Below, in pieces: positions 1 through 64,000 of a stretch of DNA of 64,000 nt. The stretch comes from a virus. Numbering within the stretch: the stretch's first letter is position 1; each line of letters starts with the position of its first letter. The stretch lies in the IMG/VR virus record IMGVR_UViG_3300037467_001806, positions 1 through 64,000 of that record, one strand, 5' to 3'. The notes under the pieces are model-generated. The model was not told the DNA's origin and ran no database searches. It saw nothing but the letters and a program-made list of their open reading frames with translations. The translations under genes were made by a program, and so were the position numbers.

Positions 1-1
1 C

Positions 2-997
2 GGCATCGTGACGGTACCGTTGAACGACGCGGATTACACCCTGTCGGTCCAGTTCGGCAACGCTGATGAAGCGCGCAACGCGATGCTGGTCATTTCCGGC
101 GTGCTGTCGATTCAGCGCAATATCATCGTCCCGGCCGTATCCAAGTGGTACATCGTGCGCAACATCACGGCGGGCGGCTTCGGTATCCAGATCAAGACCC
201 CTTCCGGCAGCGGCGTGGTGATCGCCAACGGTGATGCAGCGATCGTGTTCTGTGATGGCTCCAACGTGGTGGCGGCAGGCTCTGGATCATCCAACGGTGG
301 TGTGACCCCGCAAAAGCTCTCCACCGCGGCCGCGATATGGGCGGTCAACGGTTCGTTTGGCGTCAACCGCAGCGAGGCGATGACGCCCAACTTCGGTCGT
401 ATCGCCGTGGATGGCACGGTGGGCTCCGAGTTCAACCTGTACTTCAAGGGTACCAAGGTTGCTTCGTGGGGCGCCGAGGTCGATGGTAACGGCACGGCCA
501 CGGGCGTGGTGATGAATGCCAGCGGCCTGCCCTTTGCCCTCCAGCAGAATGGCGTGGACGCCATGCAAATGGAGACCGATGGAACGGTGGACTTCGCCAA
601 GACGGTGACCGCTGCGGCCCTGGTCTCTACTGGCACCATCGTCGCCAACGGCAACATCAGCGCCTTTTCGGACGCGCGCTACAAGGAAAACTGGCAGCCG
701 CTGCGCGTCGGGTTTATCGATCGATTGACCAAGGTGCAGTACGGCACCTACAACTTCAAAGACACCAAGAAACGGTTTGCCGGCGTCTCCGCCCAGGACT
801 TGAAGAAGCTGCTGCCTGAAGCGATCGAATGCGACGAAGACGGAAAGCTGTCCGTCGCCTACGGCAATGCCGCCCTGGTGGCTGTTATCCAGTTGGCGCG
901 TGACTTCATCAAGCTGCGCGACTTCGGTGTGCAGATGGTGCATACCGCGCACGCTATGCAAGAGCGCATCGCCGCGCTCGAAGCCAAGGTGAAGTAA
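2..997 (+). CDS. tail fibre/spike protein, C-terminal part (5' end upstream of window) with intramolecular-chaperone (peptidase S74-like) autoprocessing domain
   Basis: Frame is open from nt 2. C-terminal ~110 aa carry FSDARYKENW..GTYNFKD..FAGVSAQDLKKLLPEAI..LSVAYGNAALVAVIQ, typical of self-cleaving fibre chaperone domains. Candidate cleavage Ser codon at nt 668. Confidence 0.8.
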   Translation, partial: GIVTVPLNDADYTLSVQFGNADEARNAMLVISGVLSIQRNIIVPAVSKWYIVRNITAGGFGIQIKTPSGSGVVIANGDAAIVFCDGSNVVAAGSGSSNGGVTPQKLSTAAAIWAVNGSFGVNRSEAMTPNFGRIAVDGTVGSEFNLYFKGTKVASWGAEVDGNGTATGVVMNASGLPFALQQNGVDAMQMETDGTVDFAKTVTAAALVSTGTIVANGNISAFSDARYKENWQPLRVGFIDRLTKVQYGTYNFKDTKKRFAGVSAQDLKKLLPEAIECDEDGKLSVAYGNAALVAVIQLARDFIKLRDFGVQMVHTAHAMQERIAALEAKVK

Positions 998-1518
998 TGG
1001 CCGTCGTTACCATCAACCCTACTGGACCCTTGTCGCTGCAGGATATTGCCTTGGCTGTTGGATATGGCAACAACCAGGTGATTACGCTCAACGACATCGA
1101 AATGCGGATGCTTGCACGTGGCCCGCGCGCGGGCGGCCCGGTTTCCATGGACAGCATGCATGGCGCTGTGCGCATCAGCCAGACGGGTGTGGCTGGCACT
1201 GCTACCGGCTTTGTTGGCTGGTCCAGTGGTGTTGCTGGTTCGCTGACTGGCAGTGTGGTCGTCAAAGGCGCCACGATGGTGGAAATAGGGCAGAGCAACA
1301 ACAACACCTGCACCTTTGCGCTGACCAACACGACCAATCCCGGTGCGACCTGGATACACGGCGTCACGGTAAAAAACAACAACGGCTCGGGCGCATTCGG
1401 TTATGCATCCGAAGCCAGCTACTTCTGGAACGCCAACACGCTGACTGCGGTGTGGGTGTGGAACGGGGGATGGAACATGACGTCTGGAACGGGGTTCACG
1501 GTCTACATCTATTACTGA
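997..1518 (+). CDS. hypothetical tail-associated protein
   Basis: ATG overlaps the fibre stop (TAATG). N-terminus has a duplicated motif (PLSLQDIALAVGY / ITLNDIEMRMLARG / PVSMDSMHG) and the rest is Gly/Thr/Asn-rich and beta-like. Confidence 0.5.
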   Translation: MAVVTINPTGPLSLQDIALAVGYGNNQVITLNDIEMRMLARGPRAGGPVSMDSMHGAVRISQTGVAGTATGFVGWSSGVAGSLTGSVVVKGATMVEIGQSNNNTCTFALTNTTNPGATWIHGVTVKNNNGSGAFGYASEASYFWNANTLTAVWVWNGGWNMTSGTGFTVYIYY

Positions 1519-1531
1519 AGGGGGAGTTGGA

Positions 1532-1846
1532 GTGAGCACGGAAAAAGAAAAAGCGTCACTTCCGATGGAGGATGGGCGCTACGAGTTCAACAAGCTGCGC
1601 AGCTCCATCGCCGATTTGAAACTCGACAACGAACGCATGAGCAGTCGCGTCACGCAAATGGAAAAAGAAATCAAGCTGCAAACGGAACGCGCTGAAAAGG
1701 CCGAAGCCGTGATGGAGCAGGTGCTGAAGAAGCTCACCGAGATCGAGACCAGCATCAAGATTGCCAACCTCCTGGCTAAGTTTGTGGCGTGGTGCTCTGG
1801 TTTGGTGTTGGGTATCGCTGGCATCTGGTATTCGCGCCATGGGTAA
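1532..1846 (+). CDS. tail-anchored coiled-coil membrane protein (lysis cassette member; holin/spanin-like role unproven)
   Basis: GTG start after GGGGGAG. Charged heptad-like N-terminal 70 aa, then a single C-terminal TM (LLAKFVAWCSGLVLGIAGIWY). Overlaps the endolysin start by 8 nt. Confidence 0.45.
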   Translation: MSTEKEKASLPMEDGRYEFNKLRSSIADLKLDNERMSSRVTQMEKEIKLQTERAEKAEAVMEQVLKKLTEIETSIKIANLLAKFVAWCSGLVLGIAGIWYSRHG

Positions 1847-2327
1847 GACAGTTGAATTTGACACCGCTTTCGACCGGGTGCTGGGCAACGAAGGCGGCTA
1901 TACATTCAATGAAAAAGACCCTGGCGGCGAAACCAAGTGGGGGATTTCCAAGCGCAGCTACCCGCACCTGAACATCAAGGAGCTGACGCGCGAAGATGCC
2001 AAGCGCATCTACTACGCTGACTTTTGGCGCAACTGCGGCGTAGGACTGCACGACTCTGTCGTGTACCAAGTGTTTGATGCCGCGGTCAATCACGGTATCG
2101 GCAACGCCATCCGCATGCTGCAGCGCGCGGCGAAGGTTGCGGATGACGGACATTGGGGGCCGGTGTCGGCCACGGCGTATGAAGCCATGGATGAATCGGA
2201 TGCGTTGATTCGGTTTCTCTCGCAACGATTGCGGTTCATGGCCAAGCTGACGACGTGGCTGGAGTTCGGCCGTGGGTGGGCGAATCGTATTGCGGATGAT
2301 CTCGATTATGCGGCACAGGATAACTAG
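1839..2327 (+). CDS. endolysin, glycoside hydrolase family 108-like N-terminal domain plus PG_binding_3-like C-terminal domain
   Basis: Internal ATG at 1839 (M27 of track ORF 1761..2327). Contains LGNEGGYTFNEKDPGGETKWGI and YYADFW, and a C-terminal FGRGWANR motif. Confidence 0.85.
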   Translation: MGKTVEFDTAFDRVLGNEGGYTFNEKDPGGETKWGISKRSYPHLNIKELTREDAKRIYYADFWRNCGVGLHDSVVYQVFDAAVNHGIGNAIRMLQRAAKVADDGHWGPVSATAYEAMDESDALIRFLSQRLRFMAKLTTWLEFGRGWANRIADDLDYAAQDN

Positions 2328-2472
2328 GTGTTTCGGTGAGGCGCTGTTCGGCCTCGTGATTGGCCTTGTAATGGGCCTGATGATCGTGCCCGAGCGGGCA
2401 CTGGGAGGTAAGAATGTGGGAGAAAATCAAAGCATTGCTCGACGTGCTGCGGGTTGGGCAGGTTGTAGCTAA
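2308..2472 (+). CDS. small single-TM protein (possible lysis accessory)
   Basis: ATG inside track ORF 2272..2472. Basic N-terminus RHRITR, then TM FGEALFGLVIGLVMGLMIV. Overlaps both neighbours and has no clear SD. Confidence 0.3.
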   Translation: MRHRITRCFGEALFGLVIGLVMGLMIVPERALGGKNVGENQSIARRAAGWAGCS

Positions 2473-2776
2473 CCCGCGCGCCTACAAGCGTGTTCAAGAC
2501 TACGGCAACGCTATCGGCGGTTTCATTTTGCTGGTGCTGGCCGCTGTCAAGGTGTGGGGGGTTGAGCTGCCCTTTCAGGTCGATGCGGATACGGCCGACC
2601 TCATTGGTGGTGGTGTTGCTGCTGTCATCCTCAACATCGTGCTCAACAATGCCACCAGCAAAACAGTGGGACTGCTCCCGCCCAAGCCCGTGCCCGAGCA
2701 ATCCGACCCCTACGAAGACGCAATGCAGTCCGAGGCTGGGACTGATCTTCGAGCAGGGCCGCCCGGAGAGCAGTAG
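2414..2776 (+). CDS. two-TM membrane protein, holin candidate
   Basis: Strong SD GGGAGGTAAGA-ATG. Two hydrophobic helices (GGFILLVLAAVKVWGV, LIGGGVAAVILNIVL) and an acidic/Pro-rich tail. Confidence 0.5.
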   Translation: MWEKIKALLDVLRVGQVVANPRAYKRVQDYGNAIGGFILLVLAAVKVWGVELPFQVDADTADLIGGGVAAVILNIVLNNATSKTVGLLPPKPVPEQSDPYEDAMQSEAGTDLRAGPPGEQ

Positions 2777-2852
2777 CCGGGTGAAAGAGTTCGTCGACTC
2801 GGTCGATGGAGTGGAAGTCAAACTTGTGTGCACTTATTAAAGGAGTTTCACC

Positions 2853-3122
2853 ATGCAGTTCCTTACCATCCTGAAGATTTTCCTGTCCTTGATCCCGCTG
2901 ATTTCCGAAGCGGTCAAGACCGTGGAAGCTGCCCTGCCCTTCAACGGCGTGGGCCAGCAGAAGCTGGAAATGGTGCGTCAGACCCTGGACGCCTCCTACA
3001 AAGCGGCCAGCGACATGACGGTGCCGTTCGAGGCGCTGTGGAATCTGGCGCAGCCGCTGATTACCAGCATGGTGGCGGTCTACAACGCTACCGGCGCTTT
3101 CCCGCGCAGCGACGCCAAGTAA
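2853..3122 (+). CDS. small membrane protein, holin-like
   Basis: SD AAAGGAG. N-terminal TM MQFLTILKIFLSLIPLISEAV, then an amphipathic region. Last gene before a terminator. Confidence 0.45.
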   Translation: MQFLTILKIFLSLIPLISEAVKTVEAALPFNGVGQQKLEMVRQTLDASYKAASDMTVPFEALWNLAQPLITSMVAVYNATGAFPRSDAK

Positions 3123-3131
3123 TTTTTTGGC

Positions 3132-3204
3132 AACGCCTTGCCTTGAGGTAGGTTTCCGGTGTAAAGTACCGGCACTTGCTGAGAGGCAAGGCGTTTCTTC
3201 TTTC
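3132..3204 (+). terminator. long-stem hairpin with T-rich tail
   Basis: Arms AACGCCTTGCC (3132-3142) and GGCAAGGCGTT (3185-3195) enclose an inner hairpin CCGGT..ACCGG (3156-3172), followed by TCTTCTTTC. Confidence 0.5.
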
Positions 3205-3218
3205 ACGACCTGATCGCC

Positions 3219-5051
3219 ATGCCTCTGCAACGCTTGAAATTTAAGCCTGGAATTGACCGCAGCAACACGAACTACGCCAATGAGGGCGGGTTCTTCGCCT
3301 GCGACAAAGTCCGTTTCCGCTCCGGTACCGCCCAAAAGATCGGCGGCTGGATCAGCTACATGGGGCAGACCGTCCTGGGTTCGGCGCGCGGCCTGTTCAA
3401 CTGGGTCACGCTGGACTCGACCAACATCCTGGCCATCGGCACCAACATCAAGTACTACGCCGAGCATGGCGGCTCCCTTTACGACATCACCCCCCTGCGT
3501 TCTTCGACGACGCTGACAAGCCCTTTCAGCACCACGATCGGTTCTACCACGGTGACCGTTACCCACGTGGGGCATGGCGCGGCCAACGGCGACTATGTGA
3601 CTTTTTCGTCTTCGACGCCGGCTGCCGGCATCGTCTTCGACGCAGAGTTCCAGATTACCTACGTGGATGCCGACCACTACACCATCCAGGGCAGCACGGC
3701 GGCAACAGCCACCACGACGGGCGGCGGCAGTCCGGTGGCGGCGTACCAAATCTCCATCGGCAAATCCATTTCGTCGGCCGGTCGCGGCTGGGGTGCTGGC
3801 TTTTGGGGGCGCGGCACGTGGGGCTCGCCGGCAACGCAATCGGTGCAATCGGTGGCGCTGCGCCTGTGGTCCCAGGAAGCCTTCGGCGAAGATCATCTGT
3901 TTTGCATCCGCAACGACCGCATCTACCTTTGGCGCTACAACAACGGCGTCGGGTTCGGCACGCGCGCCATCGCGCTGACTTCGGCAGCAGGTGCATCTGA
4001 TGTGCCGGTGGTGGCGACCAAGCTCCTGATGTCTACGGCCGACCGTCACCTGATCGCCTTCGGTACCAACAAGGTGGGCGACACGGCGCAAGACCCGCTC
4101 CTGATCCGCTGGGCTACGGCTGAGTCCTACACCAATTGGACGATTGACGCGCTGACGACTACGGCTGGTGAGTTGCGCTGCTCGTCGGGCAACTACATCG
4201 TGACGGCTGTGCGTTACGGCGCGCAGATTCTGGTCTTCACCGACAGCACCATTTTCGCTATGCAGTTCATCGGCTATCCGCTGGTGTTCGGCATGCTGCC
4301 GGTGGCCGACAACATATCCATCATTTCTCCCAACGCTGTCGTGGTAGCCGGCGCCAATACGTTCTGGATGGGCACTGACAAGTTCTACGTCTATAACGGC
4401 CAAGCGCAGACGTTGCCGTGCACCCTGGTGCGATATGTGTTCGACGACTTCAACACGCAGCAAGCGTCCCAGGTTTTCTCCGGGTCCAACGAGGCTTTCT
4501 CGGAAGTGTGGTGGTTCTACTGCTCGGGAAACAGCAGCACGATCGACCGCTACGTGGTCTACAACTATGCGGAGAACCTGTGGTATCCGGGCACGATGCA
4601 TCGCACCGCTTGGCTGGACTCGCATTTGAAGCAGTACCCGGTTGCTGCGTCCGACAGCAACCTGTATTACCACGAAGCTGGCTATGACGACGACCGTACC
4701 CAGCCGATCAATTCGTGGATTGAAACGTCCGACTTCGACCTGGCTGACGGCGAGAACTTCAGCTTCGTCAAGCGTGTGATCCCCGATGTGGAGTTCTCCG
4801 GTTCGACGGCCAACAACCCGAGCATCGTGCTCACCCTCACTCCGCGCAACAGCCCTGGCAGCGCGTATAAGGACGGTGACGCGACTTCTGTCGCGCGAAG
4901 CGTTAGCGTGCCCTACGACCAATTTACCGAGCGGCTGGATGTTCGCCTGCGCGGGCGCCAGATCAAGATGCGCATCGAAAGCACGGACCTTGGCGTGGCA
5001 TGGCAGTTGGGCGTGCCGCGGATCGAAATTCAACCGGATGGGAAAAAATAA
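3219..5051 (+). CDS. virion structural protein (putative tail/nozzle-associated), function unknown
   Basis: 610-aa ORF with GC3-rich codons at the head of a run of translationally coupled virion genes. No motif I can name. Confidence 0.5.
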   Translation: MPLQRLKFKPGIDRSNTNYANEGGFFACDKVRFRSGTAQKIGGWISYMGQTVLGSARGLFNWVTLDSTNILAIGTNIKYYAEHGGSLYDITPLRSSTTLTSPFSTTIGSTTVTVTHVGHGAANGDYVTFSSSTPAAGIVFDAEFQITYVDADHYTIQGSTAATATTTGGGSPVAAYQISIGKSISSAGRGWGAGFWGRGTWGSPATQSVQSVALRLWSQEAFGEDHLFCIRNDRIYLWRYNNGVGFGTRAIALTSAAGASDVPVVATKLLMSTADRHLIAFGTNKVGDTAQDPLLIRWATAESYTNWTIDALTTTAGELRCSSGNYIVTAVRYGAQILVFTDSTIFAMQFIGYPLVFGMLPVADNISIISPNAVVVAGANTFWMGTDKFYVYNGQAQTLPCTLVRYVFDDFNTQQASQVFSGSNEAFSEVWWFYCSGNSSTIDRYVVYNYAENLWYPGTMHRTAWLDSHLKQYPVAASDSNLYYHEAGYDDDRTQPINSWIETSDFDLADGENFSFVKRVIPDVEFSGSTANNPSIVLTLTPRNSPGSAYKDGDATSVARSVSVPYDQFTERLDVRLRGRQIKMRIESTDLGVAWQLGVPRIEIQPDGKK

Positions 5052-5287
5052 TGGCGCTCCCTGTGCAACCGATGTCCTTGCAGAACCCGCCGGCGCAGTA
5101 CGACATGCGCCATGTGATGGGGTTGATCCGCGAGTTGAACGCGCTGGTGCAACGCTTGAATGCTATTGGGCCTTTGCACGGCTCGACTTTGAATTTGTCC
5201 TTGTTGCCGACTAGCGCTGCTGGCTTGGCACCGGGTGACGTGTATGCAGACCCTGTGACCGGCGCACTGTCGGTTGTACTGCCGTAG
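5051..5287 (+). CDS. hypothetical virion-module protein
   Basis: ATG overlaps the upstream stop (TAATG) and corresponds to M18 of track ORF 5000..5287. Confidence 0.55.
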   Translation: MALPVQPMSLQNPPAQYDMRHVMGLIRELNALVQRLNAIGPLHGSTLNLSLLPTSAAGLAPGDVYADPVTGALSVVLP

Positions 5288-5296
5288 GAGAAGGAT

Positions 5297-6400
5297 ATGG
5301 GTGGCTTGTTTGATGGGATCGGCGATGTGCTGGGCGGGGTAGGTGATGCAGTGGGCGGCGTCGTCCAAGGCATTGCTGATAACCCCGGCCTGGCTCTGAC
5401 CGCAGCGACCTTGCCGTTTGGCGGCATCGGTGGCTTGGCCGGACTGGGTGATGCCGGCGCGATGGGAGGCCTGGGCAATTTTGGCCTGGATACTGCGCTG
5501 GGCGGTGCTGAGTTTGGCGCCGACTCCATCGCCGGTTTGGGCGCAGCCGGGGGGTTGGACAGCGCCATGATCGACCCGTCGTGGTTCGACCCAGGTGTGT
5601 GGTCCGAGACCCTGCCTGAAGCGTCGGCCAACGGCACCTTGTCCGCGCTGGGCAGCGCGTCCGGTGGCGGCGGTGGTTTGATGGATATCCTGCAGAACGG
5701 TATTTCCAAGGCCGGCCAGAAAATGTCGACCATGAGCCTGGGCGATCTGCTCAAGCTGGGCGGCCTGGGCGCAGGCGCCATCGCTGGTCTGTCGGGCCAC
5801 AACGGCATGCCCAAGTTCACCCCGTGGACGATGCCGCAGGCACCGGGCTTCCTGACGGCCAGCCGCTCTTTCGACCCCAGCACCAAGCAATTCGGGCAGG
5901 TGCAATATGCTCCGCGCGGTTACGCCGCGGGCGGTCTGGCCTCGATCGGAGGTGGCCGCCGCCCAAAGTATGTTAGCCCGCACGACAAGGCCGTCTCCGC
6001 GCTGCGCAGCCGTTATCGCAGCCGCAAGCAGGCCGAAGCCGATGCGGGCATCCCTGGCACCGTGGCCAACCAAGTGCTGCAAGGCCCGGGTGACCCGGTG
6101 CTGGATGATGCGTTCGCTTATGCCAGCCCCCAGCAGCAAAACTTCGCTGGCGGCGGCTTGGCCGTTGGCCCTGGTGATGGCATGAGCGACGACATCCCGG
6201 CTGTGATCGACGGCCAGCATCCCGCCGCGATCGCCACGGACGAATACATCGTGCCGGCTGATGTTGTGTCCCACATCGGCAACGGGTCGTCCAGCGCCGG
6301 CGGCAAGGCGCTCGACAGCATGGTCTCACGCATCCGGCAAGCGCGCACCGGGCGCTCGAAGCAAGCTCCGCGCATCAACCCTAACCAGTTCCTGAAATGA
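5297..6400 (+). CDS. Gly-rich internal virion/ejection-type protein
   Basis: SD GGAGAAGG. Extremely Gly/Ala/Leu-rich N-terminal half. C-terminus GDGMSDDIPAVIDGQHPAAIATDEYIVPADVVSHIGNG, plus YAAGG and FAGGG motifs. Confidence 0.55.
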   Translation: MGGLFDGIGDVLGGVGDAVGGVVQGIADNPGLALTAATLPFGGIGGLAGLGDAGAMGGLGNFGLDTALGGAEFGADSIAGLGAAGGLDSAMIDPSWFDPGVWSETLPEASANGTLSALGSASGGGGGLMDILQNGISKAGQKMSTMSLGDLLKLGGLGAGAIAGLSGHNGMPKFTPWTMPQAPGFLTASRSFDPSTKQFGQVQYAPRGYAAGGLASIGGGRRPKYVSPHDKAVSALRSRYRSRKQAEADAGIPGTVANQVLQGPGDPVLDDAFAYASPQQQNFAGGGLAVGPGDGMSDDIPAVIDGQHPAAIATDEYIVPADVVSHIGNGSSSAGGKALDSMVSRIRQARTGRSKQAPRINPNQFLK

Positions 6401-6834
6401 ACCTGCAAATCACAATAGTCCCGCACGGACACATCAACCAAGTACTGCCCAAAGTGATCGGCTACGTCCGCAAGATGGAGCCGTATTTGTACGGCCGCGC
6501 TGGCGTGGACAGCGTCATCAAGGCCATGCTCAACCCCGAAATCCAGACGTGGATCATCTACGACGAAGACGAGGTTGTGCACTTTTATGCCACCACGCAG
6601 ATCGCTGCTTTCCCGCTGGGGAAGAACCTGATGGTGCTCAATTGCGGCGGGCGTGACGGCGTCATGGATGAAATGGCGCCCCAAATGTTGCATGCGTTCG
6701 AGCAGTTCGCGCGCGGCAACGGATGTAAAGGAATCGACATTCAAGGTCGTCCTGGCTGGAAGAAGTGGTTTTCGCCGGCCGGCTTTGAAACCTCGTGGGC
6801 GCATTACTTCAAAGCGCTGGAAGATAAGGAGTAG
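6397..6834 (+). CDS. hypothetical protein, weak GNAT-like acetyltransferase resemblance
   Basis: ATGA coupling. C-terminal AFEQFARGNGCKGIDIQGRPGWKKWFSPAGFE resembles a GNAT core, but the Q/RxxGxG/A motif is imperfect. Confidence 0.4.
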   Translation: MNLQITIVPHGHINQVLPKVIGYVRKMEPYLYGRAGVDSVIKAMLNPEIQTWIIYDEDEVVHFYATTQIAAFPLGKNLMVLNCGGRDGVMDEMAPQMLHAFEQFARGNGCKGIDIQGRPGWKKWFSPAGFETSWAHYFKALEDKE

Positions 6835-6837
6835 GAA

Positions 6838-8223
6838 ATGGGAAGCGGCCTGAACCAAGTCGGCATGCAACAGCAGGCGACGAGCCAATACTACCAGCCG
6901 TTTTACGACGACATGGCTCAGCGCGCGCAAGCGCTGTCTACGCTGCCGTTCCAATCGTACGGCAGCGCACCGGGTTCCAACGGCTACACGCAGCAGGCCG
7001 CGCAAGGCTTCGCCGACTTCCAACCGGCGTGGCAGCTCGGTCGTGGCAGCGACATGCTCAACGACGCCTTCGGTGGCTTGTCCAGCCTGGGCAACTATTC
7101 GGCCGGCTCCATCTACAGCCCGTACAACGCGCAGGCTGTGCAGATGTTCAACAAGCCCAACGATGTGGGCATCTATAGCGCACCGAACCAACTGCAGATG
7201 TATGGCGCACCGTCGCCCTTGCAGATGTTTGCCGCGCCCGATAAGGTGGCCAACACGTACAACCCGGAGAGCTTCACCGCCGCGGGTACGTCCGAGAAGT
7301 ACATGGACCCCTACATGCAGGGGGTGGTGGATATCGCCAAGCGTGAAGCTGATCGTACGTTCGCCCAGCAACAGCAGCAGCGCGACGCCACGGCTGCGCA
7401 GCAAGGCGCGTTTGGCGGATCGCGCGCCGGGCTCGTGAATCAAGCTGCGCAGCGCGACCAGGATCAACTGCTCAACGACATCCAGACCAAGGGTCTGGAC
7501 AGCGCGTGGCAGCAAGCCATGGCGCAGTTCAACGCCGAGCAGCAGGCCAAGGCCACGGCCGCCGGCATGGGTCTGGACGCTTCCAAATTCAACTCTGGCC
7601 AGCAATTGCAATATGGCCTGGCAGGTTTGAACGCGCAGCAGTTCGACAAGAGCATGCAGCAGAAGTACGGCGAAGACTGGCTCGGTATGCAGCAGAACAA
7701 CATTGCCAACGCGATGAAGTACGGCGAAGACGTGCTGGGCAAGGACATCTTCAACACCAACACCGCCATGGATTATGGCAAGACCGGCCTGCAGAACTCG
7801 CAGTTCAACGAGCAGCAGCGCCAGCAAGAAGGTGCCATGCAGTTGCAAGCCATGATCTCGCAGGAAGCCGCCAAGCTGGGCGCCTACAACGCCAACGTGG
7901 GCCGTTACACCGGCATGGGCGGCATGGGCAGCGCCATGGGCAACATCGGCGCGACCGTCGGCAATCAGCAACTGTCCGCCCTGGGTGGTTTGGCCTCGGC
8001 TGGCAACAGCTTGTGGAACCAGGACTTCCAAGCCGATAACGCCAACTACAACCGTTTCATGCAGGCGCAGATGTGGCCCATGCAGCAGTTGCAGTTCGAG
8101 AAGGGCATCATGAGCGGCCTGCCGGGACCGACGTTGACTTCGACGCAGTACGGTGGCTTGGGCGCGAACCCGTATTCGCAGGGGCTGGGCAGCTTGATCG
8201 CCCTGGGTGGCATGCTGGGCTAA
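6838..8223 (+). CDS. Gln/Asn/Gly-rich internal virion protein
   Basis: SD AAGGAGTAGGAA. 461 aa with low-complexity Q/N/G/A composition and repeated QMY/QMF segments. Confidence 0.55.
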   Translation: MGSGLNQVGMQQQATSQYYQPFYDDMAQRAQALSTLPFQSYGSAPGSNGYTQQAAQGFADFQPAWQLGRGSDMLNDAFGGLSSLGNYSAGSIYSPYNAQAVQMFNKPNDVGIYSAPNQLQMYGAPSPLQMFAAPDKVANTYNPESFTAAGTSEKYMDPYMQGVVDIAKREADRTFAQQQQQRDATAAQQGAFGGSRAGLVNQAAQRDQDQLLNDIQTKGLDSAWQQAMAQFNAEQQAKATAAGMGLDASKFNSGQQLQYGLAGLNAQQFDKSMQQKYGEDWLGMQQNNIANAMKYGEDVLGKDIFNTNTAMDYGKTGLQNSQFNEQQRQQEGAMQLQAMISQEAAKLGAYNANVGRYTGMGGMGSAMGNIGATVGNQQLSALGGLASAGNSLWNQDFQADNANYNRFMQAQMWPMQQLQFEKGIMSGLPGPTLTSTQYGGLGANPYSQGLGSLIALGGMLG

Positions 8224-8232
8224 GGGGGTAAC

Positions 8233-9966
8233 GTGGAAAACTTGATTCAATTGCAGGCTCAGCTCCAGAAGGTGCCCGACCAATCGTTGCAGGGCTACTT
8301 GCACCAGCCGTCGCAGGCTGTGCCGCCGTTCATGGTGCTGATGGAAATGCAGCGCCGCGCCAAGACGCGCCAGCAAGCGCAAGCCCCGCAGCAGCCGGCC
8401 CCGCAAACCACCGTGGCGCAAGACCTCGAAGCACAGGATGGCGGCCTGGGTTCGCTCAATATGCAGGCGCCGCAAGGCTTCAAGGAAGGCGGCATCGTGG
8501 GCTACGCCGATGGCGGTAGCGTGGACGATGAAGACGTGGCTCCGATCGTGAAGATCGGCCGTTATCTGGAAGGCTTGATGCCGCAGCCCAGGTATGGCGA
8601 CATCCGTCAGCAACCGGGCATCGACGACATGATCGGCAACAGCCAGCGCAGCATGCTGGGCTTCATCAATGGCCTGGGCCGGCCGACCACGGCCACGCCG
8701 GGTTTCAACCCCAACGCCTCCAGCCCCGGGTTCGTGCCGCCTGCAGCGCTGGGCGGTATGTCCATGCCGCCTGATACGCCTGCTCCGATCGCCGACGCCG
8801 CCCAAGCCGTTGCCGGTGGTGGCATGGACCGCCTGTCCTTACTCAAACAGGAGTGGCAGAAGTACATGATGGCCGGCGACACGAAAAGCGCCGACGTCGT
8901 GCAGCGCGAAATCGACCGCCTGGAAAGCGGCCAGACCGGCGACACCCACTCCACCAGCGATGAACTCGGCGCGCGCGTGGCTGCGGCCGGCGCTGCCCCT
9001 GCTGTCGGCGGCCTGGCTTCTGTGCTGACCCGTGGCACCCCTGCGGCCGCGGCTGGCCCTGCGGGTGGCCTACAGCCCATGGCTGTGCCTGATGCCCCGG
9101 TGCGCCCCAACGCCCCTTCCAACTACAGCATGGACGATGTGCTGGCCGCCCAGCAGCGCATTGCTGCCAACTTGCCGGATATCTACGGCCGCGCCAACGA
9201 CATTGCCGAAGCACGCGCTGCCCGCGCAGCAGATCGCCGCCAGAATGCCGGCAAGGACTCGGCCCTGGAAATGGGTCTGTCCATGATGGCGTCCAAGAAC
9301 CCCAGCTTCACCGGCAGCATCGGCGAGGGCGGCTTGGCTGCGCTCAAGGCCCAGCGCGACAGCGAGCGGCTGGCTGACAAGGACATGGACACCGCAGACG
9401 ACGTTCGCATCAAGGTGTTGCAGGCCCAGCGCGCCGCGGCCCAGGGTGACATGCAGACGGCCGCAGCCATCATGAACACCATCCACGACAACGAGTCGCG
9501 TGACTATCAGACGCAGGCCAGCATGTACGGCGCTGACCAGCAGAACCGCGCCTCGATCTTCGGCCACAACGTGCAACTGCAAGCCGCCAACTCGCGCGCC
9601 GAGATTGCGCAGTTGGTAGCCGAAGGCCGCATGTCGCAGATGGAGGCCAACATGGCTCTGGCCGGCCTGCGCATGCAGAACGAAGCGATGAAGGGCGAGC
9701 TGGGCCAGCGCAAGCAGGACGAGACGGAGCGCCGCAACGTGCAGCAGTACTTCGACACCGAAGTGAACAACTACGTGCAGCGTGCGCAGCAGGGCATGGG
9801 CGGTGTGCAGAACATGAACAAGACGCCGGATCAGTTGCGCAACGAAGCCGAAGCCTATGTGCTGTCGCGCATGAGCCCGGAAGATCGCAACAAGATCAAC
9901 CGCCAGCAAGGTAACGCGCCCAGCGGCACGCTGAAGATCGGTCCCAACGGCCAGTGGGTCAAGTAA
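8233..9966 (+). CDS. internal virion protein with coiled-coil C-terminal half
   Basis: GTG start after AAGGGGG. FKEGGIVGYADGGSV motif, Ala/Pro-rich middle and a charged Q/R/A-rich helical C-terminus. Confidence 0.55.
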   Translation: MENLIQLQAQLQKVPDQSLQGYLHQPSQAVPPFMVLMEMQRRAKTRQQAQAPQQPAPQTTVAQDLEAQDGGLGSLNMQAPQGFKEGGIVGYADGGSVDDEDVAPIVKIGRYLEGLMPQPRYGDIRQQPGIDDMIGNSQRSMLGFINGLGRPTTATPGFNPNASSPGFVPPAALGGMSMPPDTPAPIADAAQAVAGGGMDRLSLLKQEWQKYMMAGDTKSADVVQREIDRLESGQTGDTHSTSDELGARVAAAGAAPAVGGLASVLTRGTPAAAAGPAGGLQPMAVPDAPVRPNAPSNYSMDDVLAAQQRIAANLPDIYGRANDIAEARAARAADRRQNAGKDSALEMGLSMMASKNPSFTGSIGEGGLAALKAQRDSERLADKDMDTADDVRIKVLQAQRAAAQGDMQTAAAIMNTIHDNESRDYQTQASMYGADQQNRASIFGHNVQLQAANSRAEIAQLVAEGRMSQMEANMALAGLRMQNEAMKGELGQRKQDETERRNVQQYFDTEVNNYVQRAQQGMGGVQNMNKTPDQLRNEAEAYVLSRMSPEDRNKINRQQGNAPSGTLKIGPNGQWVK

Positions 9967-12900
9967 ATGGCATATAACATCGAACTGCCGGACGGGCGCA
10001 GCGTAGAAGTCGACGACAGCGTCGATCAGGAGACTGCACGCCGTATGGTGATGCAGCGCTTCCCCGATCAATTCCCTGACACCAAAGGTTTCATGCCGGC
10101 CCTGAAGTCAGCGGGCCAGGGCGCGCTGGCCGATATCGACACCACCATGTCGCAGATTGCCAAGCAGTTCGGCAACGACAGCGCGGCTGACTTCTATACC
10201 CAGCGTTCCAAATCCAACCGGCAGGGCAGCGAGAGCAATTTCAACCCGACCTCGCTGGACGATATCGGCAACGCCTACAACGACCAGGGGCTGGGTCCGG
10301 CTGCGGGTAAAGGTTTTGATTGGCTCAAAGAGCAAGCAGGCTCCATGATCGGGCGGTATGGTCCGGCCTTGGCAGTGGGTGCGGTGCCGGGCGTGGGTCC
10401 GGCCTTGTCCCTTGGCGCGCTGACCGGCGAGGAATCCGGCGCCAACATCAAGCGCAAGCAGGATGTGTCCGGCCAAACCGATCTGTCCAGTGGTGACTTG
10501 GCCACCAGCTTGGGGCTGGGTCTGGTGCAAGGCGCGATCGACAAGTTCGGCTTCGGCAAGATGTTCTCCGGTGTAGCCGCACCTATGGCCGAGCGCGCCG
10601 CGGCTGACCTGGTGCCGCAGGTATTGAAAGGCGAGATTACCAAGGACGTCGCCATCAACAAGCTGGGCGGTCGCCTGCAGTATTTCCTGTCCGAGACGGG
10701 GGCCAACGCCGCCCTGGGCGCCGGCATGAACACGGCGATCGAAGGTACGCGCCGCCTGGCCGCTGGCCAGCCGCTGGTGGACGACGAAGCTTTAAAGGCC
10801 TACGGCGAAGGTGCCATTGGCGCCGCCGCCATGTCGCCGTTTTTTGGCCTGGGTGTTGGTGCGCGCGCCCGGCACGGTGCCGAGGGCCAGATTCGTGATG
10901 CAGCCAAGGCGTACGATGACCGGGTGCAGATGGCTGAGCGTGGCCAGACCAAGGGCTTCAACGACGAGCAGGCTGCAGCGGCCCGGTACGACCCGGAGAA
11001 CCCCAACAGCATAGACCAGCAGTTCTACGCAGCCCAGGACGCGCAGCGCGCCAAAGAACAGGCTGAACAATCCTCACGTGCAAGTGAGTTTTGGCGCCAG
11101 AACGACGCGCGCCAGCAGCAGTTCAACGACGAGCTGTCCCAGCGTATCCGTGCCGGCGTGCAGGACGAGATTGCATCGCGCGACGCCGCCCAGCGTAACC
11201 CGGACGCAGTCGCCGCCTTCACCGAGAACCAGCCTGATGTGCTGGGTGATTTCCGCCCCGATATGGAGAATCCCATATCGGAAGGCCGGCGCGCAACGGA
11301 TCAGCCGGTTGAGCCGCCCAACCCGATGGAGCAGCCCCTGCTGGCCGGCCTGGAGCCGGAGCAGGCCATGGACCGACGTGCCACCGACGCCCCGCCGCAA
11401 CCCGAGGTTTCCACGCCTGCCACGTTTGAAGGCGCGGTGTTCCCGCGCGCGGCGGCCATGAAGCGTATCGTCGGCCTGGACATGGGCGACCTGGACAACC
11501 TGCGCACTGTCAACGAAGAACTGCGCCGCTACCGTGACAACGTGCTGGCCACGGGCATGACGGAGAAGAACGCAGAGCAATACACGTCGATGATGAACCG
11601 CATCGACGAAATCCGTGACAACCTGAAGCAGCGCATTGCTCAACTGCGCAACAGCGATCAAGGGCAACCCAGCCTGAAACTGCCGCCCGGTGTGGCACTG
11701 GGCGAGCAGCGCAGCAGCTTCCTCAAAGCCGCTCCCGGTGAAGAACCCGTGCTCGGCATTAACGGGGTCAAAAATGAAAATGTTCCTGCTGGGTTTGGTC
11801 GGCGTGCTGGCCCTGATGTGCAAGCGCAAACCGGAGACGGAAATGGAGGAAGGCTACCTGCTGGTGGACGGGGACAACAAGGTGCGGCTGACGGACTCCC
11901 AGGTGAGCAGCCTGTGGGACTTCATGGTGCACCAGAGGGCGATCTGGCCAATGGACTGCCCAACAATAACGGAGAACCAAGCCAAGTTCCTGGTGGACTG
12001 GCTGTCGACAGTGTACGAGGAACGGTCCGGGGCAACCCTGCACTGAGCAGCCTGTCGCCTGATCGCTTGGCAGCCATCGAGCGCGCCCGCGCGGCCATGC
12101 AGGCTGAAGACGCACGCAAAGCGTCCATGATTACGGCTGACAAGACCAAGGCCAGCTTCTCGCCGGATGACTGGAATCAGGCGATCGCCGAGTACGAGAA
12201 ATCGAAGAAAGGCGAGAACCCGCAGGACTATGCACCGGGTGATGACTTCTATTCCGGTAAGGTGCAGAAGGACGCGCCGATCAGCGAAGACATGCAAGAT
12301 GTGGTGGCTTTCAACGGTGACCCGCTGGCGGCCATGGCACGGCTTGGCAAGGACACGCAGAATCCGCTGCTCAAGCAAGTCAGCGAAGTGGCGCTGGCCT
12401 ACCCGCATCTGGCGCCCAAGGCCGTCATGTTCGACAAGACGCTGCCGTCCGACAAGGCGGGTGCCTACGATCACGCGACCAATACTATCCATCTGGCCGA
12501 GCCCGCCAACGAGCGGGTGCTGGCGCATGAGTACATGCACGCCATGACCTCACGGGCGCTGGAGCCGGGGGCCAAACTCACGCCGGACCAGCGCAGCGCT
12601 GTGCAGAACTTGAACTCCAACTACAACACGGCCAAGTCGGTGGCCAGCCAGTATGGGCTGGAGGGACACAACGGCCTGACCAACGTCAAGGAGTTCGTGG
12701 CGGAGTCCTTTACCAACCCCGACTTCCAGAAGGCGCTGTCCAACATCCCGCTGCCCGGCAAACAAGCCACCAAGGGCGTCAACTCCCTGTGGGATCAATT
12801 CGTTCGTGCCGTGGGCAAGCTGATCGGCTGGAGCAAGGACCAGGACAATGTCCTGTCCAACACGCTGCACGAAACCAGCAAGCTGATTGCAGCCAGCAAG

Positions 12901-15600
12901 CACAACGTCATGGGCGAGGCGGCCCCGGATACTGCGCGCGACTATGCACCGGCATCCGGGCGCATCCCCTACGACCAGCCTGATGTGGCGGCCGCTGAGC
13001 ATAACAAAGGCCCGCTGGAAAAAATGGTGGAGGGCGCCGACAAGATCAAGGAAACGGCCAAGAACATCAACAGCATCCGTGACTTCAAGGATTGGTTCAG
13101 GGAAGCCAGCTACGTGGCCGAGCAGCGCCTGTTCGACTGGCGCCTGGGCGTGACGCGTCACCTGAACCGTGATGCGACCTATATCGACGCCGATGGCCTG
13201 CGTCGTGCCACCGCTACGGAGTTGCTGGCAGAAAGCGAGTATCGCTACAACATGGGACAGGACTCCCTGGTCACGGGCTATTTGGGCAAGAACAGCGAAG
13301 GTGCCTATCAGGTGCAGCGCGACGACAACGCCAACCTGAAGAAACTGCGTGAGTCGGTCATGGCCCTGCCCGATGAGCTGGGCGCGGACAAGCACAAGGT
13401 GCTGACCAATCTGATGGCCAACCTGTCCTACTACGAGCGTGAAGCCAAAGGTGCTGCCCGTGGCGACGAGGAATATGCCCGGCCGTCGCATGTGAACGAC
13501 GCCATGATGGCGCAGGCGCTGAACGACTACAAGACGATACCGGAAGTGAAGAAGGTCGTGGACATGATTCACGACATGAACATGCACGATATCGACTTCA
13601 TGGAGTCGACCAACCTGATTGGCAAAGACCTGGCCAACGAGTTCCGGCAGAACAAATTCTATATCCCGCTGGATCGCGTCATCGACCAGGAGAACCAGAC
13701 CACTGCATTCAAGCCCGCATCGGGCGGTTCGTTTTCCAAGACCGGGGATAAATTCAAGGGCAGCGAACGGCAGGTGCGTGATGTGCTGGACAGCTTGATC
13801 GAGCGCCGCATGCGCTTGGCCGACTCCGGCATCCGTAACGACGCCACCTTCCACACGATCGAAGAGCTGAAAGCCGACGGCCAGTATGGCATCAAGCAGA
13901 TGCCTGACCACACCAAGCCGGCACCGGACGGCTGGTACAAGGTCAAGGTGCTGGAAGAGGGGCGGCCGACTGCCTACCTGCTCAACGACAAGAACGCTTA
14001 CCTGTCCCTGCGCGGCCTGATGACCGACGCACCGGCTATGTTCCGGGCGTTGGAAAATGCCACGGCCGTGTTTCGCAACGCGATCGTCATCACGCCTGAC
14101 TTCGTCGTGCGCAATATGTTCAAGGACAATACCGAAGCGTGGATGGCGAACTTCACGCACAAGAACATCGCTTCCACCATGGCCGAGTCGTTCGGTCGTT
14201 TCGCGCGCGGTGTCAACAAGCAGGACAACTACGACGTCACCCATTACGGCCTGACCGGCAACCGCGAATTCACTTCGCAGATGCGTGAGTACGACAGCAT
14301 CATCAAGCAGTTCAACCGCTCGGGGAGCGCCAAGGACAAGGCCGCTGGCCTGGACACGTTCTTCTCCAAGCTGTGGGACAAGGCCAACCATATCTCCAGC
14401 GAAGCGGAAGTGGCCACGCGCCAGACGATTTTCAACGCGGCCAAGGAGCGCACCGGCAGCGAGACAGAAGCCATTGCTGCAGCCCGCAACCTGCTGGATT
14501 TCCGCCGTCGCGGCGACATGCAGGCCATCACGATCGCCAAGACCCTGATCCCGTTCTTCAACTCGAACCTGCAGGGCTTCTACAAGTACTACCGCATGAT
14601 TACGCACGGCGACACCACCGGCATGGCAGTCGACAACGCTGTGCGCGGGCTGGCCATCAAGGGCGCCTATATGGCGGCAGCGACCACGGCCTATGCCGCG
14701 GCAATGCAGGGCAACGAGGCCTACCAGCGCGCCAGTCAAAACGAGCGCGACAACTACTGGCTGGTCCCGCTGCCCGGCGGTAGCATGCTGCGCGTGCCAA
14801 TCCCGTACGAGGTGGGTGCAGCCTTCAAGACCCTGCCGGAAGTGATGTTCAACCGCGCCAGCGGGCTGTCGTCGAACCAGGAAACCAAGACCAGCTTGGT
14901 CAAGGCGTTCCAACGCACCTTCCCGCAACTGTCGCTGACCTACTGGATGCCGCAGTATCTGAAGCCGGCGCTGGAAGTGTCGATGAACCGCGACACCTTC
15001 TTCGATCGGCCGCTGGAGCGCGAAGAAGACCTGAAGAAAGAGCCGTGGGTACGCACCAACGACCAGACCACGCCGATGGATCGCGGCCTGGGCGCCATCA
15101 CCGGCCTGTCGCCCATCCAGGCCCAACACATCATCAAGGGCTATCTCGGTACCGTTGGCATGGCCCTGGCGTCGGCGTCGCAGATGGCCAGCCCGAGCGG
15201 CGCGTCTACCCCGACCAACCGCATGCCGGTGGCGGGTTCGTTCCTGACCGATCCGAACCGCTCACGCGACCTGGACAACTACTACGGCTACAAGGACACA
15301 CTGACCAAGGTCAAGACCACGGCAGACGCGCTCAAGAGCCGCGGCGATGTGCAGGGGCTGAAGGAGTATTTGAAAGGCGAGACCAACGGCAAGCCGAACA
15401 CCATGCTGTATCAGATGGCTGGCCAGCTCAACGGCGTCGACACGCAACTGCGCACGATCCGTCAGGCGATGCAGCAGATTGACTATGACAACAGCATGAA
15501 CGCGATCCAGAAGCGCCAGCGCAAGGATCAACTGCGCGCCATGCAGAACCAGATCGCCAAGCAGGTCTCACCGCAACTGCGGCGTTTGATGGAAGACTAG
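9967..15600 (+). CDS. giant (1877 aa) virion-associated multidomain protein with zincin-like HExxH motif (polyvalent-protein-like)
   Basis: Uninterrupted ORF starting right after the upstream TAA. HEYMH at 12526-12540, followed by NVKEFVAESFTNP (a candidate third-ligand Glu). Last gene of the late block. Confidence 0.65.
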   Translation: MAYNIELPDGRSVEVDDSVDQETARRMVMQRFPDQFPDTKGFMPALKSAGQGALADIDTTMSQIAKQFGNDSAADFYTQRSKSNRQGSESNFNPTSLDDIGNAYNDQGLGPAAGKGFDWLKEQAGSMIGRYGPALAVGAVPGVGPALSLGALTGEESGANIKRKQDVSGQTDLSSGDLATSLGLGLVQGAIDKFGFGKMFSGVAAPMAERAAADLVPQVLKGEITKDVAINKLGGRLQYFLSETGANAALGAGMNTAIEGTRRLAAGQPLVDDEALKAYGEGAIGAAAMSPFFGLGVGARARHGAEGQIRDAAKAYDDRVQMAERGQTKGFNDEQAAAARYDPENPNSIDQQFYAAQDAQRAKEQAEQSSRASEFWRQNDARQQQFNDELSQRIRAGVQDEIASRDAAQRNPDAVAAFTENQPDVLGDFRPDMENPISEGRRATDQPVEPPNPMEQPLLAGLEPEQAMDRRATDAPPQPEVSTPATFEGAVFPRAAAMKRIVGLDMGDLDNLRTVNEELRRYRDNVLATGMTEKNAEQYTSMMNRIDEIRDNLKQRIAQLRNSDQGQPSLKLPPGVALGEQRSSFLKAAPGEEPVLGINGVKNENVPAGFGRRAGPDVQAQTGDGNGGRLPAGGRGQQGAADGLPGEQPVGLHGAPEGDLANGLPNNNGEPSQVPGGLAVDSVRGTVRGNPALSSLSPDRLAAIERARAAMQAEDARKASMITADKTKASFSPDDWNQAIAEYEKSKKGENPQDYAPGDDFYSGKVQKDAPISEDMQDVVAFNGDPLAAMARLGKDTQNPLLKQVSEVALAYPHLAPKAVMFDKTLPSDKAGAYDHATNTIHLAEPANERVLAHEYMHAMTSRALEPGAKLTPDQRSAVQNLNSNYNTAKSVASQYGLEGHNGLTNVKEFVAESFTNPDFQKALSNIPLPGKQATKGVNSLWDQFVRAVGKLIGWSKDQDNVLSNTLHETSKLIAASKHNVMGEAAPDTARDYAPASGRIPYDQPDVAAAEHNKGPLEKMVEGADKIKETAKNINSIRDFKDWFREASYVAEQRLFDWRLGVTRHLNRDATYIDADGLRRATATELLAESEYRYNMGQDSLVTGYLGKNSEGAYQVQRDDNANLKKLRESVMALPDELGADKHKVLTNLMANLSYYEREAKGAARGDEEYARPSHVNDAMMAQALNDYKTIPEVKKVVDMIHDMNMHDIDFMESTNLIGKDLANEFRQNKFYIPLDRVIDQENQTTAFKPASGGSFSKTGDKFKGSERQVRDVLDSLIERRMRLADSGIRNDATFHTIEELKADGQYGIKQMPDHTKPAPDGWYKVKVLEEGRPTAYLLNDKNAYLSLRGLMTDAPAMFRALENATAVFRNAIVITPDFVVRNMFKDNTEAWMANFTHKNIASTMAESFGRFARGVNKQDNYDVTHYGLTGNREFTSQMREYDSIIKQFNRSGSAKDKAAGLDTFFSKLWDKANHISSEAEVATRQTIFNAAKERTGSETEAIAAARNLLDFRRRGDMQAITIAKTLIPFFNSNLQGFYKYYRMITHGDTTGMAVDNAVRGLAIKGAYMAAATTAYAAAMQGNEAYQRASQNERDNYWLVPLPGGSMLRVPIPYEVGAAFKTLPEVMFNRASGLSSNQETKTSLVKAFQRTFPQLSLTYWMPQYLKPALEVSMNRDTFFDRPLEREEDLKKEPWVRTNDQTTPMDRGLGAITGLSPIQAQHIIKGYLGTVGMALASASQMASPSGASTPTNRMPVAGSFLTDPNRSRDLDNYYGYKDTLTKVKTTADALKSRGDVQGLKEYLKGETNGKPNTMLYQMAGQLNGVDTQLRTIRQAMQQIDYDNSMNAIQKRQRKDQLRAMQNQIAKQVSPQLRRLMED
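11774..12046 (+). CDS. nested +1-frame ORF inside the giant gene; 90-aa protein with N-terminal signal/lipoprotein-like peptide
   Basis: MKMFLLGLVGVLALMC.. then a globular-looking sequence. Third-codon positions are mostly G/C in this frame, while the host frame switches to A/T-rich third positions (CCT, GCT, GGA, AAT) only over this interval. Confidence 0.55.
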   Translation: MKMFLLGLVGVLALMCKRKPETEMEEGYLLVDGDNKVRLTDSQVSSLWDFMVHQRAIWPMDCPTITENQAKFLVDWLSTVYEERSGATLH

Positions 15601-15604
15601 GGGC

Positions 15605-15666
15605 AAAAAAATCCCCGCGGGGAAGCCAGTGAAGTGAGGGAAGCTGGCTTCTGGATTCCGCGGGGA
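15605..15666. terminator. nested-hairpin terminator at the convergence of late (+) and early (-) blocks
   Basis: Outer stem TCCCCGCGG/CCGCGGGGA (15612-20 / 15658-66) and inner stem GAAGCCAG/CTGGCTTC. The A7 run at 15605-11 supplies a U-tract for the minus-strand transcript. Confidence 0.65.
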
Positions 15667-15712
15667 GCAGTTCATGCACCGGAGGATTGGCTTGAACTTT
15701 CGATAGTATAGC

Positions 15713-15886
15713 CTATTCTTTTGCCTTGCGCTGCACCGGCTGTTTGAGCGGGTGGCTGCTCAGCATCTTTTGAAGCTGAGCAATTTTTTCGTCCCGCTCC
15801 GCGCGCCAACGCGCCTCGCTCTCAGCCATGCGCTTCTCGATGATTTCCCTGCGCATGCGTTTTTGTTTTCGAAACCAATCCAGCAT
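15713..15886 (-). CDS. small charged coiled-coil protein (57 aa, below ORF-track cutoff)
   Basis: Hand translation gives MLDWFRKQKRMRREIIEKRMAESEARWRAERDEKIAQLQKMLSSHPLKQPVQRKAKE. SD GAGGTAAAGA-ATG. Overlaps the 3' end of the next ORF. Confidence 0.35.
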   Translation of the reverse strand: MLDWFRKQKRMRREIIEKRMAESEARWRAERDEKIAQLQKMLSSHPLKQPVQRKAKE

Positions 15887-16040
15887 TCTTTACCTCATAG
15901 TAAGTTTCACCAAGTAAAGCCAGCGCATCTTCTTTCGCGCCACCCCTAGCCTTGACCACATTTTCCACTGCATCAAACAGCTTACGCAAGGCTGCGTTTT
16001 GCTTTTTAAGTGCTGCTACATCGATCACTTCAATGTCCAT
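15822..16040 (-). CDS. hypothetical protein
   Basis: Internal ATG (MDIEVIDVAALKKQ..) preceded by AAGGAGGGAACCG. The track ORF 15822..16088 starts further upstream. Confidence 0.5.
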   Translation of the reverse strand: MDIEVIDVAALKKQNAALRKLFDAVENVVKARGGAKEDALALLGETYYEVKNAGLVSKTKTHAQGNHREAHG

Positions 16041-16275
16041 CGGTTCCCTCCTTGTGCTTGATAAAGTCCTGGGCCGCCTGCGCGGCACGATACCACGCCA
16101 CGCTCACAGTCCCGCGCTCTGCGCCTTCAGGCTGCCCTGGGCAATACGATAGCCACAACGCGATGCGTATTCGCTGCGGCAACCGCATCCAGTGCTTGGC
16201 GCAGCCCCATCGGCCCTTGGGCACTTGCTCCGCGCAGCCAGGCCAGCTACACGGGTGCTTCTTTTTGGCAGCCAT
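16030..16275 (-). CDS. small Cys-rich (zinc-binding?) protein
   Basis: CSWPGCAEQVPKGRWGCAKHWMRLP pattern; ATG start. Confidence 0.6.
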   Translation of the reverse strand: MAAKKKHPCSWPGCAEQVPKGRWGCAKHWMRLPQRIRIALWLSYCPGQPEGAERGTVSVAWYRAAQAAQDFIKHKEGTDGH

Positions 16276-16280
16276 AGGGA

Positions 16281-16643
16281 TCAGAACTTGGCGATGTCGA
16301 CGACCACCATGCGCAGATCACGGATACGTGCCGCCGGCAGCATTTCACCATCCTTGCTGGCCTTGTCTTTGGTAGCGGTGCGGACTTTGTTATGTTCGAC
16401 CAGGAGGTCGGCCATGGGCAGCTCGAAGAACAGTTCATTGTCCGTCAGGTCAGTCAGCTTTTCTTCGCCCATATACAAGATGCGTTTGTCCAGCGGCAGG
16501 CTTTCGTTGGTGTCGGCGATGATGACACGTGCGATGCGAGTGTTGCTCATTGTTTGTTTCTCCTGTTGCTGGGTCGGCGTCATTTGGCCGAGCAGCGGGT
16601 GGTTGATGTTGCTCATAGCGTTAACAGCCCTGATGTGCGACAT
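16281..16643 (-). CDS. hypothetical protein (start uncertain; alternative ATG at 16550 with strong SD AGGAGAAACAAACA)
   Basis: GC3-rich codons persist upstream to the ATG at 16643 (MSHIRAVNAMSN..). The track start at 16721 would overlap the primase gene. Confidence 0.55.
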   Translation of the reverse strand: MSHIRAVNAMSNINHPLLGQMTPTQQQEKQTMSNTRIARVIIADTNESLPLDKRILYMGEEKLTDLTDNELFFELPMADLLVEHNKVRTATKDKASKDGEMLPAARIRDLRMVVVDIAKF

Positions 16644-16671
16644 ACGCTCTTCAAAGGCTAAGTCTGTAGCG

Positions 16672-19614
16672 TTACTGCTGTACCCCATCGACTTTGTCAG
16701 GTGCGGCATTTCCTGATTCATGGTTTTCTCCTACTCCGTTTTGCATAACAACCTTGTAGACGCGAACGGCATTCATCAAACCTTTGTCGCCCTTGCCTAC
16801 CTCCTTACTTTCGTTGGCCACCAGCGCGATACGACCACGAGTGTCTTCCAATGGCATGCCGGAATTTGCCATGGCACGCATGAAACCGTCGATTGACAGC
16901 TTCTGATTGCTGCTCAGGTACTCGTTGAACGGACCACGACACAGCATAGCGATCACAGCACCGTTTTTATACACGTCGACGCGCCCGAGTGCCACACCGT
17001 GCGGCTTGCTCTGCATGACCGGATCGGCGTCCGCGCCGCCAACGTGGCTGTACACATACATGGAGTTGATGTTCTGTTGCACGTAGGCCGACAGCACTTG
17101 CTGGTTTTCTTCGTACGCCTGCGGCGACGTTTGCCGTGAGCGCAGCGACTTCACCAACTCCACCAACCACACGCGCATGTCTTCCATGTCGAAGTTAATC
17201 AACCCAGCTTCCCTGGCCAGCAAGCCGCCAACATAAGCTGCCGTGACAGCACCGGACCAGAAACGCTCTTGGTTGGTCATGTTGGTGTCGGCGTCGATCT
17301 TGATCCGTTCTTCATTGAGCATCGCGCGCACCACGTTCACGCCCTTGGCCATGACATGCTTGATGAAGATTTCACCGGCATGGCCATAGTTGTGCTTGAT
17401 GACATTGAATACTCGGTCGGCTTCCTCCTTCTCCAATACGTTGCGGTTCTCTTCTTCAAAGTGCACTTCCAGCAGGCGCATCAGCACGCCTTCGCCACCG
17501 CTTTGCATGGACGTGATGCGATCCACGAAGCTGGTGTTGGCCGTAATCGTCACGGCCGTGGCCCAGTTGGTATGGTTCACGCGCAGACGGTTTGTCTGTG
17601 CCTCCATCCGATCCTTGCCCTGGCCAGACGTAATCTGGTACAGGAAGTCCTGCAAGTCTTCCACCGGCACCCGCGTCATTTCGTCGTAACCGGCTGGAAT
17701 GTTCTTGTAGCAGCCCAGGGTATGCAGCCGGCTGGCCGCCGTGTCCTTGTGGCTGCGCATGGCGTCCGGTGAGCCCCAAATCGTGGCCTGCGTCTCCAAC
17801 ACCGTCGTCTTGCCGTGGCCAGAGCGCTCGCCGTACAGATTCACCACCATGCCCTTCAAATCGAGCAGCGGAATCAAGGGGCCAGCAAATCCCATCAGCA
17901 CACCAAAGCGGTGCGGGGCCAGCCGCTTATCTCGTGCATAGACATTCACTGTGTCGCGCCACGCATCCAGACTGCCTTTGCGCGTAAAACGATCGCAGAT
18001 CGACAGCAGTTCGTCGGACGGCTGGCTGTACTCCACTGTAATGGCACCGCCAGGGTGCCGCTTGATTTCGCGCTCGCCGATGACAAACGAATCGAACTCT
18101 GCGTTCGTCCAGCCGAACTGATGCTTGACCGGCACAGACGGTTTCTGGTCGCGCAAAAACCGATGGTACTCACTGACATACTGCATCAGGTTGGCGAAGC
18201 CGGTGGCCACATGCGGCGGGCGCACGCCCTTCTCGGGCAGCAGCTTCTTGAGCGCTTCACCAAACAGACCGCCCAGCGGCAGCATGAACTGCTTGACGCC
18301 ATCGTGCTTGCCGGTGTTCACGCAAAGCTCGATCAGGTAGTTGTCTCCATCCTTCAAATTAGCCACGGCATAAAAATCTTCATGGCACAACAAGGTGTCT
18401 TCTCCCTCGTCCTTGCCTTGCTTATAGATGCCGCCATGCTTGCCGCGGAAATACCCGTGCGGCAGTGGCGGAATCACATACTGGCGCGGCGCTTCGTCCA
18501 CGTTCTTGTTCTGTGCGATGACGATGTTGTCTTCGCCGACCGCCTTCTGCGTGACCATACCCAGCGACACGGGCGAATTGATCTTCTTGGCGTGCTTGCA
18601 GCCCTTGCAGGTGTCCTTATTCTCGCCGGTCTGGAAATAGGCGCAGTTATGCGGCGCCGGGATTTCGTTGGCTTTCTTCTCCGTCTCCGACGGACTGTAG
18701 GACTCGTGCAGCTCCGATATATCGTGGATCGCCTTGTCGCGGTCCTGTGCCTTGGCGGCAAAGCCCAGCAGATCACGCCACTCCGGTTCGCTGGCATGCT
18801 CCCGGTTGTTCCACATCCGTTTGATCTGCGCGCAGCCGTTGCCTTCCAGGGACAGGCGCAAGAGCTTGCTGAACACCAGCACCTTGTTGGGGTCGTTGCC
18901 CGCCAACTTCTTTGTGGCGTCATCCTCACTTTGTAAATGAGAAATGTCCTGGCCGGCGAACAGTTGCGGCGGCATCGCATTCGGCATGCGCGCATAGGCC
19001 GCGTCCACGATATCGCACAGCTCATCCAGCCCATAGGTGGCGATAGGCGTCAGCATCTGCACCAAGCGCGGGTTGGCCGGGTCTTTGTGGTTGTGCGTGC
19101 CCGGCAGACGCAGCACGCGCACGATATCCGCCGTGGTGCTGTGGTCGGCCTTGAGTCCATGGTGGATGGTCAGCGCCTTGAAGCGCTCCTGCATCGCCTT
19201 GGCATCAGCCGGTACCAGCGCCTCGTCCATGAACCAATAGCAGTGCAGACCACCACCGGACGACACCACGGTGGGCCTGGGCAGGCCGACTGTCTTGCAA
19301 AACGCGCGCAGGCTGGCGCCAGCATCCTGCTGGGATGCGAACTTGTTTTCTTCCGGCCCTACATCCAGGTCAAGTTTGAACAGCTTGACGGCATGTGCAT
19401 TGGCAGCTTCACGACTGTTGGCGGTGGCGAGTGTAGCGGTGCAGAAATAGCAGTTGTGTCCCTCACGATCTTTTTGTGCGGCGTAATTCTCCGCTTGTTC
19501 GTATGCTCCAGCCGGAAAAAACTTATTCCACCGGCGGTCGCCCTTCTGCACGAAGACGCAAATCACTCCATCGCTGTCCAGTGCAGCGGACAGCAACTCC
19601 CTCGCCGTGGTCAT
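16672..19614 (-). CDS. bifunctional DNA primase-polymerase (AEP) / SF3 (D5/P4-like) helicase
   Basis: AEP motifs KLDLDVG, SGGGLHCYW and RLPGTHNHK; Cys cluster CKGCKH; Walker A LYGERSGHGKTT. 980 aa. Confidence 0.85.
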   Translation of the reverse strand: MTTARELLSAALDSDGVICVFVQKGDRRWNKFFPAGAYEQAENYAAQKDREGHNCYFCTATLATANSREAANAHAVKLFKLDLDVGPEENKFASQQDAGASLRAFCKTVGLPRPTVVSSGGGLHCYWFMDEALVPADAKAMQERFKALTIHHGLKADHSTTADIVRVLRLPGTHNHKDPANPRLVQMLTPIATYGLDELCDIVDAAYARMPNAMPPQLFAGQDISHLQSEDDATKKLAGNDPNKVLVFSKLLRLSLEGNGCAQIKRMWNNREHASEPEWRDLLGFAAKAQDRDKAIHDISELHESYSPSETEKKANEIPAPHNCAYFQTGENKDTCKGCKHAKKINSPVSLGMVTQKAVGEDNIVIAQNKNVDEAPRQYVIPPLPHGYFRGKHGGIYKQGKDEGEDTLLCHEDFYAVANLKDGDNYLIELCVNTGKHDGVKQFMLPLGGLFGEALKKLLPEKGVRPPHVATGFANLMQYVSEYHRFLRDQKPSVPVKHQFGWTNAEFDSFVIGEREIKRHPGGAITVEYSQPSDELLSICDRFTRKGSLDAWRDTVNVYARDKRLAPHRFGVLMGFAGPLIPLLDLKGMVVNLYGERSGHGKTTVLETQATIWGSPDAMRSHKDTAASRLHTLGCYKNIPAGYDEMTRVPVEDLQDFLYQITSGQGKDRMEAQTNRLRVNHTNWATAVTITANTSFVDRITSMQSGGEGVLMRLLEVHFEEENRNVLEKEEADRVFNVIKHNYGHAGEIFIKHVMAKGVNVVRAMLNEERIKIDADTNMTNQERFWSGAVTAAYVGGLLAREAGLINFDMEDMRVWLVELVKSLRSRQTSPQAYEENQQVLSAYVQQNINSMYVYSHVGGADADPVMQSKPHGVALGRVDVYKNGAVIAMLCRGPFNEYLSSNQKLSIDGFMRAMANSGMPLEDTRGRIALVANESKEVGKGDKGLMNAVRVYKVVMQNGVGENHESGNAAPDKVDGVQQ

Positions 19615-19620
19615 GGCGCA

Positions 19621-19896
19621 TTACCCCGCCTTGCGGGCTGCGATTTTCGCTTTCTTCGTTTCGAGCTTGGCGATGAATTTGTCAGCCTTCTTGAGCTTGT
19701 CTTCGTCGGGTTGGAATTCGCCGGTCAGCCAGCCATACACGGACTGGCGCGACACACTGAAATAGCTGGCCACTTGCGCAACAGAGGTATCGGTTTCGAC
19801 GCACAGCGCGCCGATCTTGGCGATCGGGTTCTTGGGGTCGCGCTTGCTCTTGTCGAGCAGTTCCTGCGCAAAGGCGTAATTAAAACCAGTCATCAT
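19621..19896 (-). CDS. HTH DNA-binding protein
   Basis: VAQVASYFSVSRQSVYGWLTG helix-turn-helix, with a basic C-terminal tail. SD GGAG. Confidence 0.6.
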   Translation of the reverse strand: MMTGFNYAFAQELLDKSKRDPKNPIAKIGALCVETDTSVAQVASYFSVSRQSVYGWLTGEFQPDEDKLKKADKFIAKLETKKAKIAARKAG

Positions 19897-20086
19897 TGCT
19901 CCGTTTTCGTATTCGGGTGGCGGGCTTTACACCCGCCAGTCCAGCGTGTTACAGCACGCTGGATAGGTTGATTTGAGAGGACTTCAACCGAGTCACCCGC
20001 GTTTGAGAGGCTGCGGGCCGGGCCGCGGCTATGCCAAGAACCAGAGCCGCGCTGCGCCACGTTTGCACCCCTTGGCTGGGCGTAGG

Positions 20087-20221
20087 TTAGAGCGGTGTGC
20101 AGAGCAACAAGAAGACAACAAACACCAGGATCACGGCCAGCGGCGTATCGCCCGATATAGCGGCAAAGAACGCGCCACATGCCATAGCCAAAGAAAGTAG
20201 CACCAGGAGTTCTGTGTCCAT
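20087..20221 (-). CDS. 44-aa two-TM hydrophobic peptide (below track cutoff)
   Basis: Hand translation gives MDTELLVLLSLAMACGAFFAAISGDTPLAVILVFVVFLLLCTPL. The ATG lies 2 nt after the upstream TGA (TGATGATG). Confidence 0.4.
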   Translation of the reverse strand: MDTELLVLLSLAMACGAFFAAISGDTPLAVILVFVVFLLLCTPL

Positions 20222-20223
20222 CA

Positions 20224-21357
20224 TCAGGCCGGGTCGTCCCACTCTTCCAAAATGGAAGCCACGCCAGCAGGCTGTGGCGCCGGGTCCGCGTGCTGCTTCA
20301 CCACCACAGGCTCAACTACCTGGGCCGCTGCAGCGGCGGCTGCGGCTTTGGCAGCGCGCTTGGCAGCCAGCTTGCGTTCCAGTTCGGCTTCTTCCTCGTC
20401 TTCTTCCGACAGGGGCGTTTGAGCCACGACTTGAGCGTATTCCTTGGACGACATGTCGCTGTATTTCTTTTCCTGCGGTGCCGCCTGCGCAGCGGCGGGC
20501 TGCTCAGCCTTGGGCTTGGCGCGGGTACGCTTGGGGGCTTCTTCAGCCTTTTGCTGTACGGCTGCAGCCTGCTCGGGCGTGGTCTTTTCGGCGAAGATGC
20601 CGGCAGCGTTCTCGGCCGTTTTCTTGGTGTCGGTCTGGAACACGGTGAAGCGGATGGCTTCTTGCGCTTCTTGCGACTGGCCTTGCTCCTTGGCGCGCTC
20701 GTATTCTTCTTGCGTCAGCGGGCGCACCGGCCGGAAGGTAACCTTCGGCGTGGAACTGTTGGTGTCGAAACGCATTTCGGTCACCACGGCGTTGATCGGC
20801 AGCTTGTTCTGCACCAGGAGCTTGGCATACGCCTGCAGCGGCATCTTGCCATCGGCCTCGGGCTTGCCGAAGATCGACTGGGCCGGCAGTTGAAGCTGAT
20901 ACACGCCGCCCTTGGGATCGTTTTCCAGGGCCACGGCCAGCCGGCGCGCGTATTTGCAGGCGCGGCTCTCGCCGTTGTTGCCGGAGCCGGCGATGTTCTG
21001 CGGGCAGGTGGCGCAGGATGCAGATTGCTTCTGGTCTTCCGGCACGTTGGCATCCGGCGTTTTGTCATCGCTCGACCAGCAGGTAGGCGGCACCGACTGG
21101 CCGTCTTCATACGGGCCGTCGTAGTAGTTGCGCGATACGTCCGGGCTGGACGCCACGACCACCACGTTCATGGCACGGTCTTCATTGCGGCTGATTTCTT
21201 CACCACCGTTCATCAAACGCCACACGCTGCCCCGGATGGAGATTCGCATGCCGCCGCCGTTGCCGGCCAGCTTCTTGGTCGTGTCGTCAAGCTCTACGTT
21301 TTTCAGGTAGTCGGGGATAGCGACATTACCTTGGGTGAAAAGGGTTACTGCAGTCAT
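20224..21357 (-). CDS. putative ssDNA-binding protein with Cys cluster and acidic C-terminal tail
   Basis: SD GAGGAA. CWSSDD..CATCPQN..ACKYARRLAV, an Ala/Glu/Lys-rich linker and the terminal ILEEWDDPA, which resembles an SSB acidic tip. Sits in the replication module. Confidence 0.5.
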   Translation of the reverse strand: MTAVTLFTQGNVAIPDYLKNVELDDTTKKLAGNGGGMRISIRGSVWRLMNGGEEISRNEDRAMNVVVVASSPDVSRNYYDGPYEDGQSVPPTCWSSDDKTPDANVPEDQKQSASCATCPQNIAGSGNNGESRACKYARRLAVALENDPKGGVYQLQLPAQSIFGKPEADGKMPLQAYAKLLVQNKLPINAVVTEMRFDTNSSTPKVTFRPVRPLTQEEYERAKEQGQSQEAQEAIRFTVFQTDTKKTAENAAGIFAEKTTPEQAAAVQQKAEEAPKRTRAKPKAEQPAAAQAAPQEKKYSDMSSKEYAQVVAQTPLSEEDEEEAELERKLAAKRAAKAAAAAAAAQVVEPVVVKQHADPAPQPAGVASILEEWDDPA

Positions 21358-21359
21358 TT

Positions 21360-21794
21360 TTATTCCTCGCCGGGCTTGGAAGATTTACGGGTTACCCGAA
21401 CGCCAAAGCGACGATCGGCTTGAAGACCGGGTGGCACTACCCCCGGATGCTGCTCAAGGAAAGCCTTGGTGTTTTTCTGTGCCAAGCGATGCTCGTACAG
21501 GTCCAGGCTCCCTTCGTTCAAGTGCTCAACAACAAAGGACTTGAAATTGTCCCAGTCGCTGCACCAGAAATGTTCTTTGGTAATACGGGTGACACTGCCG
21601 TAATCGTTGGACATCGAGTTGTTGTCACCGAGCAGCGCCAGCAACTGGCCTTCGATGACTTTCATTTGTTCGTCGATGTGCTTGACCTTGGCTTCCGCCT
21701 CGGCATTGATTTCGGCTTTCTTGTCTCTCATCCGGATGTACACCTTGGTGAGAAACTTGGGGTCGTTAAAGCGACCGTCAGTTTGATCGGCCAT
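21360..21794 (-). CDS. hypothetical protein with N-terminal coiled coil
   Basis: ATG preceded by a leader element copy. 144 aa. First gene downstream of promoter P1. Confidence 0.7.
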   Translation of the reverse strand: MADQTDGRFNDPKFLTKVYIRMRDKKAEINAEAEAKVKHIDEQMKVIEGQLLALLGDNNSMSNDYGSVTRITKEHFWCSDWDNFKSFVVEHLNEGSLDLYEHRLAQKNTKAFLEQHPGVVPPGLQADRRFGVRVTRKSSKPGEE

Positions 21795-21798
21795 GCAA

Positions 21799-21817
21799 TC
21801 CTCACGTTAAAAGTTAG
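21799..21817 (-). repeat. conserved leader element copy L1
   Basis: Minus strand reads CTAACTTTTAACGTGAGGA, followed by TTGC-ATG. Confidence 0.7.
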
Positions 21818-21821
21818 GAAC

Positions 21822-21901
21822 GAGGTGGCTGGACTCGAACCAGAAACGGGTGCCGATCCTTTGGCACCCCCGAGCATACCCAGTGCTCAGTGCCCCACCC
21901 C
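21822..21901 (-). ncRNA. tRNA-like element (non-canonical; possible pseudo-tRNA or 5' leader structure)
   Basis: Minus strand has a 7-bp acceptor-like pairing GGGGTGG/CCACCTC, a D-arm-like GAGC-ACTGGGTAT-GCTC and the T-arm consensus GGTTCGAGTCC. The central stem is 7 bp with an 8-nt loop and there are extra nucleotides, so no canonical cloverleaf forms. Confidence 0.3.
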
Positions 21902-21909
21902 GAATTCTT

Positions 21910-21937
21910 ATTATACGCTGTTTCTTTACGTTGTCAA
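21910..21937 (-). promoter_or_regulatory. sigma70-type promoter P1
   Basis: Minus strand reads CTTGACAACGTAAAG..; TTGACA-16 nt-TATAAT. The predicted start falls about at the first base of the tRNA-like element. Confidence 0.65.
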
Positions 21938-23476
21938 GCCAACTTCGTCTTTGAACAGTTTCAACAACTCGTCCTGGGCCACAGCGCGCTTCCCCAGCAT
22001 GTGGTACACCCGCTTCTCGACCGGGCTGCCGCACAAGCTGACAATTGTCATGTCATGCACCTGTCCGGGCCGGTCCATACGCGCATTGGCTTGGTTCCAG
22101 ATTTCGAGCGAACTGACCGGCGTGAACCAGATCGTAGTCGACGCGCGTGTCAGTGTCAAGCCGTGTGCAGCAGTACGCGGTTGCATAATCAGCACCTTCA
22201 GAATATCGCTCTGCTGGAACAAGTTAATCATCAACTTGCGTTGGTCTTTTGACGTGTCGCCGTCAATGATGGCGCACTCGACACCATGCTTCTCCAAGAA
22301 CGCAGCGATCATCTTGATGCTGGCCTTGAAAGGTGCGAACACCAGCACCTTCTCGTCGCACTCGTGAATCACCGACAGCATTTCGTTCAGGCGCGAGGTC
22401 GCACGAAAGTCGATGACTTTGCCATCATCGCTATACACCGTACCGGCTGCGATCTGCAGCAGCTTGGACAACAGAACCCCTGCATTGGCCGCGGTGATTT
22501 TTTCGCCAGCCGCATACATGAGCATCTGCTTCTTCATGTCGTCGTAGTACTTCTTCTGCGTGGCGTCCATCGGCACTTCACGCATCTGATAAGTCAGCGG
22601 CGGCAGCTCGATACAGTCCTTCTTGGCGAAGCGAATCGCCGGTTGCAGCACAGAGAACACCTGCTGCTGAGCGTCGGGTTTGGGAACATAGGTGAAGTTG
22701 CTGATCTTGTGCATCACCTTGTCACGCCAGCCTGAAAAATACTTAGGCACGCGATCAGGGCACACCATCTTGGCCAAGCCGTAGGCTTGAAGCGGCGAGT
22801 TAGCCGCAGGCGTGCCGGTCAAGAGCCACAAGTTGGTGTTGGGCTTGATGAGGGATTGCAGCGCCTTGGAGCGGTCGGTGGTGGCGTTGCAGAACGCGCT
22901 GGCTTCGTCAACGATGATGAGGTCGAATTCGGCCCTGGCCAGCTCGATGCGTGAAGACTTCACGCAGTCGTGGTTGGCGATCACGAAGTCGGTGTTGGAT
23001 TCGATCAGCTTCTTGCGACGGGATGGGTCGCCTGTGGCCACGCACGCGGTGCGGTGGATGACAGTCTTATACAGGTCAGCCATCCAGGCAGTGTCAAGGA
23101 TGGACAGTGGCGCCAGGATCAGCGCTCGCCTAACCAGTTCCTGCTGCATGAGATAGTCGGCGGCCCACAGCACCGCACGGGTCTTGGCCGTGCCCATTTC
23201 GGACAGATTGAAACAGCGTTGGTGCAGCGTCATGAACTCCGCCATGGCGCGCTGGTGGGCCATGGGCGGCTCGCCGGGGAAGTGCGGGTAGTTGTATTTT
23301 TGGATGGGTGAGGGGACGCCCTTGAAACCCAGCTTGGTCAGCGTGCGTGCCGTGGCGATGTCCCACTTGCACAGCACTGTGCTGTCATCCACCGCCTTGG
23401 ATTTGCTGATGACAGAGGTCACCATGCCAGGGTTGCGCAGCTTGAGCAGCAACCCACGGTTGTCAACGATCTGCAC
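21926..23476 (-). CDS. SNF2/DEAD-like family helicase
   Basis: GTAKTRAVLWAA, ILAPLSILDTAW, the DEASAF (DEAH-type) box, and a C-terminal helicase domain (QPRTAAHGLTLT..). The start is GTG. Confidence 0.85.
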   Translation of the reverse strand: MQIVDNRGLLLKLRNPGMVTSVISKSKAVDDSTVLCKWDIATARTLTKLGFKGVPSPIQKYNYPHFPGEPPMAHQRAMAEFMTLHQRCFNLSEMGTAKTRAVLWAADYLMQQELVRRALILAPLSILDTAWMADLYKTVIHRTACVATGDPSRRKKLIESNTDFVIANHDCVKSSRIELARAEFDLIIVDEASAFCNATTDRSKALQSLIKPNTNLWLLTGTPAANSPLQAYGLAKMVCPDRVPKYFSGWRDKVMHKISNFTYVPKPDAQQQVFSVLQPAIRFAKKDCIELPPLTYQMREVPMDATQKKYYDDMKKQMLMYAAGEKITAANAGVLLSKLLQIAAGTVYSDDGKVIDFRATSRLNEMLSVIHECDEKVLVFAPFKASIKMIAAFLEKHGVECAIIDGDTSKDQRKLMINLFQQSDILKVLIMQPRTAAHGLTLTRASTTIWFTPVSSLEIWNQANARMDRPGQVHDMTIVSLCGSPVEKRVYHMLGKRAVAQDELLKLFKDEVGLTT

Positions 23477-23603
23477 GCGTTACCTCGAAGTATTTGAGTA
23501 CGCGTCTGATCGCGCGCATGGTGGTGCGCTTGTTCAGGTACTTGCGGTGTGGGACGCCTTTGCGCACGGTCGTCATCGCCCACCCGCGCCGCTGGCGTGT
23601 CAT
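23463..23603 (-). CDS. 46-aa highly basic peptide (below track cutoff)
   Basis: Hand translation gives MTRQRRGWAMTTVRKGVPHRKYLNKRTTMRAIRRVLKYFEVTRADR. ATGA coupling to the upstream gene; overlaps the SNF2 start by 14 nt. Confidence 0.4.
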   Translation of the reverse strand: MTRQRRGWAMTTVRKGVPHRKYLNKRTTMRAIRRVLKYFEVTRADR

Positions 23604-23857
23604 TTGATCGGTTTGTGATTGCTCTTGCGCTTGTAGGACAGGTTGGCGTGGGGCTCGACGACTTTGATGTTGCTCTTGGTGGTCTTGCCGCCGTTGGCCA
23701 GGGCTTTCACGTGTGCGACGTCTTTGCCCTTGCGGTCGATGCCTTCTGCATCAATCAGCTTGCGCGCTTCGTAGCGGTCGTGCCGGCGCTTCTTTTCGTA
23801 CGGCCGGTCAAGCTGCTGTTGATATTCTTTTTTGTAGTCGCGTACTTTCGGTGGCAT
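23600..23857 (-). CDS. small basic protein (weak HNH-like resemblance)
   Basis: Leader copy L2 sits immediately upstream. GKDVAHVKALANGGKTTKSNIKVVEPHAN is reminiscent of a minimal HNH motif. Confidence 0.6.
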   Translation of the reverse strand: MPPKVRDYKKEYQQQLDRPYEKKRRHDRYEARKLIDAEGIDRKGKDVAHVKALANGGKTTKSNIKVVEPHANLSYKRKSNHKPIK

Positions 23858-23861
23858 GAAG

Positions 23862-23879
23862 TCCTCACTTCAAAGTTAG
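23862..23879 (-). repeat. conserved leader element copy L2
   Basis: Minus strand reads CTAACTTTGAAGTGAGGA, followed by CTTC-ATG. Confidence 0.7.
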
Positions 23880-23957
23880 AAATGCCCCCGGCCTATATTC
23901 ACGCAGCGGGCCGGGTCAGGAGTTGGTCGTGCAGTTGCCGTTACCTGATGACGCTGT

Positions 23958-24083
23958 CTAGCAAACCAAGGGCGCCACGGGCCACGCCATCCACTTGACC
24001 ATCCACATGAGTGCCCACGAACCGATAATCAGGTAAGCGATCAAGCCCAGCGTCGTCAACGCGCCAAGGATCAAGTTTTTCAT
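23958..24083 (-). CDS. 41-aa hydrophobic membrane peptide (below track cutoff)
   Basis: Hand translation gives MKNLILGALTTLGLIAYLIIGSWALMWMVKWMAWPVAPLVC. ATGA overlap with the nuclease stop. Confidence 0.45.
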   Translation of the reverse strand: MKNLILGALTTLGLIAYLIIGSWALMWMVKWMAWPVAPLVC

Positions 24084-24754
24084 GCGTTCGTTTTCCCGTT
24101 GTGTTCGCAGCTCAGTACATCACACCATTTCTTGCACAGCCCGCTGGGGTTCGGCCCGAAGTTGTTGCGCTTTTTCGCTTCTTTGATGCGCTCGACTTCA
24201 TACATCCACCGCAACCACATCGCCTTCTCGTCTTTGCGCCAGAACGTCGCTGGTACGACACGATCAAGCATGAGGAACACCAGCCCGGTGGACACGACTT
24301 CAACCTCCGGATGCAGCTTGAAGATCATCAGCGCCATCAGTTCGTTCTGCTTGACTTCGGCGTACTTGAGGTTGCCCCCAGTCTTCCAGTCCAAGCAGCG
24401 CGCCTTGGCACCGTCAATCGTCATGAAGTCGGCCTTGCCACGGACAAAGTATTCCGGGCTGTAATAATCGCACGGTTGCATGTTGGAATCAAGAGCCATT
24501 TTCCGCTCGGCATACTTGACACCCGGCCAGCGCAGGACGGGCTCGATCTGCGGGATGAACTGCTTGAACTTGTCAGGTATAGGCGTCTGTTTTTTAATGA
24601 GATTTTCGATCGCCTCGTGCACCGCGTCACCAAATTTGGCTTCTTCGGACTGGACGTAGGGGATGTCTTTCAGTACATATTTATGCAGGTACTGACGCGG
24701 GCAGGTTTGGAAAGCTTTGACCTGGGAAAAGGTCCATTGAATTTCAGCGGGCAT
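24080..24754 (-). CDS. PD-(D/E)XK nuclease, Cas4/RecB-like with C-terminal Cys cluster
   Basis: ATG at 24754 after GGAGGACAACCCTC. QTCPRQYLHKY near the N-terminus, GKADFMTID..LDWKTG core, and C-terminal CKKWCDVLSCEH. Confidence 0.75.
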   Translation of the reverse strand: MPAEIQWTFSQVKAFQTCPRQYLHKYVLKDIPYVQSEEAKFGDAVHEAIENLIKKQTPIPDKFKQFIPQIEPVLRWPGVKYAERKMALDSNMQPCDYYSPEYFVRGKADFMTIDGAKARCLDWKTGGNLKYAEVKQNELMALMIFKLHPEVEVVSTGLVFLMLDRVVPATFWRKDEKAMWLRWMYEVERIKEAKKRNNFGPNPSGLCKKWCDVLSCEHNGKTNA

Positions 24755-24938
24755 GAGGGTTGTCCTCCAGCAAGCCAAGCACGAGGTTTCCGCCGCGGCC
24801 CATGGCCGTATTCACGCGCATGGCTGCCTTCGACAAGGCGTAAGCAGCGCCCATCAGGTAGATGCGGTACACCTCGGCACGTTCTTCTTCTGGATAGGTG
24901 TCTGCGTATGCCTGTGCAGCTTCTTCGATTTCACTCAT
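24744..24938 (-). CDS. hypothetical protein
   Basis: Internal ATG (MSEIEEAAQ..) after GGAAGGATAAAGTTG. 8-nt overlap with the upstream gene. Confidence 0.55.
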   Translation of the reverse strand: MSEIEEAAQAYADTYPEEERAEVYRIYLMGAAYALSKAAMRVNTAMGRGGNLVLGLLEDNPHAR

Positions 24939-25170
24939 CAACTTTATCCTTCCAGTAGTCACCCCACGGCCAACGCGGGCCGTCAGCGTCCGGCTCGGAT
25001 CGGGTCACGGCAGCCGAGCGAAGCATCAGCCAGTTGTAGATCGGGTAGGTAGCCTTGCCATAGAAATTCATCCACCAGCCATTCCATTTACCCCAGTCAG
25101 TTGGCTTGTTGATGTAATGACCTGCGTAGAACAGCACCCACGCCAACCAACGGCTCAATTCTGTTTTCAT
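24931..25170 (-). CDS. Trp-rich small protein, probably membrane-associated
   Basis: SD GGAG. LSRWLAWVLFYAGHY hydrophobic segment and many W residues. Confidence 0.6.
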   Translation of the reverse strand: MKTELSRWLAWVLFYAGHYINKPTDWGKWNGWWMNFYGKATYPIYNWLMLRSAAVTRSEPDADGPRWPWGDYWKDKVDE

Positions 25171-25370
25171 TCGTAGTCTCCATGCTTCTTGCCGCAGTAA
25201 TGTTCACCTACATCGTCTGTGGTGCGACCGCACGACAAACACACAGGCGTCGTCGCTTCATGCTTGATGGCGTTATCCTGCGCCCGGCGTTCCCCCTTCC
25301 AGAACACGCGCTTGTAATCCTTCAGGTGCTTCCACCATTGCGGTGAACCTGTGAGGGTTCCCTTCTTCAC
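25167..25370 (-). CDS. small Cys-containing protein (GTG start inferred)
   Basis: The upstream gene stops at 25372. A GTG at 25370 after GGTGG gives VKKGTLTGSPQWWKHL..CLSCGRTTDDVGEHYCGKKH. Confidence 0.45.
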   Translation of the reverse strand: MKKGTLTGSPQWWKHLKDYKRVFWKGERRAQDNAIKHEATTPVCLSCGRTTDDVGEHYCGKKHGDYE

Positions 25371-25371
25371 G

Positions 25372-25602
25372 TTAGCCACCTTTTGTCCTCCACTTCTCGT
25401 CAATGAAGTAGACCACGCGGTCACCCTGTTCGGCCCGCTCACCTAAGCCAATTATTAAGCAACAACCATTCACGTCGGCTCCAGCATCCAGTATTCGTAC
25501 ACAGTCGGCATATATTTCAGGCACCCCGTTCAAGGGGTCAGACATAATGCTGTATATGTCTGTGCGCAGCACAGAATTAGGGTAGACATAAATTTTCTTC
25601 AT
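25372..25602 (-). CDS. small protein, member of the L-x-A-[AG]...G-x-G paralogue family
   Basis: KIYVYP.. then CVRILDAGADVNGCCLIIGLGE. ATGA coupling. Confidence 0.6.
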   Translation of the reverse strand: MKKIYVYPNSVLRTDIYSIMSDPLNGVPEIYADCVRILDAGADVNGCCLIIGLGERAEQGDRVVYFIDEKWRTKGG

Positions 25603-26207
25603 GCTTTTTTCTTCGCCAGCAGGAACTCCCTGAATTTCTGCAGCTTCTCCTGGTCCTGCCTGTGCGCGTCGCGCTGGGCCGTGACTTCTGCCTTGATGCT
25701 GTCAATCTGAGCAAGCATGTCTTCCATTTCTTTAGCCAGGGTCCGCACGTAGGACTGCAACTTGTCCAGCTTGACCATGGTTTCGAACGACGGATCGGGA
25801 GGAAGCGCAGCGCGCTCGTCGCCCTTCACCGCGGGCTCCACCACCTTCAGATCAGCAAACGATTTGACAGGCTTGTTTTCCGGCAGGGCCACGACGACCG
25901 GCTTTGGCGCGGGTTCTGGTGCATGCATCTGCACGAAAATATCTGTGGCATCCAGCTCCGGTTCGCGGATCGGCACCTTGGCGTAGACGGCATGCTCTAC
26001 TTCTTTCACAAGGCCTGCTTCCGTGAGCGCCTTGAGGCATCCGTGCACCACGCGAAAGGCCATGGATACGCCCTTGTTCTCTAGTTCGGAAACGACGACA
26101 TGCACCGGCATTGAAGCGTCGTCGCCGCGCATGGCAGAGTAAACCTTCTTGGCTGATACGGTCTGTTCGTCGTATAGCTTTTCAAATTTCTTTTGTGTGA
26201 GAGCCAT
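25599..26207 (-). CDS. putative winged-helix DNA-binding protein with C-terminal coiled coil
   Basis: The N-terminal 90 aa look wHTH-like (VVSELENKGVSMAFRVVHGCLKALTEAGLVKEV). The C-terminus is heptad-like. Confidence 0.5.
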   Translation of the reverse strand: MALTQKKFEKLYDEQTVSAKKVYSAMRGDDASMPVHVVVSELENKGVSMAFRVVHGCLKALTEAGLVKEVEHAVYAKVPIREPELDATDIFVQMHAPEPAPKPVVVALPENKPVKSFADLKVVEPAVKGDERAALPPDPSFETMVKLDKLQSYVRTLAKEMEDMLAQIDSIKAEVTAQRDAHRQDQEKLQKFREFLLAKKKA

Positions 26208-26209
26208 GA

Positions 26210-26407
26210 TTACGGTTGAGTAAGTTCAACAAATTCTAAATAACCGTTCTTGTATCGACCTTGCTTCTTGGTCGTCGACACCGGGTCAACCAGCACTGTC
26301 ATTTCAGTAGCGTCCAGCACCTTTACCATCACCAGCTCGTTCTCTGCTGGGTAGCGTACATACCACCACTGGCCCTTTTCAATTGCTTCACCTGAGTCCG
26401 TTTGCAT
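26210..26407 (-). CDS. hypothetical small protein
   Basis: First ATG of track ORF 26210..26425, whose own start is TTG. Confidence 0.5.
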   Translation of the reverse strand: MQTDSGEAIEKGQWWYVRYPAENELVMVKVLDATEMTVLVDPVSTTKKQGRYKNGYLEFVELTQP

Positions 26408-26645
26408 AATCGACCGAATAAACAAGTACTGTTATCGAGCCGTCGCCGCCTTCGTACGGCCACTCTATAGGTGCTATATGACCCACGCCATCTATAGCCG
26501 CCCTGCCGTCCTGGTCCCTAGCCGCCAGCAAAATGCGCGCCTTGTTCTGCACCGGCTCGTAATACCATTCCAGCGGGCGACGTTTAGAACAGCCGGACGC
26601 GCCCACCACCGCTACATAAATCTGTTCGTCATTTTGCTGCGCCAT
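26388..26645 (-). CDS. small protein, paralogue family member
   Basis: ATG at 26645 (MAQQNDEQIYVAVVG..). Core ARILLAARDQDGRAAIDGVGHI. Confidence 0.6.
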   Translation of the reverse strand: MAQQNDEQIYVAVVGASGCSKRRPLEWYYEPVQNKARILLAARDQDGRAAIDGVGHIAPIEWPYEGGDGSITVLVYSVDYANGLR

Positions 26646-28605
26646 ATGTATCTCCAATACCAGCTTCAGCCGCCAGCGGCAGATCAGGCCACCACGACGG
26701 CGACGTTGAGAACACACGCACCGAGTCTTCCCTGCACTGCTCGGCCATGTCTTCGTCCACCACCAAGTCGGCCTCGTCATGACAGCTCAATGCTACGGCG
26801 CCAGGGTACATCTTGTCAAGGACAAGCGTCTGCTCCATGACGATGTTACGCGCCAAATGCTGGCAAATATTTTCGAACAGGTGCGCGCCGTGGATACGCG
26901 ACTTGTTCTGGCCCTGGCCGTATTCCCACTGCGTGTAGCCGGTGTTGGGGTCGATGAAGCTGTGCAGGTCCGGGTATTGCAGCCAGTGATTATTCGGCGT
27001 GATGAGCTGTTCAAGTGCGGTAAACAGATCGAGTTCGCTGAAAATGTAGGTGTCGGCCGTGCCCATGGCTTCGATGGCGCGATCGCACTGCTTCCAGATG
27101 CCTTCTTTGCCAGCGATGCGATGGAACCTAGTGCGCCAGATTTTAACGATGCGTTTGCACTCGTCTTCCGACAGGTCGGTCTTGCCGCCGGATAGAACAC
27201 GCGCCATATTCTGGAAGGACTTCCACGACGCGCCATACTGCAGGGACAGCATGGCCACCTTGCCGATGAAGCGCTCGTCTTCGTCAGCCTTGGTAATGGT
27301 GCGGCCGAACAGATCGGAGGCAAACCAGCAGTACAGGTCTTCCCTGTTGCGCAGCTTCTCGATGGTGTCCAACTCCCCCGCCAGCTTGTGTGCCACGCGC
27401 AGCTCGATGTTGGACGAGTCCACCACCACGATCTTCTTGCCTTTGGGCGCCTTGAGCGCCAGTCGCAGGCTGTTGTGCGGCTTGTCGGTGGGTTGGCCGG
27501 CCAGAGCGTGACCTTTGGGGTGGCGTGCCACACGCGGCATATTCTGCACGTTCATCTTCATGCCGCCCGACATGCGCCACGAGATAGCTGCGCCGCAGTA
27601 GTTGACCGGCATGGGTAGCTTGCCACCGCGGGCCTGGGCCACATTGATATAGGTTTGCAGGCGGGTCTCAAGCTGCGTGGACTTGGTTTCCAGCCGCACG
27701 GCCGCGGCCAGCGCAACGGTTTCATCTTCGTGCTCAAGCAGCGCTTCCATGCCCTTGTCGGTTTTGGCCAGGGCCGGGATCATGGTGTTGGGGCTGGTCT
27801 TGGAGGGCTTCATAGGCACATCCGCGCCCAAGGCTTGCAGCAACGTAGAGAACTTCATCTGCGACATGACCACGCTGCGCACCGCTTCTTCAGGCGTAGC
27901 GCTGGTGGTAGTGTCCACCAGCCCGCGCTCCTTGGAAACACCATAAAGCTCCAATAGCCGCTGCCTCTTCTCAGCCTGTACCCGCGTCAGGGTGGATCGA
28001 AGCAAGTCAACGTCAGCCTCGAACTTCTCTTCCACCGTCATGCGGGTGGCCAAGTCGATCAGCTTGAGTTCTTTCACCGACAAGCGCGGTGCCAGCGCGT
28101 AGAAGATGCCAGCGCAAAGCTCCGTGTCCTGTCGGTTGTACTCACGCATGGCAGCAATCTGCTCAGATGTGAAGTCGTTGAGCCTCTTGCCCTTGGTGTT
28201 GATCGTTTCAAGGTCGCCCTTCATGCCAAGGCCCAGGGCCGCCGACACCTTCTTCAGCGAGCCCCCCACCGACACGCCGTAGAACGGTCGGCTCATGGCC
28301 AGCGTGCAGCCCCACGCCTTGGGTTTGATACCGAAGCGCCATGCACTAATCAAGTGGTCGAATCCCGAACCGTTGTGCGCCACGATCATGGCGTCATCGA
28401 AGTCACCGTTGCGCTGGTGCTTTTCGAGCAGGGCGCGTATGCGGCCTTCGCCGAAGAACACATCGGTCGGGTATTTGTTCCACTTGATCGCTATCGACTG
28501 AATCTCCGTATCAGGATGCATCACGTAGGTGATGGGGTTCATCTTGGTCAGAGTATGGTCGACGCTCCAATACGTTTCATAGTCAATGAATACGACGTTT
28601 TTCAT
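26629..28605 (-). CDS. family A DNA polymerase with 3'-5' exonuclease domain
   Basis: Exo I FIDYETYW, Exo II AHNGSGFDHL; pol motif A VVVDSSNIELRV, motif B RFIGKVAMLSLQYGAS, motif C LSCHDEADLVV. Confidence 0.9.
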   Translation of the reverse strand: MKNVVFIDYETYWSVDHTLTKMNPITYVMHPDTEIQSIAIKWNKYPTDVFFGEGRIRALLEKHQRNGDFDDAMIVAHNGSGFDHLISAWRFGIKPKAWGCTLAMSRPFYGVSVGGSLKKVSAALGLGMKGDLETINTKGKRLNDFTSEQIAAMREYNRQDTELCAGIFYALAPRLSVKELKLIDLATRMTVEEKFEADVDLLRSTLTRVQAEKRQRLLELYGVSKERGLVDTTTSATPEEAVRSVVMSQMKFSTLLQALGADVPMKPSKTSPNTMIPALAKTDKGMEALLEHEDETVALAAAVRLETKSTQLETRLQTYINVAQARGGKLPMPVNYCGAAISWRMSGGMKMNVQNMPRVARHPKGHALAGQPTDKPHNSLRLALKAPKGKKIVVVDSSNIELRVAHKLAGELDTIEKLRNREDLYCWFASDLFGRTITKADEDERFIGKVAMLSLQYGASWKSFQNMARVLSGGKTDLSEDECKRIVKIWRTRFHRIAGKEGIWKQCDRAIEAMGTADTYIFSELDLFTALEQLITPNNHWLQYPDLHSFIDPNTGYTQWEYGQGQNKSRIHGAHLFENICQHLARNIVMEQTLVLDKMYPGAVALSCHDEADLVVDEDMAEQCREDSVRVFSTSPSWWPDLPLAAEAGIGDTYGAAK

Positions 28606-29102
28606 ATGTTTGGATTGTTGTGGGCGTGGCGGTTGAGATAGTCTTCGTAAGTGGTTGCCGCTAGGCTGCTGAACTTCTGGCCCTGAGCGGCTTGCATCGC
28701 TTGATTCTGCGCTGCCTGATTCATAGCGGCCTTAGCTGACTGCGACGCCGTGGTCGTACCGGCTCGCTTGACGGCGACATCTTTATTCAACATTTCTGCA
28801 TAGTCGCTATCTGACACAGCCATTTGTTGAACCAGCTTGGCATCACGCAAGCGCTTGGACGCGTCATACGCTGCACGACCCAGGATGCGGCGCACTTCCA
28901 AGGACTGGGTCTGCGACCATTGATCCAGCGCGCTCGTGCGACGATCATTGCGCCGCGTGTAATCATCCAGCGGATCGACTTCCGTCTCGGCCAAGAACTT
29001 CAAGGCCAGTTGCAGGTGTACCGGATAGTCCTTCTCACGCATGGGTGCGAAAGTCATCTTCAGCCAAAGGGCCAAGCTCTTTAATTTGTTTGCCAGCTTC
29101 AT
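28602..29102 (-). CDS. hypothetical protein (start uncertain: 29102, 29057 or 29042)
   Basis: The ORF continues past the VRR-NUC stop. An ATG at 29042 would give an 8-nt overlap. Confidence 0.5.
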   Translation of the reverse strand: MKLANKLKSLALWLKMTFAPMREKDYPVHLQLALKFLAETEVDPLDDYTRRNDRRTSALDQWSQTQSLEVRRILGRAAYDASKRLRDAKLVQQMAVSDSDYAEMLNKDVAVKRAGTTTASQSAKAAMNQAAQNQAMQAAQGQKFSSLAATTYEDYLNRHAHNNPNI

Positions 29103-29406
29103 GTATGGATACTCCAAGGAAGGAACAAAATTTACCAAGGCCGTATGCACGGTTGTCTTGGATACGCACTACAAACGAAAACCCACCAGCCGCTTCGATA
29201 CGTCGCAGGTGGTCCTTCTGTAACTCAGTCAGACCTGTGCCCGCTTTGACTTCGCAGCCGAACATGCGGCCGTTGGCTACACCCATGCGGTCGGGGGCGC
29301 CCGACTTACCAAACCCCGCCGTGGTAGGTGTGATGTAGTAGCAGCCCGCGGCTTTCAAGCACTTGTCTACCTTTGCTTTCGCCTTGGCTTCAGGTGTCGC
29401 TGCCAT
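29035..29406 (-). CDS. VRR-NUC domain nuclease
   Basis: GAPDRMGVANGRMFGCEVKAGTGLTELQKDHLRRIEAAGGFSFVV matches the PD..(D/E)xK VRR-NUC pattern. Confidence 0.8.
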   Translation of the reverse strand: MAATPEAKAKAKVDKCLKAAGCYYITPTTAGFGKSGAPDRMGVANGRMFGCEVKAGTGLTELQKDHLRRIEAAGGFSFVVRIQDNRAYGLGKFCSFLGVSIHEAGKQIKELGPLAEDDFRTHA

Positions 29407-30052
29407 CCCCGCCTCCCTCGCGCAAGGCGCGCAATCCAGATATGACGCTTTCGTAGTATTCGCGCTGTTTTTCGGCTAGTGATGGGCAGTCGTTTTTCGC
29501 CTCGTTCAAAGCCTCAAGTGCGCGGCTAATTGCCGCAATCTGTTCCTCCGTCAGCACCGGGCGGGGTGCGGAGCGGGCGGCTTGCATGCACGGCTCGCAA
29601 ATCACGACGCCGGGTAGCTCCATGTGCCTGATGCCGATTTTTCGGTCTTTGGTCGATTGCCCGCAGCAGAGGCAAGACGGCGGCAGCATCGGGCCAAGCG
29701 CATGCTTGCCGTAGAACTCGATCAGGTGCGGGAAGTCGTGTTTCATTCGCTCGATTCTGGCTTGCTCCCCCTGTTGCGCTGCGTGAGCGGCGGCTGTGGC
29801 CTTGGCGGCGGCTGTGGCGTCCGGCTTGACGGCTCCATATCCAGCGCTGAAGGGCGCTGGCTGGGCTTGGGATGCGGCAGCGGTGGCGCGACGGTTCCAC
29901 ATTTCGATGGACGCTTCCCACGTGGATGCGTAAGCGACTTCTATAAAGCAGCCATCGCATTTCACGTAGAAAGGCTTGCCGTCATCGGTGCAGCGCTCAT
30001 GCACTTGCGCGCGGCCATCGCAAAACGGGCAGTTCAACAGTTCGGCGCTCAT
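29390..30052 (-). CDS. Lar-like (restriction alleviation) zinc-ribbon domain fused to a C-terminal extension
   Basis: The N-terminal LLNCPFCDGRAQV..YVKCDGCFIEVAY..EASIEMWNRR is the Lar family pattern. It is followed by an Ala-rich linker and a second Cys cluster, CLCCGQ..ICEPC. Confidence 0.65.
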   Translation of the reverse strand: MSAELLNCPFCDGRAQVHERCTDDGKPFYVKCDGCFIEVAYASTWEASIEMWNRRATAAASQAQPAPFSAGYGAVKPDATAAAKATAAAHAAQQGEQARIERMKHDFPHLIEFYGKHALGPMLPPSCLCCGQSTKDRKIGIRHMELPGVVICEPCMQAARSAPRPVLTEEQIAAISRALEALNEAKNDCPSLAEKQREYYESVISGLRALREGGGDGSDT

Positions 30053-30369
30053 GCTTTTTCCTTCACCAGTTCATCAACTTTCTGCCGTAGTTTGGAGAGT
30101 CGAACAGCGCAATGGTGCTGCCGCAGGTAGTGGGCCAGCGCCCAACCTTGCTGTGTCAGTGTGACCCAGTGAGTTCGGGTGCCGGCTTCTTTCAGGAGGG
30201 AAGCCGGAATACGCCCGTGGTCTAGATAGCCGCCTGCTTTCAAGCTCTTGAGCGCCTGATGGTCGGCCGCATTCATGCGAATGCCTTCCATCAGCCCGGA
30301 ATGGTCAACCGCGCAGGTTTCGGCATAAAGGAGCAGGCTGCGCTCGTCTCGGGATAGGTTGTCGCTCAT
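30049..30369 (-). CDS. hypothetical protein, wHTH-like
   Basis: SD GGAGG; ATGA coupling on both sides. Confidence 0.6.
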   Translation of the reverse strand: MSDNLSRDERSLLLYAETCAVDHSGLMEGIRMNAADHQALKSLKAGGYLDHGRIPASLLKEAGTRTHWVTLTQQGWALAHYLRQHHCAVRLSKLRQKVDELVKEKA

Positions 30370-30878
30370 TTCCCTGCCTCCTTGGTGGCGATGGCGGCGT
30401 CATCTGGTTTGATATGGGATGCCACCCACTGCCGCACCGTCTGCCACCGCTCGAATTCAACAGTTTCATTCGGGACTCTGACAGTGGGGAAGCGGCTTTG
30501 CCAAGGCTGGAGCGGGCCATAAACCTCAACCTTCTCCCAGCGGTACTCGCTTACGTGGTCGTCGTTGACATACATGATTTCGCGCGCCATTTGCTCGGCA
30601 ATGCCGAACTTCGGCCCCAGCGATTCAGTGTCGTAGCTGTCGATGACTGCCAAGTTCATACCGCGCGCATGGCCGACAACGCCAAGTGCGCAGTACGATC
30701 CGTCTGCTTCCAGTTCGCCCGCCACCAAGCGCTTATCTGGCATGGCATCGAGCGCGGCTAGCAGTTCGCGCAACAGTGCTTGGCCGCGCCTGCCCCTTAT
30801 TGCCGACATGACCTGCGCGCGATACCGGCCCAGCCCAAGCACGTCATCGCAATCGTCGCTGTATCCGCTGCGGCTCAT
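30366..30878 (-). CDS. hypothetical protein
   Basis: SD GGAGAG. 170 aa with GSYCALGVVGHARG; no family I can name. Confidence 0.65.
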   Translation of the reverse strand: MSRSGYSDDCDDVLGLGRYRAQVMSAIRGRRGQALLRELLAALDAMPDKRLVAGELEADGSYCALGVVGHARGMNLAVIDSYDTESLGPKFGIAEQMAREIMYVNDDHVSEYRWEKVEVYGPLQPWQSRFPTVRVPNETVEFERWQTVRQWVASHIKPDDAAIATKEAGK

Positions 30879-31174
30879 GCCTGCTCTCCTTTCGCATCCT
30901 GCCCGCTCGGCTTGCCTGCGCTGGCGAGAGCGGCAGCAGCGCGAGCATCGCCGTAGGCGCGGAGTTGGTCGGCGGTGTAATACTCAAGTGACTGGGCCAG
31001 CCATGCGATCTTAGGCTCCGGCATCGGCACATCGCCATCCTGCGCGGGCGGCTGGGCGGCAAGGGCGTCGTATGCCTTGACGAACAACTGTAGCCAACGC
31101 TCCGGCATCCACTGCCCATAATTTGCATTGGCTTGCTGGGCGGCTTGATTGGCGATTTTCCAGTCAATTTTCAT
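30875..31174 (-). CDS. hypothetical protein
   Basis: SD GGAGG; ATGA coupling. Confidence 0.6.
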   Translation of the reverse strand: MKIDWKIANQAAQQANANYGQWMPERWLQLFVKAYDALAAQPPAQDGDVPMPEPKIAWLAQSLEYYTADQLRAYGDARAAAALASAGKPSGQDAKGEQA

Positions 31175-31451
31175 TTTGAGCCTCCACGAAAGCCCGCGCC
31201 ATGCGAACCGCTATGTCGTTTAGGATTGGCGTCCCGTCCATACGCTTCCACCACTTTGACTGTTCGACTCTGTATTGCTCGAACACCTGTGTTGCGACTG
31301 CGAGCGCGGAAGTGAAATCGAGTCTCGCTGCTGGTGCTGCCGCGCTGTCGCCCTCCTGGGGCGCGCTAGCTGAACAAATATGGGAGCCTGATGCGCCGCA
31401 CACTGGGCACGGAGAGTTGGCCATGTCAGGTGTTACGAGTATGTGATTCAT
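31164..31451 (-). CDS. hypothetical protein with CPVCG motif
   Basis: ATG after GGACGATAAAG; 95 aa. Confidence 0.6.
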   Translation of the reverse strand: MNHILVTPDMANSPCPVCGASGSHICSASAPQEGDSAAAPAARLDFTSALAVATQVFEQYRVEQSKWWKRMDGTPILNDIAVRMARAFVEAQNEN

Positions 31452-31644
31452 CTTTATCGTCCTTGTGCCTATGTTCGTGAACTAACAAGTACACCAGCGC
31501 CGGCAGGAACATCACCAGCATCATCAACCCCCACAATGCGGCGATCTGCATGATCGTCAGCGTGCCGTCTGCAAAGAACAGACACCACCCTTCGAAAATC
31601 ATGAAAATCCACAGCACCCAAAAAACGAAAAACCTGTTGCTCAT
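31426..31644 (-). CDS. two-TM small membrane protein
   Basis: FFVFWVLWIFMIFEGWCLFF and IAALWGLMMLVMFLPALVYLLV. SD GGTAGGAG. Confidence 0.6.
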   Translation of the reverse strand: MSNRFFVFWVLWIFMIFEGWCLFFADGTLTIMQIAALWGLMMLVMFLPALVYLLVHEHRHKDDKDESHTRNT

Positions 31645-31668
31645 GATGTGCTCCTACCTTCCATTGGA

Positions 31669-31686
31669 ATTCTCACTTCAAAGTTA
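31669..31686 (-). repeat. conserved leader element copy L3
   Basis: Minus strand reads CTAACTTTGAAGTGAGAA, followed by a 7-codon mini-ORF whose TGA overlaps the ATG of the next gene. Confidence 0.6.
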
Positions 31687-31690
31687 GTAA

Positions 31691-31984
31691 TTATTCGCCC
31701 AGGAGTTGGGCCATGCTGAACTCGATGCCGCTCTTGTACAAAGCCCGCGGGCGAAACTCAACGGCACGGTAGCGGGCAGGAGATTCGTCGTTGGCGTTGG
31801 CTCGTTCGATACGAGGTTCACGGCGACATGCCATGGATTTCAGGCTACGGCGAACCGTAGCCACGTCCGTTTGCTTGCTGTAAAAATTCAAGCGCTCGGT
31901 GACTTCTTCAGGACTCATGTTGCGCGCTTCGCGCAATAGCAATCGGTGAATCTGCTCTTGCAGATCAACATTAATAGTTTGCAT
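31691..31984 (-). CDS. hypothetical protein, possible wHTH
   Basis: 97-aa ORF; overlaps the upstream gene by 14 nt. Confidence 0.6.
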   Translation of the reverse strand: MQTINVDLQEQIHRLLLREARNMSPEEVTERLNFYSKQTDVATVRRSLKSMACRREPRIERANANDESPARYRAVEFRPRALYKSGIEFSMAQLLGE

Positions 31985-32399
31985 CGCGTTTTTTATCTCT
32001 AGTCATTTCGACCCAATACATCTGCGCCAGGCACTCTATCGTATTCAGGGGCACAGGGTGCTCCATGTCCACGTAAGAAAAAGAAATAACACTGTCACCC
32101 GCTTTGTCGCCGTCGTTTTCCTCCACCCAAAAGGTGATGCCGTCACGCATGCGACGACCGACCCCTTGGATATATGTGCCAGGGTCGGTCGCGCGCAGGA
32201 TACGCAGCCTTTCGAGTATGTTTTGCGGTAGTTCTTCGTCGCGCTCGTACTGCGAAAGGCCGTTAGTGCCAGTGACAAAAAGACTGTCTGGATGTTGAGT
32301 GATGCGGATCATGGGGCTGTGTGAACCTGTCTGTTCGTACTTTATTTTTTCAAATACTGCTGTATGGATCGGGCTCCATGGCCATTTGAGGACTTTCAT
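31971..32399 (-). CDS. hypothetical protein
   Basis: SD GAGGTAGTATGA-ATG; 142 aa. Confidence 0.6.
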   Translation of the reverse strand: MKVLKWPWSPIHTAVFEKIKYEQTGSHSPMIRITQHPDSLFVTGTNGLSQYERDEELPQNILERLRILRATDPGTYIQGVGRRMRDGITFWVEENDGDKAGDSVISFSYVDMEHPVPLNTIECLAQMYWVEMTRDKKRDANY

Positions 32400-32431
32400 T
32401 CATACTACCTCATGATCTTGACCTTGACAAG

Positions 32432-32611
32432 CTACTTGTCTCGCCACGTGCTGGTAGCCATATATACATTGACCAGCCCGGCTACCAAACACGCGGCGAA
32501 CCACATCTTCAACAGCCAGTGGGAGTCGCCCCCGAGCAAGGCGACGGCCAGGCACACCGACACAAGAAGGTTAAATACGCCAACGAGAAATAACAGTGTT
32601 TTGTCGCCCAC
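32432..32611 (-). CDS. 59-aa two-TM membrane peptide (below track cutoff; GTG start)
   Basis: Hand translation gives MGDKTLLFLVGVFNLLVSVCLAVALLGGDSHWLLKMWFAACLVAGLVNVYMATSTWRDK. SD GTGGAG, 5 nt after the upstream TAA. Confidence 0.45.
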   Translation of the reverse strand: MGDKTLLFLVGVFNLLVSVCLAVALLGGDSHWLLKMWFAACLVAGLVNVYMATSTWRDK

Positions 32612-32616
32612 GATTT

Positions 32617-33525
32617 TTACTCCACTATGGATGACAAGTCCGGAGGCAGGCTTGCCAAAATATCAGACACCCGCGCCCGCACATCCTCGCGCACCTTCTC
32701 GTTCTTGCGCAGTTCCTGCGCTTCTACGCCGGCCAGGGCTGCAGCCAGATCGCGCCGCGCCGACTCCATCTTGGGGTCGCCCGTCACATTCAACGCGCGC
32801 AGCATGGAAAGAAGCTCGTGTGCGTTCTCCAGCATGCTGTCCCTGAAGACGTTGGGCTTGCCGTCGTCCTTATAATCGAGCCGTTCCTTCATGTGCGTCA
32901 AGCACTCGTGCAGGCGGCCCCACATGGCAGCCATCGCCTCGGCGATGCGTTCGTTCAGCGCGCGCCCATACTGCTCAGCTAACTCTTGCTTCAGCCTGTT
33001 CTCGGCGTCCACCCGAAAATCACCAGCAGTCGGCACAGGGCACACGCGCCACTGCACATCGAACTTGGCGCGCACATGTGCCGCATCCGGGTACTCGTTG
33101 CGGTCGAACAGATTGCCCAGCTTGAATGCCATGGCGCGTACCGCCGTGCTGTAGTCGGTCAAGAAGCTATCGACCGCCGCTTCAAATTCACCCTTCATGT
33201 CGTTCATGGCGTCGGTGAACTCCATAAACTGCGCGATGGGCAGCAGCCGCATATCGCCCATCCACGGCAGCGTGTGCGCGTTGACGTAGTTGCGGATACG
33301 GTTTCCCGCCTTGCCGATTTCGGCAAACTTCGGGTTATCCACGAACAGCTTCTTCGTCACATGTGCCGCATCGCGCGCCTTGGCGTTGTTCTCTGCCACC
33401 ACCTTGTCAGTGACATCCCTTGCCGTCTTGCGTCCAGCCCACATGGATATATTCAGGTCGATCAGTACGGCCGAAGCCACCAAGCCGCCGACTTGCGGTT
33501 CGATTTCGATGCGTGACATTTTCAT
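32617..33525 (-). CDS. conserved phage/plasmid-type protein of unknown function (resembles DUF3150-type proteins from memory)
   Basis: SD GAGGATGAA. LIDLNISMWAGRKTARDVTDKV.. N-terminal pattern; 302 aa. Confidence 0.6.
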   Translation of the reverse strand: MKMSRIEIEPQVGGLVASAVLIDLNISMWAGRKTARDVTDKVVAENNAKARDAAHVTKKLFVDNPKFAEIGKAGNRIRNYVNAHTLPWMGDMRLLPIAQFMEFTDAMNDMKGEFEAAVDSFLTDYSTAVRAMAFKLGNLFDRNEYPDAAHVRAKFDVQWRVCPVPTAGDFRVDAENRLKQELAEQYGRALNERIAEAMAAMWGRLHECLTHMKERLDYKDDGKPNVFRDSMLENAHELLSMLRALNVTGDPKMESARRDLAAALAGVEAQELRKNEKVREDVRARVSDILASLPPDLSSIVE

Positions 33526-33722
33526 TTCATCCTCGTTTGGTTGTTGTTACCGTTAAAATCGTCAGCGTAAAATATATGCCGCTTCGGGTTGGCGCTACAT
33601 TCGAAGCGAGAAATATCAGCGTCGAACACTTCACTATCCTCGCCAACGAACAATTCACCATCGTTGCCAGTGACACGCTTGGCGGCTGCACTGCCGCAGT
33701 ACGGGCATCTGAGTTGAGTCAT
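33522..33722 (-). CDS. small zinc-ribbon protein
   Basis: CPYCGS near the N-terminus and a single later Cys (FECSAN). The leader AGTGAGGGTGAA-ATG is a degenerate copy of the element. Confidence 0.6.
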   Translation of the reverse strand: MTQLRCPYCGSAAAKRVTGNDGELFVGEDSEVFDADISRFECSANPKRHIFYADDFNGNNNQTRMK

Positions 33723-33748
33723 TTCACCCTCACTATAAAAGCAAACGC

Positions 33749-33904
33749 TCAGTTCACCTTACCCTTCAGGTAAGCCAAGCACAGCCGGTAAATCACTTGC
33801 GGCAAGGTCAGCTTCACACCCACCTCGGCGTTCATCAACTCCCGCACTTGTCGCAGCAGCTCAGCATTCTCTGGTGACAGCGCTACGCGCGTTTCGAAGT
33901 TCAT
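33749..33904 (-). CDS. ribbon-helix-helix (Arc/CopG-like) small DNA-binding protein
   Basis: Internal ATG with ATGA coupling. MNFETRVALSPENAELLRQVRELMNAEVGVKLTLPQVIYRLCLAYL fits a beta-alpha-alpha pattern. Confidence 0.55.
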   Translation of the reverse strand: MNFETRVALSPENAELLRQVRELMNAEVGVKLTLPQVIYRLCLAYLKGKVN

Positions 33905-34134
33905 TCCCTGTCCCCCGCGTAGTAAGTAATACCGAGAGCGTATTCGGTTGCGGTACCAAAGCCAGGAATGGTGCATGACAAGCCCCTGTCGTGGTTGGTC
34001 AACACTACATCCATGATCGCAACGAACTCCTGCTCCACAGAGTTCCAATGGTCTTCCGCAATGCAGTAGTCCCAAAGGTTGGTGCTTGGGTTGTAATAGC
34101 GCAGCTCCCGAAATTTAACCAGTTCCCTAGCCAT
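33901..34134 (-). CDS. small protein, divergent paralogue family member
   Basis: True ATG at 34134; the track start is the GTG inside the leader element. Core VAIMDVVLTNHDRGLSCTIPGFG. Confidence 0.55.
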   Translation of the reverse strand: MARELVKFRELRYYNPSTNLWDYCIAEDHWNSVEQEFVAIMDVVLTNHDRGLSCTIPGFGTATEYALGITYYAGDRE

Positions 34135-34139
34135 AGCAA

Positions 34140-34157
34140 TCCTCACTTCAAAGTTAG
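34140..34157 (-). repeat. conserved leader element copy L4
   Basis: Minus strand reads CTAACTTTGAAGTGAGGA (identical to L2), followed by TTGCT-ATG. Confidence 0.7.
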
Positions 34158-34159
34158 AT

Positions 34160-34399
34160 TTACTCGCGCACCCAAAACTTGAGCCAATACGCCGGCGCTT
34201 CGTTTGGGCCTTGTGATAGGCGGCTGCCTACACCATCAATAGTGACGGCACCATCGCCGCTGTAGGCTGCGTCGAGCATGGCGATCTTGGTCTTGTTCCC
34301 TTCGCTAAGCGCTATACAACGCCACGTGTCGATAGCATTGGGCTCGTAAAACTTTCCGTCAGCGCCTTTAACGATCAACTTATATACCGCTCTACCCAT
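34160..34399 (-). CDS. small protein, paralogue family member
   Basis: ATG at 34399 (ATGGGTAG overlap). Core KIAMLDAAYSGDGAVTIDGVGS. Confidence 0.6.
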   Translation of the reverse strand: MGRAVYKLIVKGADGKFYEPNAIDTWRCIALSEGNKTKIAMLDAAYSGDGAVTIDGVGSRLSQGPNEAPAYWLKFWVRE

Positions 34400-34691
34400 G
34401 GTCCTCTCTCCACTGCGGGTCAAGATAAAATGTATAGCCCGTCACTGTATTCTGCCCCTCCCACCGCGGCGCTATTTCACCAAGCCCCTTGACGCAGACA
34501 ATTTCACTGTCTTTTCCACGTGCAGCTAACAGCATAGTGACCTGCGGACGGAAACACGCCGGAACACTGCTCAAATCATCCAGCTCAAGCAGTACATCGC
34601 CGCCGACGTAAGTAATCGGAAGCCCGCTAATCGACTTAGCCCCCGACCACTCTGCGTTAATCCATACGCGGTACTTCTTTGGTTTGCGCAT
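34392..34691 (-). CDS. small protein, paralogue family member
   Basis: YRVWINAEWSG.. with core QVTMLLAARGKDSEIVCVKGLGE. The C-terminal FYLDPQW is shared with the next member. Confidence 0.6.
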   Translation of the reverse strand: MRKPKKYRVWINAEWSGAKSISGLPITYVGGDVLLELDDLSSVPACFRPQVTMLLAARGKDSEIVCVKGLGEIAPRWEGQNTVTGYTFYLDPQWREDHG

Positions 34692-34718
34692 CGCCAGCCC
34701 CCTAGTTAGTAGGTGGTT

Positions 34719-35009
34719 TCATGCGGGCTCTTCCCACTTCGGGTCAAGATAAATGCAAAAGCCATCGGGGACACCATGATGGTTACACGAGTAAAACGCA
34801 CAAACCTGGCCCACGCCGTCTATAACAACGTCTGCCCCTATCTCGCCGCCTGCCGCCGCCAGCAATAGCTGCACTTGCGCTGAGCACTGCGCAGGGATGT
34901 TTGCCATATCAGTGTCGATATAGTCAATGAAGCCACCCCAAGAGGCATAGCCGTAACCGATGTATGCGGACCGGATAGCCCCCGGTATGATGCGTACCGG
35001 GGTAGCCAT
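34719..35009 (-). CDS. small protein, paralogue family member
   Basis: TAATG coupling. Core QVQLLLAAAGGEIGADVVIDGVGQ, C-terminal IYLDPKW. Confidence 0.6.
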   Translation of the reverse strand: MATPVRIIPGAIRSAYIGYGYASWGGFIDYIDTDMANIPAQCSAQVQLLLAAAGGEIGADVVIDGVGQVCAFYSCNHHGVPDGFCIYLDPKWEEPA

Positions 35010-36250
35010 TACCAATCACTCAGTTCAAGGCGCAGGGTCTTGCCTTCCGGCGCCAAGTGCCGGCCCGAGGTCAGCGCCCACAAGGTAGGCACGCCCCAGC
35101 CGTTCTGCCCGCCCCAGGGACCGCAGATATCACCATCGGTCAAGATGACAGCCGCCTGCACCGTGTCACGCATACCGTAGATGTAGTCGGCCACCGGCGA
35201 CACCGTGGTGCCACCCCCGCCGCACTGCTCGAAATTGGTGGCGATTGTGTCCAGCTCGCTATACGGCACAACCTTTTCACTGACAATGCCAACGTCCCAC
35301 TGAATGATGCGCAGCTTGGACGGCTTCACCGTCTTGGCCAATGAAATCAGTTCGGAGAAGAAGCGTTCGCCGTACGACCAGCACGAGCCCGACACATCCA
35401 TGCAAAAGGCAAGCTCGCCCACCAGCTCATCTTCCAGCGACGGGAAGTACATGTCATACGACACCAACCGCTTGTACGGCTTCTTCCACGTGGCTTCCTC
35501 ACCGCCCACGCAGGTAGCCTGCACGAACTCAGCCAGCTCGCGCTTCCAGTCGATCTTGGGCGTGCTCAGTTCGGACAACACGCGGCTGTTGTTGCCGCCC
35601 ATTTTGCCGGCCAGGTATTGACCTTGGCGCAGCGCCCTGTCGATCTCACGCTTCAGGGCGCTGCGTTCTTCGTCGGTCATCGGCACCTCGTTGCCCTCGC
35701 CATCGAGCACATGCACATCCATCGGGCCATCGCCCACGATGACCTTGCCGCCCTGGCCGTTGGCGCCCACGCCGCGCTCTTCCTTGGTGCCGTGTTGTTT
35801 GCACAGATCGTCATAGACTTGCTTGACGCTCCAGCCGCGATACTTCTTGTCGCATAACGGGGGCGCGATGGCTGGCGGCTCGGTAATGCGGCTGTTCGAA
35901 GCCTCTTCGATTTCTTCGATGATGTTGTTCACCACGTGGTCGGCCGCGATGTTGGTCATCATCGGGTCTTCCTTGAAGAGCTTGTCCCACACCGTCATGT
36001 GCGACAAAGCGAAGTGCAGGATTTCGTGCAGGACGACGTACATGAACTGCTTTTCGTTCTGCTGCTCCATGAAGCTACGGCAGAAAAAACGGTTGCCCCG
36101 CACGTCCACCGCGGCAGTCGGACATACCGATGCATCCACCACCTTGCTCGTGCCCATCATGGCCACGCCGGAAAAGGCGCACCACTGCGGGTGCCGCATG
36201 AGCTTGTAGTGCGCCTGGGACAGACGCGTTTCGACAGTTTTCGAAGACAT
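35009..36250 (-). CDS. vWA-domain protein with N-terminal putative metallopeptidase-like region (DUF2201/CobT-like partner of AAA+ ATPase)
   Basis: HEILHFALSH (HExxH) near the N-terminus. The C-terminal half has a vWA/MIDAS-like FCMDVSGSC and a later ILTDGD. Confidence 0.75.
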   Translation of the reverse strand: MSSKTVETRLSQAHYKLMRHPQWCAFSGVAMMGTSKVVDASVCPTAAVDVRGNRFFCRSFMEQQNEKQFMYVVLHEILHFALSHMTVWDKLFKEDPMMTNIAADHVVNNIIEEIEEASNSRITEPPAIAPPLCDKKYRGWSVKQVYDDLCKQHGTKEERGVGANGQGGKVIVGDGPMDVHVLDGEGNEVPMTDEERSALKREIDRALRQGQYLAGKMGGNNSRVLSELSTPKIDWKRELAEFVQATCVGGEEATWKKPYKRLVSYDMYFPSLEDELVGELAFCMDVSGSCWSYGERFFSELISLAKTVKPSKLRIIQWDVGIVSEKVVPYSELDTIATNFEQCGGGGTTVSPVADYIYGMRDTVQAAVILTDGDICGPWGGQNGWGVPTLWALTSGRHLAPEGKTLRLELSDW

Positions 36251-36262
36251 GTGATTCTCCTG

Positions 36263-36781
36263 TTAGCCCAGCAAGTTACGGGCCTGTTCGATATCGGCTT
36301 CGGACATGCCTGACAAGTCCAAGCCTTCCAACGGATCAGGCTTAGCAGGCTCGGCCGGCCCAGCTACACGATCGTGCACCAGCATGACTTCCACATCGCC
36401 ATCCTTCCGGATGTGCGTGGTGACACTGCCGACGCCCCAGGTACGGTTCAGGTAGCCTGAAACCGCCTTCTGCACCGCCTGCGTGGGGTACTTGCCGCGC
36501 GGGACAACCCGCACATCGCCAGCCTGCTGCATGTCCTTGACGAACTCGAAGGTGTACGACGTAATGCCCTTGTGGACTTGCTTGTAGCCGACCATACGGC
36601 CGGAAGCAGAACGCGGCGCGGGCGGCGCCCATTCGCCGCGCTCGATCCCTTCGCCCACGATTTTGTATTCCACCTTGGCCAGCTTCAGCAACTGCTCTGC
36701 CTTGTCAATCAGTTTCAACTTCAACTCCGACGGGGTGGACGCGCCACCCGTCGGAGAAGTGAACAATGTGTTGGTACCCAT
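36263..36781 (-). CDS. hypothetical protein between the AAA+ and vWA genes
   Basis: SD GGAGGG; 172 aa. Confidence 0.65.
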   Translation of the reverse strand: MGTNTLFTSPTGGASTPSELKLKLIDKAEQLLKLAKVEYKIVGEGIERGEWAPPAPRSASGRMVGYKQVHKGITSYTFEFVKDMQQAGDVRVVPRGKYPTQAVQKAVSGYLNRTWGVGSVTTHIRKDGDVEVMLVHDRVAGPAEPAKPDPLEGLDLSGMSEADIEQARNLLG

Positions 36782-36810
36782 CGCTCAACCCTCCGATAAG
36801 AATTTAAAAA

Positions 36811-36827
36811 CCTAACTTGGAAGTTAG
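36811..36827 (-). repeat. leader element variant L5 (perfect palindrome, terminator-like)
   Basis: Minus strand reads CTAACTTCCAAGTTAGG followed by TTTTTAAA. The TAA stop of the AAA+ gene lies inside it. Confidence 0.5.
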
Positions 36828-37888
36828 ACTGTAAAGAAGTGGGACAGGTCTTTCACCTGCTTGACCATGGCCTTGTGGTGCGCAGCCCACGACGACTTGC
36901 TGGGCATGCACAGTATTTTGTTGATAAAGAGCGCCTGCAGTTCCTCGTTGAACTCTTTGCGCGTCACGTACTTCAAGACGTTTTCCAGGGTGTCCTTTTC
37001 CACCCGCATGATGAGGTTGTAGATCAGCAGGATGCGCGCCGTCACATCCTTGGGCACTTCGGCCTTTGCCGGGTCAGCCGTGATTGCCGAGATATGCGGC
37101 AGCTTGTCGTTCATCGCCACGAAAGCCAGCAAATCCGCAGCGGCGGCCGAGCCAACAGTGCCGACCAACGAAGCGTACAGCGTGTTCTCGCTGACCAGTT
37201 CCTTGCACTTCAACTGCGTGCTGACCTTTTCCAAGGAGCGCGGCGTGACGACCTTGTTGCGCGCGATTTTCGGGTGAAAGATGTACTTGTTCTCACCGTG
37301 GGGGTCGTCGTGGTACGACTTCAACACGTCCGGGTATTGATCCACAAACGCCATCACCGTGGGCTCGATGCTGTTCTCCGCGGCCCAGGCCAGCCATTCA
37401 TCCGGGGTCGGCTTGCGCATGTTGAACAGCACGAAACGATCGGTCTGGTGCGGCAGAATCTTGTCGCCCAGCCCTTCGTCGGGCATGTTGCCCGTAGCGA
37501 TGACGATGCTGTCCGGGTGCAGCTTGGTCGAACCCAAGCGCCGGTCTTCGATCACGGGCAGCAGCATGTTCTGCGCTTCGCGTGAGCCCTTGGTGAACTC
37601 ATCGATCACGAGCACGACAGGCCGGCTGGTATGCAGCTTGAAAACTTCGTTCGGGAAGTACTCGGTGCAGCGGCGCTCACGGTCAATCACCGGCATCGAA
37701 GTGTCGCCCAGGGACATATTGGCGCAATCGATGTAGGTGTAATCCATGTTCAGCTTGGCGCCAATCGTGCGGCCCACTGCGGTCTTGCCGATGCCCATTT
37801 CCCCACCGATCATCGCGGTCAACTTGGTGCCGTTGGCCACAATCCAGCTCACCATTTCGTCGTGATTCACGAAGAGTTTGTCGCTCAT
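36824..37888 (-). CDS. AAA+ ATPase, MoxR/CobS-like
   Basis: Walker A GGEMGIGKT, Walker B VLVIDEF, then REAQNMLLPVIEDRRL. Confidence 0.8.
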   Translation of the reverse strand: MSDKLFVNHDEMVSWIVANGTKLTAMIGGEMGIGKTAVGRTIGAKLNMDYTYIDCANMSLGDTSMPVIDRERRCTEYFPNEVFKLHTSRPVVLVIDEFTKGSREAQNMLLPVIEDRRLGSTKLHPDSIVIATGNMPDEGLGDKILPHQTDRFVLFNMRKPTPDEWLAWAAENSIEPTVMAFVDQYPDVLKSYHDDPHGENKYIFHPKIARNKVVTPRSLEKVSTQLKCKELVSENTLYASLVGTVGSAAAADLLAFVAMNDKLPHISAITADPAKAEVPKDVTARILLIYNLIMRVEKDTLENVLKYVTRKEFNEELQALFINKILCMPSKSSWAAHHKAMVKQVKDLSHFFTV

Positions 37889-37894
37889 TTTAAT

Positions 37895-37912
37895 TCCTCA
37901 CTTTCAAGTTAG
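37895..37912 (-). repeat. conserved leader element copy L6
   Basis: Minus strand reads CTAACTTGAAAGTGAGGA, followed by ATTAAA-ATG. Confidence 0.7.
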
Positions 37913-37961
37913 GTTATTGCTTAAACGCTGCGTTGGCCCTATGCCAATCACAGTAACTACA

Positions 37962-37990
37962 ATTATACAGGTGATACTTGTCGTTGTCAA
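37962..37990 (-). promoter_or_regulatory. sigma70-type promoter P3
   Basis: Minus strand reads TTGACAACGACAAG..; TTGACA-17 nt-TATAAT. Confidence 0.65.
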
Positions 37991-38004
37991 GTGTAAATAC
38001 TTTG

Positions 38005-38226
38005 TTACCCCCGCCTTGACAGTGGCATGAACTTCAACACTTCCGTTTCGGTCCCTCCTATGGTCCGGTACATGGCGTAAATATGTGAGTACTGCCAAGC
38101 CAACTCTTCGATCTGTGCAGGCGTCGCTTGTACCCAGCCTTCTGCGCTGCGCGGCAGGCGTTCTACCCGTCGTTCCATCTGCCGCATTTCACGCAGTAGT
38201 ATTGCCTTGGCTATCTTCTTCAACAT
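38005..38226 (-). CDS. hypothetical small protein
   Basis: ATG at 38226 after GGAGAGGAACC (MLKKIAKAILLREMRQMERR..). Confidence 0.5.
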   Translation of the reverse strand: MLKKIAKAILLREMRQMERRVERLPRSAEGWVQATPAQIEELAWQYSHIYAMYRTIGGTETEVLKFMPLSRRG

Positions 38227-38518
38227 GGTTCCTCTCCAGTGCATTTGAAACTCCTTCGTCCAGCGTTACCCCTTCTAAAAACGTTTCCATTATGTAGTAC
38301 TCCCTGTACCCCTCCCACTTCCGGATGCGCCCCATGCCCGGAATTTGGTAGTCGACAAGGGACCGGGGATATGATGCCCACATTTCGTGCAGTGCTTCGT
38401 CGAGGGTTGCATCCATCAAGAGCATGGCAATTGCTTCCCGCGCAGATGCCTCATACTTCGGCTTAAAATAAAAGCCGCTGTACCTGTTGTGCCAAATACA
38501 GTAAATGTCGGACATCAT
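38189..38518 (-). CDS. small protein, divergent paralogue family member
   Basis: ATGA coupling at 38518. Core AIAMLLMDATLDE....VDYQIPGMGR. Confidence 0.5.
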   Translation of the reverse strand: MMSDIYCIWHNRYSGFYFKPKYEASAREAIAMLLMDATLDEALHEMWASYPRSLVDYQIPGMGRIRKWEGYREYYIMETFLEGVTLDEGVSNALERNHVEEDSQGNTTA

Positions 38519-38859
38519 TCCTCCGGCACTACAATCGTGATGGCTGTCTGCGCCCAGCACGTAGACCCGGCGTGCTTATTGGCCTCTTCGATACTTTCGT
38601 GCGCGTGCGTCTCCCAAAAGCCGTCGATGTTCTTGTAGACGTTGATGTGCAGCGTCACGCGCGTCATGGCCTGCACAGCGTCAAACTGACCGTGGTTATG
38701 CCCGCCAACAGCGGTGCCGCTATCTGCATACCACTTGTAAAGCGTGTTGCCAGGTTCGATGTAGCCGTAGGCGAACTGACTGTCACGCGTTTGGTCCGGG
38801 CGCAGCACCAGCGTAATCGGGCTCCCGCCCTTGGTTCTCACTTTCTTGGTCCAGTCCAT
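38515..38859 (-). CDS. hypothetical protein
   Basis: 114-aa ORF with a single ATG; overlaps the 3' end of the upstream ORF by 77 nt. Confidence 0.55.
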   Translation of the reverse strand: MDWTKKVRTKGGSPITLVLRPDQTRDSQFAYGYIEPGNTLYKWYADSGTAVGGHNHGQFDAVQAMTRVTLHINVYKNIDGFWETHAHESIEEANKHAGSTCWAQTAITIVVPEE

Positions 38860-39112
38860 CTGCTTTCTCCATGATTGGTCCTAACAAGGCAACCACTACG
38901 TTTTCGTCAAACCGAACGGACAAATATTGACCGTGGTTCCATAATCTCCCCACCCCTGTAATACGAACAACAGGTGGGTACACTCCCTCGCCAGTGCCAT
39001 CCCATGCGGCCAACAGCATCGATACATAGGGTTTGGCATTGTCAGGCAGTTGCTCAAACGGGACGCCCCAAGGCCATTGTGAAATGCTCCAATTGGATAG
39101 GCGAATGTTCAT
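38783..39112 (-). CDS. small protein, paralogue family member
   Basis: Core YVSMLLAAWDGTGEGVYPPVVRITGVGR. The 3' end may be shorter than the ORF. Confidence 0.55.
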   Translation of the reverse strand: MNIRLSNWSISQWPWGVPFEQLPDNAKPYVSMLLAAWDGTGEGVYPPVVRITGVGRLWNHGQYLSVRFDENVVVALLGPIMEKADGLDQESENQGREPDYAGAAPGPNA

Positions 39113-39372
39113 AGGTCTGACTCCGGCTTACTCCTTACTGGCAGTGTCAAATATTCTTTGTTGGAGCCTATCCGACGGCACAGTGACCCCACGCCTTTGA
39201 TCGAACCGACTTCCCAAAACTCGGTGTACGGCCGCATAGCCGCGCGCAACAGTTCGATCTGAGTAGTGCATTCATATGGAGGCGTGTCTGTAGAGTCCAT
39301 ACCGTCCATGTCGTGGTACAGCCCGTCTTCCTCGTCCCATTTGTCGCTGATGTTGTACTTGATAGTACTCAT
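39109..39372 (-). CDS. small protein, paralogue family member
   Basis: Core QIELLRAAMRPYTEFWEVGSIKGVGS; ATGA coupling. Confidence 0.6.
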   Translation of the reverse strand: MSTIKYNISDKWDEEDGLYHDMDGMDSTDTPPYECTTQIELLRAAMRPYTEFWEVGSIKGVGSLCRRIGSNKEYLTLPVRSKPESDL

Positions 39373-39560
39373 AGCCCCAGCCCCGCCAAAAACGCAGCCT
39401 CTTCCTCGCTGCTGTCGTCCACACCCACGACGGTGAAGCTAACCAGTTCTTTTGGCATAGCCGTGTGCACGCCGAGCAGCAATGCGTGCACTTTCATTTC
39501 AGCCTGGCTATCGCTCGTGGCTTGAACATCCATCGTCACCAACACTTTCATCGTCTTCAT
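39369..39560 (-). CDS. hypothetical small acidic protein
   Basis: ATG at 39560 after AAGGAAAATC (MKTMKVLVTMDV..). Confidence 0.45.
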   Translation of the reverse strand: MKTMKVLVTMDVQATSDSQAEMKVHALLLGVHTAMPKELVSFTVVGVDDSSEEEAAFLAGLGL

Positions 39561-39825
39561 GATTTTCCTTATCCAGCCATTCTTGACTGATGTGGTAAGT
39601 AACTTCGGTGAGGAATTTATGCACGTGCATCGCCCCCACACCTTCTATTTCCGCACTTGCGACAAGCTTATCATTCCAAGGTTCTCCCTTGGCAGCGTTA
39701 AGCAAGTCCATGGCATCTTGTATGTGCGGCGTGATAGCACCATCTAATGGCGAACCGACGTCGTGCCCAAATGTGCCATCTACCCATCGCATCCATCGGC
39801 ACCCGATATAGACCTGCGCGCACAT
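39508..39825 (-). CDS. small protein, paralogue family member
   Basis: Leader copy L7 upstream. Core AMDLLNAAKGEPWNDKLVASAEIEGVGA. Confidence 0.55.
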   Translation of the reverse strand: MCAQVYIGCRWMRWVDGTFGHDVGSPLDGAITPHIQDAMDLLNAAKGEPWNDKLVASAEIEGVGAMHVHKFLTEVTYHISQEWLDKENHEDDESVGDDGCSSHER

Positions 39826-39829
39826 GACA

Positions 39830-39847
39830 TCCTCACTTTCACGTTAG
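39830..39847 (-). repeat. conserved leader element copy L7
   Basis: Minus strand reads CTAACGTGAAAGTGAGGA, followed by TGTC-ATG. The TAA of the upstream peptidase gene is the TAA inside CTAAC. Confidence 0.7.
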
Positions 39848-40959
39848 AAGTTACACACTTCATCGAACATGTCCGCCAACAGATCGTCGGCGTCGATGTA
39901 CTCCGACATGGCGGCCAGCCCGATGTACTTGTCACACAGATCAGGCGTGATCTTGTTGGCGTTTATGAGCCGCGTCGCCTGATCCGAGTCGTCCGGCATT
40001 ATAGCCTGCGCCATGGCAGTGACAAGTGACGATACGGAGCCTTCGATCGCCGAATCAAGGCAATCCAGCACGTAGTTCATGTCGTCATCGTCAAGACAAC
40101 CGCCCGTGGTCGACGTCTTCCAGCCACTTGGCATAGAGAACACTTCCACATCCTTCGGGTCACGCACGACCGGCAAGGCTTCCCAGTCAAGCGTTGCCGC
40201 GGCCTGCGCCAGCGTAACGTAGTGATGAAGGTTCAGCTTCTCACGGTCGGTATGCTCCTTGTCATACCCCACGCTGATGTTGGTGCACTCGGGGATGAAG
40301 TCGACGAACTCCGCCGTGTCGGTGTAAATCCCCGAGTCATCAGGTGAATACATGAACCACTCATCCTGCTTGTTGAGCGCACCAGCCAGCGCGTTAGCGA
40401 AACTGTCGGAACAGCAGCGCCCCCAGCCCTGATGGGAAATGATGCTGTCCATCGCACGCCGGTCAAACGCAATGGCCCGGTCAAACTGCAGCAGCAAGTC
40501 ACCATGCCGGTCCGCCAGATAGCGCGCACCGATGCCACCCTTCTCTTCACCCTGGGTGAAGATGTAGTAGCCACGCACCTCTGCGTGCAGCAGGTGCATG
40601 AGCATCGCCACGCCGGCGCCGTCATCAGCGCCAAGCACATCGCCGCAGGCTTCCCAGTGCGTGCGGGTCTTGCGAACGCGGTTATACCCTTCCAGCCGGT
40701 GCACAGTGTCCACATGGGCCACGAACAGGGTGCGGCTGCCTTCGCCGCGCGCGTCCACGTGCAGGTTGCCGACGGAATCGCGCCACGCCTTTTGACCAGT
40801 TCTTATTACCGCCGGCAGCATATCCATCAGCCACGACGTAAACTTGGCCGTGCTCTTGGTGCCATGCGGCCGCTTGGTCGACAAGGCGCGTTGCAATACC
40901 TTGTACAAGATACTGCTGGTGTGCAGGCGTGCGACAGGGGCGATATCAAACGTGCTCAT
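39844..40959 (-). CDS. zinc metallopeptidase-like protein (M28/M20/M42-type co-catalytic site pattern)
   Basis: FVAHVDTVH, LGADDGAGVAMLMH and FTQGEEKGGIGARY match the H-x-D / D / EE ligand order of aminopeptidase-type enzymes. Confidence 0.65.
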   Translation of the reverse strand: MSTFDIAPVARLHTSSILYKVLQRALSTKRPHGTKSTAKFTSWLMDMLPAVIRTGQKAWRDSVGNLHVDARGEGSRTLFVAHVDTVHRLEGYNRVRKTRTHWEACGDVLGADDGAGVAMLMHLLHAEVRGYYIFTQGEEKGGIGARYLADRHGDLLLQFDRAIAFDRRAMDSIISHQGWGRCCSDSFANALAGALNKQDEWFMYSPDDSGIYTDTAEFVDFIPECTNISVGYDKEHTDREKLNLHHYVTLAQAAATLDWEALPVVRDPKDVEVFSMPSGWKTSTTGGCLDDDDMNYVLDCLDSAIEGSVSSLVTAMAQAIMPDDSDQATRLINANKITPDLCDKYIGLAAMSEYIDADDLLADMFDEVCNF

Positions 40960-42331
40960 GGCGTTCTTCCTCGGTCAGTTGTTCAGGGTGCACGGTTTCC
41001 GAACCGATGAAGACGGGCTCGACAGTATCGCAGTGATGCGGGAGTCCAGTGCGCGAACACACCCACAGTCCAGGGTCGTCATCGTGATACCACCCAATGT
41101 TCTCAACATATGTGCAGTATCGGCGCAGCCGATACTCTTCATCAACGCAGCGCACCACACGATCGTCATCTTCCAGATACCACTCACCCTTAACGTATAC
41201 GCAATCGTCTTGACGCTGGTAGTCGCCATCCACATCACACACGATGTTGTTGTCGTAAAGGTAGTTTTCGTCATACGGCGTATCGTTTACAGTCACTACG
41301 TAATTTTCGTGGACGTAGTACATTTCACCCCCTCTGCCATATACATGGTGGTAATACTCATCGAAGCATTCTTCACAGGCAGAAGAAGAGTCGTGCCCCA
41401 CGCAATGCATGTCGCATTCATCGTAGTACACGCTGCAGCATTCGCACGCCATGCGGCCCCCGCGCGACGCGACGCCGTCGGTCACTTCAAAGTCATACTC
41501 ACCGCCGTAATCCACAACCAGCGTGCTGGCGTTAACTTCGGTCACCTGCCGGCACTCACCGTCTAGGTACGCCGCAAGCACGCGGTTGCCAACCTGATAG
41601 CGGCGCAGCCTGCGTCCTTCCCAGCTCTCGGCTTTCGTGTAGCCCCGTGCTTGCAGCCACGCTTCCAACTTCTCGTCGGAGTAGGAGTAGCCACCATCGT
41701 GGTCGCGCTTGAAACTGCGCACGAATATATCGACGTCGCCATCACTGTTTATCAATGCGCGGCCGTCGATACGCCCCTCGACCAGCCGCACAGCCACGCC
41801 CCACCCCAGCGCCGGGTCATACACGCAGTACGGGTGGCGCCGCACGTTGTCGTCGCACGTGACATATACGTCATAACTTGACATGCAGGAGTGCGGCCCC
41901 TCGTGCGCAGCCTGGACAAGCTCAGCCACATCGCGGCGTATTTCCATCCTGTCTTCGTGGATCGTATGCAGCGCCACCAAGTCGCGGATGGTGTGGTCAG
42001 TCATGCCCGAGAAATGCCGGCGCAGATACTTGCCAATGGTGGTGCGCGTCTGTTTGTTGCGCTCACCATCCTGCTCGTTACGGGTATAGGCCAGCATCCC
42101 TTTCACTTCAACAGAAGCATGCGGCCACTCCATGGCCAGCAGGGCAGCATCATCCGGCACAAAACCTTTGTTCATTGCGTCGTACACGGCACGATGAAAC
42201 GAATGCTCGTTCGTCGTGCGGGCGTACCACTCCCGGCTTGTAGCCATGGCACCAGCTACTTTGCACACACGCTGGTAGGGCGTGGCGTGCTCATTCACGT
42301 CAATTTCAACGGCTTTAAATTGGCTGTTCAT
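40946..42331 (-). CDS. hypothetical 461-aa protein with Cys/Asp/Tyr-rich C-terminal domain
   Basis: True ATG at 42331 after leader copy L8a; the track start is the GTG at 42379. C-terminus CECCSVYYDECDMHCVGHD..CEECFDEYYHH.. Confidence 0.65.
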   Translation of the reverse strand: MNSQFKAVEIDVNEHATPYQRVCKVAGAMATSREWYARTTNEHSFHRAVYDAMNKGFVPDDAALLAMEWPHASVEVKGMLAYTRNEQDGERNKQTRTTIGKYLRRHFSGMTDHTIRDLVALHTIHEDRMEIRRDVAELVQAAHEGPHSCMSSYDVYVTCDDNVRRHPYCVYDPALGWGVAVRLVEGRIDGRALINSDGDVDIFVRSFKRDHDGGYSYSDEKLEAWLQARGYTKAESWEGRRLRRYQVGNRVLAAYLDGECRQVTEVNASTLVVDYGGEYDFEVTDGVASRGGRMACECCSVYYDECDMHCVGHDSSSACEECFDEYYHHVYGRGGEMYYVHENYVVTVNDTPYDENYLYDNNIVCDVDGDYQRQDDCVYVKGEWYLEDDDRVVRCVDEEYRLRRYCTYVENIGWYHDDDPGLWVCSRTGLPHHCDTVEPVFIGSETVHPEQLTEEERHEHV

Positions 42332-42335
42332 AAAG

Positions 42336-42352
42336 TCCTCACTTTCAGTTGG
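42336..42352 (-). repeat. leader element copy L8a
   Basis: Minus strand reads CCAACTGAAAGTGAGGA, followed by CTTT-ATG. Confidence 0.6.
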
Positions 42353-42373
42353 CCAAAAAGGTACTGCTAAAAA

Positions 42374-42390
42374 TCTCACTTAGAAGTTAG
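42374..42390 (-). repeat. leader element copy L8b (inside the 3' end of the upstream gene)
   Basis: Minus strand reads CTAACTTCTAAGTGAGA. The upstream TGA stop is the TGA of AAGTGAG. Confidence 0.55.
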
Positions 42391-42687
42391 TTTCTCCATC
42401 TGCTCCCTTGGCAGTCGGTACGCTTGATGCGCGTATCTCAGGCCAGAGCTCATTAAGGTGGACGCCCCGTAGCCGGGTATATAGGCAGATAGCTTTCCCC
42501 CCTCACAATCGGCCTCCAGGGCGGCATCGAGCATCAGCATGCGCTCCCACACCACGATGGGTAGAGGTTGCCCATCGGTGTACCGTATTTCTAGAGAACC
42601 CAACCCCTTAACGGGGAACTTGGTAGGCGTGTCGTTGCGTTCTTCCGCGTCGACGTAGAAGACTGTCCATGAATCACAGAGCGGCAT
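42376..42687 (-). CDS. small protein, paralogue family member
   Basis: Core RMLMLDAALEADCEGGKLSAYIPGYGA. Confidence 0.55.
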   Translation of the reverse strand: MPLCDSWTVFYVDAEERNDTPTKFPVKGLGSLEIRYTDGQPLPIVVWERMLMLDAALEADCEGGKLSAYIPGYGASTLMSSGLRYAHQAYRLPREQMEKLTSK

Positions 42688-42688
42688 A

Positions 42689-42961
42689 TCAATCTCCCGC
42701 GTTTTTCGCCGGTACCCATAACTGTTCTTCGCGCAGGGTATCGTCGTCGTTGAAGTAGACGCGATACTCGCCCACCCCTTCTATGATGGCAACCGCACAG
42801 CCGCCATCATCGTCGTATCCATCCATCGCCGCGCGCAGGATGTTGACCGTGTCCACGTATCGCTTGGGCATGGTCTTGTAAAGGCACTTGGTAGTGTCAC
42901 GACTATACAAATACTCAATGCCTGACCATTCCGCGTTAGTGATTACCAAAAACTTAGCCAT
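42689..42961 (-). CDS. small protein, paralogue family member
   Basis: KFLVITNAEWSG.. with core TVNILRAAMDGYDDDGGCAVAIIEGVGE. Confidence 0.6.
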   Translation of the reverse strand: MAKFLVITNAEWSGIEYLYSRDTTKCLYKTMPKRYVDTVNILRAAMDGYDDDGGCAVAIIEGVGEYRVYFNDDDTLREEQLWVPAKNAGD

Positions 42962-43238
42962 CGCTCTTGCTCACCTCCGGTACCCACAACCAGCCCTGGA
43001 CCCAATTACCATAGGCGGCCTCGCTTATGATCGCGTCGCCGTCAATCTCAATTCCGACCGCCTCGTACAACTGCCTAGCGCGTTCGATCAGTGCTGCATC
43101 GGCCGGCGTAAAGTACGCGCCCTTAACGGCAGGATGCTCTTCAAGGATGCTCTTCACCAGCACACCGGCCACGTTCCTATCTTCTTCGGTCATCCTGACC
43201 GTGACACTGAGCTTCACCGTCACCACCTGCTCGTCCAT
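42954..43238 (-). CDS. hypothetical small protein
   Basis: Leader copy L9 upstream. First gene after the P2/terminator region. Confidence 0.6.
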   Translation of the reverse strand: MDEQVVTVKLSVTVRMTEEDRNVAGVLVKSILEEHPAVKGAYFTPADAALIERARQLYEAVGIEIDGDAIISEAAYGNWVQGWLWVPEVSKSDG

Positions 43239-43242
43239 AGAA

Positions 43243-43260
43243 TCCTCACTTTCACGTTAG
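43243..43260 (-). repeat. conserved leader element copy L9
   Basis: Minus strand reads CTAACGTGAAAGTGAGGA (identical to L7), followed by TTCT-ATG. Confidence 0.7.
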
Positions 43261-43272
43261 TTCGCCTGTAAA

Positions 43273-43286
43273 GAAGTACGTACTTC
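43273..43286. promoter_or_regulatory. perfect 14-bp palindrome (operator or second hairpin)
   Basis: GAAGTACGTACTTC, flanked by TTT on both sides, between the terminator and leader L9. Confidence 0.4.
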
Positions 43287-43293
43287 AAACCGC

Positions 43294-43319
43294 AAATAAA
43301 AAATCGGGACGCATCCCGA
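43294..43319 (-). terminator. intrinsic terminator immediately downstream of promoter P2
   Basis: Minus strand reads TCGGGA-TGCG-TCCCGA followed by TTTTTTATTT. Confidence 0.6.
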
Positions 43320-43331
43320 CTCAGAACCACC

Positions 43332-43360
43332 ATTGTACACCTGTAGCTTTACGTTGTCAA
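43332..43360 (-). promoter_or_regulatory. sigma70-type promoter P2
   Basis: Minus strand has CTTGACAACGTAAAG (the same 15-mer as P1); TTGACA-17 nt-TACAAT. Confidence 0.65.
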
Positions 43361-43369
43361 GTCACACCC

Positions 43370-43654
43370 TCACTCATCAATCTTGAAATCCACGTCCAGC
43401 CAGTACTTGATGAGTTCACTGTTGCCAGCGTAGTCGTGTTCCAATTGTTTGGCGCCTACATGGGGCAGTATCATGAACACGCCTTCGGCAAAGGTTCGCA
43501 TGGTTTCGCCGCCCCACGCCGCGTCAAGAAGGGTCATGATGGTTTGCTCGCGTTCGGACAGCCGCGTATGCTTTACTAGCACCCGCCAATCGGTGTCCAC
43601 CTTCATGCCGTAGGTGCGGCCATCAAAAAAACCGTCGCAGAATTTAATTTTCAT
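43370..43654 (-). CDS. small protein (weak paralogue family resemblance)
   Basis: TIMTLLDAAWGGETMRTFAEGV; 94 aa. Confidence 0.6.
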   Translation of the reverse strand: MKIKFCDGFFDGRTYGMKVDTDWRVLVKHTRLSEREQTIMTLLDAAWGGETMRTFAEGVFMILPHVGAKQLEHDYAGNSELIKYWLDVDFKIDE

Positions 43655-43883
43655 TTCGCTCGTCCTCGTCTATTTCCACGTATCGAATTTCTATCTCGCG
43701 CCTGAGCCCCATGGCATGCAGCAAGGGGTCAGGGATCGGTGTTTTCTCTTTGGCACACATGTTCAATAGCGCCGGGCTGTAACCCAGGCAGCGCGCTGCG
43801 GCTTTATACGAACCACCGCTTCGCTCGATCAGCCTCTTGAACCGGCGCAACAACTCATCCTTGTCGATGGTCTTAGTAGCCAT
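43644..43883 (-). CDS. HTH DNA-binding protein (Cro/CI-type-like)
   Basis: ATG at 43883 (MATKTIDKDELLRRF..). SYKAAARCLGYSPALLNMCAKEK is HTH-like. Confidence 0.6.
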   Translation of the reverse strand: MATKTIDKDELLRRFKRLIERSGGSYKAAARCLGYSPALLNMCAKEKTPIPDPLLHAMGLRREIEIRYVEIDEDERNEN

Positions 43884-44301
43884 CTTCGTCGTAGTCACCC
43901 AAGTCGTAGAAGATATAGCCGTAGTATGGGCCTCTGCGGCCAACGCCTTTGATGGACGAGTAGCCGTCGTCATCACATGCAGCGTCAAGCAGCAGCATTT
44001 CGACCCTGAAGCGCTTCGGATAACGCCGCCAGTAATACCTGTGCCGCTTCCCATCTTTGAGCACGGTAGATTTCAATTCAGGGCGGAGCAAGCACCACAA
44101 GGCATGGACCATAGCGGTCGCGCCCGCTCCAAACGCAATGCCCTTCAGTATCGCAAGCGCAACAGTAACTGCCGTGGAATTGTCCGGTGCGTCTTGGAAG
44201 TAGCGTGCCACTGCGTATAGCGCGACGGCGCCGCCTGCAAATAGGCCTTCGGGCGCGACTTCGTCCATGCGCCGCCAGGCGCGTTTTAACCAGTTCTTCA
44301 A
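43873..44301 (-). CDS. membrane protein with C-terminal paralogue-family domain (TTG start inferred; alternative ATG at 44268)
   Basis: Leader L10, then TTG at the usual spacing. Two hydrophobic segments, then EMLLLDAACDDDGYSSIKGVGR. Confidence 0.45.
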   Translation of the reverse strand: MKNWLKRAWRRMDEVAPEGLFAGGAVALYAVARYFQDAPDNSTAVTVALAILKGIAFGAGATAMVHALWCLLRPELKSTVLKDGKRHRYYWRRYPKRFRVEMLLLDAACDDDGYSSIKGVGRRGPYYGYIFYDLGDYDEDGY

Positions 44302-44306
44302 TTGAA

Positions 44307-44324
44307 TCCTCACTTACAAGTTAG
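44307..44324 (-). repeat. conserved leader element copy L10
   Basis: Minus strand reads CTAACTTGTAAGTGAGGA. The upstream TAA stop lies inside CTAAC. Confidence 0.7.
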
Positions 44325-44569
44325 GTTTGCTTGAGTGCGATAACCACGCTACGAATGACGATGCGCCGCAGCTTGGCATCTTGGTTGCACCATCGCACTG
44401 TGTCGTTATGCTGAAGTCGTTGGACGAGATAGATCACTTGCTGTCTGTGCGCAGACATGCTCAATACAGCGTCAGGTTTCCAGGAACAGATAGAGGGGTT
44501 TGCAGGGTCTTGCTGTGTAGCAACAGGGCAATCGGCGCAGTGGTGCGCGTGCTGCGGGCGTGACGGCAT
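44321..44569 (-). CDS. hypothetical small protein, first ORF downstream of promoter P6
   Basis: ATG at 44569 after GGAGACTT (MPSRPQHAHHCADCP..). Lower coding quality than its neighbours. Confidence 0.45.
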   Translation of the reverse strand: MPSRPQHAHHCADCPVATQQDPANPSICSWKPDAVLSMSAHRQQVIYLVQRLQHNDTVRWCNQDAKLRRIVIRSVVIALKQT

Positions 44570-44670
44570 AAGTCTCCAATCCTTCAATGCTTGTTGTTGG
44601 ATCAAATTCTTGTGTCGTTTGTAGGATTAGTTTGACCTCTGTTGTAGGAGGCTTGCCGACACTGCCTGTC

Positions 44671-44698
44671 ATATTAAGCGCGTGCATGTTTCTGTCAA
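44671..44698 (-). promoter_or_regulatory. sigma70-type promoter P6
   Basis: Minus strand has TTGACA-16 nt-TAATAT. Confidence 0.55.
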
Positions 44699-44705
44699 GC
44701 GTTAA

Positions 44706-44951
44706 TTACAGTTGCTCTGAGTCACGCTTTGCAAACGTAAACCATTCGCTGCCGTCACAGCATTGACGGAGATAAGTGCCCACACCTACGATCGACGCAA
44801 TTTCCCAATCGGGTGAGACGCCGGGCGCAGCCGCGGCGCGCAGCAGCTCTATGCTCGTGCTCCAGTCACCCGGTGGTTTAAACGGTGACATCGCGTCCCC
44901 AACGTAGTGGCCGTTTACCCACGTATCGCTCACCCTATAAAACGTCTTCAT
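44706..44951 (-). CDS. small protein, paralogue family member
   Basis: Core SIELLRAAAAPGVSPDWEIASIVGVGT; leader L11 upstream. Confidence 0.65.
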   Translation of the reverse strand: MKTFYRVSDTWVNGHYVGDAMSPFKPPGDWSTSIELLRAAAAPGVSPDWEIASIVGVGTYLRQCCDGSEWFTFAKRDSEQL

Positions 44952-44956
44952 TCACA

Positions 44957-44975
44957 TCCTCACTTTACAAGTTAG
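44957..44975 (-). repeat. conserved leader element copy L11
   Basis: Minus strand reads CTAACTTGTAAAGTGAGGA. The upstream stop TAA lies in the spacer. Confidence 0.7.
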
Positions 44976-45213
44976 TTTGTTCTTTACTCTGTAAATAAAA
45001 CGTCTCGTGCGTGGCTCTGAAGTAGGAGCCCACACCTTCAATGACGGCCAGCCCGCCCCACGAACCCTTTGGCTGCGCCGCCGCGCGCAGTATGTTCATG
45101 GCATCCTCGTATTCTGCTGGCGCCTCGTTTATGAACTTCATGCGTTCAGCAGGGACCGAGTAGTAGCCAAACTGTTTGTCATATACACACCCCAGATATA
45201 CATACAATTGCAT
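44965..45213 (-). CDS. small protein, paralogue family member
   Basis: LYVYLGCVY.. with core AMNILRAAAQPKGSWGGLAVIEGVGS. Confidence 0.65.
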   Translation of the reverse strand: MQLYVYLGCVYDKQFGYYSVPAERMKFINEAPAEYEDAMNILRAAAQPKGSWGGLAVIEGVGSYFRATHETFYLQSKEQTNL

Positions 45214-45248
45214 CGTGTCCTCTCACTTAACAATGTCAATTAACAACA

Positions 45249-45277
45249 ATTATACGCTTGTTGTTACTACTTGTCAA
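45249..45277 (-). promoter_or_regulatory. sigma70-type promoter P4 (tandem TTGACATTGACA)
   Basis: Minus strand has TTGACA-17 nt-TATAAT. A second TTGACA lies directly upstream (45278-45283). Short leader to the ATG at 45213. Confidence 0.6.
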
Positions 45278-45527
45278 TGTCAAGCGGTAGCCACACGAGT
45301 GTGCAGTTATGTACCACCAAGACCTGACCGTACCCAGCGATACACGCTACGCCGTCATCGTCCACGGCTGCAAGCAAGACCGGCAGGCGCTCATCCATCA
45401 CGGCCTTGATAGCATCAGGCAGGGCGCAGTAGTGCTGGCTATAAGATTTAAACCCTCCTTCGTATCGGTTCTTGTCCGGCAAATACTTTGCATCCTGGTA
45501 GACGATGACGGGTTTATGTGTAGCCAT
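45267..45527 (-). CDS. small protein, paralogue family member
   Basis: ATG at 45527, 1 nt after the upstream TGA. Core LPVLLAAVDDDGVACIAGYGQ. Confidence 0.55.
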   Translation of the reverse strand: MATHKPVIVYQDAKYLPDKNRYEGGFKSYSQHYCALPDAIKAVMDERLPVLLAAVDDDGVACIAGYGQVLVVHNCTLVWLPLDIDK

Positions 45528-45528
45528 A

Positions 45529-45912
45529 TCACACCTTCGCCCGCGAGTAGCGGTAGTAGTTATCAAGTTCAAGCTCTGATGTGGGGTAAGACACGATGAA
45601 GTTCGGGTCGTACTCAAGCTGCTTGGTTGCAGCGAAGTACTTCAGATTAGCTCTGTCTGTCACCACCACATAGGTCAGTTGCGGCCCGACGATATAGGCC
45701 ACGCACGCATTACGTTTCAAGTCACGCCCCGTCTTCAGCCTCCATACCTCATGGCTGGTCATCACTATGCGCTGCCGCCGCTTGCTCCATGCGTTTGACG
45801 GTGCGCCGTAGAAGAAACGTACGATGCCGCTGTTACTCGCGTCCATCACATCGCTACTGCCGAGCTGAATTATTTTCACAGGCTCTTTGCACTCCAGTAT
45901 TACAGCACTCAT
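45529..45912 (-). CDS. hypothetical protein
   Basis: ATGA coupling; 127 aa. Confidence 0.65.
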   Translation of the reverse strand: MSAVILECKEPVKIIQLGSSDVMDASNSGIVRFFYGAPSNAWSKRRQRIVMTSHEVWRLKTGRDLKRNACVAYIVGPQLTYVVVTDRANLKYFAATKQLEYDPNFIVSYPTSELELDNYYRYSRAKV

Positions 45913-46667
45913 TTGTTGTCCCCTTCATCCAGTGCGTCCCAACCCTTCGGTTTCTCACGTAGAAAGTTAGGATTGTTCTTCGGGTCGATGATCTTGGCGT
46001 TAGCGATCATCTGTCCCAGCCCCGCCAAGAACTTCTCGCGCTCTTCAGGTGTGCGCGCAGCCACTTGGTCGCGTGCGAGCGCCTTAGCTGCCACCCCTGG
46101 GTCCGCCTTGTCAATCGTGATGGCTACCTGCACAGCGGCCGAGTGCATCCAAGATCGGGAACGCTTGGCCTTGATTCCATCCAGCGTAACAGTGCGCATC
46201 AGCGCAGCACCCAAGGCGTGCAGGTAGCTGTCCTGTATTTCGGTGGTTCGCACTGTATGCTTCAAGCCGCCAGATGCATCTTGTGTGATGGCGCCTTTGC
46301 TGACATGGACTTCATAACGCGCCAGATGATGGCGCAGCGCAGTCAAGGCCTGAGCCGCGGTGATGGTGACGGAGGGATCGGGATGGCCCGGCAAGGGGAT
46401 GGCATGTGGATCAGATAGCAAGTCTTGTTCAAGTATGGTGGGCTTGAGTCGCGCCCTTGCATAACGTCCGATGCGTCCAGAATGGGCTTTTCGCAGGCAT
46501 CCGCACGATTTGGTATTGCCTGCACTGAGCGAATAGACAATATATTCCTTGGTTGTGCCGCACGAGCAGCGGGCCGCCCAGTAATGCGGTTTTACAGATG
46601 GATACAGAAGGGTGAGTTCGCCGAAGCGATCCCCAGCTTGGAATTTGGTTTGGTTTGTGCGTGGCAT
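45909..46667 (-). CDS. putative zinc-finger DNA-binding protein, first gene left of the AT-rich region
   Basis: N-terminal WAARCSCGTTKEYIVYSLSAGNTKSCGC (a CxC..CGC pattern seen in phage DNA-binding/HNH-associated modules). Confidence 0.6.
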   Translation of the reverse strand: MPRTNQTKFQAGDRFGELTLLYPSVKPHYWAARCSCGTTKEYIVYSLSAGNTKSCGCLRKAHSGRIGRYARARLKPTILEQDLLSDPHAIPLPGHPDPSVTITAAQALTALRHHLARYEVHVSKGAITQDASGGLKHTVRTTEIQDSYLHALGAALMRTVTLDGIKAKRSRSWMHSAAVQVAITIDKADPGVAAKALARDQVAARTPEEREKFLAGLGQMIANAKIIDPKNNPNFLREKPKGWDALDEGDNK

Positions 46668-46697
46668 GTCAGTTGTTCAACGGAAATAGGGCTTTGT

Positions 46698-46726
46698 ATA
46701 GTATATGTTTAGGTACTCGATGTCCA
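46698..46726 (-). promoter_or_regulatory. candidate promoter P7
   Basis: Minus strand has TGGACA-17 nt-TACTAT, about 25 nt upstream of the ATG at 46667. Confidence 0.35.
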
Positions 46727-46824
46727 CTATTTCGGAAATTGGCACGCGTATTGTCAACTGAGAGCTTGCTGCAAGTGATTGATGTGTAAGGCTTATTCGG
46801 AATGTGTTGTGTTATTTGATTATT

Positions 46825-46964
46825 GTAACGGGCTAAAAAAATTTGTGAGAGGGTATACGGACCCACACGATTAAAGCCCCATTAGCCTGTTACGAAATGT
46901 AATTTGACAACACTCCACAAAAATTCTCACGGGGGGGCTTTAATTTCTTATTTAGTCCCGTTAC
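46825..46964. repeat. nested imperfect inverted repeats in the AT-rich intergenic region
   Basis: Outer arms GTAACGGGCTAAA (46825-37) and TTTAGTCCCGTTAC (46951-64). Inner arms ATTAAAGCCCC (46870-80) and GGGGCTTTAAT (46934-44). Followed by a TATATATATAAATATA tract and TAG repeats. Confidence 0.55.
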
Positions 46965-47223
46965 ACTATATATATAAATATAGATTTAGTTAGTAGTAGT
47001 AGGTAAGTGCTTGATTTTTATAGGGATATGCATCCCATGCCTTGTAGCCGACGCACGTGCCAATCTCCTGAGACACAGCGTACGACCACACATACATTTA
47101 ATATGATTATCAATTAGGTATTACGTCGCGCGGAACTGGTTAATTTTCCTGGGGCGCATGCCGCCCGGCTTGACAGCGGCATGCATGACTTGTCTATGTG
47201 AAGATGCCCACGAAAACGCGGGC

Positions 47224-47251
47224 AATAAAAAAGCCCGGACTAGCCGGGCTT
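47224..47251 (-). terminator. intrinsic terminator ending the 48.3-47.3 kb leftward unit
   Basis: Minus strand reads AAGCCCGG-CTAGT-CCGGGCTT followed by TTTTTTATT. The plus-strand reading has a weaker GTTGTTG tail. Confidence 0.7.
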
Positions 47252-47269
47252 GTTGTTGTCATGCTGTGC

Positions 47270-47449
47270 CTACTTCCATTGCGTATGCTTGGGATTCACA
47301 GTGTCAAGAATACGCTTGTCGATGCGCACATTCTCCAGATGCCAGTCGCGCCACTGCGGATCGGTATTCGCCTTTTCCTCTTCGGCGTGCATGTCGCGCC
47401 GGATCGCGTCGACCATTGCCGTCTTTTCGTAGCCAAACAGACCGTTCAT
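47270..47449 (-). CDS. 59-aa hypothetical protein (below track cutoff)
   Basis: Hand translation gives MNGLFGYEKTAMVDAIRRDMHAEEEKANTDPQWRDWHLENVRIDKRILDTVNPKHTQWK. Leader L13 upstream and a terminator downstream. Confidence 0.5.
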   Translation of the reverse strand: MNGLFGYEKTAMVDAIRRDMHAEEEKANTDPQWRDWHLENVRIDKRILDTVNPKHTQWK

Positions 47450-47453
47450 GATT

Positions 47454-47472
47454 TCCTCACTTCCGAAGTTAG
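47454..47472 (-). repeat. conserved leader element copy L13
   Basis: Minus strand reads CTAACTTCGGAAGTGAGGA, followed by AATC-ATG. It is preceded by CTTGTCAACGTAAAC, which resembles the P1/P2 -35 box. Confidence 0.7.
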
Positions 47473-47509
47473 TTTACGTTGACAAGACGGGCTTGCGCCC
47501 GTCCGGCCA

Positions 47510-48268
47510 TTACTTGCATTTGGCTTTGCGCTGCGATTCAGCCTTGAAGACGTCCTGCGCTTCATCCAGCACGTCTTCGCACATGGCCAGCACGTTCAGG
47601 AACGGCGGTTCGACTTCACCCTTGACGTTTTCTTTCAGGTACTTTGACAAGAATGCAACAAGCGGCGCCACGCCTTTCAAGCTTTCGGTGTGGGCAGGCG
47701 CGTCAGATGCGCCCACAAGCGGTTTTTCGCCTTCGTCGCCACCCTCGCTTACCTGAGCGGCTTTTTTCGCTTGTGCGGCCGTTTTGGCGGCTTTGAGCGC
47801 GGCCGCTTTCAGGTTGCCGTACAGATCGAGCGGTTGCGCGCCGCGGCCGCGCACATATTCGCGGATGCGTGACAGATAGTTATCACGGGTACCCTTGGCG
47901 ATCTCTTCCAAGCCTGCGCCCATGCGCGGCGCATTGATGGCGTCGACAAAGATCGTCCACAGTTCGCCCGGGTTGGACTGCGACGGTGCCTTGAGCATGT
48001 CGCCCGTGGCGCAATCCTTGTCGCACGTCAGGCCAAGCTCGATCATGCGATCCAGCGCATTCTTGACAACAACAATCGTCTCTTCTTTGCCGATGACCTG
48101 ATCGACGTCACGCATGCCGATGGCTTCGCCGGTTTCGGCCATCAACACGCCAAGCTTGGCGGCGACTTCGTCAGCGCTGGCTTTGCTGCGCGACTTGGCG
48201 GACAGGGATTTGGTCAAGGACTGGACGGCGGAACCGATGACGGATTCGGATTTGACATTGGCTTTCAT
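47510..48268 (-). CDS. hypothetical 252-aa protein with Ala/Lys-rich central segment
   Basis: ATG at 48268 (MKANVKSESV..); the track ORF starts upstream at 48379. Contains KAAALKAAKTAAQAKKAAQ. Confidence 0.65.
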   Translation of the reverse strand: MKANVKSESVIGSAVQSLTKSLSAKSRSKASADEVAAKLGVLMAETGEAIGMRDVDQVIGKEETIVVVKNALDRMIELGLTCDKDCATGDMLKAPSQSNPGELWTIFVDAINAPRMGAGLEEIAKGTRDNYLSRIREYVRGRGAQPLDLYGNLKAAALKAAKTAAQAKKAAQVSEGGDEGEKPLVGASDAPAHTESLKGVAPLVAFLSKYLKENVKGEVEPPFLNVLAMCEDVLDEAQDVFKAESQRKAKCK

Positions 48269-48332
48269 GATGAACCTCACATAAAGAAGTTGATGGCTTA
48301 ACTCGCTTGGCTGGATTGCCTTGCGAGATTCC

Positions 48333-48361
48333 ATAGTAGCGCAATCACTTGTCATTGTCAA
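48333..48361 (-). promoter_or_regulatory. sigma70-type promoter P5
   Basis: Minus strand reads TTGACAATGACAAG..; TTGACA-17 nt-TACTAT. Confidence 0.55.
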
Positions 48362-48379
48362 GCTGGCAGGGCGCAGCAA

Positions 48380-48398
48380 CTAACGTGGCAAGTGAGGA
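48380..48398 (+). repeat. leader element copy on the plus strand (L15)
   Basis: Plus strand reads CTAACGTGGCAAGTGAGGA, divergent from P5. There is no ATG at the usual spacing. Confidence 0.5.
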
Positions 48399-48674
48399 CT
48401 TGTCACTGTGATGTGTGAGTGTGACGCGCGTGTGATGCTGGAAGATGTGACGCGGCGCGCGGCGAGTCGTGTGTGGCTGGCGAGACCCACCGGGGGGCAG
48501 GGGGCGACTTTGTGGGCGGGAGAGCCCAACCATCTTGAATACTATTCCGGCCGAACGAGCACCACCGAAAATATTTTTACGCTACAAAAAATCCATTCAA
48601 CTTTACAACGTCAAGCCCTAAAATTTTTTATACAATTTTCCAGGACTACTTGTAAAACAAGCAACACTCTGCCC

Positions 48675-48700
48675 AAAAAAACCCCGGCCGAAGCCGGGGG
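48675..48700 (-). terminator. orphan intrinsic terminator (minus orientation)
   Basis: Minus strand reads CCCCGGC-TTCG-GCCGGGG followed by T7. No minus-strand gene lies upstream of it. Confidence 0.6.
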
Positions 48701-48774
48701 AAAACAGGACGTCGCGGGCTTCGTTTCCCACAACACGCTCGCACGGGCGAGCCAGGGCATCCTACATCAAATAC

Positions 48775-48804
48775 TTGACACAGGGAAGTGCCTGTGTGCA
48801 TCAT
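48775..48804 (+). promoter_or_regulatory. candidate late-operon promoter with overlapping palindrome
   Basis: TTGACA-18 nt-CATCAT (weak -10). The inverted repeat ACACAGG-N6-CCTGTGT (48778-48797) spans the spacer. Confidence 0.3.
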
Positions 48805-48838
48805 CGCTCCCATTCCATTTCCCAGGCGAATTATTCCT

Positions 48839-49321
48839 ATGGAGCCATGCGTCTTTCGCATGCCGTTCCCTGCGGTATTCAAGGGCGAGAGCGAGTCCAG
48901 CTTGCTGGCCAACGCACGTGCCTTCTTCGCCTCGCCACAACCTCCGCTGCACCCTTCCGACCCCGCCTATATCGCCCAGCTCGTCCAGCGGGCTGTGGTT
49001 GACACCCTCAAGCGCTTCGACTTTGTCCCGTACGACAACCCCCAGCAGATACGCAATTTCGTGGCCAACAGCCTCTTGTCGGCTGCGGCGGAGTTCAAGA
49101 CCGAGAGCGCGCGGCTCAAGGCCTTGGACATGCTGGGAAAAATGAAAGACGTGGGCTTGTTCGAAGAGCGCAGCGTGCGCCTTGTTGAACACATGACCAC
49201 CGAAGAATTGCGTGAGCGCCTGTCCGAAAAGGCCAGGCGACTGCGCGAGAAAACCATCGACGCCCAAACAGTCGATTCAACCCCGGTCCGGCAGGACCAC
49301 ATACAGGAGAACCAAGAATGA
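48839..49321 (+). CDS. terS: terminase small subunit (start uncertain: 48839 or 48860)
   Basis: ARLKALDMLGKMKDVGLFEER resembles the conserved helix of Terminase_2-type small subunits. First gene of the late block. Confidence 0.6.
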   Translation: MEPCVFRMPFPAVFKGESESSLLANARAFFASPQPPLHPSDPAYIAQLVQRAVVDTLKRFDFVPYDNPQQIRNFVANSLLSAAAEFKTESARLKALDMLGKMKDVGLFEERSVRLVEHMTTEELRERLSEKARRLREKTIDAQTVDSTPVRQDHIQENQE

Positions 49322-49530
49322 ACAACACCCAGCAAGAACTTGCCAGCGTCGGCTCAAACAGCACTATCGAGCAGGAACGTGCCGACATGCTGCGCCGCGA
49401 TAACGAATACGCGCGCATGCAGTGCCTGGCTTATGCCACCGAGCTGCACAAGGGCGCCTATGACCACACCGTGGTCTTGAAAGCGGCCCGTGCCTACTAC
49501 GACTTCATCAAGAACACCAACCAACAATGA
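49318..49530 (+). CDS. hypothetical protein
   Basis: ATGA coupling; 70 aa. Confidence 0.6.
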
Positions 49531-49886
49531 ACAAACTCTTCTTGGCCCTGGCCCTCTCCACGGCCATCCTCACCGCCGGCTGCGGCGGACGTATCAACGA
49601 ATTCAACGGCGCCGATGGCGCACCGGGGGCGCAAGGCCCGGCTGGTCCGGCCGGCCCCCAGGGTCCGCAAGGCGCGCAAGGACCACAAGGTGATACCGGC
49701 GCAACTGGCCCTCAAGGTCCGCAAGGGCCGGCAGGCCAGGATGGCGCACCCGGTGCCCCGGGCCAGGACGGCAAGGATGGTAAGGACGCTCACCCTGTCC
49801 CGCCCGTGATTGTCGTCTGCCCTCCGGTGCCTGCGCATTTCGGCGGGCATGCCGGTGCCATGTGCTCAGGTGGCCACGACCACTAA
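49527..49886 (+). CDS. lipoprotein with collagen-like triple-helix repeats
   Basis: Signal peptide plus lipobox [19 protein letters not shown]. 20 consecutive G-X-Y triplets ([16 protein letters not shown]...GKDGKD, about nt 49608-49787). Cys/His/Pro-rich tail. Confidence 0.75.
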
Positions 49887-50061
49887 ACCCAAGTACCCAC
49901 AGCCCGTTCCCTCCTGGGCGCGGGCTGTGGGTGATTACAAACCTGGATACAACGAACTGATATGCCCGCACTGCCAGTTTCCCTACGCCGGACACGAGGA
50001 CTCCAAGTCCTGCGAGCGGTGCGCGCGCAAACGGTTCTTCCCTGAACCAAAGGTGCCTTAG
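49849..50061 (+). CDS. small zinc-ribbon protein (start uncertain; ATG 49849 or GTG 49870)
   Basis: CPHCQF..SCERC pairs. Overlaps the end of the collagen-like gene. Confidence 0.45.
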
Positions 50062-50066
50062 ACATC

Positions 50067-50294
50067 ATGGCTAAATTTCGCAAACGACCCGTCGTCATTG
50101 AAGCAGTGCGATGGATGAAGCCTGGCGACCACGCCAAGGTGGAATGCAAGTACCCCTTCCCGCCGCAGATCATGACGTTGGAAGGACCGATGTACGTCTC
50201 CCCAGGTGACTGGATCATCACGGGTGTGGCAGGCGAGCACTACCCGTGCAAGCCCGACATCTTCAACAAGACATACGAGTACGTGGGGGACTGA
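50067..50294 (+). CDS. conserved small phage protein of unknown function
   Basis: RPVVIEAVRW..VSPGDWIITGVAGEHYPCKPDIFNKTYE, a pattern I recall from many phages. Confidence 0.7.
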   Translation: MAKFRKRPVVIEAVRWMKPGDHAKVECKYPFPPQIMTLEGPMYVSPGDWIITGVAGEHYPCKPDIFNKTYEYVGD

Positions 50295-50449
50295 TGCTGA
50301 CTCCCTCCATCCTCGCCCTGCTCAGTGAACGCCCGCTGCATCCTTGGGCGCTGCGCCATGCCCACATCCACACCACCTACCCGCTGGGTTATGTCAAGAA
50401 CCTGACGTTCGGCTCGATCAACGCGAGGAAAAAGCGTCATGGCCGATAA
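50294..50449 (+). CDS. hypothetical 51-aa protein
   Basis: TGATG coupling; internal ATG of track ORF 50246..50449. Confidence 0.45.
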   Translation: MLTPSILALLSERPLHPWALRHAHIHTTYPLGYVKNLTFGSINARKKRHGR

Positions 50450-50894
50450 ACCCATCCCGGCGTTACTGCGTAAAGACGTCGTCGCTTCCCCGCTTCCCTT
50501 CAAGGAAGCCACCATGGCCGACCCGTTGCTCGGCTCCCTGCCTACCGCCCCTGCTTTGAATTTGCTGTCCCAGGATGAACGCTCCCGTCAGGAGTTTTTC
50601 TTGATGCAGCAAGAGGCCATGCGGCTCAAGCAGCAGACCGGCGTGGACTTCGCCGTGGGTAACGCCGTGTGCGAAGCATGTGGCAACGAGTTCGCAGCCG
50701 TGGCGCCGGCTTCCGAGTCGGTCTTTCCTTGTCCGCGTTGCCGCACTCACCGCGCGCGCTGGAAATTTAACTTCATCAAGCCGGGGCCGCACTGGGCCTG
50801 TGGCTGTGGAAGTGTCACGTTTCGTGTGGCGCAGACCGGGGTCTACTGCCCCCAGTGTGGCCAGGATCAGGAACTACCGGGGTTCGTGAAATGA
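50439..50894 (+). CDS. four-Cys-pair zinc-ribbon protein (paralogue of 51801..52079)
   Basis: CEACGNEF..FPCPRC..WACGCGS..FRV..GVYCPQCG. Confidence 0.65.
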   Translation: MADKPIPALLRKDVVASPLPFKEATMADPLLGSLPTAPALNLLSQDERSRQEFFLMQQEAMRLKQQTGVDFAVGNAVCEACGNEFAAVAPASESVFPCPRCRTHRARWKFNFIKPGPHWACGCGSVTFRVAQTGVYCPQCGQDQELPGFVK

Positions 50895-51121
50895 ACAAGG
50901 CGACTGAAACAAACATAGTGCTGTTCGACGACTTCAACAAGAACAGCTATATCTCGACACACTTCACGCCCACGAGCGTGCGTATCACGTGGCAGGACTG
51001 GGCCAACCACAACGCGGACCTGGTCGTATGGCCGGTGACGATCAACACGCTGGCTGACCGTCGCGCGCTGGACCTGGGGCGGCGGATCATGAAGTGGATC
51101 AGCGAGGGTAAGGTTGACTGA
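50891..51121 (+). CDS. hypothetical protein
   Basis: ATGA coupling; 76 aa. Confidence 0.6.
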   Translation: MNKATETNIVLFDDFNKNSYISTHFTPTSVRITWQDWANHNADLVVWPVTINTLADRRALDLGRRIMKWISEGKVD

Positions 51122-51122
51122 C

Positions 51123-51470
51123 ATGGACGCCAGACCTGACAACATCTACTTCTCATGGACCGGCGCTGTGCCGCAGAGCCCCTGGCAGCCGAGTTCGGCT
51201 TTTTTGCATTTCCTGAACACCGACCTGTGCGGCAACCACATGTGGGAGGAACGCAAGGCTGTTGGCTGGGCGTCCGACGCCATGGTCATGACCCAGGAGA
51301 AGAAGAAATCGGCCACTGCCCACGGCAAGGGCGTGACCAAGCGGCGCGCGCCCAAGGTGCTCACCGCGAATCAGCGCAAGTACCTGTCCGGACAGAAGTT
51401 CTCCAAGAAGGACTTCGCCGAAATGGACCTGGCTGTGTCCATGGTTAAAAAAGTGAAGGAGAAAGCATGA
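51123..51470 (+). CDS. hypothetical protein with basic C-terminus
   Basis: ATG 2 nt after the upstream stop. Confidence 0.6.
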   Translation: MDARPDNIYFSWTGAVPQSPWQPSSAFLHFLNTDLCGNHMWEERKAVGWASDAMVMTQEKKKSATAHGKGVTKRRAPKVLTANQRKYLSGQKFSKKDFAEMDLAVSMVKKVKEKA

Positions 51471-51628
51471 AGGCGCTCAAGCACGCCTACTACTGGCTTC
51501 TTGACACCGTCTACATGGTGCGCTACCGCACCACGAAATGGGAGTTGGAAGGCGTTGAGATCGACCCTGGGTACACCTCGCCCGGCGGCCGGCCTGCGCT
51601 CAATGGATGGAAACGAAAGGAAAAGTGA
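51467..51628 (+). CDS. 53-aa hypothetical protein (below track cutoff)
   Basis: Hand translation gives MKALKHAYYWLLDTVYMVRYRTTKWELEGVEIDPGYTSPGGRPALNGWKRKEK. ATGA coupling at both ends. Confidence 0.45.
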   Translation: MKALKHAYYWLLDTVYMVRYRTTKWELEGVEIDPGYTSPGGRPALNGWKRKEK

Positions 51629-51801
51629 TGAGCCTGAACATCAAGAAAGCAATAAAACGTCCGGGGGAGCTTCACCGTGATTTGAACGTGCCGCAAGGGC
51701 AGAAAATCCCGGCCAAGAAGCTGGAAGCGGCGGCTAAAAAACCCGGCAAGGTAGGTCAGCGCGCGCGATTCGCCGAGACGCTCAAAGGGTTCAAGAAGTA
51801 A
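51628..51801 (+). CDS. small basic protein
   Basis: MSLNIKKAIKRPGELHRDLNVPQGQKIPAKKLEAAAKKPGKVGQRARFAETLKGF. Starts at an internal ATG of track ORF 51607..51801, overlapping the upstream TGA. Confidence 0.55.
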   Translation: MSLNIKKAIKRPGELHRDLNVPQGQKIPAKKLEAAAKKPGKVGQRARFAETLKGFKK

Positions 51802-52079
51802 TGGGTGACGTCGTCCACCTGCAACGCCACGACGGCCCACACGCCGCCGGTGAAGCGGTCTGCTTGGCATGCCAGAACAAGTGGCAAGCGGGGGCGCCGT
51901 TTCCGGTTACGACGTTTCTGGAATGCCCCAAATGCAGTGCCATGAAGGGCGTGTACGTGAACTATTTTGCCCCGCCTGCCGAAACTGTCTGGACGTGTAA
52001 TTGCGAGGCGCAGTTGTTCTTCGTGACGAATAACGGCGTGTTCTGCCCTAACTGCGGCGTCAAGCAAAAGGGTTGGTGA
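51801..52079 (+). CDS. four-Cys-pair zinc-ribbon protein (paralogue of 50439..50894)
   Basis: CLACQNKW..LECPKC..WTCNCEA..FFV..GVFCPNCG. Confidence 0.65.
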   Translation: MGDVVHLQRHDGPHAAGEAVCLACQNKWQAGAPFPVTTFLECPKCSAMKGVYVNYFAPPAETVWTCNCEAQLFFVTNNGVFCPNCGVKQKGW

Positions 52080-53635
52080 TGACCCACGACCTGTCTCCTG
52101 ACGACATCGACTTCCTGATCGAGAACATCGACCGGCTGGACCCGGCCGAGCGCGATGAGGTGCAGAAGATGATCGACGCCCTGTCGGTGCGTGAGGAAAT
52201 GGTCGATGCGAGTTCCAAGTTTTTGTCGTTCATGCGAACGGTCGAGCCCAGCATGTTGCAGGGGCCGCAGCATCGGATCATTGGCAAGCTGTTCGATCGG
52301 ATAGTGGCTGGCGACTTGAAGCGCGTGATTATCAACATCGCGCCGCGGCATTCCAAGTCGACCATGTCGTCGTACTTGTTTCCGGCATTTTTCCTGGGCC
52401 GCTTCCCGAAAAAGAAAATCATCATGGCCTCGCACACGGGCGATCTGGCCGTGGACTTCGGCCGCAAGGTGCGTAACTTGGTGAACAGTCCGATCTACTC
52501 CAAGGTATTCCCCAATGTAACGCTGGCAGCCGACAGCAAGGCTGCTGGCCGGTGGAACACCAACGAAGGCGGCGAGTATTTCGCGCTTGGTGTGGGTGCT
52601 GCCATGGCCGGTCGCGGCGGTGACCTGGTGGTGATTGACGATCCGCACTCCGAGCAGGAAGCCAAGTCCGGAAATCCGGCTGTGTTCGATCAGGCGTACG
52701 AATGGTTCATGTCCGGTCCGCGGCAACGTCTGCAGCCGGGAGGCGCCATAGTCGTGCTGATGACGCGCTGGAACAAGCGTGATCTGACCGGGCGCATCTT
52801 GGAGCAGATGACGCAGAACCCGGACAGCGACCACTGGGAAGTGGTTGAGCTGCCGGCTATCTTGAACGAGGGTAGCGAAGACCCGGAAAAGCCGCCCAAG
52901 CCGTTGTGGCCTGAGTTCTGGAGTTTGAAAGAACTGCTGGCGGTGAAGAACTCGATCGACAACCGCTACTGGCAGGCGCAGTACATGCAGAACCCGGTGG
53001 CGGACGAAGGCGCCATCATCAAGCGTGAGTGGTGGCGCGCGTGGGAGAAGGACGAACCACCCCAGTGCGAGTTCATCATCGGCTCCCTGGACGCCGCGGC
53101 CGAAGCCAAGGAGCTGGCCGACTATACCTCGCTCACCGTGTGGGGTGTGTTTTACATCGACGACGAGAACGGCGAGAAGCAGGCCAACTTGATCCTGCTC
53201 GAATCCATCCGCAGGCGCATCGAGTTTCCTGAATTGAAGGACTTGGCCTACAAGCAGTACAAGCAATGGAACATGGACACGTTCATTGTCGAGAAAAAGT
53301 CCGCGGGCACCCAGCTCTACCAGGAAATGCGCAGGCGTGGCGTGCCTGTGTCTGAGTTTACACCGACAAGGGCTACCGGCGACAAGGCTGTGCGCTTGAA
53401 TGCGGTGGCCGACATCGTGCGCTCCGGCATGGTCTGGTACCCCGTGGGCCGGCGCTGGGCGCTTGACTTGATTGACGAGGTGGCAGGTTTTCCTGACTAC
53501 GGCTCGGACGACCGGGTGGATACCACATCCATGGCACTGGCGCGTTTTCGCAACGCCGGTTTTATTCGCCTGCCGTCTGACACTGACTTCGACGATGACG
53601 CACCGTCCTATCGTCGCGTTAAAAAATACTATTGA
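52079..53635 (+). CDS. terL: terminase large subunit
   Basis: ATG overlaps the upstream TGA; the track start is TTG at 52073. ATPase region INIAPRHSKST and LVVIDDPHSEQE. The C-terminal nuclease-like region has acidic motifs (GSLDAA, VEKKSAG, GSDDRVD). Confidence 0.85.
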   Translation: MTHDLSPDDIDFLIENIDRLDPAERDEVQKMIDALSVREEMVDASSKFLSFMRTVEPSMLQGPQHRIIGKLFDRIVAGDLKRVIINIAPRHSKSTMSSYLFPAFFLGRFPKKKIIMASHTGDLAVDFGRKVRNLVNSPIYSKVFPNVTLAADSKAAGRWNTNEGGEYFALGVGAAMAGRGGDLVVIDDPHSEQEAKSGNPAVFDQAYEWFMSGPRQRLQPGGAIVVLMTRWNKRDLTGRILEQMTQNPDSDHWEVVELPAILNEGSEDPEKPPKPLWPEFWSLKELLAVKNSIDNRYWQAQYMQNPVADEGAIIKREWWRAWEKDEPPQCEFIIGSLDAAAEAKELADYTSLTVWGVFYIDDENGEKQANLILLESIRRRIEFPELKDLAYKQYKQWNMDTFIVEKKSAGTQLYQEMRRRGVPVSEFTPTRATGDKAVRLNAVADIVRSGMVWYPVGRRWALDLIDEVAGFPDYGSDDRVDTTSMALARFRNAGFIRLPSDTDFDDDAPSYRRVKKYY

Positions 53636-53645
53636 AGGATAAAAC

Positions 53646-56411
53646 ATGGCCGTAGACAAAGCATTGAACCGCATGCCCAAGGGGCGCACCGAGCCTGCCT
53701 TGGAGATTGTGGTATCGGATTCGCCCACGCTGACCGAGAACGAAGACGGCAGCGTCGTGGTCGATCTGTCCGGCGGCAAGGACGAGAAGGAAGAAAATAA
53801 ATCGTCGGCGTCCTTCGATGCCAACTTGGCCGAAACCCTGGACCAGCAAGTCCTGGTGGCCCTGGCTGGTGAACTGCTCGCTGACATTGACAGCGACAGG
53901 ATGTCGCGGGCCGACTGGGAGAAGACGCTGACCGATGGCTTGAAGCTCCTGGGCCTGAAGATTGAGCAGCGCAGCGAGCCGTGGGAGAACGCCTGCGGTG
54001 TGGTGCACCCGGTATTGACCGAAGCCGTGGTTCGCTTTCAGTCGGAAATGATGAGCGAGACCTTTCCGGCTGCTGGCCCCGTCAAGTGCAAGGTGCTGGG
54101 CAAGGAGACGCAGCAAAAACGCGAAGCCAGCGACCGTGTGCGCGAGGACATGAACATCGAGCTGACCGATCGCATGCAGGAGTACCGCCGCGAGCATGAG
54201 CGTCTGCTGTGGAATCTGCCCATCGCCGGTACGGCCCTGAAGAAAATCTATTACGACCCGTCGCTTGGCCGCCAGTGCTCCATGTTCGTGGCCGCTGAAG
54301 ACTTCATCGTGGCCAATGGCACGACCGATCTGCGCACCTGCCCGCGTTATACGCAGGTGATGAAGCTCACGCCCAACGACTTGAACCGCGCCATCGCGGC
54401 CGGTCAGTACATCGACCCCGAACTGACCGAGCCGGCGGCTTCCTCGCCCGACCAAATCACCGAAGCCAAGCAAGAGTTGTCGGGCCAGACCGACAGCCAG
54501 GGCCGGCCGACGCACCATGAGCTGTACGAGTGCTGCGTGGAGACGCACATCGAAGGTGCCGATGAAGGCTTCGCGCCTTACATTGTCACGATCGAGAAGA
54601 GTACAGCCAAGGTGCTGTCCGTGCGCCGCAACTGGGCCGAAGACGACGAAACCCGGCAGAAGATTCAGTATTTCGTCGACTACCACTACGTGCCGGGCTT
54701 CGGCTTCTACAGCTTTGGCCTGATTCATTTGGTGGGCGGCTTCGCTGAAGGTGCGACGTCGATCCTGCGGCAGCTCGTGGACGCCGGCACGCTGTCCAAT
54801 CTCCCTGGCGGTTTCAAGGCCAAGGGCATGCGCGTGCGTAACGAGAACGAACCGATCGCTCCTGGCGAATGGCGCGACGTGGATGTGCCCAGCGGCATGT
54901 TGAAAGACAACCTGCTGCCGATGCCTTACAAGGAGCCCAGCGCTGTGCTGGCGCAGCTTCTGGAAATGATTGTCGACGAAGGCCGCAAGCTGGCTGCCGT
55001 GGCCGAAATGAAGATCGCCGACTTCGACAGCAACTCGCCGGTGGGCACCACCATGGCGCTGCTGGAGCGCACGCTGAAAGTCATGACGGCTATTCAGTCG
55101 CGCATCTACGACTCCATGAAGTACGAGTTCCGCTTGATTAAAGCGCTCGTCATGGAGCACGGCGACTCGTCCTACGAGTACGAGCCCGAAACCGGCACCG
55201 TGGACATGCGGCAGCAGGACTACACCAGCGTGGATATTTTGCCGGTGGCAGACCCGAACGCAGCAACGATGAGCCAGCGGATCGTGCAGTGGCAGGCGGT
55301 GATGCAACTGATTCAGATGGCGCCGCAGATTTACGACATGCCCCAGGTGCACGGCCGCATGCTCAACGTGCTCAACATTCAGGGCGCTGATGAGTTGATC
55401 CCGGCGCTGAAGGCACAGTCTGGTCCGCGCGACCCGGTGTCGGAGAACATGGCGTTGCTGCAGATGCAGCCGGTCAAAGCGTTCCCGATGCAGGACCACC
55501 AGTCGCACATCGCCGTGCATATGGCGGCCATGCAAGACCCGATGATCCAGCAGATGATAGGCCAGAGTCCGCAGGCCCAGTCGATCTCGGCGGCCGCCTA
55601 CGCGCACGTGGTGGAACACGTGGCCTTCGAATATCGCAATCAGATCGAGAAGAACCTGGGCACCCCACTGCCTCCGCCGGACCAACCGCTGCCACCGGAG
55701 ATCGAGTACCAACTGTCCGGGCTCGTCGCCGCCGCGGCGCAGAAACTGCTGGGCCAAAACCAAGCCTTCATGCAGCAGATGGCGCAGCAAGCAGCGGCAC
55801 AAGACCCGATCGCCCAGCAACAGATGATGGACACCCAGGTCAAGATGCGCGAAGTCGCGCGCAAGGAGAAAAAGGATCAGGCGGACGTCCAGATCGACGC
55901 GGCCAAGCTGGCGCTGGAGAAGGAAAAGGTCGAAGGCCAGAACATGCAGGCAGCCTTGCAGGAAATCCTCACCATGCTGCGCGAACAGAAGGGGCAGCAG
56001 CACGACGTTCGCATGCACGCCCTGGAAACGGCGGCAGATCAGCAGTCCGCTGTGCGCGACCATCAACTCACCAGCCAGCAGCAGGCGCAGCAACACGCCC
56101 AATCCATGCAGGCCGGCGCCATCGATCGTCAGCATCAGGTTGGCATGGCCGATCGTCAGCACCAACAGGGACTGCAGCAAAGCCAGATGCAGCATCAGCA
56201 GTCGATGCAGGCGACCCAGCAGTCGCAGCAGCACGACAAGACTATGAAGGCCGGCGACCAGGCCTTCCAAGAAGATCAATCGCTGCAGCAGCGCGCGCAC
56301 GACAGCAATACCAAGGCGGCTGACCGTGAGCACCAAGCCACGCTGGCTAAAGAAACCGCCAAGGTCAAGCCTGCGGCGGCGAAGAAACCGGCCAAGAAAG
56401 GAGCTAAGTGA
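53646..56411 (+). CDS. portal protein with long Gln-rich, Lys-tailed C-terminal extension
   Basis: 921-aa ORF directly after terL, with portal-like size and position. The last ~170 aa are Q/H/M-rich and end in KPAAAKKPAKKGAK. Confidence 0.75.
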   Translation: MAVDKALNRMPKGRTEPALEIVVSDSPTLTENEDGSVVVDLSGGKDEKEENKSSASFDANLAETLDQQVLVALAGELLADIDSDRMSRADWEKTLTDGLKLLGLKIEQRSEPWENACGVVHPVLTEAVVRFQSEMMSETFPAAGPVKCKVLGKETQQKREASDRVREDMNIELTDRMQEYRREHERLLWNLPIAGTALKKIYYDPSLGRQCSMFVAAEDFIVANGTTDLRTCPRYTQVMKLTPNDLNRAIAAGQYIDPELTEPAASSPDQITEAKQELSGQTDSQGRPTHHELYECCVETHIEGADEGFAPYIVTIEKSTAKVLSVRRNWAEDDETRQKIQYFVDYHYVPGFGFYSFGLIHLVGGFAEGATSILRQLVDAGTLSNLPGGFKAKGMRVRNENEPIAPGEWRDVDVPSGMLKDNLLPMPYKEPSAVLAQLLEMIVDEGRKLAAVAEMKIADFDSNSPVGTTMALLERTLKVMTAIQSRIYDSMKYEFRLIKALVMEHGDSSYEYEPETGTVDMRQQDYTSVDILPVADPNAATMSQRIVQWQAVMQLIQMAPQIYDMPQVHGRMLNVLNIQGADELIPALKAQSGPRDPVSENMALLQMQPVKAFPMQDHQSHIAVHMAAMQDPMIQQMIGQSPQAQSISAAAYAHVVEHVAFEYRNQIEKNLGTPLPPPDQPLPPEIEYQLSGLVAAAAQKLLGQNQAFMQQMAQQAAAQDPIAQQQMMDTQVKMREVARKEKKDQADVQIDAAKLALEKEKVEGQNMQAALQEILTMLREQKGQQHDVRMHALETAADQQSAVRDHQLTSQQQAQQHAQSMQAGAIDRQHQVGMADRQHQQGLQQSQMQHQQSMQATQQSQQHDKTMKAGDQAFQEDQSLQQRAHDSNTKAADREHQATLAKETAKVKPAAAKKPAKKGAK

Positions 56412-56620
56412 TGCTCAAGGACGAGGATGTACCGTTCAATCTCGACAAAGCAATGACGCAGTGGGTGAAGGACGAGGTGGCCACGCTTGACAATGCCATC
56501 CTCATCATCGGCTGCACGGATTTTGCCCAGTACAAGCATTTGACTGGACAAAGGCAAGGACTCCTGAAGGTGCAAGCGCGCCTGCAGGAGCTGTATGAAG
56601 AATGGAACAACAGAGGATAA
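56411..56620 (+). CDS. hypothetical head-module protein
   Basis: TGATG coupling to the portal gene. Confidence 0.6.
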   Translation: MLKDEDVPFNLDKAMTQWVKDEVATLDNAILIIGCTDFAQYKHLTGQRQGLLKVQARLQELYEEWNNRG

Positions 56621-56625
56621 ACCCC

Positions 56626-57096
56626 ATGAATGAGCAAGAACAACTATCTGCGCAAACGACGGAAGAAGTCTCCACCGCCAGCGCCACCGTCACCGAGCAC
56701 ACCGCCGTCGACATGCACGACAGCATGCCGATTGGCCCTGCCGGCGCTGTTGCGGCCGTGAGCGAGGTCCAGGCCGAAACGAAACTGATCGTGAAGGATG
56801 CTGGCGCACCGACTGAAATCCGTTATCGCCAAGTGGCAGACGGCAGCACGTCTGCCCCCAGTGCCGAAGATTTCGATACGCCGCTGGACCAGATCGCACC
56901 GGAAAACGTGTTCTTCCCGGTGCAGAACCCGGCCGGCGAAGAAGCCGCTGCGGAAGACGCCACTTACGCCATGCCGGTACCGTCGGGCGCCTTGGGCGCC
57001 ATGCTGGACCAGATTTACATGGCGGTGGAATACGCCGGCGATGAAGTGAAAGACAACGTGCGCGCTCTGGTGCGCCGCACGCGCGAAATGATCTAA
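56626..57096 (+). CDS. acidic head-module protein
   Basis: ATG after AGAGGATAAACCCC; Glu/Ala/Thr-rich. Confidence 0.6.
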   Translation: MNEQEQLSAQTTEEVSTASATVTEHTAVDMHDSMPIGPAGAVAAVSEVQAETKLIVKDAGAPTEIRYRQVADGSTSAPSAEDFDTPLDQIAPENVFFPVQNPAGEEAAAEDATYAMPVPSGALGAMLDQIYMAVEYAGDEVKDNVRALVRRTREMI

Positions 57097-57107
57097 GGAG
57101 AGAAGCA

Positions 57108-57548
57108 ATGAGTGACGAAGGTCGCGTCTTGAATTTCGGCGGCAGTGAATACGAGCTGCAGCCGGTCAAGGAACAAAAAGCACCGGAACGTGAGTTGACC
57201 GATCAGGAAATGGAGGACGCCATGCCCCATCCCTGCGGCTTCAAGCTGTTGATTGCGTTGCCGGACCAGGATGACACCTACACCGGCAGCATCATCATCA
57301 AGACCGATGAAACCAAGCGCAATGAGCAGGTGATGTCAGTGGTGGGCGCCGTGATCGACATGGGACCGGACGCCTACAAGGACGCCAGCCGCTTCCCCAG
57401 CGGCCCGTACTGCAAGGTGGGCGACTATGTGCTGATTGCACCCTACCAAGGCCAACGGTTTTACGTTGGCAAGCGCGAGTTTCGTCTGTTGAATGACGAC
57501 TCCATTCTGGGCGTGGTCACTGACCCGTCCCTCTACCGCCGTCTGTAA
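57108..57548 (+). CDS. GroES/Cpn10-like protein
   Basis: FKLLIAL..YTGSIIIKTDETKRNEQVMSVVGAVIDMG..CKVGDYVLIAPYQGQRFYVGKREFRLLNDDSILGVV parallels the GroES pattern (GGI.l..G.VvavG..vkvGD.V....y.g.......y.il.e.dIlavv). Confidence 0.6.
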   Translation: MSDEGRVLNFGGSEYELQPVKEQKAPERELTDQEMEDAMPHPCGFKLLIALPDQDDTYTGSIIIKTDETKRNEQVMSVVGAVIDMGPDAYKDASRFPSGPYCKVGDYVLIAPYQGQRFYVGKREFRLLNDDSILGVVTDPSLYRRL

Positions 57549-57559
57549 AGGAAAACGCC

Positions 57560-58576
57560 ATGGGCATTGAAAATCAAAACCAGGACGACGAAGTCGAAGT
57601 CAACCTGGAACAGCCGGGCAAGTTCGAGATCGAGGTTGTCGATGACACCCCGGCTGAAGATCGCAATCGCAAGCCGCTGGCGAAGGACGTGCTCGCCGAC
57701 GATGCCGACGCCGACGCTGAAGAATATAGCGAAAAAGTCAAGAAACGCATCAACGAGGTCAAGCGCGCCGTACACGACGAGCGCCGCGCGCGCGAAGCCG
57801 CGGAACGCCGGGCTACCGAGCTGGAACGGGTGGCGCAGGAGGCCATTCGCCGCAGTCAGCTCGTGCAGCGCCAATACACCTATGGCGAAGCGGCCTATGC
57901 GGACGACACCGTCAAGGCGGCCCAGGCGGCGGTAGCCGCGGCCAAGGCAGCGTACCGTCAGGCCTATGACGCGGGTGACCCTGACAAGGTGACGGATGCG
58001 GCTGAAAAACTGTCCGAAGCCAAGAACAAGGAAAGTCAGGCTTTGGCCTGGGCGGCGCAGGCCAAACAAAAAGTTCAACTTGGGGCTTTACAAACCAAAG
58101 AGCGTGGTGTAGATTCCGAGCAACACCTTCCTGCCACGCAACAGTCGACCCCCGCGGCCGACCCCCGCGCAGAGCAGTGGATGTCGGAAAACCCGTGGTG
58201 GAACACTGACCCGGAAATGACGGCAGCCGCATGGGGAGTGCACGAACGCCTTACGCGCGCCGGGGTTGACCCCCGCCGCGACGCCGAAAAGTATTACCAG
58301 GAAGTCGACGCTACGATGCGTCGCCGCTTTCCGGAATACGAGTGGGACGACACCGATTCTGCGGCCCCGCCGCGTAACAAGGACGGCACCTTCGCCCCAC
58401 GATCAAAATCCGCTACCGCGCCGGTTGCCCCTGTCAAGCGTGTCTCGACTGGGAACCCCAACCCGAACAAGGTAGTGCTGACCAAGACCCAAGTTGAAAC
58501 GGCCGAACGCCTCGGGGTAAGCCTTGAGGAATACGCGCGTGAATGGGTCAAATTGAACAAAGGAGCGCAATCATGA
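57560..58576 (+). CDS. scaffolding protein (putative)
   Basis: Highly charged, Ala/Glu/Arg-rich helical 338-aa protein located between the portal and capsid genes. Confidence 0.55.
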   Translation: MGIENQNQDDEVEVNLEQPGKFEIEVVDDTPAEDRNRKPLAKDVLADDADADAEEYSEKVKKRINEVKRAVHDERRAREAAERRATELERVAQEAIRRSQLVQRQYTYGEAAYADDTVKAAQAAVAAAKAAYRQAYDAGDPDKVTDAAEKLSEAKNKESQALAWAAQAKQKVQLGALQTKERGVDSEQHLPATQQSTPAADPRAEQWMSENPWWNTDPEMTAAAWGVHERLTRAGVDPRRDAEKYYQEVDATMRRRFPEYEWDDTDSAAPPRNKDGTFAPRSKSATAPVAPVKRVSTGNPNPNKVVLTKTQVETAERLGVSLEEYAREWVKLNKGAQS

Positions 58577-59037
58577 CGCAAGCCCAAAACCGCGATCCGC
58601 GGCCGCAACAAGGGGGGCGTCAAGAAGACGCTCGTGAAGAATTGACTTGGACCCCTCCGTCGCTTTTGCCGGAGCCGGAACAAGACCCGGATTACGTTTA
58701 TCGCTGGGTGCGTGTCTCCCTCCTGGGGGACGACGATCCGGTGAATGTCAGTGCCAAGCGCCGCGAAGGGTTTGAACCTGTCCCGGCAACGGAGCAGCCG
58801 CACATGACTGGCGTGAAGTCCGGCAAGTACAAGGATTTCATCGAAATTGGTGGGCTCCTGCTGTGCAAGGCGCCGCGTCGCATGATGGAGCAGCGCAAAG
58901 CGCACTTCGATCGCATGACGAAGCAACAGCAGCAGTCGGTCGACCAGAACTTGATGAAGGAACAGGATGCACGTATGCCCCTGTTCAAAGAATCGAAAAG
59001 CAAGACCACAACTGGAAATTTCGGCAAGGGCGAGTAA
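58573..59037 (+). CDS. hypothetical head-module protein
   Basis: ATGA coupling; internal ATG of track ORF 58543..59037. Confidence 0.6.
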   Translation: MTQAQNRDPRPQQGGRQEDAREELTWTPPSLLPEPEQDPDYVYRWVRVSLLGDDDPVNVSAKRREGFEPVPATEQPHMTGVKSGKYKDFIEIGGLLLCKAPRRMMEQRKAHFDRMTKQQQQSVDQNLMKEQDARMPLFKESKSKTTTGNFGKGE

Positions 59038-59068
59038 GCACCTGCCGGTGACTTACAAGGAGTAGGAA

Positions 59069-59668
59069 ATGGCACTGACTTCGGCACCGTACGGGCTCAA
59101 ACCCGTCAAGCTGATTGGCGGTCAACAGTTCGCGGGCCAAATCCGCGAAATCAAAATGACCACCAACAGCTCTGCTGGCATCTTCAATGGCGACCTCGTC
59201 AACATTGCAAGCGGCCAGCCTACGGCCGTGACCGCCACTCCGACTACCACCGCCAACAGCAATACCCCGGTTGGCGTGTGCGTCGGTGTGCGTTACACGC
59301 CTCCCGGCTTCGGCGAGCAGCATGCGCAGTACTTGCCGGCCAACGCCATCACCAATGGCTATCTCAACGTGTGGATCAAGGTGGTGGACGACCCGGATTG
59401 CTTGTTCCTGGTCCAAGCCGACGGCGCTGTTGCGCGTTCCAACATCGGCAAGAATGCCCCGCTGGGCAATTTCTCGGCGCAATCGACCACCACCGGCAAC
59501 AGCAAGATTCAGTTGGTGTCGGCCTCGATCGCAACCACCAACACCCTGGCTGTTCGCATCGTCGACATGCTGGAAAATGGCGCATCCACGGCCGGTGATA
59601 CTTATACCGACGTGTATGTGAAGTTCAATCAAGGCGTGCACGCGTATCAAAACGCGACTGGCGCTTAA
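59069..59668 (+). CDS. head decoration/cement-type protein (putative)
   Basis: SD AAGGAGTAGGAA. 199-aa Thr/Ala/Asn-rich, beta-type protein immediately upstream of the major capsid gene. Confidence 0.45.
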   Translation: MALTSAPYGLKPVKLIGGQQFAGQIREIKMTTNSSAGIFNGDLVNIASGQPTAVTATPTTTANSNTPVGVCVGVRYTPPGFGEQHAQYLPANAITNGYLNVWIKVVDDPDCLFLVQADGAVARSNIGKNAPLGNFSAQSTTTGNSKIQLVSASIATTNTLAVRIVDMLENGASTAGDTYTDVYVKFNQGVHAYQNATGA

Positions 59669-59683
59669 TAGGGAGCCTGAATC

Positions 59684-60595
59684 ATGGCAATTTCACGCGC
59701 ACAGGCTCTCAAGGAGCTGGTCCCCGGCCTGAACGCTCTGTTCGGCCTGGAGTACAAGAAGTACGGCGAAGAGCACAAGGAAATCTTCGATATCGAGAAG
59801 TCGGATCGCTCGTTCGAAGAAGAAACCAAGCTGTCTGGCTTCGGCATGGCCGGGACCAAGACTGAAGGCATGGCGATCGACTACGACAACGCGCAGGAAG
59901 CATGGACTGCGCGTTACACGCACGAGACCATCGCCCTGGGCTTCGCCCTGACCGAAGAAGCGATCGAAGACAACCTCTACGAGTCGCTGGCTTCCCGCTA
60001 CACCAAAGCGCTGGCCCGCTCGATGGCCTACACCAAGCAGGTGAAAGCAGCCTCCGTGCTGAACAACGCCTTCTCTTCGAGCTACCTGGGCGGCGACGGC
60101 AAGTCGCTGTGCGCCACTGACCACCCCACCGTGGCCGGCGGCACCAACGCCAACAAGCCTTCGACCGGCGTTGATCTGAACGAGACCGCGGTGGAAGCCG
60201 CTGTCATCCAGATCGCTGCCTGGACCGATGAGCGCGGCCTGCTGATCGCGGCCAAGCCGAAGAAGTTGATCCTGCCCCCGGCCCTGCAGTTCGTGGCCAC
60301 CCGCCTCTTGAAGACTGAAGGTCGCGTCGGTACCAACGACAACGACGTCAACGCCATCAAGAGCAACGGCGTGATCCCCGGCGGCTATGCCATCAACCAC
60401 TGGCTGACCGACACCAACGCCTGGTTCCTGACAACCGATGTGCCCAACGGCCTGAAGATGTTCCAACGCGTCGCGCTGAAGACCGGCATGGACGGCGACT
60501 TCGATACCGGCAACGTGCGGTACAAGTCCCGCGAGCGCTACAGCTTCGGCTGGTCCGACCCGCTGGCGATTTGGGGTTCGGCCGGTTCGACCTGA
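59684..60595 (+). CDS. major capsid protein (HK97-fold type)
   Basis: 303 aa, followed by a strong terminator. The composition and length fit major head subunits I recall (..AIDYDNAQEAWTARYTHETIALGFALTEEAIEDN..). Confidence 0.75.
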   Translation: MAISRAQALKELVPGLNALFGLEYKKYGEEHKEIFDIEKSDRSFEEETKLSGFGMAGTKTEGMAIDYDNAQEAWTARYTHETIALGFALTEEAIEDNLYESLASRYTKALARSMAYTKQVKAASVLNNAFSSSYLGGDGKSLCATDHPTVAGGTNANKPSTGVDLNETAVEAAVIQIAAWTDERGLLIAAKPKKLILPPALQFVATRLLKTEGRVGTNDNDVNAIKSNGVIPGGYAINHWLTDTNAWFLTTDVPNGLKMFQRVALKTGMDGDFDTGNVRYKSRERYSFGWSDPLAIWGSAGST

Positions 60596-60645
60596 TCCGT
60601 CAACTGTCTCTCCTGTTGGGTGATATTTGGGTCACGCCCACGGTT

Positions 60646-60674
60646 AGCCCCTGGTGATCCCAGGGGCTTTTTTC
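60646..60674 (+). terminator. intrinsic terminator after the capsid gene
   Basis: AGCCCCTGG-TGATC-CCAGGGGCT followed by TTTTTT. Confidence 0.75.
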
Positions 60675-60692
60675 TAAAGACAAAGGAATATC

Positions 60693-61148
60693 ATGGGATT
60701 CTTCTCTCACTTGGGCGGCGGCCTGCTCGGTACTGCGAAAAGCGGCTCCGGTGCCAACATGGGTGCAATCGTCGTCTCGCAAACGAATGCCATCGCCTTT
60801 GCGGCTGATGGCACTTCCACCCCCTTGTTCACTCTTCCGGCCGGCGCGCAGATTCACACCATGCATGTGGACGTGACTACTGCCTTCAATGCCGCCACCA
60901 CCAACACCATCAAGCTGGGCACGGCTTCTGGTGGCACGCAACTGATGACCGCCACCTCCGTCAGCTCGGCCGGTCGGCTGGCCACCACCAACATGTCGCT
61001 GTCTACCATGGCCAACGTGGGCACCAGCGACATCACGGTCTACGCCACGTACAACCAGACCGGCACTGCAGCCACGGCTGGCGCGGCGACCATTACGTTG
61101 CTCTACTCGGTGCGCAATGCGGATGGCTCCGTTGGCAACCTGCCGTAA
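60693..61148 (+). CDS. virion structural protein
   Basis: SD AAAGGAA; Thr/Ala/Gly-rich, beta-type 151-aa protein. Confidence 0.6.
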   Translation: MGFFSHLGGGLLGTAKSGSGANMGAIVVSQTNAIAFAADGTSTPLFTLPAGAQIHTMHVDVTTAFNAATTNTIKLGTASGGTQLMTATSVSSAGRLATTNMSLSTMANVGTSDITVYATYNQTGTAATAGAATITLLYSVRNADGSVGNLP

Positions 61149-61158
61149 TAGGTGATCC

Positions 61159-61434
61159 ATGGACACCGATGTTCGCTCAAAAAACCTGACGGCCACCGGC
61201 GCCATGGGCACGAACGGTCGTTGCCGTATCAAGGCGATTTATTTCGCCCCGACGGCAACGGCTGGGTCTGTGTCGATCAAGGACGGCGGTTCGTCCGGCA
61301 CCGAGATCATCAAGGTCGATACCAATTCGGGCAGCACGACGTACATGCTGCTCCCCAGCGCTGGCGTGTTGTCGCTCGGCGACCCCTATGTGACGCTGAC
61401 GACTACCACGTCGGTCACCATCTTCTACACCTGA
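61159..61434 (+). CDS. small virion structural protein
   Basis: 91 aa, same compositional style as the previous gene. Confidence 0.6.
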   Translation: MDTDVRSKNLTATGAMGTNGRCRIKAIYFAPTATAGSVSIKDGGSSGTEIIKVDTNSGSTTYMLLPSAGVLSLGDPYVTLTTTTSVTIFYT

Positions 61435-61444
61435 AGGAAGCATC

Positions 61445-61627
61445 ATGATGAAATCCCGCGGTATGGGCTGCGTCAAAATGGCAGCCGGTGGCAAAGTGAA
61501 ATCTCCGATGCCGCCGATGGCACCCGGCAAAGGTCCGAAAGCACCGAAACCGATGATGCCCAAAGCACCGGCACCCGGCGGCAAGGCGATGCCGTTCAAG
61601 AAGGGCGGCAAGGTGAAGGGCTGCTGA
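61445..61627 (+). CDS. Lys/Pro/Gly/Met-rich 60-aa basic peptide
   Basis: MMKSRGMGCVKMAAGGKVKSPMPPMAPGKGPKAPKPMMPKAPAPGGKAMPFKKGGKVKGC; repeated GGKVK. Confidence 0.55.
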   Translation: MMKSRGMGCVKMAAGGKVKSPMPPMAPGKGPKAPKPMMPKAPAPGGKAMPFKKGGKVKGC

Positions 61628-61628
61628 T

Positions 61629-62327
61629 ATGGGCGCTCTGGCCAACCTGGGCGGCATGCTGGGCGGGCTCGGCGGTTATGGAACCGCCGGCAAGCTCGGT
61701 TTCATGCCGTACTCCGACACCCAGCAGCAAGGGGTCGGCATGGGCGGCCTGTACGGGGGGCTTGGCCAAAACGGCTCCCCGCTCTCTTCGCTTTTCGATT
61801 ACGCCAATTCGCAAGGCGGCATGGGTGGCCAGCAGCCGGGGCAGATGTATGCCAACGGCACGCAAGGCTTTTCGTTCACGCCTTGGAGCAACGGTTCGAC
61901 TTCGACGGCCCAGTTTGTTGGCCAGATGCCGCAGCAACAGCAGCAGGCCCAGCAGCAAGTAGGTCCGTCTGGTGGCTGGGGCCAAGGCCCGTTCGACCCC
62001 AACAAGGTGCCCAACAACACCTGGACGATGGGCCAGGTGGCCGCCTACAACGCGCAGGTGGGTAACGGCACGCTCAACAGCGGTGTGGACTATTACCACC
62101 TTCCTACCCTGGACGAAGCCCGCGCGAGCTGGGAAAACGCCGGCAATGTAAGCCAGCAGCCAGCGCCGCTGCCGCAGCCGCCGCAATGGTCGCAGTCCGT
62201 ACCAGCGGCGGGCCAAGGCAATTCGTACGGCCTGGGCAGCCTGCCACGCGCACCTATCTTCGCCATGGGGTTCAACCCCATCGCACAACGTGACGCAGCC
62301 TATACCGCGTCCATGGGGGCAGAATGA
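61629..62327 (+). CDS. Gly/Gln-rich virion protein
   Basis: Low-complexity G/Q/M/N-rich 232-aa ORF. Confidence 0.6.
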   Translation: MGALANLGGMLGGLGGYGTAGKLGFMPYSDTQQQGVGMGGLYGGLGQNGSPLSSLFDYANSQGGMGGQQPGQMYANGTQGFSFTPWSNGSTSTAQFVGQMPQQQQQAQQQVGPSGGWGQGPFDPNKVPNNTWTMGQVAAYNAQVGNGTLNSGVDYYHLPTLDEARASWENAGNVSQQPAPLPQPPQWSQSVPAAGQGNSYGLGSLPRAPIFAMGFNPIAQRDAAYTASMGAE

Positions 62328-63019
62328 CCGCGTCAACCACGGCTTCCGTCAACTTCGACCTGTTTGATCTCGTCGAAGAAGCGTTCGAGCGCGCCACCGG
62401 CGGCAACCGGATGATGCAGACCGGCTACGACTACAAGACGGCCCGGCGCAGCTTGAATCTGCTGACCATGGAGTGGGCCAACCGCGGCATCAACATGTGG
62501 ACGCTGGATCAGGGCACGATCCCGCTGGTTGCAGGCCTGGCTGGTTATCAACTGCCGGCTGACACGATCGACATGCTCGACTTCGCGCTGCGCACCAACA
62601 GCGGGCTGACCAGCCAGACCGACGTGCCGTTGGTGCGCGTATCGGTCCCGCAGTACAACGCTCTGGTGAACAAGAACGCCACCGGCCGGCCGACGCAGGT
62701 GATGGTGCAGCGCATATCGCCCTATCCGGTGATGACCTTGTGGCCGGTCCCTGACAACGACAATTACGTCCTGGTGGGCTGGCGCTTGCGTCGCATCCAC
62801 GACGCGTCGGCGCCTGGCTCACAGACCATGGACGTGCCGTTTCGGTTTGTGCCGGCCCTGGTCGCCGGCTTGGCCTATTACATTTCCATGAAGGTGCCCG
62901 AAGGTACGCCCTACACGGCGAACCTCAAGGCGGACTACGACGAGTTGTTTGGCAACGCTTCCATGGAAGACCGGGATCGTTCCACGACCGTCATCGTGCC
63001 TAAGATTGGACGGGTATGA
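62324..63019 (+). CDS. putative head-tail adaptor/neck protein
   Basis: ATGA coupling; 231-aa globular protein. Position after the head genes suggests this role. Confidence 0.5.
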   Translation: MTASTTASVNFDLFDLVEEAFERATGGNRMMQTGYDYKTARRSLNLLTMEWANRGINMWTLDQGTIPLVAGLAGYQLPADTIDMLDFALRTNSGLTSQTDVPLVRVSVPQYNALVNKNATGRPTQVMVQRISPYPVMTLWPVPDNDNYVLVGWRLRRIHDASAPGSQTMDVPFRFVPALVAGLAYYISMKVPEGTPYTANLKADYDELFGNASMEDRDRSTTVIVPKIGRV

Positions 63020-63330
63020 GCATTTACGCGTCCGGCAAATATGCGAAGGGTTTGTGCGACCGCTGCGGCTTGACGTATAAGCTGCTGGAACTCAAACCCC
63101 TCGTTGTCGCGCGCAAGCAAACCGGGTGGCTGGTGTGCCCGTCGTGCTGGGAGCCGGACAATCCGCGCTGGTTTTCGCCTGCTATTTCTGGCGATGCCAT
63201 GACGCTCAGGACGCCGCGCCCGGACAACAAGAATGCGCCTGGGCTGGTGGCGATTACCTGGGGCTGGAATCCGGTGTGGTCGATTGAGGCCAAAGCGCAG
63301 GTTGGTACCGTGACGGTGGTGATCCAATGA
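63016..63330 (+). CDS. small zinc-ribbon virion-module protein
   Basis: CDRCG ... CPSCW pairs. Confidence 0.55.
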   Translation: MSIYASGKYAKGLCDRCGLTYKLLELKPLVVARKQTGWLVCPSCWEPDNPRWFSPAISGDAMTLRTPRPDNKNAPGLVAITWGWNPVWSIEAKAQVGTVTVVIQ

Positions 63331-63977
63331 CTTACGACGAAATCAAGCAGTACCTGCAGGATTACCTGGAAAACAGCGAGCCTACGTTCGTCGCCAATAT
63401 CCCTGTCTTCGTCAAGATGGTGGAAAACCGCGTCTACAACGAAGTGCAACTGCCGGCGCTGCGCAAGAACTCGGTTGGCTCCTGCGATGCGGGCAGCCGT
63501 TACCTGACCGTTCCGGTGGACTTCTTGTCGGTCTATTCGCTGGCCATGCTGGACAACACCACCGGCGAGTACACGTACTTGATGAACAAGGACGTGAACA
63601 TGGTGCGTGAGGTATATCCAAATCCGACGATACAGGGCCTGCCCAAGATGTACGGTCAATTCAACTCCACCACCTTGATTATCGGCCCCACGCCGGACAA
63701 GGCGTATGGGGTTGAGCTTCACTATTTCTATTACCCGGCGTCGATCGTCGATAGCGGCGGTGAGAGCTGGGTGTCCAAGAACTTTCCGAGTGTGATGCTT
63801 TACGGCGTCATCGCGGAGGGATATCGCTTCCTGAAAGGCGAAGCGCAGCAGCAGCAAATCTACGACGACCAGTATGCACAGGCACTCAACCTCCTGCGCA
63901 ACCTGGGCGAGAGCAAACAACGCGAAGACGCCTACAGCACCAATATGCGACGTCCTTCCACCACTGTTGGAGAGTGA
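63327..63977 (+). CDS. putative neck/head-completion protein
   Basis: ATGA coupling; 216 aa. A further ORF appears to begin at the GTG at 63980 and runs off the window. Confidence 0.5.
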   Translation: MTYDEIKQYLQDYLENSEPTFVANIPVFVKMVENRVYNEVQLPALRKNSVGSCDAGSRYLTVPVDFLSVYSLAMLDNTTGEYTYLMNKDVNMVREVYPNPTIQGLPKMYGQFNSTTLIIGPTPDKAYGVELHYFYYPASIVDSGGESWVSKNFPSVMLYGVIAEGYRFLKGEAQQQQIYDDQYAQALNLLRNLGESKQREDAYSTNMRRPSTTVGE

Positions 63978-64000
63978 GCGTGGCATTGACTCTCAAACGA

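Follow-up and report, generated by a model that had tools for sequence, protein, structure and literature searches.

Eighteen small genes in the window (the whole 64,000-nucleotide stretch that was analysed, positions 1 to 64,000 of IMG/VR virus record IMGVR_UViG_3300037467_001806) share common ancestry. They form a previously undescribed family that is carried by a single lineage of uncultured phages of ~75 kb. The best explanation for it, to which we give a probability of about one half, is a diversified set of non-catalytic proteins that would bind host targets, for example effectors of defence systems. The presence of 18 to ~30 copies of one small protein family is unusual for phages, and to our knowledge no phage of this size has been described with so many copies of one small domain.

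Common ancestry of the 18 copies

All 17 ORFs named in the initial annotation were found on the minus strand, each with the motif and position reported for it, and their paralogy was borne out. The copy number of 15 to 17 was too low – an eighteenth member, 31971–32399, had been overlooked. Membership was assessed by leave-one-out, in which an HMM trained on 16 members was run against the window's complete set of 571 six-frame ORFs (at least 40 aa). The omitted ORF was recovered at E 7e-13 to 1.3e-3 in 15 of 17 cases, and in 14 it was the top ORF outside the training set; 26388–26645 ranked second in its own test, after the newly found member. Of three ORFs that had been described as weaker, 43370–43654 passed, 38189–38518 was marginal (E 0.022) and 33901–34134 failed (E 0.9); the latter two were recovered once the profile was extended with homologs from other phages (E 1e-9 and 7.1e-8). 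The eighteenth member was matched by all 17 leave-one-out models (E 2e-5 to 3e-3).

By profile comparison the members are significantly related to each other. The final profile recruits exactly 18 members in the window and no opposite-strand or other-frame ORF, and scores fall from 27 bits (E 2e-7) for the weakest member to 4.6 bits (E 1.1) for the highest-scoring non-member. When the profile was iterated it converged, first on 79 members out of 1131 six-frame ORFs and then on 120 out of 1466.

In a GC-rich genome, likeness of short motifs could reflect chance or composition with no true family behind it. Most member pairs do fall short of significance in pairwise phmmer comparison, which is significant only inside two groups (44965, 42689, 44706 and 39109; 34719 and 34392), and short GVG matches arise by chance in large repeat proteins. 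This reading was rejected, its probability being negligible, given the leave-one-out recovery against six-frame decoys, the more than 20 bits that separate members from the best non-member, and the finding that all 120 members of the converged profile are on the coding strand, with no wrong-strand or wrong-frame match among the 1466 ORFs. In addition, a profile built solely from the window's members recovers 22 tandem ORFs in an unrelated contig, and two AlphaFold2 models are confident and mutually consistent.

From the highest coordinate downward, the first member is 45267–45527 (86 aa, VLLAAVDDDGVACIAGYG; leave-one-out E 9.7e-5, cross-phage profile E 6.9e-10), followed by 44965–45213 (82 aa; leave-one-out E 1e-10, profile E 4.9e-14) and 44706–44951 (81 aa; leave-one-out E 1.4e-7, pairwise E 2.5e-10 to 39109). 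The ORF 43873–44301 (142 aa, TTG start, pI 9.0; leave-one-out E 1.2e-6) begins with a part that contains two hydrophobic stretches, which are probably a membrane anchor, and continues through a basic linker into a family domain at its C-terminus (envelope aa 76–145 of the longer ORF). Below it are 43370–43654 (94 aa; leave-one-out E 1e-4, profile E 1.5e-10), 42689–42961 (90 aa; leave-one-out E 5.2e-10, pairwise E 1.2e-5 to 44965) and 42376–42687 (103 aa; leave-one-out E 4.4e-5, profile E 5.4e-9).

The member at 39508–39825 (105 aa; leave-one-out E 1.5e-5, profile E 4.3e-14) has an acidic C-terminal tail. It is followed by 39109–39372 (87 aa; leave-one-out E 4.6e-9, profile E 1.5e-11), by 38783–39112 (109 aa; leave-one-out E 3.2e-5, profile E 4e-9), whose tail overlaps the next ORF (38515–38859) by 77 nt, and by 38189–38518 (109 aa), which has a long loop insertion. 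In an identical contig, L046, the Logan gene caller left 38783–39112 uncalled.

The member directly downstream of the DUF2201 gene, 34719–35009 (96 aa; leave-one-out E 7.4e-8, pairwise E 4.8e-8 to 34392), ends in a YLDPKW motif. After it come 34392–34691 (99 aa; leave-one-out E 6.8e-13), 34160–34399 (79 aa; leave-one-out E 3.1e-6) and 33901–34134 (77 aa), which belongs to a 'YYAGD' subgroup and has pairwise matches to two ORFs of the related contig L003, 18169–18453 (E 4.5e-11) and 11860–12141 (E 3.7e-8). The newly found 31971–32399 (142 aa; exhaustive search E 1.5e-10, profile E 2e-7) has its family domain at about aa 28–100 (RLRILRATDPGTYIQGVGRR), followed by a C-terminal extension of ~45 aa. 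The last two members are 26388–26645 (85 aa; leave-one-out E 7.5e-4, profile E 1e-8), just downstream of the DNA polymerase gene and with a pairwise E of 1.4e-4 to a member in contig L044, and 25372–25602 (76 aa; leave-one-out E 1.3e-3, profile E 7.7e-13), which is near the family consensus and matches L003 5739–6065 at a pairwise E of 1.3e-8.

Conserved scaffold and predicted fold

The copies are mostly 76–109 aa, without a signal peptide, and usually acidic – pI is 4.2–5.6 in 15 of the 18 in the window, which argues against nucleic-acid binding. Across the 120 members the sole invariant residue is the second G of GVG, a turn glycine (120/120). The residue before GVG is always aliphatic (100%), an A and an L are conserved at 96% and 88%, and the only conserved polar residue is a D (67%). 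The distance between helix and GVG ranges from 8 to 24 aa; loop lengths vary, and copies diverge freely from one another over the surface, in the two loops and in the N-terminal part. No conserved catalytic residues were found in this analysis. Since conservation falls on glycine and on small or hydrophobic residues, the family looks like a non-enzymatic scaffold rather than an active site.

AlphaFold2 models of 44965–45213 (pLDDT 82.6, pTM 0.72) and 34160–34399 (pLDDT 89.5, pTM 0.74), made independently, have one topology in common: three strands, a helix, and three strands. In the second model these are strands 3–11, 17–20 and 26–29, helix 33–45, and strands 51–54, 58–61 and 70–77. Both models are in agreement with the architecture originally proposed from the motifs, in which an N-terminal strand precedes a helix ending in LLxAA, followed by a loop and then I-x-G-V-G. 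The predicted fold is a compact alpha+beta unit of three N-terminal strands and one helix (consensus a-i-A-L-L-D-A-A). In the models the helix is followed by a variable, often acidic loop, a hairpin with the I-x-G-V-G turn, a second variable loop and a last strand (Y-x-h...W/F). From the order of the strands, the variable loops would be adjacent in the fold.

Foldseek searches with the two models returned no significant match, none having E <0.1. The weak neighbours were Longin/roadblock-like and beta-grasp domains, which likewise have a beta-sheet with one helix packed on top. The best was the TRAPP subunit 7b6d_E (TMq 0.49, probability 0.60), and several beta-grasp proteins were found at TM 0.2–0.35 for the first model. 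These neighbours differ from the family, however, with rmsd of 6–12 Å, TM-scores <0.5 and no sequence relation found.

Relatives and copy-number evolution

The initial annotation had not recognised a named family, and none of the members matches Pfam, PHROGs, NCBIfam or PDB sequences. No members were found among 50,697 GenBank phage records. In an HMM search of other phages, as had been suggested, relatives were found in contigs of related uncultured phages. Five larger contigs have 9 to ~30 copies each – 24 in L001, 23 in L003, 14–15 in L004, 30–31 in L044 and at least 9 in L045. A divergent terminase is common to L001, L004 and L045. A further contig, L296, has a member in its replication region. 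The closest cultured relatives, which have the AAA_5/DUF2201 module or similar head genes, have no detectable member, and the family is therefore dispensable for this phage type in general.

The copies in the window are old, judging from their sequences, with a mean identity of 20% and a maximum of 37%. In the related phages the expansions are lineage-specific. The nearest relative lies within the same genome for 21 of 24 members in L001, 21 of 23 in L003 and 11 of 14 in L004, with identity of up to 61%. Certain positions are kept across phages, for example those of the members that immediately follow DUF2201 and of the YYAGD subgroup. No alignable DNA was found between the arrays of different phages, and other recoveries of each phage were 100% identical. 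The repertoire may expand and contract in a birth-and-death process, as copies are duplicated in tandem, diverge and are lost.

Tandem arrays, the 14 to ~30 copies in the four contigs that have the AAA_5/DUF2201 region or are >15 kb, and the lineage-specific expansions would also be expected of selfish or neutral duplicates that arise by recombination between repeated regulatory sequences and drift without a function for each copy; the region does have a repeated leader and repeated promoters. We consider this very unlikely. All 18 ORFs are intact at ~20% identity and the scaffold residues are kept in 120 copies, which points to long purifying selection on each copy, and, as capsid size limits phage genomes, ~5 kb of ballast would be improbable.

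The repeats themselves also fit poorly with such an origin. On the minus strand of the window the leader, CTAACTTNNAAGTGAGGA, is matched 10 times, and eight of these matches fall in the early region. Many members had been thought to follow it, but it precedes only 4 of the 18: 33901, 39508 (leader at 39830–39847), 43873 (leader at 44307–44324) and 44706, which has a variant with one extra spacer base. It is found equally before non-members, including an AAA ATPase, a 477-aa protein, a 72-aa membrane protein and a 94-aa protein. Members without it start directly after, or overlap, the previous gene, and no other repeat family recurs at member boundaries. The idea that gene and leader were duplicated as a cassette is not upheld by this distribution.

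Gene context and proposed function

The region had been described as promoter-rich, and it contains consensus host-type sigma-70 promoters. Three on the minus strand have a 38-nt repeat (family D4) in common: 45249–45277 (TTGACA-17-TATAAT, 12/12), behind which 44965–45213 is the first gene; 43332–43360 (TTGACA-17-TACAAT, 11/12); and 37962–37990 (TTGACA-17-TATAAT, 12/12), with the AAA ATPase gene downstream of it. Early expression of the family is suggested by promoter consensus and gene order. Its members make up 18 of the ~45–47 genes of the early region, interspersed with replication genes and with genes for an AAA_5 ATPase, a DUF3150 protein, a Lar-like restriction-alleviation protein and a DUF2201 protein that has VWA-like and metallopeptidase domains. 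No Aca-type regulator was identified; an HTH-looking ORF, 43644–43880, has no Pfam match.

The small proteins might instead serve the AAA_5 ATPase/DUF2201/DUF3150 machine as substrates, adaptors or specificity subunits, each paralog for another client. AAA_5 and DUF2201 are encoded in the window, L003, L004 and L044, that is, wherever the family locus reaches this part of the genome. In the window, L003 and L044 a DUF3150 gene is called as well, and in each of these three the DUF2201 gene is immediately followed, at a matching position, by three to four members. However, the pair of ATPase and metallopeptidase genes occurs in the same order in Rhizobium phage RHph_TM3_14A with no significant member (best E 0.05), most members are in long arrays distant from the module, and the L296 member sits elsewhere, so this role is unlikely.

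The position of 26388 and 25372 beside the DNA polymerase, and of the L296 member between helicase-like and primase-like genes, could indicate action on the phage's own processes, as many isoforms of a replication or transcription accessory, scaffolding or internal virion protein. For factors that work on conserved phage machinery one would expect one-to-one conservation, but the repertoires differ largely from lineage to lineage. No member is carried by the cultured phages whose polymerase or portal genes are closest, and the acidic pI argues against DNA binding, which makes this reading quite improbable.

A diversified set of host-binding proteins remains our preferred reading. Genes read from host-type sigma-70 promoters in the early and middle region would produce small scaffold proteins that act by binding without catalysis, and each copy may bind, block or redirect a different host protein or a variant of one, such as the effectors of defence systems. 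Protein binding, host or defence targets and a specificity for each copy are all inferred. The lack of catalytic residues, the variable loops, the acidic pI, the lineage-specific expansions and the nearby Lar-like gene are consistent with the host-takeover or anti-defence arsenal, or set of specificity variants, that was first proposed. This support is indirect. Searches found neither a homolog with a known role nor a predicted partner for any member. The copies in replication regions (26388, 25372 and L296) fit a purely immediate-early arsenal less well.

Host-takeover modules of small early genes are known from Bacillus phage SPO1 (gp37-60), T4 and T7, and likewise consist of densely packed small genes that have strong host-type promoters and strong ribosome-binding sites and open the infection programme, but their proteins are mutually unrelated. 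Anti-defence loci (anti-CRISPR, Ocr and Lar-type restriction alleviation) also encode small, mostly acidic, non-enzymatic proteins as accessory genes behind strong early promoters, and the Lar-domain gene adds to the likeness. Known anti-defence islands gather unrelated proteins, whereas the present family consists of paralogs of one fold, and no similarity of its members to known families was found.

Polymorphic toxin loci contain tandem arrays of immunity proteins (PMC3482391), which are also small, diverged paralogous binders, each thought to neutralise another toxin variant. Those arrays are bacterial and lie beside toxin genes, while the phage family has no adjacent toxin gene, and none of the Imm or SUKH models of Pfam matches its members.

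Large eukaryotic DNA viruses have diverged multigene families, such as the ASFV MGF, poxvirus ankyrin and Bcl-2-like, and herpesvirus US22 families. The present family differs from these in being carried by a tailed phage of ~75 kb, with an unrelated domain sequence and no fold match. Like it, the ASFV MGF110/360/505, poxvirus and herpesvirus US22/SUKH families (SUKH arrays: PMC3113570) are many diverged paralogs of one small domain, arranged in tandem in a variable or early part of the genome, with lineage-specific gain and loss; they are non-enzymatic and are thought to bind host factors.

Membership and predicted fold of the family

All 17 ORFs listed in the initial annotation as a set of 15–17 small paralogues are present as described. 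Pairwise phmmer comparisons link only 6 of these 17 ORFs (named here by their first coordinate) into two groups, one of 44965, 42689, 44706 and 39109 and the other of 34719 and 34392, so the case for a family rests on leave-one-out and iterated profiles. The window has 571 six-frame ORFs of at least 40 aa; when all of them were searched with an HMM built from 16 members, the left-out ORF was recovered in 15 of 17 cases, with E values from 7e-13 to 1.3e-3. It was the best match outside the training set in 14 cases, and 26388 was second, after a new member. ORF 31971–32399, absent from the original list, was picked up by every leave-one-out model. The weak cases were 38189–38518, which was marginal (E 0.022), and 33901–34134, which failed (E 0.9).

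Iterating the profile with relatives from other phages gave exactly 18 window members, all on the minus strand. Under this cross-phage profile the two weak members matched at E 1e-9 (38189–38518) and 7e-8 (33901–34134), and in pairwise comparison 33901–34134 is matched directly, at E 4.5e-11, by a member in L003, a contig of another uncultured phage. The lowest-scoring member had 27 bits and the top non-member 4.6 bits, and no ORF on the wrong strand or in the wrong frame was recruited in any genome examined. Given that gap and that clean recruitment, the view that the motif resemblance arose by chance can be rejected. Leave-one-out recovery, the iterated profile and the score gap thus bear out a set of related paralogues – every ORF on the original list belongs, and the count rises to 18 with 31971–32399. 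One member, 38783–39112, overlaps the next gene (38515–38859, 114 aa) by 77 nt in a different frame of the minus strand, and a public gene caller kept only the 114-aa gene there; the true end or expression of 38783–39112 is uncertain.

The window members are 76–142 aa long. Across 120 members the consensus is ...l-P-x5-a-v-A-L-L-D-A-A-(loop)-x-A-x-I-x-G-V-G-x-r-(loop)-Y-x-l, in which the second glycine of GVG is the sole invariant residue (120 of 120). The residue two before GVG is aliphatic in all members, the first alanine of the AA pair in LLDAA is conserved in 96%, the second leucine of LLDAA in 88%, and the first glycine of GVG in 80%. The aspartate of LLDAA (67%) is the sole conserved polar residue. 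The spacer from the helix to GVG varies from 8 to 24 residues, length also varies in the N-terminal part and after GVG, and the alignment has no stretch of 7–10 conserved columns. The pI is 4.2–5.6 in 15 of the 18 window copies, an acidity that makes a DNA-binding role unlikely. Two members have additional segments: 31971–32399 has a C-terminal extension of about 45 aa, while 43873–44301 has two N-terminal hydrophobic stretches and a basic linker, and is thus probably anchored in the membrane with its family domain in the cytoplasm. Together, the pattern of conservation, the size and the acidity argue for a scaffold without enzymatic activity, on which surface and loops can vary freely. That 18 copies have stayed intact at about 20% identity also favours this view.

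The family is absent from described protein families and is itself new; the initial annotation, too, recognized no named family. A scan of 117 members against Pfam-A and PHROGs (v4) gave no match at E ≤ 0.01, a scan of 48 members against NCBIfam gave only scattered single matches (E ≥ 0.027), and earlier scans of single proteins were empty. Among PDB sequences, the best match to the profile was a helix-hairpin-helix (HhH) repeat of topoisomerase V at E 0.67, in the GVG segment only. No description of the family was found in the literature. Since it is missing from Pfam, PHROGs and NCBIfam, a new family model could be built from the 120 sequences.

AlphaFold2 models were obtained for 44965–45213 (pLDDT 82.6, pTM 0.72) and 34160–34399 (pLDDT 89.5, pTM 0.74), and an alignment of 32 sequences was used for one structure prediction. 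The two models agree despite being of different members and from different alignments. In the model of 34160–34399, strands at 3–11, 17–20 and 26–29 are followed by a helix at 33–45 and by strands at 51–54, 58–61 and 70–77. Over the motif segment, which runs from the helix to strand 5, block-mean pLDDT is 85–95 in both models. In these predictions GVG is the turn of the hairpin of strands 4 and 5 (54–58/62–66 in 44965–45213 and 51–54/58–61 in 34160–34399). An HhH reading of GVG was rejected, as both models place it in this beta-hairpin turn and not between helices. From the predicted strand order, the two variable loops, between the helix and strand 4 and between strands 5 and 6, would exit the sheet at the same end.

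Membership of the beta-grasp/ubiquitin-like and longin/roadblock folds was judged by a TM-score above 0.5 together with a significant Foldseek E value. Foldseek searches of the PDB with both models, and of BFVD with the first, gave no match below E 0.1. The best neighbour was of the longin/roadblock type, the TRAPP subunit 7b6d_E (TMq 0.49, probability 0.60, E 0.71), with MglB, AP-2 sigma and Mon1–Ccz1 scoring below it. Beta-grasp and ubiquitin-like proteins (MoaD, TtuB, GB1-like, staphylokinase and the Sharpin UBL) appeared only at E 2–9 and TM 0.2–0.35. In BFVD, the best E for the first model was 0.15, and all query-normalized TM-scores were at most 0.36.

Relatives in other phages and turnover of the copies

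An exhaustive HMM search of 1.84 billion representative proteins with the window-only profile (E ≤ 1e-3) returned 32 matches: 16 window proteins, six large repeat proteins and ten outside proteins. The ten outside proteins are 71–100 aa long and have the family motif. The large proteins (P0006, P0015, P0019, P0021, P0022 and P0032) were rejected as spurious summed partial matches – the three whose sequences were inspected (P0019, P0021 and P0032) are all repeat proteins with recurring short motifs such as VTVDGVGTW, and all six were set aside on that basis. Six of the ten outside matches were looked up, and these lie on contigs of uncultured phages with a layout like that of the window: on contigs reaching far enough, a divergent terminase, a long run of small genes, and AAA_5, DUF2201 and DUF3150 genes. 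In two of the contigs, L004 and L045, a large portal-sized gene adjoins the divergent terminase. The window-only profile matches 22 tandem ORFs in another, L001, and the converged profile has a total of 120 members.

Other searches added little. A word-indexed search of 5.8 billion proteins with three growing profiles, a method insensitive for this family, recovered no proteins other than those of the window and of L001. Two degenerate DNA patterns, ALLDAA-x10-GxG and LLDAA-x4-G-x-A-x3-GxG, gave 33 and 14 loci in IMG/VR, of which one was genuine, a contig with a single-copy member (L296). Among the 120 matches listed for genomes none was genuine, and among the 120 listed for metagenomes at least one was, a short contig with three tandem copies (L287).

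Judged by its sequence, the window phage is distant from cultured phages. Megablast against 50,697 GenBank phage records gave no match to the window. The window's polymerase shares at most 32% identity with the enzymes of Rhizobium phage RHph_TM3_14A and of Pseudomonas phages Rollin and KPP25, and its portal about 40% with the portals of phage DSL-LC04 and of Pelagibacter phages HTVC023P and HTVC027P. A tblastn search of the same number of records with 33 concatenated members gave no match at E ≤ 0.01. The profile found nothing significant in five cultured phages, of which three are among the best matches for the polymerase and two among those for the portal: Rollin, KPP25, RHph_TM3_14A, DSL-LC04 and Caulobacter phage RW, each scanned over most of its genome (about 50 kb). 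Three small ORFs of RHph_TM3_14A (10866–11123, 12619–12948 and 25768–26004) share the motif A-x-AMLLGD, and one also has IPGVG. Their matches to the family profile were not significant (E 0.05–0.8), and they may be a very distant or an independent set of small paralogues.

The window genome was recovered again at 100% identity in several independent samples or runs: two Logan sequencing runs gave contigs of 75.3 and 73.8 kb, and further copies are a 1.2-kb JGI contig and a 75.5-kb JGI contig listed in the protein database for these proteins. Three sets of contigs are 100% identical: L046–L048 to the window, L005 and L006 to L004, and L002 to L001. No microdiversity is visible among the repeat recoveries of each of these three phages.

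As in a multigene family, the copies are diverged (18 here) and their number varies between phages: with the final profile, counted over the fetched part of each contig, there are 24 members in L001, 23 in L003, 14–15 in L004, 30–31 in 20 kb of L044, and at least 9 in L045, where the array runs off the contig end. The window copies have a mean identity of 20% and a maximum of 37% over matched columns, and are equally close to members in other phages as to one another; by this measure they are old. In L001, L003 and L004 the nearest relative is in the same genome for 21 of 24, 21 of 23 and 11 of 14 members, with identity up to 53–61% and with genome-specific C-terminal signatures (DYYI..SFLEAQ, YWLD.EWS and Y.IEG.W). 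Other members recur between phages – those that immediately follow DUF2201, in the window as in L003 and L044, and the YYAGD subgroup (33901), with relatives in L003. None of the arrays of different phages could be aligned at the DNA level. These comparisons show the pattern of a gene family that evolves by birth and death, its core conserved and its arrays expanding.

Genomic setting and candidate function

The members lie in a dense minus-strand run of about 45–47 genes, from about 47,200 down to 24,000, that also encodes a family A DNA polymerase (26629–28605), a PD-(D/E)XK nuclease and an M28-like peptidase. Three near-identical sigma-70-type promoters are found on the minus strand, at 45277–45249 (12/12), 37990–37962 (12/12) and 43360–43332 (11/12), and would fit transcription by the host polymerase. 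They share a 38-nt repeat (45242–45279, 43325–43362 and 37955–37992, minus strand) that extends past the –35 and –10 hexamers (TTGACA-17-TATAAT), a sign that they may be co-regulated. One of the promoters is closely followed by a terminator-like hairpin, at 43322–43301. A 220-aa protein encoded at 29390–30052 (minus strand) has an N-terminal Lar restriction-alleviation domain (E 2.3e-7), a recognizable anti-restriction element within the region of the family.

Diversified binding of host proteins is the most economical reading of these data, with a probability of about one in two, and anti-defence or takeover roles would fit. It is favoured because of the host-type promoters, the Lar-domain gene in the region, and the turnover of the repertoire between related phages. 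Traits of the anti-defence class are present: the proteins are small, acidic (15 of 18) and without catalytic conservation, and have consensus sigma-70 promoters. In position and protein properties the array resembles phage anti-defence and host-takeover gene clusters, which to our knowledge are collections of unrelated proteins and not dozens of paralogues. Its behaviour recalls that of multigene families in large eukaryotic DNA viruses, as well as arrays of immunity proteins at polymorphic toxin loci (PMC3113570, PMC3482391), and it may be described as a viral multigene family of putative host-interaction proteins. More tentatively, the family could be a new fold that one phage lineage employs as a binding scaffold open to diversification, the equivalent in phages of the multigene families with which large eukaryotic viruses evade immunity; its 18 to about 30 paralogues would each neutralize a different defence effector or variant of a polymorphic target, with tandem birth and death turning them over as hosts change.

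Accessory genes in the compact genomes of phages usually occur singly and are mutually unrelated. Here one small domain takes up about 7% of a 75-kb genome and, in a relative, as many as about 30 genes, which argues for strong, continuing selection for variety within one scaffold. Neutral or selfish duplication is an unlikely alternative, and so, by a slightly smaller margin, is a role of the copies as accessory factors for the phage's own processes. If the copies bind host proteins, they are a natural inhibitor library, and its targets could bring to light defence systems or functions essential to the host. They would also offer a scaffold that might lend itself to engineering, compact at about 70 residues and with two variable-length loops, and a clear case for studying gene-family birth and death in phages.

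Interspersed with the family are genes for an AAA_5 ATPase (36824–37888), a DUF2201 protein with VWA-like and metallopeptidase domains (35009–36250), and DUF3150 (32617–33525). That the members serve AAA_5 and DUF2201 as adaptors or clients is unlikely too, if a little less so than a role in the phage's own processes. AAA_5 and DUF2201 are in identical order in the window, L003, L004, L044 and the cultured phage RHph_TM3_14A, and DUF3150 was also called in the window, L003 and L044.

The leader element and non-member neighbours

The short leader element CTAACTTNNAAGTGAGGA, which contains a Shine-Dalgarno sequence, is real: it has 15 matches in the window at up to 3 mismatches, where chance would give 0.17. 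The minus strand carries ten, including 8 in the early region, and the plus strand five, the latter overlapping minus-strand matches because the leader is nearly palindromic (CTAACTT / AAGTTAG; the copy at 36810 is perfect). Minus-strand copies include those at 23862–23879, 31670–31687, 34140–34157, 36810–36827, 37895–37912, 39830–39847, 42373–42390, 43243–43260 and 44307–44324, with a variant just upstream of 44951. Only 4 of the 18 members have it upstream: 33901, 39508, 43873 and 44706 (the variant, with one extra spacer base). It also precedes the AAA ATPase, a 477-aa protein, a 72-aa membrane protein and a 94-aa non-member, and members without it are packed end to end with neighbouring genes. 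The proposal that gene and leader duplicated together as cassettes is therefore unsupported. The leader could act as an operator, recognized by a regulator of translation or transcription, or as a site of RNA processing.

Nothing informative emerged when the small neighbours outside the family were scanned against Pfam. One small ORF inside the array (43644–43880, minus strand, within ORF 43644–44054; MATKTIDKDELLRRFKRLIERSGGSYKAAARCLGYS...) has a Cro/HTH-type look, with no Pfam match at E ≤ 0.01; its ATG (43880–43878) overlaps the final 8 nt of 43873–44301 in a different frame. Nor does the 477-aa protein (40946–42379, minus strand) match Pfam. Cys, Asp, Tyr and Val are abundant in its C-terminal half, which has several CxxC-like pairs, for example CECCSVYYDECDMHCVGHDSSSACEEC, and the protein may bind metal. 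Among the large ORFs of the window are one of 1877 aa in the structural region (9967–15600, plus strand) and one of 980 aa adjoining a helicase-like ORF (16672–19614, minus strand). The IMG/VR contig with the single-copy member (L296) has a 946-aa ORF in the corresponding position.
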